From Elsinoe ampelina (lineage: Eukaryota): a stretch of DNA of 32,318 bases. The DNA is taken from the NCBI GenBank assembly GCA_010093995.1, contig ML992550.1:1-32318 (forward strand). The letters run 5' to 3'. Of this stretch, positions 1 through 32,318 are shown piece after piece. Made by a program: the position numbers and the translations under genes. How positions within the stretch are numbered: position 1 is the stretch's first letter; the number at the start of each line of letters is the position of its first letter. The notes under the pieces were generated by a model that saw only the letters and a list, made by a program, of their open reading frames with translations, had not been told where the DNA came from and ran no database searches.

Positions 1-300
1 TTCTTAATAGATTCTAATACTTAAAAAGCAAGATAGTAGAGAATTAACTAATAAATAGAGTAGAAAAGCAACTAAGTAATATACTTGTATAGGGGTAGTT
101 ATACTAGGCTTATAACTGTTAACTTATGTAGGGGAGGAAAAAGGATTAATTACTACCTAATCTACTAAACTAAGGTAGATTATAACTATATAAATACTTA
201 ACCTAATAAACTAAGAGATAGATAAATCAATAGACCTCCTAAGTAACAACAGATTAAGACAATAACTATCTAATTTGATCATGGATTAGTAAAATGGTAA
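1..300. mobile_element. AT-rich, RIP-degenerated repeat/transposon remnant (runs off the left edge)
   Basis: Strongly AT-rich compared with the rest of the window. TA dinucleotides are abundant (tactaggcttataact, tctactaaactaag) and CA/TG are scarce, the signature of repeat-induced point mutation. No ORF. Element family not identifiable. Confidence 0.6.
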
Positions 301-608
301 GATAGTGTTCAGTTCAACCTTGGGATGAACTGAATCAGGGTCTTCTTGGCGCTCCAGCTTATGCCTCGGTTGACACACAGCCCCTCAGCCCCACCATCTC
401 CAAGTGGGGGAGCTTTCCTCTCCATCGGCAAACAACAGACGTCAGAGGTTCACCACCAAGCATCCACATCAAGTCTTCCCAGAGTTCTTCTCGAGCCATT
501 CTTGTACAATATTTCCAAAATCAAATTTCCCATCAGTATTCACAACAAAATATCTCCCCTGCAACCATACGCCTCTCACCCTCTCGCCGCCGCCTCCGGA
601 CCCTCACA

Positions 609-1484
609 ATGCCCCACTCGATTCCCCCTCGCCCTCCATGGCCCAATTCCTCCCCCGCCGCCCTCTCCATAACAATGGACAACATGGCCGAAGCCGCCGA
701 CCTACACCGAGGCCTACACGACCCCTCCACCCCCCTCGGCCAACACCACAGCACCACCACCCAACTCCCGCGCATGCTCGACCTGCTCCGCAGCCGCGGC
801 ATTCACGCGACTTACTTCGTCGAGGGGTGGAACAACGCGCACTATCCCGAGGTGATCAAGAAGGTGCTTGCCGACGGGCACGAGGTGGGGTTCCACGCGT
901 GGCAGCACGAGGTGTGGAAGCTGCTTGATGGGGAGACGGAGGTGGAGAATTTGGACAAGGCGATTGGGGATTTGAAGACGCATGTGGGGGCGACGTACAA
1001 GGGGTTCAGGCCGCCGGGGGGGTTGGTGACGGAGCGGACGCTGGGGTTGATGAAGGAGAGGGGGTTCACGTACCTCTCGCCGGCGGCGGAGCGGTGCGCG
1101 GTGGTGGATGGCGTGGCGATGGTGCCGTTCAGGTGGCCGGAGATTGATGCGTACTTTTACATGGAGAACACGGGGGTGTTAAGGAAGGGGAAGGGGGATG
1201 CGGAGGCGGTGATGACGCCGGTGCAGATGAAGGAGAGGTTGATTGCGCGGATTGAGAGGTTGATGGAGGAAGGGGGATATGTGGCGTTGTTGTTTCATCC
1301 GTTTTTGACGGATAACGAGGAGAAGCATCAGGTCATGAAGGAGGTGGTGGATTTTGTCAAGGAGAAGGAGAAGGAGGGATTATGGGTGGCGCCGTGTAGG
1401 GAGGTAGCGGATTGGGTGTTGAAGAATGAGGTGGCTTTTGGGAATGATCCTGGTTGGGATACGGCAGAGTGGAAGAAGAAGTAA
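609..1484 (+). CDS. Polysaccharide deacetylase (CE4/NodB-like), intronless, no signal peptide, 291 aa
   Basis: CE4 motifs: ITMDN (variant of TFDD), ATYFVEG, GHEVGFHAWQHE (HxxxH metal ligands), GFRPPGG, LLFHPF. Confidence 0.85.
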   Translation: MPHSIPPRPPWPNSSPAALSITMDNMAEAADLHRGLHDPSTPLGQHHSTTTQLPRMLDLLRSRGIHATYFVEGWNNAHYPEVIKKVLADGHEVGFHAWQHEVWKLLDGETEVENLDKAIGDLKTHVGATYKGFRPPGGLVTERTLGLMKERGFTYLSPAAERCAVVDGVAMVPFRWPEIDAYFYMENTGVLRKGKGDAEAVMTPVQMKERLIARIERLMEEGGYVALLFHPFLTDNEEKHQVMKEVVDFVKEKEKEGLWVAPCREVADWVLKNEVAFGNDPGWDTAEWKKK

Positions 1485-1722
1485 GTCAGGGGGATCTGTA
1501 TTGTACATATAATGACTGGGTATCATGACCATGACTTTGTAGCCCGGTGTCCTTGCCCGCCGATGTGACCATTTGTAGACCAAACTCCCACGACAGTGGA
1601 CCAAGATCGGGTTGCCTTGTGGCATGCTTGCAAGCCTGAACTCTGTCCTCTCTTCGCTGAGACCTTCCCTCTCGTTATCGCCAGCATCTTCACCACAGCG
1701 GCCTTGGCATCTGCGCTGTTCT

Positions 1723-2846
1723 TCACATCCATCGACAGCGCTCCTGATAGGCTCGATACTGCTTGGTGATCACCCGTCTGCTCCTGGTGTTCGTCCTCTT
1801 CGCTCCCACCGCCGCACTCCACCTCTGGCTTCCTGCCTGCCATACCCACCTCCTTCTTCGACCAATTCGACCCGACAGCCTCAGCTCTCTCAACTCCAGC
1901 GCGCACCTGTCCTCCATTAGACTCTCCCCTTCGCCTCTCCACACCGTTCCCCTCACCTTCTCGAGATGCCTGAACCACTCTTCCACAACATCCTGCACAT
2001 CGTCTTGGCTCCATAGTCCCACCCCAAGTTCCCCCTCTCTGTCGTATGCCTTTTGAGTTCATACACCCTGACGTACCGCCGCAGCTCACCTTTCAACTCC
2101 TCGTGCCAACCGGCGTGCAAGCCCACAACCTCCAAGATATCCCTCATGGCTGTTTTCAAGACATGTGCGACACACTGCTTGACTACCCACTCAACCATGC
2201 TTCTCTCCTCCCTGGCATCTTTGATACGCTCGTCCTCGGCTTCTTTGAGAGCAAGAGCGCTCATTTGTGCTTCAACCAAGGCAATTTCCGCTCTGACGTT
2301 GGATAGGGTAGAAATATTGTCGTCGATCTTTGTCTGGATGTCGCGGGAAGATAGATGAGCGAAAGGGTGGTTCAAGTCAAGGTCCTTGTCGATGTAAAGG
2401 GACATGATGCGTGTTGTGAGAGACTGTGAGAGGGCGAGCCAGCGGGGCGGTACTGCCGGGGTGAGGGTATTTTGCGACCCGCCGTCCAAACATAGTGGAC
2501 TGACTGGTCTCAGAGTGTTGAGGTCGATTGCATGAATGTGGGACGAGGGAGCGGACAGCAGAACAGGAGGAGACTTGAGTCCTTTGGGATGAGGTGTCCA
2601 ACTGCTGGCATGCTTGACGGGTGCAGCGTCGTTGGAATCTGAAGTACTAGGAGGGATGAAAGCTGGCCCTCCTAATGCACTATCTGCCGGAGATATAGGA
2701 GTGGGCGAGCTCGCGCCGTCGAGGAATTGCGTAGGCATTGCTTTCAGGTCCGCTGGATCGTTATCGCTGGCCTTTGTGCGCATCAATTCGGCAAAGATGC
2801 CTCTCTTCTGTATCGACTTATGGGTCTGCCTCGGTTTTGGTGCCAT
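1723..2846 (-). CDS. Hypothetical protein with a coiled-coil-like segment (tentative 2 exons, ~361 aa)
   Basis: ATG at 2846 (MAPKPRQTHK) in a long ORF containing a helical segment (LSNVRAEIALVEAQMSALALKEAEDERIKDAREE). A putative 38-nt GTACGT...CAG intron (2076-2039) joins it in frame to the 1723..2022 ORF (ELRR/EGELGVGLWSQDDVQ). Without splicing it ends at 1953. Confidence 0.5.
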
Positions 2847-4131
2847 GATCTGGGAGGAATGATATCTGTAGGATTGAAGTGCACAAGTGATAGAAGTGGA
2901 CTTTCTCACTTTGTTGAAGTAAGTCGAGCCATGTGAAATTTGCCATTGTCACCAATTGTCAAGTCTGCACATCACTTGAGCGCGGGACCAGACAATGCTT
3001 GTCCGGTCTGACATGTGCCTGTTCGCCAGCTATGTTTCTACACGCCATTTTGATATCCTTCCTTGATGCGTGCTCAGATCAGCTCAGGGCATTGACCTAA
3101 GTTTCATATGGATGGCAGTGGCATGAAATGTAGGACAAGGAGACAAGTGGAGAAGCAAACACCCAATTGTTGCTAAACAAGCAATTGGCTTGTGTGGAAG
3201 TCTGCAATCCAATGAGCCGACAACACCAAAGAGACACTAGCCTGATTTACCCTTGTTCACCGTCAGTTTACGATGTTGTCAAGGCACAAGTCACTTGTCG
3301 ACGGAGGAGTCAAGAATATGGCCATGAAGCCGGGGAACAACCACGTAATCTTGTGACAGCCTCTGTTGCACCTTGCACGACATTGAGGCAACACCATTGG
3401 ACCACATTGACCTCTCGACAGTCAGTACCGATACCGATCCATCAGCCGCAAGCTCGTGAAGGAATGTAGAGAGGGTTGATGAAGTTGGAGTCAGACGATG
3501 GATAGCGGACAGGGCTTGTTTGCATACGCCTCAGGCCGGCAGGCCCGGAACACACAAGTGCGGCATAAAACTTCCATCTTCTACTTATCTTCTCATTCTT
3601 CCTTCTCAAGCCCGATTTCTGACATCTTGCCCTTCCATATCGCTCGTACTCGTATTGGAGTCATCAGGGGTCAGCGATCGTTGGCGATGGATGAACCGAG
3701 AAAGCAGCTCGTGAGCCCAAGTTATGCACGGCCGGACACGGAATGCATAACTCGACACGTCAACGACCGAGGCAGCAACCAAGGGACGTCCGCATCTCCA
3801 CCACCATGTCGAGCTGTGAGCGTGGAGAGCATGAAACATCGACCATCAGCCAATCCCCTCGCCGGCATTGGATTCGCACTGCATCCCATGCTGGCATGGC
3901 AAGGTCTATGCGCCGTCTCTATGCACGGCTCGAAATGTCCCGACACTAGATGCTCTATCAAGTCTTAGATTGCTTGCACAATTCTGGAACCCCCGCATCA
4001 TTTTGGCAGGGTTGGCAGGGATGTTCGAGACGCCAAGTACAGTATCAAAGCCTATTCCTCTGAAGGTATATTAGTCTGCAAGACTACCGTTTCAACCCAA
4101 CAACATCGTGATGAGCTCTTGATACCCGCCC

Positions 4132-5778
4132 ATGGAATCAGCCATTCCCCTCCCGCAAAGGTTCGATGAGGCTCTTCAGCCTGTCCTACGCATCTCTGAT
4201 CAAGTCCCCTTACCCAAATACTTACAAACCACTGCTATCATTGTCCTGCTCTCAACAGCCTACTCACTCATCACACGAGAACGACCTTGGGCGGGAATTC
4301 CAGTTGTTCAGCCGACTGAATTGAAATGGATACCGAGCATAGGATGGATGAAGTCCGGCAAGGACATGCTCTTCCAGGGCCTGTCACAGACCAAAGGAGC
4401 CTTCCAGGTGGTCACCGGTACAGGCCCAAAGATTGTTCTGCCCAACAGATACGCAGATGAACTCAGGAACCATCCAGACCTCAACTTTCCCAAGGCATTT
4501 GCAAAAGATCTCTTTATCAACTACCCTGGCTTTGAGCCTCACAAGACTGGTCTCACGGACGGCACTTTCATCCAGGAAGTCGTCCGCGTCAAGCTGACAC
4601 AGTCGCTCAATCTTGTCACGAACGATTTGGTCGAGGAGTGTACCGAAGCATTCCACGACCTGCTAGGAGAAGATCCCGAATGGCACACTGTCCAAATCAA
4701 GCAGGATATCTTGGATCTAGTTGCCCGACTCTCTTCGCGAGTCTTCCTCGGCAAAGACCTTGCCCACAACAAGCGCTGGTTGGAGATTGCCAAAGAATAC
4801 ACCGTTGATTCGTTCGCCGGCGCTTTCGAGCTCCGGATCATCCCGGGCTTCATTCGACCTATCGTGCACTGGTTCCTGCCACGATGTCGACGACTACGAG
4901 CAGCGGTCCGCGATGCGGAAACACTCATCATGCCTGAAGTACAGCGACGGATTGAGCGTGTACAGAAGGCTCAAGCTGCTGGTATCAAGCCACCCAAGAC
5001 GTCTGACACGATTGGCTGGATGTACGAAGTGTCCCGAGGTCGGAAGGTGAACTACGCACACGGCCAGCTGAGCTTGAGTTTGGCTGCTATTCACACTACT
5101 TCTGAGACGACTACTCAGGCCATCTATGACCTGTGTACATATCCTGAAATCCAGGAGCAACTGAGGGAAGAGGTCGTTCAGGTTCTCAGTGCCGAGGGTT
5201 GGGCAAAAACTTCTCTGTACAAGCTCAAGCTCATGGACAGCTTCCTCAAGGAGAGCCAAAGGGTCAATAACATGTCATGGGGTACGTCATCTTCTTGTTG
5301 TACCGATCTCATTGCTGACCTTCTCGCAGCTTCCATGAATCGATTTGTCGAAAAGGACATCACTCTATCCGATGGTACCAAGCTCCCCAAAGGTGCCCGC
5401 ATCATGGTCACAGCCGAGACTTACAGAGATCCCGATATCTACCATCAGCCAGACACCTTCGAAGCTGATCGTTTCTTGAAGCTCCGCAACCAAGCTGGTG
5501 AAGAGAACAATTGGCAGTTCGTCACGACCAGTCCTAAGCATATGCTGTTCGGCCATGGACAGCACGCCTGCCCAGGTCGCTTCTTCGCCAGCAACGAGAT
5601 CAAGATCGCTCTCTGCTTCTTCTTGCTCAAGTACGACATGAAGTTGCAGGACGGTCAGAGCAGACCGATTGGCATGCAATTCGAAGGCAATGCCATGAGT
5701 GCTGATGAGAAAATCTTGCTCAGGAGGAGACAGGAGGAGATCAAGATTGATATCACTGAGCCAGTGCCGGAGACGTAG
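4132..5778 (+). CDS. Cytochrome P450 monooxygenase (fungal secondary-metabolism type), 2 exons, 532 aa
   Basis: N-terminal membrane anchor, I-helix LAAIHTTS, K-helix KESQR, FEADRF, heme motif FGHGQHACPGRFFA. In-frame 48-nt intron 5282-5329 (GTACGT...GCTGAC...CAG). Confidence 0.95.
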   Translation: MESAIPLPQRFDEALQPVLRISDQVPLPKYLQTTAIIVLLSTAYSLITRERPWAGIPVVQPTELKWIPSIGWMKSGKDMLFQGLSQTKGAFQVVTGTGPKIVLPNRYADELRNHPDLNFPKAFAKDLFINYPGFEPHKTGLTDGTFIQEVVRVKLTQSLNLVTNDLVEECTEAFHDLLGEDPEWHTVQIKQDILDLVARLSSRVFLGKDLAHNKRWLEIAKEYTVDSFAGAFELRIIPGFIRPIVHWFLPRCRRLRAAVRDAETLIMPEVQRRIERVQKAQAAGIKPPKTSDTIGWMYEVSRGRKVNYAHGQLSLSLAAIHTTSETTTQAIYDLCTYPEIQEQLREEVVQVLSAEGWAKTSLYKLKLMDSFLKESQRVNNMSWGTSSSCCTDLIADLLAASMNRFVEKDITLSDGTKLPKGARIMVTAETYRDPDIYHQPDTFEADRFLKLRNQAGEENNWQFVTTSPKHMLFGHGQHACPGRFFASNEIKIALCFFLLKYDMKLQDGQSRPIGMQFEGNAMSADEKILLRRRQEEIKIDITEPVPET

Positions 5779-6158
5779 TGTTGCCTGAATTGGTGTCGAA
5801 CCTGGTTGTGTGTAGACTTGGTCTCGTCGTTCCAAGCCGGTGAATATACCGTAGTTTTCCATGCCCCTCCCGATCATGACATGAAACGAAGAACTCGCTG
5901 CCCTTGTCCTTGGCCCAGATCGCGTGGTGAACCCACCTCCAGCCGGGCAACCAATCAGCTTCCGTTCTGAATGCGGCCATGATGGCATCGCAACCCTCGG
6001 ACCTTGAATTGTCCAAGTCAATTTCTCGGTCAGAAACGAAACTCTCACTTTAGCCATGATCACGACACGCGTGCGGGCGCGCAATTGAACGAAAGCAACA
6101 AAAGTACATATTTATCCCCTCTTAATCGCCTGCGCGAAGTCGCATCGAAGCATACACA

Positions 6159-9063
6159 ATGGCTCTCGACAGACAGGAATATCCGGCCATGCTGGTAAGA
6201 TTGCCCCGAAGCCTCCGGCGCAGGACTATACTGATGCTGCCAGGCCACGCTGCAGCCCTCGGAAGCAGTGCAGATTCTCGACAGTCGAGTTAAGCTAGTC
6301 AGCCAGATCAATAGCGGTATTGCAGATTGGCTGCAGGTCTGTCATCCCAGACAATCCGACACGCGCACAACGCTGAAACAACATAGGAGAGACGGAGACT
6401 CGAGGAACAGTACTCGCAAGGACTGCGGAAGCTGTCGCGTCGGCCGGCGCTGGCAGATCCGCAAGAGCTAGGGTGGGTGAGCATACACCAGAGCATGGAA
6501 CGAAGCTGACAAGTCAGTGTGTTCGCGACTCCCTGGTCAGCCTTGGTATCAGCACTGGATACACTAGCAGACACCCACCACAACCTCGCGCAGAAGATAG
6601 AAGCAGATGTTGAGACACCGCTGCGACTATTCAACTCGCAACATCGCGACATGACAGCCATGGGGAACATCCAGGGGAATCTGCAATCTTTGGCCAAGGA
6701 CATTGACGGCGCGCAAAAGAAGCTGGACAAGCTAGGTCAAAAGGGCACAGTGCAAAAAGTGGCGGCAGCGAGCAAGGACTTGGACACTGCGCAAGCGCAA
6801 TGGGAGGCTCAAGCACCCTTTGTGTTTGAGAGCCTTCAGGCGCTGGACGAGAATCGACTGAATCATTTGCGCGACGTGCTCACGCAATTTCAGACGCATG
6901 AGGTGGACAAGGTGGAGCGAAATAGGATCGCGGCTGAGCAATGTCTAAATGTCTTGCTCACGGTGGAGACGGCGGATGAGATCAAGACATTTGCCATGCG
7001 CACGAGTAGTGGTGAGCGCCCGACTACGGCTAGGAGACCGCAAGGTATCCAGCAGAGTGCTAGTGTGAGTAGTCTGCCACCTGTAACCACGCCCGGACCT
7101 AGCGACGACAGGGCAAGCCAACGAAGTGATTCAGGTAAGTCACGTGTACGGAGGACGATAGTAGCAGGATTCTCACAGCCAGCAGTATCCGATCTACCGA
7201 CACCAAAAGCGGAAAAACCGCGGGGGCTTAGAAGGCTCGGAACTGTGCTCGGCCGGAGAAGAGAAAGCAAGATTCCGCCAGGTGCGGGAAGGATAGCAGA
7301 GAGCCCTGAACGAACACCGGAGAAGCGACCGAGCAGATTACCCAACAGCTCCACCTTTAGCTCCTTCTCGCGACGAAGTAAAGACCCGGCGCCGACATTG
7401 GAGCCTCCGAGAGAGGATGAAGCAGAGCGCCCACGGTCACCCCTTCGGACAGTATCTAGTCGATCGGACGCAGAGAGACCGCAGGAGTTACCAACGACGA
7501 ATGGCGCTGTGGAGGCTGTTATACCAAATGGAAGCCACCAAAGTGATCTTGCAGGACTGAATTTGGACACCCCACGGCAATTGAGCGAGGCGCCAACAGC
7601 GACGACCGACGGCGAGGTGAGCAGACTCCGAGATAGATACATGGCCGATACTGACGAACGACAGCCGGAGAAGATGGCAGACAAGGGCAAAGCACCAAGC
7701 CTGGATCCAATATCTGCAGCCGAGCAACAAGCAGCAGAGGGAGGCGGATCGGAACAAGGCGTCCCGTCCTTCAAGGTAGATATCAAGGATGCACCTGCAA
7801 CGCAAGAGGCGGGGGATGCAGATGCTCTAGCCGCAATATCGACTACGCTCAGAATGGTTTGTTGCAGTATCTTGCCTCGTGCATCACAACTGACGTTCCC
7901 AGCAAGCGCCTTCGACCGTGGGAGGTAGACGAACGAATACCGTGCGAGGCCGTCGCGACAACCGAGCTAGCATATACGACTCGCTTCCGTCGGTCGTTCC
8001 TGGTCAATTCACGATGCCGCCTGCAGTCCCTCAAGCTCAAGGAATACCCGAGGAGCCCGCATCACCAATTCAAACTTCTGCCGCGAGTGTGCCAATCAGT
8101 TCACCTCAGCCATCAGCACCCGTTTCGCTTCCATCCACGACTGCATTTACTCCGTTCAGCTCTGCAGTACCACACTCCCCACTTTCTGCCATTCGTCCAG
8201 CATCTGCTCAAAGAGACGACGCAGGTAGTGTGCGATCTGGCCGCTCGCACACGTCTACTGCCTCTGCCTCCCATCGCCATCCTGATCTGATCTCTCCTGG
8301 ACTCAACACGAGCATAATAGAAACAGTCTCCGCGTGGTTCGAGAATGGCACACATACTCGTTCTCTCGTTATCGGCGAGGTAGCGGTCGCTTACAACAAT
8401 CCCATTGCCTCTTCCGAGACCGAAGTCATTCGCCTCACCCACTTTGACAAGCTCGACAAAGTCGCTCCTAATCCGGCTTTCCTCAGCAACAAGAGCGATG
8501 AAGCAGGTGTCTACAACCTCAATCTCGGCCAATTAGGCAAAGGCAAACAAACAGCGTTCAAATACCAACTGAACTCCGCCATCTCTGAGGGAGGCAAACT
8601 AGCCCCCCTAATCCTCCAGCCGGTCTGGAAAATCGAAGCAGGCCAAGCCAGCGTCATCCTCAGCTACAGCGCCAACCCCGCCTTTGGCACCGATGACGAG
8701 ATCCTCCTCAAAGACGTCACCCTCGTCCTCCACCTCGGCGAAGGCACCAAAAGCAGCAGCTGTCTCAGCAAACCCGTCGGAACATTCAGCAAAGAGCGCG
8801 GCGTCATCTACTGGACGCTCGGCGAAGTGAAGCTGCGCAAAGGCGAGACAGGAAAGGTACTCGCGCGGTTCCAGACCGAGGGTCAGGCAAAGGTGGGTAA
8901 GGCGGAGGCGAGGTGGACGTTTGAGGGGTCGGGAGGAAGCGGGGTGGAGCTGGAGAGGAGGGAGGAGGATCCATTCAGTGATGGAGAGGGGGGCATTTGG
9001 AAGGGGTTGGAGGAAGGGAAGGTGAGGAGGAGACTGGTGGGTGGGACGTATCAGGGCGTGTAG
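6159..9063 (+). CDS. SYP1: Muniscin/FCHo-family endocytic adaptor (F-BAR, disordered linker, mu-homology domain), 7 exons, ~871 aa
   Basis: Exons 6159-6194, 6244-6336, 6387-6472, 6518-7134, 7186-7616, 7665-7856, 7903-9063 (frame-consistent). N-terminus MALDRQEYPAML...IADWLQERRRLEEQYSQGLRKL. C-terminal muniscin domain GLNTSIIETVSAWFENG...GEVAVAYN...LAPLILQPVWKIE. Confidence 0.88.
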
Positions 9064-9392
9064 ATAATGTGTGTAATTTGGGTGTGGACGAATGTGTTTC
9101 ATACGTGCGCGCTTGTGCTGCTTGTTGCTGTCCTTGTGACGACCATGCTATATCAAGAGTGATATGAAGGTGTTGGCTAGATTGCGTCCCTGAAACATGC
9201 TGGTTGTGAGGGTGGCGGCTTGAAAGCATCGCGTTGAAGCTATAACCTAACGCCATCTTCCATGTCACATCCTTCAACCACAGTCGCACAACATCCTGAA
9301 GTCTCATCCACTTCACATCACGGCGATAGAGGGCTACTCAAAAACGAATATGGCCTAGGATAAACACCAATTAATTGTTTGTAATTTCGATC

Positions 9393-11241
9393 ATGTCATC
9401 CTCCGCAACCTCTGCGGCGGCGAAAGGGGCCACGTACTTGATAGCACTACAGGTCTCATCTAGGGCATTAACGTTCCTTCTTAATCAGATCTTACTTCGG
9501 TTTCTGACACCGGCTACACTGGGCAGAGCTGTACAACTTGAGCTATACTCGATCAGTGTCCTTTTCTTCGCAAGAGAGAGTCTGCGAGTGGCTGTCCAGA
9601 GAGTTGGTTCAACTCCATCAGAGGCAGCTCCAGATGCCACCAAGTCAGAGAACAATCCTACGACTGGAAAGCCAACACAATCTTCGGGAGGGTCGAGTCA
9701 GTCTTCTAAAGCGGTACAGACGGTGGTCAACCTCTCGTACCTATCCTTGGTCCTGGGCATACCACTGGCTCTTCTCTTGGGATATGCATCATGGAAAGGA
9801 CTATCTGGTACGACCGAGTCGAGCACACCCTACATTGGACATGCAATGTTTCTCTACGGACTGGCTGCCATTGTTGAGCTGGCCTCGGAGCCTGGTTTCG
9901 TAGCAGCACAGGCTCTACTCCTTTTCAAGGTCCGGGCTGGAGCCGAAGCAGCAGCGACAGTAGTCAAGACATTCTCGACGGTTGGCAGTGCCATATTCGC
10001 GCATCGAAACGGTCTAGACATAGGCGTCCTCCCCTTCGCCCTCGGACAACTGGCATTCGCCTCAACCCTCCTAGTCTACTACGCCTTCAAGCTCATCCCC
10101 CAAGGCCAACGAGACGGCTTCTCCCTCCTACCCGCCTTCCTCCCCCCACCATCCTCAAAGGCTCCCACCAGCCCAAAGCCTCGACAACCCGAATACCTCC
10201 TCTCCCTCCTCTCCCTCCCCCTCCTCCGCATCGCCACCTCCCTCACCATCCAATCAACCCTCAAATACATCCTCACCCAAGGCGACTCCCTCCTCATCAC
10301 CGCCCTGGCCTCGCTCCCAGACCAAGGCTCCTACGCCCTCGCCTCCAACTACGGCGGTCTGATAGCCCGCATGCTCTTCCAACCCATCGAAGAAACATCC
10401 CGCAACCTCTTCGCGAAGCTCTGCTCATCCCCACCCCCCACCCCATCCTCTCCCCCCACCCCATCCCCCCATCCCCTCCCCCCCTCGCCCCCCTCCCCTT
10501 CCATCCTCCGCGCCCGACAGATCCTCGTGACAATTCTAAAATCCTACCTCCTCCTGTCCCTCCCCATCCTCACCCTCGGCCCCTCCCTCGCCCCCACCCT
10601 CCTCCACCTCATCGCCGGTCCCCGCTGGCTCGCCCTGGGCGCAGGTGACGTCCTCGCTTCGTACGCGTACTACATCCCCCTCCTCGCGCTCAACGGGGTG
10701 TTGGAAGCTTTCGTATCGGCCACGGCAACGAACAGGGAGTTGTACGGGCAGAGTCTCTTCATGGGGGCGTGGTTTCTGGCGTTTGCGGGGACGGCGTGGG
10801 TCGGGGTTGGGAGGATGGGGTGGGGGGCGAAAGGGGTGGTGTTCGCCAATGGGGTGAATATGATGGGGAGGATCGGGTGGGGGTGGGGGTTTGTTGGGGG
10901 GTGGTTTGCGGGCAGGGGAGGGGTGAGTGGTTCTGGTCATGCTGGGATGGGAGGGAGGGCTAATGTTGTGCAGGAGTTGGGGTTGGTGGATGTTTTGCCG
11001 AGGGGAGGGAGTGTGGCGGCTGCGGTGGCGGTGCCGGTTGTGTTGAGGGGGACGGAGGGGTGGTTGGGTGGGTTTGGGGTTGTGGGGGAGTTGGTGAGGA
11101 ATGGGGTCGTGGGTTTGGGGTTGATGGGGGCGATGTGAGTGTGATGGGTGAGAGGAGGGAGTGGATGCTGACTTTTGTAGTGCGGTGTTTGAGAGGGAGT
11201 TCTTTAGGGAGTGTTATGGGTTGGTCAATTCCTCACGCTAG
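9393..11241 (+). CDS. RFT1: Rft1 oligosaccharide (Man5GlcNAc2-PP-Dol) translocation protein, 2 exons, ~600 aa
   Basis: LQVSSRALTFLLNQILLRFL, LELYSISVLFFARESLRVA, LKYILTQGD, YALASNYGGLIARMLFQPIEE, YIPLLALNGVLEAFV. Intron 11135-11180 (GTGAGT...GCTGAC...TAG); last exon reads AVFEREFFRECYGLVNSSR*. Confidence 0.93.
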
Positions 11242-11578
11242 GGCAATGTCATCTCTGGGGGAGGACTCCCGAAGTGCTGTATCAGATCGGGAGCGTACTT
11301 AGGGTCACAGGATGCAGCCTCACACTGCCCCGTAGATATGTTTTATGAGCGTACCTTCGTAGACACCGGTGGATATTCGGCGTTGACATAGCAAGGCTGC
11401 CGATCCCACTCACCTCAGTCACATACAGTCTGCACAGTGTGATCCGGTCAAGCTATATACTCAGCTCTCATGCGCTCGTCCCAATTGTCTATCCTACTCC
11501 TCCGCTCCAATTCATGCCCAACGCTACTCCTATCGCCAACCACCACCTCGTCATCCCCATCAACTGCCCTTCCCTCCA

Positions 11579-12450
11579 TCACCCTCCCCCCTCCTCCCTC
11601 TGCCCTTTCACCTCCGGCCGCGAGTACCAAAACTCCACCGCATTCCTCCTCTCCCCCAGTACAGGAGAAAAGTACTCCCCCTCCAACCGTCCCCCCCTCT
11701 CCCACCCCGTCCGTTCCAGTAGCCTCTGACTAGCAACATGCTCCTCATCCACCAACGCCAACGCCCTATCCCACCCTCCTTGCTCCGCGGTTGGCATCGC
11801 CTCGAACAGAACCGGCAGAAAAGCGAGGAGAGCCTCGGTCATGTAACCTTGCCCTTGGTAGGCGGGATTGAGACTGTAGCCGATTTCGGGGAAGTGTTTG
11901 CAGCCGAGGAGGCCGATGACTTTTCTACGCGACGGAGGGGAGGTGGATGGTGGGGAGACGGAGGGGGGGCGGGGGATGGTGAGGGCGTACATGATTGGGC
12001 TGGTGTTGCGTTGGTGGAGGAGGGTGGTGGTTTCGGCGAGGGAGGCGCGGGGGGAGCGCGTGCTGGGAGTGTCAGAGAGGGGGGAACAGGTGGCGGATCA
12101 TGAGGGGATATGAAGAGTGGATGGGAAGAGAGGACGGAGAGAGGAAGAGCAATGGGGAAGAGGGTCGTAGGTAGGTAGGAGATGCGAGGGGGAGATGGCC
12201 GGATGTCTTGGGAAAGTTGCAGAACGAGAAGTGATATGGCTGCAAGATTGTGCAGGGATGCAGCGAGGGGCAAGCATGACAGTGGAATTGAGAAGGTAAG
12301 AGATGAGCAGGCTCACGTGAACTTCAATGCGTCTGCATAAGTATACCACTCGTGTACGTCTTCTGCATCTTCATATGGGTTGATGGCTCGGAGGATGAGG
12401 CGTTCGGTCTTGATCTCTCGCTCATGGCGGGTGGTTGGTCCTACAGTCAT
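11579..12450 (-). CDS. GNAT (RimJ/RimL-type, Acetyltransf_3) N-acetyltransferase, 2 exons, 205 aa
   Basis: Exon 1 is 12450-12317 (IKTERLILRAI). The 254-nt intron 12316-12063 reads GTGAGC...CTGAC...CAG. Exon 2 is 12062-11579 with EIGYSLNPAYQGQGYMTEAL and HVASQRLLERTGW. Confidence 0.88.
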
Positions 12451-12570
12451 GACTGTCCCACTATCATGGATCAAGATAATGCAGTGTGTTGAAGCAGTAA
12501 TAGAGTAACATACGGGAGGCACGCTAGGTGAGTAATGTACTAAACCTTCAATGAATACATCATCGCGGTG

Positions 12571-12577
12571 TGACTCA
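12571..12577. promoter_or_regulatory. Possible Gcn4/CpcA (AP-1-type) site upstream of the GNAT gene
   Basis: Exact TGACTCA ~120 bp upstream of the ATG at 12450. A single 7-mer can occur by chance. Confidence 0.25.
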
Positions 12578-12846
12578 GCAGGCAAGCGGTGTCGCGATTT
12601 AGGCAGCCGTATATGTACTGGCGCGCGATTGGAGAATGAGCTGCTCTCGGAGAGTATTGGGAAAGAATAGAGAATTTGGTAATTTCTTTGTATCATTCGA
12701 GGTTTTGTAGGCATCGTGAGGCGAAAGACGAAGTGAAGCAAAGTCCTTGGCTCAATGCTTGTTCCCGCCACCACCAGCAACATCTGTCCGGAACGCCATC
12801 GCTAATCAAATATGCTAGACCTTGGCCACATCTCGATCATATACCT

Positions 12847-13869
12847 CTAGCCGAGCACCTTGTACTTGCTGTCGGTCTTGCCCTTCTTCTGCACACCTTG
12901 CCCAGGCTGCATTCCAAGTGGATCCATCTTTGGGGGCTTGTTGTTGTTATTGCCTCCTCCACTGCCACCACCACCCTGGCCGCTCTTGCCCTTGTTGTGC
13001 TTTCCCTTGTAGCGATCGTCCTTTTTGGTCGCCACTTTGATCTCCGTCTCCGCTCGTCTAATGAGCACAGGGTGACTGCCGATGTACTTGCCGTTCATGT
13101 CCTTGGCTGCTTGAAAGTATTCATCTGCATCGGAAAACCCAACAAAGCCGAAACCCTTGCTCTTTGTCGTGCGCTTGTCTCGAACCACACGAGCTTTCTG
13201 GACGGAAGGCCATTTCGAGAACGCCTTGAGGAGAGAATCATCGGTGACCTCTCCCGCCAAGTTGCCGACAAATATGCGATGGAGGTTGCCCCATTCGAGC
13301 AGTGTTGCATCTTCCCACTTCTGACCACCACCTTGACGAACCACCGTCTTTTGACCCACAGGTGTAGTGTCGCCAGATGTGTTTGGAGTGGAGCCATCAA
13401 GACGATTGCTCTTCAATGGCAGGTAATTGACATTTATGCCTGGTTTTTCTCCTGGCTTGGGCTGAGGTGTCCCGGAATAATTTGACTGCCACTGCTGCAT
13501 CTGCTGTTGCCACTCTGGATCTGCAGCATTCAATGCGCCATCTGCACCACTGGCTGTTGGAGGAAGGAACGGATTGTGTATCGTAGGTGTCGGTGCGGCA
13601 TATTGATTGTAGTCGTACCCGGCGGCATACTGCTGAGGCTGCTGTCCATATTGTTGGTAGGCTCCATACTGTTGTGAAGCACCACCATACCCTCCGCTCA
13701 TGTCATATCCTGCTGCTGGATAGCTTGGGTACTGCTGTACCTGGGGTGAAGCTGTGCGCTTTGGAGGCGCGGAGGACGTGACATTTCGTGGTTTGAAGGC
13801 GAAGCCAGGTTTGGCCGGTAGGGCATGACCACCCGCAGGTGTCGACGAACCTGATCCTGGAGCACTCAT
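12847..13869 (-). CDS. RBM42-like RRM RNA-binding protein, 340 aa
   Basis: WEDATLLEW followed by an RRM (RIFVGNLAGEVTD...ARVVRDKRTTKSKGFGFVGF...MNGKYIGSHPV), typical of the RBM42 family. Q/Y/P-rich N-terminus. Confidence 0.88.
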   Translation of the reverse strand: MSAPGSGSSTPAGGHALPAKPGFAFKPRNVTSSAPPKRTASPQVQQYPSYPAAGYDMSGGYGGASQQYGAYQQYGQQPQQYAAGYDYNQYAAPTPTIHNPFLPPTASGADGALNAADPEWQQQMQQWQSNYSGTPQPKPGEKPGINVNYLPLKSNRLDGSTPNTSGDTTPVGQKTVVRQGGGQKWEDATLLEWGNLHRIFVGNLAGEVTDDSLLKAFSKWPSVQKARVVRDKRTTKSKGFGFVGFSDADEYFQAAKDMNGKYIGSHPVLIRRAETEIKVATKKDDRYKGKHNKGKSGQGGGGSGGGNNNNKPPKMDPLGMQPGQGVQKKGKTDSKYKVLG

Positions 13870-13874
13870 TGAGC

Positions 13875-13977
13875 CTGATGTTTTGGAGTGATGCGCAAGA
13901 GCTCAATGACAAGCGGCCCTCGAATGTGCGAGGACGCGACAGCTCGCGTGGAGAAAGCAGGAGATGGATCGCCTTAC
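13875..13977 (-). other. Putative 5'-UTR intron of the RBM42-like gene
   Basis: Minus-strand GAG|GTAAGG donor at 13977 and CATCAG acceptor at 13875, 5 nt before the ATG. Branch site is weak. Confidence 0.5.
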
Positions 13978-14437
13978 CTCACTGTACCAGCTCTGAGCTT
14001 CACGACCGACGATACCAAGTGCTTGAATAAGATGGCCGAGTTGCGCGAGCTGTTCTGAATGAGGCTCTGCTGGAGTGAGTGTGAGCAAAGAACGGTATCG
14101 GCCTATGAGATCCGACGTTGCGGCCCCCGCCGGCGAGAGAAAATTTGGTCATCGTCATTTCTTGGCATGCGTTTCCCAGCCGGAAATCCAGTGGGACAAT
14201 CTCAGATCCCGACCTCGACTTCGCTAATTGGAGCCACTAATCACAAAAAGTCGGCCAAGATAGGCCTCAATTGAATCATTTACCGTGCAGTAGATGTCTC
14301 TCAACTTTGTCCGTGACAATCCGAATCATTCCGGTTAAATCTGAGCGTGATATTGGACATCTCCGCGAGCAGCTTACAAAGATAGCTCCCAAAGCAGCCC
14401 ACTAAACTGACCACGAACCCCACCAAAGCCCGCTAAG

Positions 14438-14532
14438 GTCAGTCCTCCGATTCAACAACACCTCAAAGTCCGGACCGCCAAAACATCCCACTTCCTTCTT
14501 CTCATCCCGTCACTGACATTTTACTGCCACAG
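14438..14532 (+). other. Putative 5' leader intron of GND1
   Basis: AAG|GTCAGT donor at 14438, ACTGAC branch at 14512-14517, CACAG acceptor ending at 14532. Confidence 0.7.
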
Positions 14533-14595
14533 CTGGCTCCTTCACAAAGACTCTCGACAATCACAAACCACCTGACCAAACCTCCATCGCCCGCC
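14533..14595 (+). other. In-frame N-terminal extension of GND1 carrying a PTS2 peroxisomal signal (RLSTITNHL)
   Basis: 21 stop-free codons in frame with the ATG at 14596: LAPSQRLSTITNHLTKPPSPA. The nonapeptide R-L-x5-H-L is at 14548-14574. Confidence 0.7.
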
Positions 14596-16314
14596 ATGTC
14601 CACGGAAGCTGTGTAAGTCCGACCCCTCATTCTATCGACCACGAAAATATTTCTCCCAACGATACCGGACAAATTGGGCTGACGGACATGTTTCCAGTGG
14701 AGACTTCGGTCTCATCGGTCTGGCCGTCATGGGTCAGAACCTGATCCTCAACGCCGCTGACCACGGCTTCACTGTCGTCGCCTTCAACCGAACTGTCGCA
14801 AAGGTCGACCGCTTTTTGGAGAATGAGGCAAAGGGCAAGTCCATTGTTGGCGCCCACTCGATCAAGGAGTTCTGCCAGAAGCTCAAGAAGCCCCGCCGCA
14901 TGATGCTCTTGGTCATGGCAGGCAAGCCAGTCGACGACTTTATCGAGCTCCTCTTGAAGGAGGGTGGACTCGAGGAGGGTGATATCATTATTGATGGTGG
15001 TAACTCTCACTACCCGGACACCAACCGCAGGACCGAGTACTTGAAGACCAAGGGCATCCGCTTCGTCGGTAGCGGCGTCTCTGGGGGTGAGGAGGGTGCA
15101 CGCTACGGACCCAGCATCATGCCTGGTGGTAACGAGGAGGCTTGGCCATACATCAAGGACGTTCTCCAGAGCATCTCCGCAAAGTCCGACGGTGAGCCAT
15201 GCTGCCAATGGGTCGGTGACCAGGGCGCTGGCCACTACGTGAAGATGGTGCACAACGGCATTGAGTATGGTGACATGCAGCTCATCTGCGAGGTCAGTAG
15301 AGTCAATCGTGGAAGAAGGAAAAGACACTAATATCAGAATCAGGCCTACGATATTCTCAAGCGTGGTCTCGGTCTTTCGAACAAAGAGATGGGTGATGTC
15401 TTTGCCAAATGGAACACTGGTGTACTCGACTCATTCTTGATTGAGATCACTCGCGACATCCTCTACTTCAACGATGATGATGGAACTCCTCTCGTCGAGA
15501 AGATCCTCGATTCCGCTGGCCAGAAGGGTACCGGAAAGTGGACTGCCATCAACGCTCTCGACCTGGGTATGCCAGTCACCCTCATCGGTGAGGCCGTCTT
15601 CGCTCGTTGCTTGTCATCTCTCAAGGAGGAGCGTGGCCGCGCTGCGTCAATCCTCCCAGGCCCAAGCCCCAGCTTCAGCGGTGACAAGCAGCAATTCATC
15701 GACGACCTTGAGCAGGCCTTGTACGCCTCCAAGATCATCTCATATGCCCAAGGTTTCATGCTGATCCAGAATGTGAGTATACCCATGCAAATTCAGTTTA
15801 CGATTGTCTGACGAATTTCAGGCCGCCAAGGAATACTCATGGAAGCTCAACAAGCCAGAGATTGCCCTTATGTGGCGTGGTGGATGCATCATTCGCTCGG
15901 TCTTCTTGAAGGACATTACCTCTGCGTACCGTGAGAACCCTGATCTCGAGAACTTGCTCTTCCACAAGTTCTTCACCAACGCCATCACCAAGGCCCAGGC
16001 CGGGTGGAGGAACGTCGTCGCAAAGTCTGCCGTCTGGGGTATCCCAACCCCGGCCTTCAGCACTGCCCTGTCCTTCTACGATGGTTACAGGACCAAGGAT
16101 TTGCCCGCCAACTTGCTTCAGGCCCAGCGTGACTACTTCGGTGCCCACACCTACCAGATCAAGCCCGAGTTCGCTAGCGACAAGCACCCCGTCGGAGCCT
16201 ACAGCCACACGAACTGGACAGGGCGTGGTGGCAACATCAGGTTCGTCCTCCGCGCGTGTAAAAATTTCGGCTCATTGACTAATTTGAACCAGTGCAAGTC
16301 AATACAACGCGTAA
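14596..16314 (+). CDS. GND1: 6-phosphogluconate dehydrogenase (decarboxylating), 5 coding exons, 493 aa
   Basis: Exons 14596-14612, 14698-15292, 15344-15772, 15822-16240, 16293-16314. Motifs [77 protein letters not shown]; ends GGNISASQYNA*. Confidence 0.98.
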
Positions 16315-16815
16315 TGTGGTCGCGTACCGATCCAGGTTGGCCAAGGATGTTTATTGGCAATGGAAGAATGAAAATACAATGTCTATGTGTTCCAATTAGA
16401 TCAATAAGCAGCTCCGTTGGTGCCGACTCGTTGCATCGTGTCGTGTAGTCAATGTCCACATTGCGTGCTGATTTCTGGCCGTCGTGAAATGCACGGCGGC
16501 GGATCTGCGCTCTGATTGGTTGAAGCTCACTTCTCGCATTGACTTCGCGGACGTGACCTTGAACTTCCACTGCCATCTCCACCATAAATCGGACCGCCCA
16601 GGACTCGAGCTGCCGTTGAAGCGTAATTGTTGAGAGTCTACGCCTTACGCCTACGCCCACCTCCCGCGCCCGGCTATAGATAAGGACGAGTGGGCGATCA
16701 GCTCACTTTGGCAGGGTCTCCTCTGACCATGAGGTTGGCTTCATTATAGGAAGCGAGTCAACGCCGTACATCGACAGTGACACTTGACCGGGAGCGTCCA
16801 ATACCACGGAATTCC

Positions 16816-17661
16816 ATGGCGGAAACGAAGCGAGCCTCCGCCGAACGTGTCGCGACACCCAGGACAGGAGGTCAGCCAATTGGAGAGTTACTCAAGAATC
16901 TCAGCAATGCCATTGGTGCTCGGTACGTCGCTTGTGCAATCAGTCTAGCCGGCTTGACAAGAGTACTGACACATAGGCCAGGATCAAGCTCACAACCTCA
17001 GCGATTCCACCGCAAAATTTAGAGGACACTCTTTTTACAGCCTGTCCAATCTTCAACGTGGTAGCGATCAATACCGCCCCAGCACCCCCTAATCCCTCGT
17101 CTACCACCAATGCCGGACCAGGCGACTATCATGTCATTCCCATTTCGCGGATACAAAATTTCCAGGTCCTCTCGCTGGCTGAGAACAAGGATGGATTTGC
17201 GACCGCACACCCTGCCATTGGCAAAGTAGACACAGCGAAGCTGAAAGAGCGAGAGAAGCAGAGAATAGCCAAGATCAAGGAGGAAGAGGCGAAAAAGGGC
17301 AAGGGTGTGACAGCCGAAGCGCAGGCATTATTCAATGCGCTAGACAGGATGTACGTGTATACCTGAGCTCGGACAACCACAAACAGGCAACCTAGAACCC
17401 TCGCGAGGGACGGGCGACGATACGCTTATCGCGAGACCCATGCTGACATGTACGGACAGGTACGCAGCCAGATGGCACGACACAGACATCATCGTAGACG
17501 ATTCGGTCATCATATCAGCACCATATACCGCAGAGACATGCAAGGCACCAAGAGAGAAGCAGGGCGCACTGACGCAAATCAGAAAGGTCGTCGAGGGAGA
17601 GAAGAGAAAGTTTGCGGATCGCTCAAGAGGAGCGAGTCCGCTGCCGAGGAAGGGCGGCTGA
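16816..17661 (+). CDS. LSM12-like protein (Lsm fold plus anticodon-binding AD domain), 3 exons, 225 aa
   Basis: Exons 16816-16922, 16982-17350, 17460-17661 (frame-consistent). GDYHVIPISRIQNFQVL, GKGVTAEAQALFNALDR, RWHDTDIIVDDSVIISAPY match the Lsm12 architecture. Confidence 0.82.
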
Positions 17662-17969
17662 AGCTATATTGCTGGTGGACACCAAACAGTTCAATCAGGC
17701 AGACGCTGTCAGTCGACCAAGCAGACAAACAAGACCAATACCCAAACACTCTCAACTGCTGGCCGTGATTGATCATATGTATTCTTCGTAATTTCTAGAC
17801 ATGTGATCAGTAAGATGCGCTGCTGGAGGTCCTGTGCCACCACACAGCTGAAGTGAGGTTCAGGGAGTATCAGGTAATGTCCATGCATTAATCGACACAA
17901 CCTTCCCGTTCACTATTGCTCTCCTTTTGCTTTCGTCTCCGAGTACCAGGACTTCTCTCAACTCTGATC

Positions 17970-19810
17970 ATGTCTACAACTTTCCATCGCGTTCCCACTG
18001 ACGACGAGCACGATGACCGGGTCTCCGTGAGCGCAGATTCAATTTCGTCCATCGGTTCGGAACACTTCGTCTCTCGCCAGCCGGAATCGCCAAGGAGCGA
18101 GCACCACACCACCGAGCTCGAAAGGGATCGGCCTGGAAGCACTACCGATGATAACTCTCGACCAGTCTCTCATCTGAAGAACCCGAACGTCGAGGAATCC
18201 ATAGCCGGCTCAGTAGGTGACGCACCCCCACCTCGACCTGCAAGATGGCTTCGAACACGATTCTGGGCAAATCAGCACTGGTTCTATGAGCTCGCAGCTT
18301 GTGTCATCAACGTGTTGGCTCTTGCTGCTATCGTCATTTTGCTGAGCGTCTACGACGGGAAACCTACGCCGGAGTGGCCAAAGGTGATTACTATCAACTC
18401 CGCTTCCGCTGTCCTGGCTACATTGATGAAAGGCTCCATGATCTTTGCGGTGTCGGAAGGTCCGTACAGCTACTATCTCGCAAGGCTCGTGCTGATACAA
18501 GAGCAGGTCTCTCGCAGATCAAGTGGGCGTGGTTCACTCGGCAGCGGCAGTTGAGCGACTTGTCCGCGTTCGACTCGGCTAGTCGAGGGCCATGGGGTGC
18601 GTTACTCTTCTTGATCAGAGGGCGCCTGAGGTGAGTGGACAGACGTCAGCCGAGTGATACAACCTCCAACCTTAATCATTTGGTAGTGTTTTGACCGTGT
18701 TGGGGTCTTCCATAACCATATTGGCACTTGCGACAGACGGTTTCACCCAGCAAGCGGTATCTTTTCAAACGTGCCATATCAGTGACACAGCAGCGGTAGC
18801 AAGCGTACAGCGTGCGCAGATCTTCAATGCCTCGGATTTCGGATTCTTTGCAATCCATCCTACAGCCCCTAGGACAAGATGCCTCTATATTACAGCGTAC
18901 CAGCACTGAAGTATCGATCCCAACGTCCATCTTCTTGGCGGCACCTGACCCACTCACTGGTACTTTTACGCACCATGCCAGCGCTACAGTCGGCGTCACA
19001 TCCGGGAATTCCGTCTTGCAGCCGAGCATTATCCTCGACCCTTCGACGCAAAAACCACCACAGGACGAGTTACTACCCAACACAAACGTGGCGCGAGATT
19101 ACATGCCGAGCCTGTCCGAAGTGCATGTGAATGGCGAAGCCATCAGCTGTGAGACGGCCCCAACGCCAGGGACCAACAACAGCTTTTACTCCAGGGATCC
19201 TTCCAACATTACGCAGTACTACGATCCTAGATGTGTTGCATTCCTCGGACAAGATGCTAGCGAGCTACTCCGCACAGCTCTCTGGTTCCTATTCCCGCGC
19301 CACGACATGTCGAGCTTGGCTATCAACGTCACTGGGCAGAGCATATCAGGGTTGATCAGGACTGTGGACAATCTGCGTCTGTTTCCCCTGTACGACCATG
19401 GCCAAGCGACCCTGGAATCTGTAAATGCATATGCAGCTCGAGTCGCGGACACATTGTCAGCATTCGTGCGAGCGACTGCGAATGAGTCCGTAACTGGCAA
19501 CGGGCCTTCCATCGGTGTAGCACAAATCACGAAGACATGCACTTCCGTGGCGTGGCCGTGGCTGGCGCTACCTGCTGCTTTAACGATCTCGAGCATAGTC
19601 TTTCTCAGCGCTACCATTTTACATAGTAGGCATCACAGCCGGAACCCGCTCTGGCCTGGCCTGCTGAAGTCCTCACCTCTCGGGATTCTTCTGCATGGTC
19701 CGAGTGATGATGCTAGCTTTGACCACTACGCTGGGCCGAAAGATCTAGTCATGATAGAGCATGCTGCCGATGGGGTTCGATCCAGCTTACAACGCAGACA
19801 TGATGGTTGA
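17970..19810 (+). CDS. DUF3176-family fungal membrane protein, apparently disrupted by a frameshift (possible pseudogene)
   Basis: Exons 17970-18459, 18507-18630, then from 18687. Family motifs WFYELAAC, LSVYDGKPTPEW...ITINS, GLSQIKWAWF...FDSASRGPWGA, FTQQAV, and C-terminal VAWPWLALPA...KSSPL. The reading frame changes between 18800 and 18909. Confidence 0.72.
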
Positions 19811-21375
19811 CCAGCTGAGGAAGTAAGACGATTCGACTGCGAATGGATGACAGTCTGTCTTCGCCTTCGGACACTATTCTTCCGCGACCGACCAGATATC
19901 AAATGAAGCTTTCGAGCCCTACATCCACGGTCATAACGCAACCTCATGTTCCGTTCCAGTCTCAAACCTTGTCTGGACACCTGCCAGCGGAGCTTATGTT
20001 GTCCCGTCCCGTCGACCGGCATCCCCGATATGAGGCAAGGACGTGTTTGTTGGACAATGGCGCTGCATCATGATGGCCCACTCCGACATGTCGAGGCTCT
20101 CACGCAGAATAGACGGAGGAAAGCTTGATCAAAGCTTATATTACGTGCTTCAATCCAGCATGCCCTCATCAGGTGAGTCCTCATTGACAATGACCAGCCC
20201 CCACTCACTTGAATAAAACCGATGCTTTGGAGAGTGGCGAAAGCATTGTTAGACCGGTTCATTCTTGCGGTGCGATCTCATCGAACGAACATTCGTGGGC
20301 TGTCCATCCGGCGGTACGAAGAATCGGCTCAAGTCCTTCTACTTTAGTCTGATACGTTGGTCGTCCTGCTTGTCTAGAAGTGAGGTTGATTGGCGAAAAT
20401 ACACCTAGTGGTATTTCTACTTGCTATGCCACACCACGTGGCCTGAAGTGATGTTCAATATATTTCATGTTCAAACCAAACAGGACGATTAGATACCTGG
20501 TCAGTCATTATCTTCATTCGTAGGTGAATCAGATTCCGAGCGGAGGAGGATCCCTGTATCATGGCTGCGTGAAGATAGACGGTAGGGGCAGAAAAAAAGG
20601 CCTCGGTCGCCTGACCGTCCCAGGCTGCTGGGCATGATGCTCGCCTGATGTGAGACTTGTCATGCAGGGATGGGCATGCAAGATAGATGAAGTCAATCAT
20701 GATCCTCGGTCCCTACAGTATTCGCAAACAAAGATGCAGAGAGTGGCCTTTTGTGGCTTGGACTGGTGAAGAGTGCCATACACACGTTTGGCTCCCGTCA
20801 GTCGGATGAACTTTTGAGCCGATAACAGCCACCGTGTCCACTGTCTCAATATGCTTGCACGAAAGAAAAAATGGTTGACGTGGAAAACAAAGCCCCCTTT
20901 GAGCGGGTTGACATGTGCAATGACGTCTCGGCATCGGCGCTCGGAGTCGTGATTGGCCGACGGCGACGTCAAGTGGCAGCAACAACTCGATTCTCGATTC
21001 TCGATCGCGCCGTGTCGATGTATTCTTCACCCATCGTGGCTTGCCAAAGTCTTTTTGCATGTCCAATTTCCACGCGGTCATACAAGGATTGAACGGCCGC
21101 TGGCAGACATGAATCTATTGGTCGTTTAGCTGTCTAGATCTGGCTGTGCATGGTGATGTCGTCCACGAGACAATTTCCATGCGTCAGGCTTGGTAAATCC
21201 GGAAGGCCTGTATAACGGAGCCACTCTCTCCATTCTTCCTTCCGCTATTCACAACAGAACCACTTCAGGGACAGACCACTTTCAACAGTCTCCGACATTC
21301 AGCTCATTCAACATCGCGTTGCTTCATAACAACCACACCACCATCAATAACAATACGCCAAACACACTAAACACC

Positions 21376-22650
21376 ATGACAAAACAGCTTAATATTCTTG
21401 TGAGCGGGGCAGGCATCGGCGGCCCAGTCCTCGCCTACTGGTTGAACAAGGCCGGACACAAGGTCACAATCGTTGAACGAGATGCACAGCTACGGACAAC
21501 AGGACAGAGTGTAGACATTCGAGAAGCAGCAGTCGAGGTCATTCGCAAGATGGGCCTTGAACAAACAATCAGAGATACCAGTACCCACGAAGCCGGTGTA
21601 GCTTTTGTGGATCCCAACGATAAAGTGAGAGCACTTTTCAAAGCGACAGGCAGCACAGAAGTCCAGTCATTCACCTCAGAATTCGAGGTATTCCGCGGTG
21701 ACCTGGCCAAAATCTTCTATTCCACTACAAAAGACCTCTGCACTTACATCTTCGGCGAGTACATCACCTCCATCGATCAAGACAACGACGGCTGCTACGT
21801 CGAGTTCGCCAATGGTAGCGACGCCGCCCGCTACGACCTCGTCATCGCCGCCGACGGCCTCGGCTCCAAAGTCCGCGCCATGGTCTTCAACACGTCCACA
21901 CGAGAACACATCTGGTCCCTCGACACCTTCGCAGCCTACTTCACCATCGACAAAGACCTCCTCAAAGGCGACCAATACAGCCGATGGTACAACGCCCCAG
22001 GCGGGCGCTGCATCCTCCTCCGACCCGACCCCCAACGCCGCACCCGCGCCCACCTCTTCGTCATCAACCACGGGGACCAAGCCCAACTCGACACCTATCG
22101 CGCCGCCTACCAACAAGGCATGGACCGCGTGAAGCAGCTGTTCACCGAAGAGTTCAAAGACGCCGGCTGGCTCACCCCCGAAATCCTCGCCTGCGCCCCC
22201 GACGCCAAAGATTTCTACGGCAGCGAAATCGCCCAGATCCGCACCGAGAAACTCTTCTCCGGCCGGGTAGCGCTGGTCGGGGACGCGGGGTACTGCCCCA
22301 CCCCGTTCACGGGGATGGGGACAAGTCTCGCCATGATCGGCGCTTATATCCTCGCTGGGGAGATCAACAAGGATGCCGAGGACGTGCCCGGTGCGTTGCA
22401 GAGGTACGAGGATATCATGCACCCGTATGCCAAGAAGGTGCAGCAGATTCCGAGGAGTATGCCCAAGTTGGCGAACCCGATGAGTGCGTGGGGGATCAAG
22501 GTCCAGTTGGCGATACTGTCGCTTGTGAGTTGGCTCAAGGTGGATGTCTTTGCGAATTGGTTGCAGGGGTTTGAGGTATTCAAGGGGAAGAAGTTTCAGT
22601 TGCCGGAGTATACTTGGAGTGACCAGAGGGATTCGGTGCTGGTTGGGTAG
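21376..22650 (+). CDS. FAD-dependent monooxygenase/oxidoreductase (FAD_binding_3, UbiH-like), intronless, 424 aa
   Basis: ILVSGAGIGGP (GxGxxG), DLVIAADGLGSKVR (DG motif), RVALVGDAGYCPTPFTGMGTSLA (GD motif). First ATG in the frame is at 21376. Confidence 0.92.
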   Translation: MTKQLNILVSGAGIGGPVLAYWLNKAGHKVTIVERDAQLRTTGQSVDIREAAVEVIRKMGLEQTIRDTSTHEAGVAFVDPNDKVRALFKATGSTEVQSFTSEFEVFRGDLAKIFYSTTKDLCTYIFGEYITSIDQDNDGCYVEFANGSDAARYDLVIAADGLGSKVRAMVFNTSTREHIWSLDTFAAYFTIDKDLLKGDQYSRWYNAPGGRCILLRPDPQRRTRAHLFVINHGDQAQLDTYRAAYQQGMDRVKQLFTEEFKDAGWLTPEILACAPDAKDFYGSEIAQIRTEKLFSGRVALVGDAGYCPTPFTGMGTSLAMIGAYILAGEINKDAEDVPGALQRYEDIMHPYAKKVQQIPRSMPKLANPMSAWGIKVQLAILSLVSWLKVDVFANWLQGFEVFKGKKFQLPEYTWSDQRDSVLVG

Positions 22651-22917
22651 ATTGGCTTGGTTTCACGGGTGCCGGTGGTGGGTCAAGGTGGGATACAAGG
22701 AGGGAGGACTTTTCATGATTAATGCTTGATGTTTGCATTGCTTGGCTGGCGGGGTTAGGACAAACGAAGGCATTATAGCGTAGCATGCTTCTACAGCAGA
22801 GCAGGATATTTAGCAAATAGATTCCAATTGAAGTGACATGGTATCATAACAATTCCCCGGCTTTTTCTCACCTCCTCTCTAAACGCCATCGCTATGCTCC
22901 AACCCAAAGATGCTCAT

Positions 22918-24308
22918 CTACTCCTCGGTAGCCAAAACCATCTTCTCCCTCTCCGACCTCCTCTTCACCTCCTTCTTCCGACTATGCCTCCTCTCATTCT
23001 CCTCCTTGCGCTTCATCGCCCGCAACTCCTCCCCTTTAATCTCCCCGGCCTTCTTCACCACCTTGGGCACATGCCTATGCCTCGCTATCCGCTTCACCTC
23101 AGGCATATGCGCGTACCTCTTCTTCAACGCCTCATCGTACTCCAAAGCCTGCCTCTGCCTCGCGCTCTTCACGCCTTGCCGCTTGCTCGCTTCCGCCCGC
23201 CACAGCCGCACGTTCCCGTCGTCCGACCCCGTCATGATGTAGTTGTTGTCGCCGGACCAGGCGCAGGAGAAGACGCGCTGCATGCGTTTCGTGTGGTAGA
23301 TGTCGCGGCTGTGGCCTTGGTTGCGGCGCCAGAGACGGACGGTGCGGTCGTACGAGGCCGAGACGAGTTCTTCGCCGGTGGGCGACCAGGAGACGTCCAT
23401 GACTGCGGCGACGTGGTCTTTGAGGACGTTGAGGGAGCGTTTCATGTTGCGGGTGTCGAAGAGGTAGATGTTGTGGTCTTCGTTGGCGACGGCGAGGTTG
23501 AAGGGTTCCATGGGGTTCCAGGCTATGGAGTTGGAGGCGAGGTTGAGGACTGTGCGGTGGAGGGCGGTGGAGGTGCGGAGGTCGTAGAGGATGAGGGAGC
23601 GGTCGGTGCCGGTCGAGGCGAGGAGGGAGGTTTCGGATTGGTTGAAGGCGACGGAGGTGATGGTGTCTACTGATGTGGGCCAGGAGATGGTTTGGGATGG
23701 GGTTGAGGATGGCCGCGTGAGGTCGTAGAGGGAGATGACTGATGATGCTGCGGCGACGGAGGGAATGGTGCGGTGGCGGGTGATTGAGTTGAAAGCGTTC
23801 GGTCCTAACCAGGTTGCTAAAGGCGCGGAACCAGAGGAGGTGTTGTATGGGTCGTACATCTTGATGGATCTGTCGCTACCACAGGATATGACCTTGTGAT
23901 CTTCGGTCCAGCACATTCCCTTGACCAGATTCTCGTGCGCTGAAGTCTGCCATACCTCGTCTCTACTTGTGAGATCCCATACTTTTATCACGCCATCTCC
24001 GCTGCCAGAGGCGAACCGCTCTAACGACTTTGGGTCTTTTGCGATTGTGTATACGCCGTCTACATGTCCTCTTCCAAGTTGAGCCAGGAACGGCGCAGCA
24101 AACATGCGCTCCAGTTTTGTAGCATTCAGAGCCCGAGTGTATTCCCTTGCACGCTCGAATGGGTGTAGAGCGGGGTCCAGATTTCGAGGTTGTCGAGAGA
24201 CATTCGTTCCTGGCGCCTGCTGCGACTCGGCAGAGCGCGAGAGGGCTTTGATCTTCTACAGGAGGTATCAGTAAATAGTACAGCCGCGCCGCACATAAGA
24301 CTTACCAT
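22918..24308 (-). CDS. SOF1: U3 snoRNP-associated WD40 protein Sof1 (DCAF13), 2 exons, 446 aa
   Basis: Coding part of exon 1 is the ATG only (24308-24306). Intron 24305-24256. Exon 2 reads KIKALSRS...RNLDPALHPFERAREYTRALNATKLERMFA, then WD repeats, SRDIYHTKRMQRVF and the Sof1 C-terminal domain. Confidence 0.96.
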
Positions 24309-24589
24309 GTTTGCTGCCAGAGAGAGAAATCGAGGCCGCGGAGGTGAAGTAAAATCCATTACTTCTTTGCATATATCGGTCACCGTTGATATCACTACGG
24401 TTGACTTTGTCTAAGCTCTCCCGCCCTGAAGCTTCTCGCGACTCAGTGACATTCAGCTGCTTCTCCGAAACATCACTTCACTCACATCGCCTGCATCCCA
24501 TCATTTCCACTGCCAGCACTTCCCTTCCGTATCCGATACACAGTTTTCTAAGCCTCACCTGCACGCACGAATTGACAAGAGGAGCCGCG
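24309..24589. promoter_or_regulatory. Compact divergent (probably bidirectional) promoter region between SOF1 and RPN6
   Basis: Head-to-head start codons are only 281 bp apart. Confidence 0.55.
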
Positions 24590-25910
24590 ATGGCTCAGGA
24601 TGAGAACGTAAAGAAGTTGGAGGAAGCACAGAAGCTCAAGAAAGAGTCGCCCAAGCAAGCCGAGAAGATCTACAAGGATGTATTGAAGCAGGGTCCTGGT
24701 CAATCGGAAGCGACAAACAAAAACTACGAAACTGCTCTGATAGGTTTGGGAGAAGTCTATCGCGACCAAAAGGATGCAGACCAGCTGGCGCAACTGGTAC
24801 AGGATGTCCGATCAGTCCTGTCATCGTTAGCAAAGGCAAAGACAGCAAAGCTTGGTCAGTACGCTGACGGTGCAGGTGTTAAAGTCGCTAACGGATGCTC
24901 CAGTTCGCCAGTTGCTTGACCTCTTCACCCCGATCCCCAACTCCGTCGAGATCCAGATCACAACCACAAAGTCGTGTATAGAATGGGCCATCAGCGAACG
25001 ACGTGGCTTCCTTCGTCAGAACCTCGAGACTCGTCTTGTCCAACTGTACATGCAGAAGCAATCATACTACGACGCCCTCACCCTGATCAACTCTCTTTTG
25101 AAAGAACTCCGCCGTCTCGATGACAAGCTCGTTCTTGTAGAAGTCCAGCTTCTGGAGTCTCGCGTCTACCACGCTCTTGGGAACGTGCCGAAGGGGAGAG
25201 CCGCTCTCACATCAGCAAGAACCAGTGCAGCCAGTGTATACTGCCCACCAGCACTTCAGGCCAACCTCGATATGCAGTCGGGCATGTTGCACGCGGAAGA
25301 TTCGGACTTTACGACGGCTTACTCATACTTTATCGAAGCTATGGATGGATACCACAGTCTGGACGAGTCAGCACAAGCGACGTCTGCACTTCAATACATG
25401 CTTCTCTGCAAAATTATGCTGAATCAGGGCGACGATGTGCAGAACCTGATGCAGAGCAAGCAGGCTGTCAAGTATGCAGGAAAGAACTTGGACGCGATGA
25501 AGGCAGTTGCAAGAGCACATACGGATCGAAGCTTGGAGGCATACGAACAGGCATTGGCACAATTCAGGAACGAGCTGGGCAGTGATCGTTTCATTGCCAA
25601 CCACTTGAGGAGGCTATACGATGCTATGCTGGAGCAGAACCTTATCAAGGTGATCGAGCCGTTCTCAAGAGTAGAGATTGACCATGTCGCGAAGATGGTC
25701 GGGCTTGATGTTGTGCAGGTTGAGCGGAAGTTGGGCCAGATGATCTTGGACAAGGTGATCATTGGTGTGTTAGACCAGGGAGCGGGATGCTTGATCGTAT
25801 TTGATGAGCTTGAGCGAGATCAAGGATACGATGCCGCGCTTGACACGATCGACAAGCTGAGCAATGTGGTGGATGTGCTCTACACCAACCAAGCCAGCCT
25901 CTTAGAGTAG
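24590..25910 (+). CDS. RPN6: 26S proteasome lid subunit Rpn6 (PCI domain), 2 exons, 423 aa
   Basis: Exons 24590-24854 and 24904-25910. KAKTAKLVRQLLD, LDDKLVLVEVQLLES, ALTSARTSA, LYDAMLEQNLIKVIEPFSRVEI, QMILDKVIIGVLDQG. Confidence 0.97.
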
Positions 25911-26135
25911 ACACTAGGTCCTCCAGATCATCACGTTAGCTGGCGCCTCTTCAATGCACCGTGCATGACCTGTCCTCATTCTTGCTGTGCTGTGTCCGTA
26001 TGTTGATGTCCTCCAATCAGATGGAGCCCGGTCCAGGTCTGTCAGGCCCTAGTGTCTTTCGCCACGAGACTTTCCTCGTCCAATGTACCGAGCCAGTGTA
26101 CTTCAGTTCGATTGCCGGAACATTGAACCCGCTTC

Positions 26136-26882
26136 TCATATCACCTCCAAATCCCCCCTCCTCACCCCCTCCCTCACCACCCTCCACCTCAACACCCACA
26201 CATCCCCCCTCTTCAACTCCACCTCCCCCACCCCCTGCTCCCCTTGCACCTCCACCGTCCCCGCATCCCTCAATACCCTCACAAACACCGCAGTGTCCAA
26301 ATCCGGCTGATCAACCATACTCACGCCCCCTCCCGTATCATCCATCTTCTGCAGCTGCCCAGGAAACGCCGCAAGGAAACTACTCTTATAATGCCCCTCC
26401 AGCAACGCCGTATGATGTTCCAAATACCTCATCTCCATCTCGCTCAACAGCGGACTCTTCTCCCTCCCATGCCCTTCTCGCCCATCCATATCCCCGTCCA
26501 TACCCCCCTCCCCCTCCGGTCCCCTCCCCCGCCCTCCTCCCGCCTGTCCCCTCGCCAACCCCAAATACCAAAGCGGAAACGCATCCATCTTCCCCAACCT
26601 GGTCCTGAGCAGCGAGCGCAGCAGGAACTTGACCCGCTCCAACTCGGTCTGTATCACGACGAGCGCGAAATTGGAGCCCGGGTCCATGGCGGAGGTGAGG
26701 TCTTCGATGCGCGTGATCTGGGATGCGAGGCGGGTGGTGATGCGCTGGATCAGGGCGGAGGGGTAGGGGAGGAGTTCGGGGGATAGCCGCTCGGTGGTCC
26801 AGGCGCGGGTGAGGAGGTGTAGGTCTTGCTGGGAGGGGGGAAGGGTGGGGGAGAGGGTGGAGAGGATGTCGTCTATGTCCAT
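26136..26882 (-). CDS. SLD5: GINS complex subunit Sld5, intronless, 248 aa
   Basis: MDIDDIL...LLTRAWTTERLSPELLPYP, IQTELERVKFLLRSLLRTRLGKMD, MVDQPDLDTAVFVRVL, GDVWVLRW. Confidence 0.93.
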   Translation of the reverse strand: MDIDDILSTLSPTLPPSQQDLHLLTRAWTTERLSPELLPYPSALIQRITTRLASQITRIEDLTSAMDPGSNFALVVIQTELERVKFLLRSLLRTRLGKMDAFPLWYLGLARGQAGGGRGRGPEGEGGMDGDMDGREGHGREKSPLLSEMEMRYLEHHTALLEGHYKSSFLAAFPGQLQKMDDTGGGVSMVDQPDLDTAVFVRVLRDAGTVEVQGEQGVGEVELKRGDVWVLRWRVVREGVRRGDLEVI

Positions 26883-27209
26883 TTTGGGGGGGTGGGGTGA
26901 GGGATGGGAAGTTTGGGTGGAAGGTGGGAGGTGGGATGGAGGGAGAGGGGAGAGGTGGTGGTGCGGGGTGGGGAGGGGTGGGGCGCGTGGCGTGTCGCGG
27001 GCGGTCGGAATTGCAGATGTCTTCGAGGGGAGACTTGGAATTTGCACGACTGGTGCTCGACTACCAAGTTAGGTCTGTAGGTAGGTTTCACGTTGTGCGG
27101 TTGTCTATTTCTTGTGATGTTTAGGCAGGCTTGTCGTGGTGTGGCTGTGGCATCAATATATACAATTTGGAAGCTATATACAATTTTCGGATTCCGAGGC
27201 TAGAATCAC

Positions 27210-28560
27210 CTATGCAACCAACGAATTTGCCCATACTTCGATGTTCGAGTATCCACTCGCGTCCTTCTTCAACGAGTCGTTGACGTTAGGGTCAGAACCA
27301 ATTTGCCTTTCGACATCATCTGGGATACCATCGCCATCAGTGTCAACAGGCTTCGCACCACCCTTTAGTGCTGCAGGGTCGTAGCTCATAGGAGCAGCCT
27401 TCTCATCCGAGATGAGCTTGCCAGACTTGCCAAATGACTTGACTTCGTTGATAAGGAAAGTGTCGACAGCGTCTCTGACTTTGGAAGCTCCCACTTTTGC
27501 GAGCACGGCGTCTACCACTTGGCTTGCTGGTAGGACCTCTGCAGGACTAGGATAATTGAATTTTGCCGTGGCGAGCACCATGCCGCCATAGTTGGATGAG
27601 GATGCACCGAGTGCTTTGCCGTTGAGGCTGCCATCCTTGTCAGAGTCGTAGAAGTTGTCGAGCACGAAGCCGGAAAAATTCTCATTGCCGCGGGTGAAGG
27701 CCGTCACGGATGTACTGGGTCCGCTGATGAAGTAGTTGCCGATGATATTGGCTGAGGATTTCCCGGAAGAGTCGCCTGCGATGTAGCCGCCACCACCGCC
27801 CCCTTTGTATGTCAGTATTGCACATACAGTGAGCAATAACGTCGCTTACAGTTGTAAATGACGTTGTTGGTAAAGTCGTTAACACCCTTGACTTTGGGAT
27901 TGCGGGTCTTGTTGTCAATGTACAGATTGCGGAACAGTGACACACCGCCGTCGGTCTGGATCAGGCCGCCGCAGGAGTGAGTCTCGAGACCTTGGCCGAT
28001 AATACTGTCCTGGATGGTGATGTTCGAGGCGGTACCGCTGATTGAAAAGGTCTCGTCTCGACCCCAGGTGAAGGACACATGGTCAAAGATCTGCCATGGT
28101 AAGTAAGTGTGACTATATTTCCGTAAACTTGTCCTACCATGTTCTCACCCTCGGCGAGTGTGGAAGCGTCCTTGCCGGAAGTTCCTCCCTTGCCCATTCT
28201 GATCCTCATATATCTCACAATCGACTCGTCGGCGTTCGAGAAAGACCATCCGTCGCCGTAAGTAGCGATGCCATCACCAGGAGCTGTCTGGCCGAGAATG
28301 GTGGTCGATTTTGGGCAGACTAGGCGCGATGCCAGATTGATAGTCCCTCCGACTGCAAATACTATCACTCTGTTCGGTTTGGACAGGCCATCTCTCAGAG
28401 ACCCAGCTCCAGCATCGTCCAAGTTGGATACGACAAAGACCTCCCCATTGCGACCGCCCACGGCATTTGCACCAAACCCCTCAGCACCGGGAAAAGCAGG
28501 AATAGCAGAAGTGAAAGGAAGACTGGCAGCCAGGCCAGCTAGCACACCGAAAGACTTCAT
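27210..28560 (-). CDS. plyC: Secreted pectate lyase (PL1, plyC-like), 3 exons, 418 aa
   Basis: Signal peptide MKSFGVLAGLAASLPFTSA followed by AFPGAEGFGANAVGGR, GSLRD, TILGQTAPGDG, DHVSFTWGRDE, RNPKVKG and DTDGDGIPD. Exons 28560-28138, 28090-27850, 27802-27210. Confidence 0.9.
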
Positions 28561-28723
28561 GGTATGAATCGAAATGGCGAAAGAAACGCGAGAACAATGC
28601 ACAAACAAGCAGAAACGCGACAAATGAAGCACTGTACCTCTTGGTTGTCGAAGACGCATTCGTGGATCATCTTCTGAAACGCGCTTCTCCAGATTGACCT
28701 CCGTGTCATAAAAGGCACGACTC

Positions 28724-28826
28724 GCGGGGTAGAAGAGAACGGCGGTCATCAACGACGGTCGAGACTAAGACTGGAAGGAGTGTATAGACTGTTTTGAGCA
28801 ATGTAGATGTGGTCACGCTGGCGGGG
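28724..28826. promoter_or_regulatory. Possible CreA/Cre1 catabolite-repression sites upstream of the pectate lyase
   Basis: SYGGRG matches (GCGGGG) at 28724-28729 and 28821-28826. The motif is short and degenerate. Confidence 0.25.
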
Positions 28827-29399
28827 AGGGTGAGTGAAGAAGCGTGACTCTGAGAATGCGGCCCCCTCCGGAGCAATCGATTTCGTCCGCCGCGTGAGGA
28901 ATCGGGAAGGCAGACCGACGAAGACATCGGCCGTCTACAGGACTGCACAAAGCTCGTGAGACACTGCTCACTAATCTCGTACTGTAAGCAGAGGTGCGAA
29001 GCGTGCCTCTGTTGTCTCAGTCAATGGCAGAAACGTGGGTGCGGTCGAGCCCTTGTATAAGAGTCATGGAATCCAGTTACCCTTCTGTGTCAGGCGAGTA
29101 CTGTAAGCCCTCACCTGTCAAGCAGAAACCTCTGTCGGGTTCACGGTTTCACCGAGACCCTCGCCGAGTTGTGACGAACAAACTCCACAGTCTAAATCCT
29201 ATCGCGTCGATCCAACAACTGCGAACACGACCGGGAAGGACGGCCATTCGTCAAACCTTCAGGAACAACATGTGGTCGTACTGTAGATCAGGAAGACATT
29301 CCGACATGACGATCTATTAGGAACCAGAGATGAATAGTTTGTGTTGGACGACTTCACCTCTTGTAGGAAACAAAACGGCATGCAGCTGTTATCAACTTT

Positions 29400-29445
29400 A
29401 GCCCGTCTCAACACGCGTATAGGAGCCCGTCTCGACACGCGTATA
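29400..29445. repeat. Tandem direct repeat, 2 copies, 24-bp period
   Basis: agcccgtctcaacacgcgtata (29400-29421) and agcccgtctcgacacgcgtata (29424-29445), one mismatch. Confidence 0.85.
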
Positions 29446-30058
29446 CTGTAAAAGTTAGGATAAAACGAGGAGGTCTCCAGACATGGGATTCGCCGAGAAT
29501 GGCGTGCCCGGCCGCACATGGCATGCGATCATGGCTTTCCACGGCACTCTCGCTTATGACAAGGTTTTAGCCACAACCTCGCACGCATGCAATTTCCTGC
29601 CCGCTCGAGTCTCAACCATCGACTACCGATGACCCTACACTATTTGCTTGGGTCGAGTCTATCGGGAGAACGCCTTTCTACGGGCAAGGAACCGTTGCCG
29701 ACCACTCTTTTATTGCTGTTTTGTCCCGAAGGACTTCCCTTATGGAGGGGAACACCCGTTCGATCTGGACGTCGATTCCTTATCTCTGGCCTTTCACGGG
29801 GTACACCTCTCCTACTGTACAGGCTGACAAGTAATCACCCACCTGGCTGATTCCAGAGCCACGCCATGGCCAATTTGACGACTCGCCCAGGCGAAAAGTC
29901 AGTGCTTATTGCCCACCTACTCCACCCTAGTCCTCAAACTACAGGTGGCGCTGACACTCTAGCACCCACGCGCGTTCGCTCAGTTCGCTGCTGTTCAGGA
30001 CCTGCGTGCATCGAACCTGTCCGGGTATCTGAGACATGACTGTCACAACCTTTCAACA

Positions 30059-30093
30059 GTCGTCGTCGTCGTCGCTGTGGTGTTTTTTTTTTT
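30059..30093. repeat. (GTC)5 microsatellite followed by a T11 tract
   Basis: gtcgtcgtcgtcgtc at 30059-30073; T-run at 30083-30093. Confidence 0.8.
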
Positions 30094-30609
30094 AATTCCC
30101 CGTCCCGCATGGCATGGCATCGACACTGCTCAACGTTCGGTTACGTGGTGGCTTGATCCGTCAATCTACACTCTGTGAGATTACCTCCAGGCTTATCTTG
30201 ATTCTCGACAACCACCCTTTAGCGTGTCTACGGTAATCTAGCTGGTGTTCGAGCTGCTTTCCGTCCCTCCCACGGATCGCCACGGAACGTCTGTGCAGAC
30301 GAAATGCCGGTAGGCCACCCTTTGCGAATCGTGCCTCGTCTCTTGTCAGAGCCACCAAGCCATCGATTTCCCCGTTGTCCATGCGGCCATCATGCAGCTT
30401 GGAAACCGTCCCAAGCCGATGGGCATGGCTCAAGCTCACGGATGTTCCTATGGAACTTTAATGCCCTTTGCAGTCTTCGCCAGTATGGTGGGTCTCGCTT
30501 TGTACATATACCCATCTAGCTTTGCACTTACACTCCGTGTAGGATCAGCGGTGGTTTTCTTTTCTCCTTCTACCTCCCCTTGTCCAAGGACAACACATTC
30601 ATTACCATC

Positions 30610-31848
30610 ATGGCGGCACAGGAGACCACAACGTTTGACAATACCTTTGCGCGGGATCTTGCGACAGAGTCTTGGGCTTTGTATGGAGTCGGAGCATTCA
30701 TTTTCGTTCTCAGAGTGTGAGTTGGTGGCACATCAAGCTCATGGCGGCACGCCTGATTTCAGGACAGTTACACAAAGCTGCGATACTCCGGCATAAGGAA
30801 AATCGACGCCGATGACATTGTCGCCATCATTGCACTCGGATTATACACCGGGTTGATAGTATGCATGAACGTTATCGCCTCGGGTGGAGGTAGCAACTTG
30901 TACGAACCCGGAGCCGATGCAGACTTTACACCAGAAGATATCAAAGAGCGCATATTTGGCTCAAAGATTGTCGTAGTCTCTGAACAGGTAAGAGACTTGT
31001 CTGCGACACAAAAGCTCTTCCTAATCGCAACAGTGCATGTTGTGCACCATCTACTCGCTCAAAGCATGCGTCCTTCTCTTCTATCGCCGCCTGACCAAAG
31101 GCTTGACGAAGCAGAAGATGGTCAAATACGTCGCCATCGCCGTCTCCATCGGCTGGATCTCCACTGAAATCGCCTTCTTCACCGCCTGCCGACCCTTCTA
31201 CGGCTACTGGGCCGTACCACCACCAAACCCCCAATGCACCACCCTCGAAAACTACGCCATCATACAAGCCTGCTTCAACATCCCCACCGACCTCGCCATG
31301 CTCTCCATCTCCATCCCACTCGTCTACCGCCTCCAAGTCCCCTTGAAGCAAAAGCTCCTCGTCGGCGCCCTCTTCAGCATGGGAATCTTCGTCGTACGTC
31401 CCCCTCTCCCCACTCCCTGTCTACCCCACTAACCCCTCCCGCACAGGTCGTCGCCGCCCTCCTCACCAAAATCTACAACCTCTCCGACGTCTACTCCACC
31501 TCGTACATGCTCTGGTACATCCGCGAAGCTTCCGTGGCGACCTACGTCGCCAACCTCCCCGCCATCTGGCCCTTGGTGCGGCACGTCTTCCCCTGCCTCC
31601 GCTCCGTCAGCAGCATCAAGTACTCTGGCCAAGTCAAGTACGGGGACGTGTACGGGGGCCATTCCGGGATGATGCGGGGTACCGGCAAGCAGAAGACGGG
31701 CAACGCGACGGTCATCGACGCCATGGAGCTGGACGAGCAGGCCTTGACGAGGTATAACCGGGGGGACAGCGGGAGCGACAAGGGTCAGGATTTGGGGGTT
31801 TTGGTGCATACCACGGTGGAGGTCACGAAGGAGAGGGAACAGGTTTAG
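30610..31848 (+). CDS. PTH11-like (fungal rhodopsin-domain, non-CFEM) integral membrane protein, 4 exons, 362 aa
   Basis: Exons 30610-30716, 30768-30987, 31034-31393, 31447-31848. ESWALYGVG..LRVYTK, DADD, GSKIVVVSEQ, LKACVLLFYRRLT, CRPFYGYW, NIPTDLAML.IP, LFSMGIFV, WYIREASVA.YVANLP. Confidence 0.87.
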
Positions 31849-32318
31849 ATGTTTCCTTGCGGCTAGAACGGCGTTTTTGGGGGCACACCGGAGAGGGTGA
31901 TGGGAGCACAGGTTGGGCATTCTCTGACGAGCAGTCACTATTCACGACTGGGGCGCGGGCATACATACGATGGATATCGTTCACTTGATCGATCACCTGG
32001 GCGGCAGAATCTGGCATGTCGCGATTGCGACGATTGGCGCGATACCCTTTGTTACACTGTACTATAGCAGCGAAATTATTGTTTATTCCTACCCAAGCCG
32101 GTCATATCTAGAGACTACGCCGAGTCGTCCGAGACTAATTCTATTCCCGTGGATACTGTCTTGGCTAAAGTGTATAACAGAATAGAGCAAATCGTCTGCT
32201 TACACTCCAACGTGCACGTTGCGATGTCCTCGAAACGAACCGTTTGCGCGCTGGGCACTTTTAAGGAACGGATTTGGTCACGAACGGGTCTTATCTTGAA
32301 CACAAGAAGCCATGGGGG

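Follow-up and report, generated by a model that had tools for sequence, protein, structure and literature searches.

Opposite GC-skew blocks anchored to the 3' ends of genes in a 32-kb stretch of the Elsinoe ampelina genome

Along a contig of the fungus Elsinoe ampelina, C-rich DNA repeatedly gives way to G-rich DNA on the same strand, in genes of both orientations, which raises the question of whether these switches belong to fixed chromosomal sites or to the genes themselves. Eight of them had been placed by eye in a sequence-only reading of the 32,318 nucleotides analysed here (the window), at about 830, 8830, 10690, 11840, 22260, 23240, 26650 and 31630. Each lies within ~50 nt of a computed switch; a ninth, at 2298, had been missed. 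The switch statistic S takes G minus C over the 300 nt on the right of a position and subtracts the same difference over the 300 nt on its left; in a scan of the window, it peaks at 183 (position 822), 126 (2298), 146 (8812), 251 (10695), 216 (11814), 104 (22311), 159 (23235), 226 (26680) and 145 (31606). The best value outside these nine switches is 77. In 200 block shuffles, the maximum of S averages 61 and never rises above 84, lower than all nine switches. A three-state HMM, used for calling skewed arms, assigns 8588 bases of the window to skewed states and none in each of 20 control shuffles. It recovers eight directly abutting C|G pairs (against a single G|C pair); in the SYP1-like gene, it calls only the G arm (+0.62), the C arm being weaker. 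The nine units lie as three switch pairs ~1 kb apart plus others (Table 1). Within a unit the blocks abut, with a C|G transition ~100–150 nt wide, and the skew forms a plateau, lowest beside the centre, that does not decay outward and is back to zero ~500 nt from the centre.

Table 1. Skewed units of the window. Arms of minus-strand genes are given in sense direction; skew pairs run from left to right along the plus strand.
Gene	Unit	Strand	C arm	G arm	Skew	Landmarks
Polysaccharide deacetylase	374–1493	+	374–821 (235 nt = 5' flank)	822–1493	−0.50 / +0.52	ATG 609, stop ends 1484; Pfam PF01522
Hypothetical gene	1641–2666	−	2666 down to 2295	2294 down to 1641	−0.42 / +0.40	ATG 2846
SYP1-like muniscin (weaker; gene 3' end)	7950–9096	+	~7950–8820 (weak)	8821–9096	~−0.19 to −0.28 / +0.55	Stop ends 9063; muHD domain; S = 146
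RFT1 (strongest)	10028–11224	+	10028–10694	10695–11224	−0.61 / +0.71	ATG 9393, stop ends 11240; S = 251
GNAT acetyltransferase	11400–12311	−	12311 down to 11814	11813 down to 11400	−0.57 / +0.59	Stop at 11582; PF13302
GND1 leader and first intron region (lone C-rich segment)	14386–14603	+	14386–14603		−0.56	
FAD monooxygenase (gene 3' end)	21822–22841	+	21822–22264	22265–22841	−0.32 / +0.31	Stop ends 22650; 3' UTR skew +0.38
SOF1 (gene 3' end)	22842–23851	−	23851 down to 23236	23235 down to 22842	−0.54 / +0.46	Stop ~22918–22921; Sof1, WD40
SLD5 (whole gene)	26128–27150	−	27150 down to 26658 (~270 nt leader)	26657 down to 26128	−0.62 / +0.58	True ATG 26882, stop ~26136–26139
PTH11-like, fungal rhodopsin domain (gene 3' end)	31132–31917	+	31132–31630	31631–31917	−0.46 / +0.37	Stop ends 31848; PF20684

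The HMM arms have skews of −0.32 to −0.62 (C arms) and +0.31 to +0.71 (G arms); in the G arms, this sense skew spans 276–672 nt, and C arms behave likewise on the antisense strand. The GC content of the arms (0.54–0.65) exceeds that outside (~0.52), as does GC3 (0.69–0.74 vs 0.51–0.59 elsewhere). Third positions carry skews of −0.64 in C arms and +0.59 in G arms, compared with −0.05 to −0.07 in controls. Synonymous codons flip inside a single ORF, as the sequence-only reading had described: third positions change from C.57, G.13, T.14, A.17 to G.59, C.15, A.10, T.15, the values outside arms being ~0.3 for C and 0.25 for G. C arms have half the usual G at these positions, which puts it below A and T, and G arms half the usual C; the first and second codon positions shift too. 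At the fourfold sites of RFT1, the skew runs from −0.96 to −0.72 and then from +0.65 to +0.83. The 254-nt GNAT intron (12063–12316), which the C arm takes in whole, has a sense skew of −0.63, and two RFT1 introns have skews of +0.83 and +0.67. The RFT1 G arm takes in the intron 11135–11180, whose splicing is confirmed by RNA contigs, and the putative intron 10923–10975; the GNAT introns are likewise shown by RNA contigs. The 5' and 3' flanks of units are skewed as well (deacetylase 5' flank −0.49, GNAT 3' flank +0.57). Because the bias peaks at third positions and fourfold sites and runs through introns and flanks, it is not a protein or translation constraint, in agreement with what had been read by eye. 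The description of the G-rich side as "G(T)-rich" did not hold in general: over whole arms, A is ~0.20 and T ~0.21–0.22 in both arms alike, and a switch of AT skew, looked for across the units, was not found, the profile being flat.

The switches had been called independent of gene strand. On the plus strand, genes of both orientations do show the same picture, since reverse-complementing C-then-G gives C-then-G again, but the units are not independent of genes. In 9/9 units, the G arm ends between −115 and +191 nt from the stop codon of its own gene (9 nt past it in the deacetylase, 182 nt past it in GNAT), so that C-then-G is the 5'-to-3' order of each gene. All nine switches fall inside coding sequence, 200–800 nt upstream of a stop, a class that takes in only 33.5% of window positions (P ~5e-5), and every unit is confined to one gene. 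The minus-strand hypothetical gene is backed by a public model and by a 73% identical Elsinoe batatas orthologue, with its stop at 1726 or 1526 according to the model; the SLD5 start codon was mapped from orthologues. Gene by gene, the sense skew of the last 500 nt exceeds that of the preceding 500 nt in 14 of the 16 genes long enough for the test. Strong units occur in 9 of the 18 genes. The HMM finds no unit in GND1, the P450, RPN6 or plyC, in line with the earlier reading; RPN6 and the RRM gene show a weak skew of the same sign. Long genes have no skew in their 5' half; their C block is placed mid-gene, starting 400–650 nt inside and adjoining the G block. Six of the nine units form three tail-to-tail gene pairs with adjoining boundaries. 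For the convergent FAD monooxygenase and SOF1, the RNA contigs (unstranded) place mRNA ends at 22768–22823 and 22808, respectively, near the G|C boundary 22841/22842, and one contig covers both genes. With all nine units at gene 3' ends, this outcome comes close to the one that the sequence-only reading had named as refuting its account, an effect due entirely to relative position in the transcript.

The same arrangement recurs in other fungi. The whole-segment skew of RFT1 rises across the switch in 31/31 orthologues from other fungi, more weakly than here; the six strongly skewed ones switch at residues 411–463 (419–435 in the window), and the same codon position recurs in fungi whose proteins are only 43–52% identical. 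In non-redundant other loci (36–59 per bin), fourfold sites of RFT1 average −0.32 and −0.37 just before these codons and +0.23 after them, and RFT1 of other fungi carries two tandem C/G cycles. Among non-RFT1 units of other fungi whose strand was assigned by Pfam, 8/10 end within ~100 nt of the ORF end, including SLD5 and two GNAT homologues that stand head-to-head with RFT1, not tail-to-tail. Units also occur off gene ends, 3 of 21 evaluable ones being internal and four ending at the first RFT1 exon. The unit thus travels with RFT1, with SLD5 and, in a different gene arrangement, with a GNAT homologue, and a fixed chromosomal site is not supported.

Amino-acid replacements follow the skew. 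In RFT1, when replacements are polarised against the outgroup majority, the C arm has 30 toward C and 12 toward G, the G arm 34 toward G and 13 toward C, and the remainder 14 to 17 (C arm vs G arm, P = 5e-5). The SLD5 C arm has 21 toward C and one toward G, and its G arm 17 toward G and seven toward C (P = 3e-6). Within the Elsinoe lineage, the skew has pushed amino-acid replacements in both proteins, conserved residues included. Among three closely related metagenome loci, the G-rich strand has recently lost G nine times for one gain (24 changes in arms). If real, such a ratio would speak for biased fixation, by selection or conversion, or for decay, and against biased mutation.

Two published patterns resemble these units. 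As described in the available text of McLean and Tirosh 2011 (PMC3315797), the coding strand of fungal genes is C-biased 5' and G-biased 3', the skew entering UTRs, fourfold sites and amino-acid usage with A/T almost flat; it appears there as weak averages forming linear ramps at both gene ends around a flat middle, and its cause, mutational or adaptive, is left open. Dothideomycetes such as Pyrenophora tritici-repentis and Stagonospora nodorum are on the species list of that paper. The units share the sense-strand order of upstream C and 3' G, the involvement of UTRs, fourfold sites and amino acids and the flat A/T. Unlike the ramps in that text, single genes here reach fourfold skews of −0.96 and +0.83, the blocks abut as plateaus with a ~100–150 nt transition, the C block of long genes is mid-gene, a unit is present in only about half of the genes, and two tandem cycles occur in RFT1 elsewhere. 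The window is thus a very high-amplitude, box-like version of a published, still unexplained fungal gene pattern. The sequence-only reading knew of no settled explanation, and none was found in the literature searched. The second pattern, from the available text of Fujimori et al. 2005 (PMC555766), is a peak of C over G around the point where transcription starts in plants and some fungi, which the C-rich sense leaders of GND1, the deacetylase and SLD5 recall. It differs from the units in that these have a G-rich partner block and C blocks starting 400–650 nt inside long genes. The GND1 segment, which lacks a G partner and lies by leader introns defined by RNA contigs (14436–14530 and 14613–14697), amounts to the C bias usual at fungal start sites.

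In about half of the genes, then, the last 0.8–1.2 kb of the transcription unit (all of it in 1-kb genes) is a C-rich/G-poor block followed by a G-rich/C-poor one that runs out at the stop codon or in the poly(A) region. The demonstrated anchoring, the signal at silent sites and in introns and UTRs, the recurrence in homologues and the lineage-specific directional replacement are probably best explained if each unit is a composition domain tied to its gene, which takes the opposite GC skews of fungal genes to a box-like extreme and is caused by a transcription-linked substitution bias. This bias would be non-adaptive and strand-asymmetric: in each arm, one strand would gain G from C and A, and less from T ("anything to G"), and the gaining strand would be, in the terminal block, the one that sense transcription displaces and, in the upstream block, the one that antisense transcription displaces. 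The third-position make-up, mirror-symmetric in the two arms, fits such a rule, the AT skew does not switch, and skew intensity is shared by the two arms of a unit.

The most likely concrete mechanism, put forward tentatively, would run as follows: in the distal half of the sense transcript, as well as of a ~1-kb antisense transcript, R-loops or pausing would lay the non-template strand bare; where this strand loses a base, bypass would place C opposite the lesion and so make N-to-G changes; and the rising G skew would favour further R-loops, a feedback that would account for the on/off look and the plateaus. Insertion of C opposite base-loss lesions is known from yeast; antisense transcripts and R-loops over the units are postulated. 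R-loop-prone GC-skew domains reportedly occur at mammalian CpG-island promoters and terminators, as Ginno et al. are said to have described in 2012 and 2013. The units resemble them in the G-rich non-template strand at the gene 3' end and in a polarity flip about a point of two-way transcription, which is postulated for the units. They differ in that the mammalian domains are mainly promoter-centred, whereas here a C-rich block precedes the terminal G-rich block in the same gene. Conversion bias may contribute to the raised GC of both arms. A further extension, which is doubtful, would make each C|G block the footprint of paired ~1-kb sense and antisense units, with a runaway R-loop mutational feedback switching on gene by gene and intensified in the Elsinoe lineage. 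If true, the feedback would have grown to the point of altering conserved proteins and giving rise to Pro/Ser-rich and Gly/Arg-rich inserts, and the fungal skew puzzle of 2011 would gain both a mechanism and a high-signal organism for testing. Some observations sit uneasily with a transcription-linked bias: the C block of long genes is mid-gene, unlike the 5'-end C bias of the published ramps, strong units occur in only half of the genes, and some units elsewhere lie off gene ends.

Selection rather than mutation could instead keep C-poor terminal and G-poor upstream blocks as a control of RNA polymerase II, either by CTP-supply pacing, proposed by McLean and Tirosh, or by terminating transcription or insulating genes through R-loops in both directions, in a compact genome with tail-to-tail genes. 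An adaptive hypothesis is thus already in print, in the available text (PMC3315797), and the three tail-to-tail pairs, the RNA contig shared by FAD monooxygenase and SOF1 and the 9:1 loss of G in the related triple, expected if fixation maintains the bias (few sites), would all suit it. It is nevertheless unlikely: overriding conserved RFT1 and SLD5 residues would be costly for a pacing signal, half of the genes manage without a strong unit, G runs are fewer than in shuffles (z −4 to −7.5), G-quadruplex motifs are not enriched (21 vs 18.4 in shuffles) and the arms pair no better than shuffles in the seven units compared.

Recurrent meiotic breaks at the switch or at unit boundaries (nucleosome-free gene ends), followed by GC-biased, strand-asymmetric heteroduplex repair or damage of the resected strand, are a still less probable cause. 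Resection and conversion tracts are of the order of ~0.5 kb, like the arms, and damage clusters around resected double-strand breaks switch strand, which recalls the mirror-image composition change over ~0.5–1 kb on each side of a point. The raised GC3 and the three tail-to-tail G|C boundaries, whose G-rich 3' tails on both sides have the polarity derived for resected-tail damage, also speak for recombination. However, 3'-tail damage from a break at the switch predicts the opposite polarity, G-then-C, and C-to-T damage should shift the AT skew, which does not move. GC-biased conversion alone could not bring third-position G in C arms below A and T, and it predicts a central peak, both strands alike, instead of a plateau lowest beside the centre. 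C|G pairs exceed G|C pairs (29 vs 7 among abutting pairs of other fungi, as well as in the window), and skew intensity agrees between the two arms of a unit (r = 0.90, n = 8) but visibly differs from one side of each of the three G|C boundaries to the other.

Selected fold-back of the C arm on the G arm as a long RNA or DNA hairpin, suggested in the sequence-only reading, is very improbable. The arms do pair strongly by composition alone (duplex energies −253 to −514 kcal/mol), but in the seven units compared (deacetylase, hypothetical gene, RFT1, GNAT, FAD monooxygenase, SOF1 and SLD5), real arms pair no better than composition-matched arm-wise shuffles (duplex-energy z −2.47 to +2.00) and 7-mers shared with the reverse complement are not in excess (z −0.89 to +0.90).

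That reading had also proposed a fixed-site process, with replication origins or recombination hotspots as candidates; the gene anchoring, the plateau, the absence of an AT co-switch and the recurrence with genes in other fungi speak against such a process at the switches. Skew jumps at origins, in bacteria and human skew domains, extend over replichores or tens of kb, with GC and TA skews jumping together and no link to stop codons. Replication origins at the switches, turning the lagging-strand template G-rich on each side, would account for the C-to-G polarity on the reference strand (origin jumps are background in the available text of PMC3315797; the derivation is ours), but they are scarcely credible with nine switches in 32 kb, three pairs of them ~1 kb apart, all in coding sequence near a stop, a skew limited to ~500 nt per side without AT jump and the recurrence at the same RFT1 codon position in distant fungi.

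Nine points at which a C-rich stretch of the plus strand passes into a G-rich one (switches) were located in the window. Their strength, S, is the excess of G over C in the following 300 nt less that in the preceding 300 nt, and ranges from 104 to 251 at the nine switches; the best S after these is 77 and the maximum in 200 block shuffles never exceeds 84. The discrete switches proposed by the sequence-only reading thus exceed every shuffle, and its eight positions, estimated by eye, all lie within about 50 nt of computed ones, that at 2298 having been overlooked. At the eight sites, GC skew ranges from about -0.6 to +0.7 in a 300-nt sliding profile, and the plus strand is nearly devoid of G at 10050-10680 and of C at 10700-11150. 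A three-state HMM assigns 8588 bases of the window to skewed states (0 in 20 shuffles). These bases make up eight C|G pairs with directly adjoining arms, a G arm that belongs to a ninth unit (SYP1), and a C-rich segment without a partner in the GND1 leader. The averaged profile consists of two plateaus with a minimum beside the centre and sharp outer edges, limited to about 500 nt on either side of the switch, with a C-to-G transition about 100-150 nt wide and no decay from a point. A and T both amount to 0.20-0.22 in C arms and G arms, and averaged AT skew is flat across the switches, so that "G(T)-rich" is not a general description of the G arms. The stretch immediately upstream of the first C arm is AT-rich (GC 0.31 versus about 0.53 elsewhere).

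The window carries 18 genes, as identified by Pfam on long ORFs, three homology searches and RNA contigs from four runs, whose spliced joints prove RNA content and which are uninformative on strand, starts, ends and levels. The top protein matches are named Elsinoe ampelina, followed by E. batatas, E. fawcettii, E. australis, Sphaceloma murrayae and Myriangium duriaei. The nine units are each confined to one gene, are 0.8-1.2 kb long and always show the C arm and then the G arm in sense order. The G arm ends between -115 and +191 nt from the stop codon in all nine, and every switch lies 200-800 nt upstream of a stop, as do 33.5% of window positions (P ~5e-5). In the deacetylase and SLD5 genes (about 0.9 kb), the unit spans the entire gene, beginning in the leader; the long RFT1, SOF1 and monooxygenase genes show no skew in their 5' part. 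According to the unstranded RNA contigs, the convergent monooxygenase and SOF1 mRNAs end at 22768-22823 and 22808, adjoining the G|C boundary at 22841/22842. As a C-then-G order is its own reverse complement, it looks alike for both gene orientations, and the skew had been considered independent of gene strand. It is not independent of genes: the order is the 5'-to-3' order of each gene, and the units belong to single genes and are anchored to their stop codons.

Skewed units and other features of the window (nt; a unit is a block of about 1 kb of one gene, C-rich and then G-rich on the sense strand)
Feature	Strand	Extent	Switch
Polysaccharide deacetylase unit	+		822
Hypothetical gene unit	-		2298
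SYP1-like unit	+		8812
RFT1 unit	+	10028-11224	10695
GNAT unit	-	11400-12311	11814
FAD monooxygenase unit	+		22311
SOF1 unit	-	22842-23851	23235
SLD5 unit	-	26128-27150	26680
PTH11-like unit	+		31606
AT-rich stretch		1-373	
RFT1 C-arm insert	+	10425-10500	
GNAT intron	-	12063-12316	
SLD5 G-arm insert	-	~26430-26560	
RNA contig over FAD monooxygenase and SOF1		21150-24249	
RNA contig from RPN6 into SLD5		24903-26829	
ORF previously read as plyC	-	27213-27845	
Neighbouring ORFs		27815-28144, 27964-28764, 28709-29020	
Departures of RNA contigs from the window		12974, 26151-26191, 26963	

The view that the bias is not a protein constraint holds, since third and fourfold sites, introns, leaders and 3' flanks are all skewed. 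At third codon positions, GC skew is -0.64 in C arms and +0.59 in G arms (controls -0.05 to -0.07). It is also shifted at first positions (-0.17 and +0.52; controls +0.15 to +0.17) and at second ones (-0.42 and +0.24; controls -0.15 to -0.26), and the proteins are therefore altered too. At RFT1 fourfold sites, the skew is +0.20 and 0.00 over the first 211 residues; the C arm follows with -0.96, -0.76 and -0.72, and the G arm with +0.73, +0.83 and +0.65. The GNAT intron is C-rich like the adjoining exon (sense skew -0.63), two introns inside the RFT1 G arm, one spliced and the second putative, are at +0.83 and +0.67, leaders inside arms at -0.49 and -0.38, and 3' flanks at +0.38 to +0.60. Third positions of G arms (A.10, C.15, G.59, T.15) and of C arms (T.14, G.13, C.57, A.17) are complementary: in each arm, one strand gains G at the expense of C and A and, somewhat less, of T, and GC3 reaches 0.69-0.74. 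cDNA-mediated 3' gene conversion is ruled out, as introns in the arms are skewed as strongly as exons, and so is methylation or CpG decay, the CpG odds ratio being 0.99 in arms versus 0.90 elsewhere. At 254 nt, the GNAT intron is longer than the introns at the 12 remaining spliced joints (46-121 nt).

Amino acid replacements relative to the outgroup-majority residue were scored by G minus C at the first two codon positions. In RFT1, 30 replacements are toward C and 12 toward G in the C arm, versus 13 and 34 in the G arm (P=5e-5) and 17 and 14 in the remainder of the protein. The corresponding numbers for SLD5 are 21 and 1 in the C arm and 7 and 17 in the G arm (P=3e-6). For RFT1, values close to neutral are found in E. 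fawcettii, E. australis and Sphaceloma, and intermediate ones in E. batatas; the SLD5 pattern is common to E. batatas, S. murrayae and E. fawcettii. In addition, low-complexity inserts match their arms, Pro/Ser/Thr-rich in the C arm of RFT1 and Gly/Arg/Asp/Glu-rich in the G arm of SLD5. These data indicate that the bias is derived, directional and stronger in this lineage. The SLD5 insert is omitted in the public 216-aa model and retained in the 248-aa protein of E. batatas.

A metagenome scan with the RFT1 alignment provided 79 fungal loci. Switches with S of at least 100 occur there at 1.13 per 10 kb (57 loci of at least 3 kb, 666 kb, duplicates included), versus 2.78 in the window, and 465 kb of non-redundant sequence contain 29 C|G units with abutting arms according to the HMM. 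All 31 non-redundant RFT1 orthologues have a higher skew in the counterpart of the G arm (mean +0.17) than in that of the C arm (mean -0.17), and mean fourfold-site skew (-0.32, -0.37, then +0.23) has the same shape as in the window. In the six orthologues with strong skew, the switch lies at residues 411-463, versus 419-435 in the window. A Pfam run on 135 ORFs around the 29 units gave the strand for 22, 21 of them evaluable: in 18, no more than about 110 nt separate the end of the G arm from that of the supported ORF (in four of these 18, it is the first RFT1 exon that ends there, not the gene), and three units are internal. Eight of the ten units in genes other than RFT1 end near the ORF end; these genes include SLD5 (locus L028) and two GNAT homologues (39-42% identical). 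The latter are head-to-head with RFT1, whereas the GNAT gene of the window is tail-to-tail with it; the unit is thus kept despite a different arrangement and follows the gene, not the chromosomal neighbourhood. Arm strengths correlate weakly within units of these fungi (r=0.38, n=27). Two tandem C-to-G cycles are found in RFT1 of eight loci (L059, at 9899-11917, L023, L025, L034, L046, L070, L044 and L045), their boundary lying within about 40-100 nt of a central intron or loop (query residues ~247-267). In the window, RFT1 lacks an intron at this place and shows the second cycle alone, beginning at residue 212. A rule equating exon and unit, prompted by RFT1 units that stop at the central intron, is not general, because introns lie within arms in the window: a complete one in the GNAT C arm, and one spliced and one putative in the RFT1 G arm.

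In the portion of their work considered here, McLean and Tirosh (PMC3315797) report for dozens of fungi that genes are C-biased at their 5' ends and G-biased at their 3' ends, with skews that reach UTRs and fourfold sites and affect amino acid usage while A/T is flat; they leave the cause undecided between mutational and adaptive hypotheses (CTP supply, polymerase pacing). A C>G peak around transcription start sites is described in the consulted part of Fujimori et al. (PMC555766). Compared with what that portion of McLean and Tirosh presents, the signal in the window is about tenfold the published averages and sharply bounded, with box-like abutting blocks and a narrow transition, the C block is mid-gene in long genes, the unit is present or absent gene by gene, and RFT1 of other fungi can have two tandem cycles split at the central intron or loop. 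The window pattern is therefore a new, extreme, sharply bounded version of a known unexplained fungal pattern. Among the main texts of open-access papers and preprints, neither a later explanation of the 5'-C/3'-G polarity nor a paper on this pattern in Elsinoe was found.

Among the alternative causes, recombination initiated by breaks at G|C boundaries rather than at the switch would fit the three tail-to-tail gene pairs, but abutting C|G pairs exceed G|C ones by 8 to 1 in the window and 29 to 7 in other fungi, and arm strengths are matched within units (r=0.90, n=8) and visibly not across the three G|C boundaries. GC-biased conversion is allowed some contribution by the raised GC; alone it is insufficient, as G is halved in C arms despite this rise. 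A break hotspot at the switch itself does not agree with plateaus that are lowest by the centre, and damaged resected 3' tails should, by our own derivation, yield the opposite polarity. Replication origins are contradicted by nine switches in 32 kb, all in coding sequence at a set distance from stops, by the restriction of the skew to about 500 nt per side, and by the absence of any AT-skew jump at the switches. Fold-back structure fails in the seven units tested, where pairing of the real arms is not stronger than that of arm-wise shuffles (z -2.47 to +2.00) and 7-mers common to one arm and the reverse complement of the other are not in excess. Selection for G-quadruplexes is ruled out by G runs rarer than in shuffles and a motif count near expectation (21 versus 18.4). 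Thus, a strand-asymmetric, non-protein process remains from the initial interpretation. Its anchor is the gene, and origins, hotspots at the switch and fold-backs do not account for it.

The anchoring to gene ends, the non-protein origin, the symmetric change of any base to G on one strand per arm and the lineage-specific intensification are established. We favour, as somewhat the likelier class of cause, a transcription-linked, non-adaptive bias. Within this class, the process that we favour can be viewed as follows. In the terminal block, the strand gaining G would be the non-template strand of the sense transcript, and in the upstream block that of an antisense transcript. This displaced strand would be exposed in R-loops or paused complexes, and C would then be inserted opposite its abasic sites. 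Such insertion is known from yeast work on highly transcribed genes. The resulting G skew may promote further R-loops, a feedback that would explain why the skew forms plateaus and is either on or off. This specific combination of exposure and C insertion is tentative and rather unlikely to be correct as it stands. The possible contribution of conversion bias weighs against it, as do the recent changes in one related triple of loci: in L059 and L076, two close loci polarised by L062, only 24 polarised changes fall in arms, with nine losses versus one gain of G on the G-rich strand. These few sites hint at fixation bias or decay. Differences between L059 and L062 are symmetric.

The cause of the fungal 5'-C/3'-G gene polarity has been an open question since 2011, and competing causes become directly testable here in one small genome with stranded RNA, R-loop, recombination and variant-spectrum data. 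The bias visibly reshapes the essential proteins RFT1 and SLD5; composition-driven amino acid changes and low-complexity inserts may pass for adaptive divergence and mislead gene models. Furthermore, gene ends need to be checked before a local C-to-G skew switch is taken for an origin or a hotspot.

Several minor observations concern the gene models and RNA contigs. In the hypothetical minus-strand gene (1526-1956), the public model stops at 1726 and the E. batatas orthologue aligns to 1526 in another frame; one of these two models probably has an incorrect last exon. The sole Pfam match of the ORF previously read as plyC is a bacterial TSP3 repeat, and its three neighbouring ORFs have no Pfam match. 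One RNA contig is continuous over the tail-to-tail FAD monooxygenase and SOF1 genes and another extends from RPN6 into SLD5; both are compatible with overlapping 3' ends and do not prove a single transcript. Finally, at three places, RNA contigs from other runs diverge from the window into unrelated C-rich or G-rich low-complexity sequence, which points to differences between strains or to breaks in the assembly, within or close to skewed stretches.

Follow-up and report, generated by a model that had tools for sequence, protein, structure and literature searches.

A PTS2 nonapeptide in the AUG-less 5' leader of the Elsinoe ampelina 6-phosphogluconate dehydrogenase gene and its possible role in a minor peroxisomal isoform

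In Elsinoe ampelina, our analysis suggests that a small share of 6-phosphogluconate dehydrogenase (6PGD) is probably sent to peroxisomes by way of a non-AUG start. The 6PGD gene lies in the 32,318-nt stretch of DNA analysed here (the window), and its 5' leader encodes the PTS2 nonapeptide RLSTITNHL in the frame of the enzyme. Similar motifs stand at the same place in many other fungal 6PGD sequences, the leader contains an intron, and RNA contigs show two forms of the leader that both lack an in-frame AUG ahead of the motif. From these features we infer that the leader is translated, which codon starts it, that the product is imported and that splicing or promoter choice could regulate the outcome. 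The reading that we hold with about even confidence is that this locus is homologous in this respect to Pgd1 of Ustilago maydis: a near-cognate codon, here most likely CUG 14533, would start a minor isoform imported by Pex7.

The 6PGD gene and the nonapeptide in its leader

By its sequence the gene is GND1/PGD, with Pfam domains PF03446 (NAD_binding_2) and PF00393 (6PGD C-terminal domain) both above cut-offs. Its exons total 493 codons, which is the protein length in relatives, and exon 2 is 96% identical to 6PGD of E. fawcettii. Both domains, the full length and the high similarity to fungal Gnd1 place the product among the decarboxylating 6-phosphogluconate dehydrogenases. The relatives' proteins begin MSTEAVGDFG; here the main ATG is 14596-14598, and codon 7 is interrupted by the intron at 14613-14697 (Table 1). 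RNA contigs came from three runs (X1, X2 and X15) and are 100% identical to the window. They lack the four coding introns and are thus derived from RNA, and at the 3' side they reach to about 16391-16426. The deposited gene model for the locus is wrong at both ends. On the other side of the leader, the intron of the neighboring RRM gene was placed by an RNA joint at 13855/13977 (CT..AC).

Table 1. Positions of the 6PGD gene, its leader features and the neighboring gene in the window.
Feature	Position	Strand	Details and basis
Divergent RRM-domain protein gene (RRM_1)	12847..14069	-	one intron ~13857-13977; first exon to ~14065-14069
Last upstream ATG	14294..14338	+	as it stands, a 14-codon uORF (MSLNFVRDNPNHSG) and then a stop; alternatively ATG + 4 codons + GTCCGT donor 14309
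Leader exon 5' of the intron	14371..14437	+	minimum extent, from the spliced X2 contig; in-frame TGA 14408-14410, no ATG
5'-leader intron, 95 nt	14438..14532	+	GTCAGT donor, branch-like ACTGAC 14512-14517, CAG acceptor; RNA joint 14435/14531, cut +2, GT..AG
3' part of leader intron, unspliced	14453..14532	+	main GND1 contigs, X15 from 14453, X1 from 14462
Candidate near-cognate start CUG	14533..14535	+	first codon after the leader-intron acceptor; sequence and RNA contigs; putative start
PTS2 nonapeptide RLSTITNHL	14548..14574	+	in the 6PGD frame, 7 codons before the main ATG; sequence, translation, motif in relatives with homology supported
Coding exon 1	14596..14612	+	main AUG, MSTEA + 2 bases of Val codon; sequence and RNA contigs
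Intron 1	14613..14697	+	GTAAGT..CAG; in RNA contigs of X1, X2 and X15
Coding exon 2	14698..15292	+	NAD_binding_2 domain; RNA contigs and Pfam
Coding exon 3	15344..15772	+	6PGD C-terminal domain; preceding intron 15293-15343; RNA contigs and Pfam
Coding exon 4	15822..16240	+	preceding intron 15773-15821; RNA contigs and Pfam
Last coding exon	16293..16314	+	TAA stop 16312-16314; preceding intron 16241-16292, GTTCGT donor; sequence and RNA contigs

An earlier note on this DNA had described an exact PTS2 in frame and directly 5' of the GND1 ATG, and both the sequence and its translation agree. The peptide LAPSQ-RLSTITNHL-TKPPSPA is encoded by 14533-14595, with the Arg codon at 14548 and the HL pair at 14569-14574. 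Each of its four fixed positions agrees with the consensus (R/K)-(L/V/I)-x5-(H/Q)-(L/A), as quoted in Kremp 2020 (PMC7214817), and position 5 is hydrophobic. The 6PGD reading frame is open over all 53 codons from 14437, just after a TAA at 14434-14436, to the ATG, and no ATG occurs between 14297 and 14595. As in the Ustilago gene, the cryptic PTS2 therefore stands in frame 5' of the annotated 6PGD AUG. Comparison of the 59-aa leader translation with longer proteins gave 12 candidates, none at E <= 10, and no deposited protein with the exact leader was found.

To judge how often such a motif arises by chance, strict PTS2 was defined as [RK][LVI]x5[HQ][LA] in the frame of the ATG with no stop before it. 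Of 20000 dinucleotide shuffles of the 159-nt leader, 199 produced such a motif, as did 43 of 9190 stretches of 159 nt drawn at random from the window, in which RLx5HL itself occurs twice among 64584 six-frame positions. The motif alone is thus an event of about 1%, and it is the retention in relatives that makes it more than chance.

Leader forms and candidate start codons

The leader intron that had been predicted at 14438-14532 is spliced exactly so in RNA. The 14437/14533 junction is present in one X1 contig and in the main X2 contig, which come from two studies. The GTCAGT donor at 14438 is preceded by AAG, and the acceptor is CACAG with its AG at 14531-14532; the sequence likewise bears out that the CTG at 14533-14535 is the first codon after a canonical acceptor (ACTGAC...CACAG). 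The spliced X2 contig holds 65 letters 5' of the joint, and the X1 contig covers 13977-14435 and then passes into the joint. Stretches without contig cover (14076-14357 in X2 and X15, 14436-14461 in X1) were counted neither for nor against transcription. Run X6, from a relative (90-97% identical), contributed 34 loose letters of exon 1 alone (ATG, then MSNTEAV); the leader lies outside its cover.

The main GND1 contigs of X1 and X15, two of the three runs with identical sequence, instead run unspliced across the acceptor and through the PTS2 region. This form may arise from transcription that starts inside the intron or from intron retention; these contigs, from two studies, begin 9 nt apart, which is a weak hint of an internal start. 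Contig coverage thus puts the PTS2 region on mRNA in all three runs. Since both spliced and unspliced contigs were found, both contexts of the CUG, aagCUGG and cagCUGG, occur, and the weaker cagCUGG is no rarer than the spliced context, given that the main X1 and X15 contigs are unspliced.

Neither form supplies an AUG to the motif. The spliced leader lacks an in-frame AUG, as the earlier note had stated for the 14438 donor, because TGA 14408-14410 stands in the frame of the exon that stops at 14437, with no ATG between the two. In the spliced mRNA, CUG 14533 precedes the PTS2 Arg by 5 codons, so that the PTS2 would start at residue 6 of a hypothetical CUG-initiated protein without a preceding AUG. 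The sequence and the junction contigs together confirm that splicing changes position -3 of this codon from C to A, which leaves A at -3 and G at +4. Unspliced molecules offer AUC 14485, AUU 14518 and CUG 14524 as three additional near-cognate codons in the same frame. A downstream hairpin that might aid initiation at the CUG was not found: the 80 nt from the CUG onward have a minimum free energy of -3.9 kcal/mol against a shuffle mean of -10.2 kcal/mol (z +2.47) and fold more weakly than all 200 shuffles, so the leader 3' of the CUG is unusually unstructured and offers no hairpin to help a near-cognate start.

The motif in relatives and comparison with known systems

Among the 120 closest 6PGD proteins, 18 have models that extend at least 15 residues upstream of the canonical Met, and 14 of these 18 contain R-[LV]-x5-[HQ]-[LFIV] at 7-12 residues before that Met. 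The Dothideomycete versions include RVDSIAHHL (Sphaerulina), RLYSFTHQL (Neodothiora), RVNSISSHF (Pseudocercospora), RLHSLSQHI (Fulvia), RLTSFSNHI (Cladosporium) and RLSNIAQQV (Friedmanniomyces), Sclerotiniaceae (Monilinia, Botryotinia) have RLIHLQNHL, and budding yeasts have a comparable motif in their long isoforms, such as RLSAISNHM in Candida metapsilosis. The PTS2 Arg is invariant in an alignment of 15 sequences. Five of ten fungal metagenome loci with a readable leader also encode an in-frame PTS2-like nonapeptide, against 0.6-2% per locus expected by chance; the in-frame motif is absent from the other five (L002, L003, L004, L006 and L013), and the isoform would thus be dispensable in some lineages. 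The relatives' leaders compared come from fungi outside Elsinoe. The conservation that the earlier note proposed to look for in the leaders of relatives is present there as a PTS2-like motif, and sequence comparison supports homology of the E. ampelina PTS2 with its counterparts at this place in 6PGD genes of other Pezizomycotina. A different N-terminal insertion, downstream of the main AUG, occurs in 13 of those 120 models and at loci L009-L012 and L017. It concerns the same gene and region but departs at positions 8 and 9 from the PTS2 consensus, and inspection of the sequence found no comparable insertion in intron 1 of the Elsinoe gene.

The closest known system is Pgd1 of U. maydis, where a PTS2 encoded in the 5' UTR without an AUG is translated from AGG AUU (-63 to -58) with an efficiency of about 2%, and the product is imported into peroxisomes, according to Kremp 2020 (PMC7214817). 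The enzyme is the same, the PTS2 lies in frame 5' of the AUG (by 39 nt in Ustilago and 48 nt in Elsinoe), a candidate near-cognate start stands at -63 in both, and the motif is kept in related species, for Elsinoe in the counts given above, mostly together with an upstream AUG. RNA data of both, as far as the source text covers the smut, contain neither an in-frame upstream AUG nor a splice form that would supply one; in Elsinoe this applies to the two leader forms seen in contigs, and rare forms lie beyond the reach of contigs. The differences are also clear. Ustilago is a basidiomycete smut and Elsinoe a dothideomycete of another phylum, the tandem AGG AUU start contrasts with a candidate CUG, and only in Elsinoe does a leader intron end directly at the candidate start, with a second leader form unspliced across it; the words 'intron' and 'CUG' are absent from the text of Kremp 2020 (PMC7214817) in the form available. 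The Ustilago case is backed there by reporters, fractionation and mutations, whereas the Elsinoe case is known here from sequence and RNA contigs.

In Candida albicans and other Saccharomycotina, alternative 3' splice sites of GND include or skip the PTS2 (Strijbis 2012 via PMC3798809 and PMC7491326; Hurtig 2020, PMC7491326, as far as these texts were available). The enzyme and the motif are again alike (RLSAISNHM in the long model of C. metapsilosis, RLSTITNHL in Elsinoe), and in the accessible accounts the peroxisomal form is a minor product and an intron adjoins the PTS2. The Candida type, as described in those accounts, has one AUG exon common to both isoforms and the PTS2 downstream of it between two acceptors. 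In Elsinoe, unlike this, the PTS2 comes before the main AUG, and the upstream exon seen in RNA contains an in-frame TGA and lacks an AUG in that frame; intron 1 cannot supply a PTS2 because an in-frame TAA stands immediately at its start. The Candida-type use of alternative 3' splice sites was thus not found. A PTS2 of Aspergillus fumigatus appears in Supplemental Fig. 6 of Hurtig 2020 (PMC7491326), going by the part of that paper available, so that the Pezizomycotina motif may be partly published already. Use of near-cognate codons in such leaders has a precedent within Pezizomycotina, since Ivanov 2017 (PMC5487733) reports that translation of an extension of Neurospora crassa cpc-1 begins at CUG, AUU and ACG codons flanked by A at -3 and G at +4, and that these starts are conserved in the group. 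The likeness lies in a conserved, in-frame, AUG-less extension of a Pezizomycotina gene with near-cognate codons in that context; the difference, on the same source, is that cpc-1 encodes an unrelated protein with no targeting signal and that its start codons themselves are conserved across species.

Readings of the leader and their meaning

Under the Ustilago-like reading that we prefer, the leader would encode, in the frame of the enzyme, an ancient N-terminal PTS2 common to many fungal 6PGD genes. Most ribosomes would scan to AUG 14596 and produce the cytosolic enzyme, because neither leader form seen in RNA has an in-frame AUG upstream of the PTS2, and a small fraction would probably begin at a near-cognate codon of the leader. 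CUG 14533 is the best candidate, and its favorable context would exist only after removal of 14438-14532; on the unspliced form the AUC, the AUU and the other CUG may serve as further options. Such a start would yield an extension of at least 21 residues bearing RLSTITNHL, to which Pex7 would bind, and the imported isoform would supply NADPH inside peroxisomes. The earlier interpretation as a whole thus stands in its motif, homology, intron, AUG-less spliced leader and change of context, and is complicated by the frequency of the unspliced form, by the unusually unstructured leader and by a CUG that is not conserved in L001, a relative discussed below.

It is rather unlikely, in our view, that an ancestral upstream AUG was lost in E. 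ampelina and that the nonapeptide stays untranslated in the 5' UTR, with no meaningful peroxisomal 6PGD. An upstream in-frame AUG is the rule among motif-bearing relatives (12 proteins; loci L007, L008, L014 and L016), so the AUG-less state could be a recent loss of the isoform. That loss does occur is indicated by the motif being absent or out of frame in half of the metagenome loci, and both the missing AUG in the two observed leader forms and the lack of a structure favoring non-AUG initiation agree with it. Against it stand the strict consensus, still present at every fixed position and at hydrophobic position 5, the frame that is open all the way to the ATG, and the CUG of the spliced mRNA with its A at -3 and G at +4 five codons ahead of the Arg. 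L001 is the one other relative without an upstream AUG; it keeps a strict PTS2 with a stop 6 codons upstream, which suggests that AUG-less forms are maintained, and U. maydis provides a workable arrangement of this kind (PMC7214817, in the text available). The leader DNA of L001 and that of Elsinoe proved too divergent and of too low complexity in alignment to call orthology of the leader intron, and an alignment of the two leader donors by eye was dropped as unproven.

We consider it doubtful that the leader is a switch that partitions the enzyme between organelles, with the spliced aagCUGg being optimal and the cagCUGg of the unspliced form, which probably starts inside the intron, being weak. 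How a transcript is started or spliced, which varies from one RNA study to another, would then set the amount of 6PGD that bears the PTS2 and enters peroxisomes. In the papers that our literature search found, no case is described in which an exon junction creates the context of a start codon and thereby tunes dual targeting.

A splice route of the C. albicans kind seems improbable here. In this case rare transcripts that begin 5' of 14294 would be spliced from the 14309 donor to acceptor 14532 and encode an isoform starting MSLNF-LAPSQ-RLSTITNHL. The earlier note had offered this model as an alternative; its phase with acceptor 14532 is right, and its junction is missing from the RNA contigs, in which, of the two junctions that were to be told apart, 14438/14532 was found and 14309/14532 was not, although rare forms are beyond contigs. 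Enumeration of splices that could supply an AUG gave 20 phase-compatible combinations of ATG, donor and acceptor, and the 18 with a donor other than 14309 were rejected because those donors are poor. Only the pair 14294/14309 has a donor that reads G at +5 and T at +6, 14532 is the RNA-seen one of its two listed acceptors, and the gene's own donors GTCAGT and GTTCGT indicate that a pyrimidine at +3 is tolerated. The X1 contig over 13977-14435 demonstrates that RNA containing ATG 14294 exists, L001 has an analogous layout (ATG + 6 codons + GTTAGT donor + in-phase AG), and the PTS2 isoform of Candida reportedly makes up only about 0.1% of the mRNA (PMC7491326), a level that contigs would miss. 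On the other hand, that same X1 contig is unspliced across 14294-14309 and uses the 14438 donor, the spliced X2 contig extends only 65 nt upstream of the joint, about one GTNNGT donor is expected by chance in that many combinations by our own estimate, and the intron would be 224 nt long against 49-95 nt for the other introns of the gene.

That the string is a coincidental PTS2-like match in a C/A-rich leader, unrelated to targeting, is scarcely credible, since the rate of about 1% in shuffled leaders and a leader fairly open in all three frames have to be set against the same-position motif in most extended models and half of the metagenome loci and against the cryptic PTS2 already documented for 6PGD (PMC7214817 and PMC7491326, in the portions available).

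It is known from Candida, by alternative splicing, and from Ustilago, by a non-AUG start, that a pentose-phosphate enzyme can provide peroxisomal NADPH through a hidden isoform, and the literature, as far as its text was available, bears out this background as the earlier note had cited it. The comparison made here suggests that an N-terminal PTS2 of 6PGD is ancient and widespread in Pezizomycotina, many plant pathogens included, that gene models routinely overlook or mis-annotate it, and that lineages reach it by differing routes: through an upstream AUG, through splicing or without any AUG. The grapevine-anthracnose fungus E. ampelina provides a compact case, as the 3' end of its verified 5'-UTR intron directly adjoins the candidate non-AUG start. 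Prediction of the peroxisomal proteome in such fungi should also scan 5' leaders.

Leader and transcripts of the 6PGD gene

The window, 32318 bases long, is an Elsinoe ampelina contig. In exon 2, the gene shares 100% identity with the deposited E. ampelina protein and 96% with the E. fawcettii 6PGD, and the NAD_binding_2 and 6PGD C-terminal domains were detected (Pfam). The earlier note had described an in-frame PTS2 nonapeptide upstream of the GND1 ATG, behind a CUG at the end of a predicted leader intron; upon re-reading and translating the sequence, every one of its statements on the leader was borne out (see table). A sequence scan found no ATG between 14297 and 14595.

Features of the 6PGD locus and its leader
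Feature	Position	Strand	Basis
ATG (MSLNF) with GTCCGT at 14309; in phase with leader acceptor 14532	14294	+	sequence
TGA in frame with the upstream leader exon	14408	+	sequence
GTCAGT donor, AAG just before	14438	+	sequence
In-frame ORF into 6PGD	open from 14437, after TAA 14434-36	+	translation
CTG codon, immediately 3' of acceptor CACAG	14533	+	sequence
Leader peptide LAPSQ-RLSTITNHL-TKPPSPA	14533-14595	+	translation
PTS2 nonapeptide RLSTITNHL	14548-14574	+	translation
Main ATG of 6PGD	14596	+	sequence
Coding exon 1	14596-14612	+	RNA contigs
Coding exon 2	14698-15292	+	RNA contigs
Coding exon 3	15344-15772	+	RNA contigs
Coding exon 4	15822-16240	+	RNA contigs
Coding exon 5, stop TAA	16293-16314	+	RNA contigs

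Logan contigs from four runs were mapped onto 13700-16500. Those of X1, X2 and X15, runs from three studies, match the window at 99-100% with zero differing letters and lack the four GT..AG introns, thus they are RNA-derived. Summed, the coding exons give 493 codons, as many as the relatives' proteins have residues. The predicted leader intron (14438-14532) proved to be real, as RNA contigs join 14437 to 14533 (joint at 14435/14531, a shift of 2 giving GT..AG). Two contigs carry this junction: the sole one for GND1 in X2, which extends 65 letters 5' of the joint, and a second, low-depth one of X1, which covers 13977 to 14435 before crossing it. The main GND1 contigs start at 14462 (X1) and 14453 (X15) and cross the acceptor unspliced, with the downstream exons correctly spliced. 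Two leader forms therefore exist. For the unspliced form, either retention of the intron or transcription starting within it could be the cause; contigs from two studies begin 9 nt apart, which hints only weakly at a start site. Neither observed form holds an in-frame AUG: in the spliced leader the in-frame TGA is followed by nine codons without one, and the unspliced leader, open back to the TAA, is likewise without ATG.

The leader form varies by study (14371-14462), the single GND1 contig of X2 being spliced and the main X1 and X15 contigs beginning within the intron; a housekeeping gene may here switch promoters with condition or strain. The divergent neighbor (12847-14069, minus strand) codes for a Q/G/P-rich protein that has a single RRM domain; its first exon stops ~300 nt away from the 5' terminus of the spliced X2 leader contig, hence an apparent short shared bidirectional promoter. 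One X1 contig extends from this neighbor's exon into the GND1 leader. The deposited E. ampelina model P0002 (549 aa, 'partial') spans 14698-16450, while the true product has 493 aa. Since the model begins at exon 2, exon 1 with its ATG was missed, and since it treats the last intron (16241-16292), spliced in the RNA contigs, as coding, it carries a false C-terminal tail of ~69 residues.

Conservation of the PTS2

Taken alone, the PTS2 match is an event of roughly 1%: when the leader was dinucleotide-shuffled 20000 times, a strict in-frame motif ([RK][LVI]x5[HQ][LA]) open to the ATG arose 199 times, and among 9190 stretches of 159 nt drawn at random from the window, 43 had one. Conservation in relatives had been set as a test by the earlier note, and a PTS2-like nonapeptide was indeed kept in many of them. 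Among the 120 closest 6PGD proteins, 18 models are extended (>=15 residues upstream of the canonical Met), and 14 of these carry R-[LV]-x5-[HQ]-[LFIV] 7-12 residues before that Met, including Sphaerulina musiva (RVDSIAHHL), Neodothiora populina (RLYSFTHQL), Pseudocercospora (RVNSISSHF/RVNSISNHF), Fulvia fulva (RLHSLSQHI), Cladosporium allicinum (RLTSFSNHI), Friedmanniomyces simplex (RLSNIAQQV), three transcript-derived proteins (RLSDLSAHF) and the Sclerotiniaceae Monilinia and Botryotinia (RLIHLQNHL). The four without it (P0025, P0031, P0034, P0040) are all transcript-derived. Ten fungal metagenome loci had a readable leader; the in-frame motif, with a chance of 0.6-2% per locus, is present in five (L001, L007, L008, L014, L016) and absent from L002, L003, L004, L013 and L006, the last having a KLx5HV string out of frame. 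Across 15 aligned leaders the Arg never varies; L or V stands at position 2, H or Q at position 8 and L, F, I or V at position 9, and 14 have a hydrophobic residue at position 5. Searching with a profile of this alignment further retrieved budding-yeast long isoforms with a similar motif immediately before GD[IL]GLIG, from Candida metapsilosis (RLSAISNHM), [Candida] railenensis (RIANVASHL), Wickerhamomyces ciferrii (RIKQIASHL) and Spathaspora (RLSVISKHI). The occurrence of the motif at this position in relatives marks the Elsinoe nonapeptide as homologous to an old PTS2 of fungal 6PGD.

Two AT-rich fungal-like metagenome contigs (L024:~2450-2500 and L047:~2450-2500; 77-79% identical in exon 2) have a PTS2 directly at the main-ORF N-terminus (MMSPINRLNIIKNHLTNKPSGDIG and MLRLSQIAGHVTNKASGDFG); the stretch read shows no separate cytosolic start in either. 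At the intron 1 position, models from Eurotiomycetes, Lasiodiplodia, Bathelium and Calycina share ARLAGI(N/D)VGG..PSGDFG, a conserved insertion that follows the Met (P0041, P0051, P0056, P0057, P0069, P0077, P0085, P0091, P0093, P0108, P0109, P0119, P0120; L009-L012, L017); it is PTS2-like at positions 1, 2 and 5, with G-G or G-L in place of H/Q-L/A.

Possible routes to a PTS2-bearing enzyme

The closest precedent is Ustilago maydis Pgd1. As described in the passages of Kremp 2020 (PMC7214817) on this gene, its PTS2 lies in the 5' UTR without an AUG or AUG-supplying splice form, translation starts at AGG AUU (-63 to -58) with ~2% efficiency, and peroxisomal localization was shown. The E. ampelina locus, known here from sequence and RNA contigs, agrees with that account in every testable feature, and goes beyond it in two respects: the candidate start codon directly follows a verified 5'-UTR intron, and a further leader form runs across that site unspliced. 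A full-text literature search combining non-AUG initiation, PTS2 and fungi gave only Kremp 2020 and its citers. In the Candida/Saccharomycotina GND design, as outlined in PMC7491326, one shared AUG exon precedes a PTS2 between two acceptors; the E. ampelina locus departs from this layout, its PTS2 being located 5' of the main AUG and its intron 1 starting with an in-frame TAA. For A. fumigatus, the relevant passage mentions only a potential intron-1 PTS2 (Hurtig 2020, PMC7491326).

Most motif-bearing relatives have an in-frame AUG before the motif, and the main rival to translation from a near-cognate codon, somewhat unlikely in our judgment, is that the Elsinoe nonapeptide is an untranslated relic of an AUG-initiated ancestor. 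L001, whose exon-1 peptide is that of Aureobasidium vineae, has a strict RLLSLSSQL that is also AUG-less, with a TAA six codons upstream. This Aureobasidium-like locus (L001:2086-2212) lacks a contiguous AUG; splicing could bring one in, using an ATG with six further codons and a GTTAGT donor, the branch-like CACTGAC, and an in-phase AG.

A rare splice of this kind in E. ampelina, from the ATG at 14294 and donor at 14309 to acceptor 14532, ranks after the relic and is quite improbable. The phase proposed in the earlier note is correct, but the 14308|14533 junction is absent from all RNA contigs, which drop rare forms. Among 20 ATG/donor/acceptor combinations enumerated as supplying an in-phase AUG, only this pair has G at +5 and T at +6 of the donor, and its acceptor is seen in RNA. 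The 14294/14309 pairing is credible because the introns of this gene have GTCAGT and GTTCGT donors themselves; L001 offers a comparable arrangement. Against this, an X1 contig that covers the site is not spliced at it but from the 14438 donor, ~1 such donor is expected by chance among that many combinations, and the E. ampelina and L001 leaders are not reliably alignable.

For near-cognate initiation, the candidate CUG is at -63, five codons before the Arg of the PTS2, and splicing shifts its context from cagCUGg to aagCUGg, just as had been claimed. For Pezizomycotina cpc-1, the part of Ivanov 2017 (PMC5487733) on that gene gives CUG, AUU and ACG, with A at -3 and G at +4, as start codons that are both used and conserved. 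The unspliced form offers further in-frame near-cognates, AUC 14485 (A at -3), AUU 14518 and CUG 14524. Counting against this reading, L001 does not conserve the CUG, the motif is missing from half of the metagenome relatives, and the 80 nt from the CUG onward (14533-14612) are less structured than all 200 shuffles (MFE -3.9 kcal/mol vs a shuffle mean of -10.2, z +2.47; 200/200 fold at least as well), so no hairpin would assist. The GND1 leader is A/C-rich and markedly unstructured, as expected for a highly translated mRNA.

Overall, the observation in the earlier note is confirmed and its interpretation partly supported. That the choice of splice form or promoter sets the CUG context, and hence the cytosol-to-peroxisome ratio, is unlikely. 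The best explanation, held with about even confidence, is that low-level initiation at a near-cognate codon in the leader would yield a PTS2-bearing 6PGD for Pex7-dependent import.
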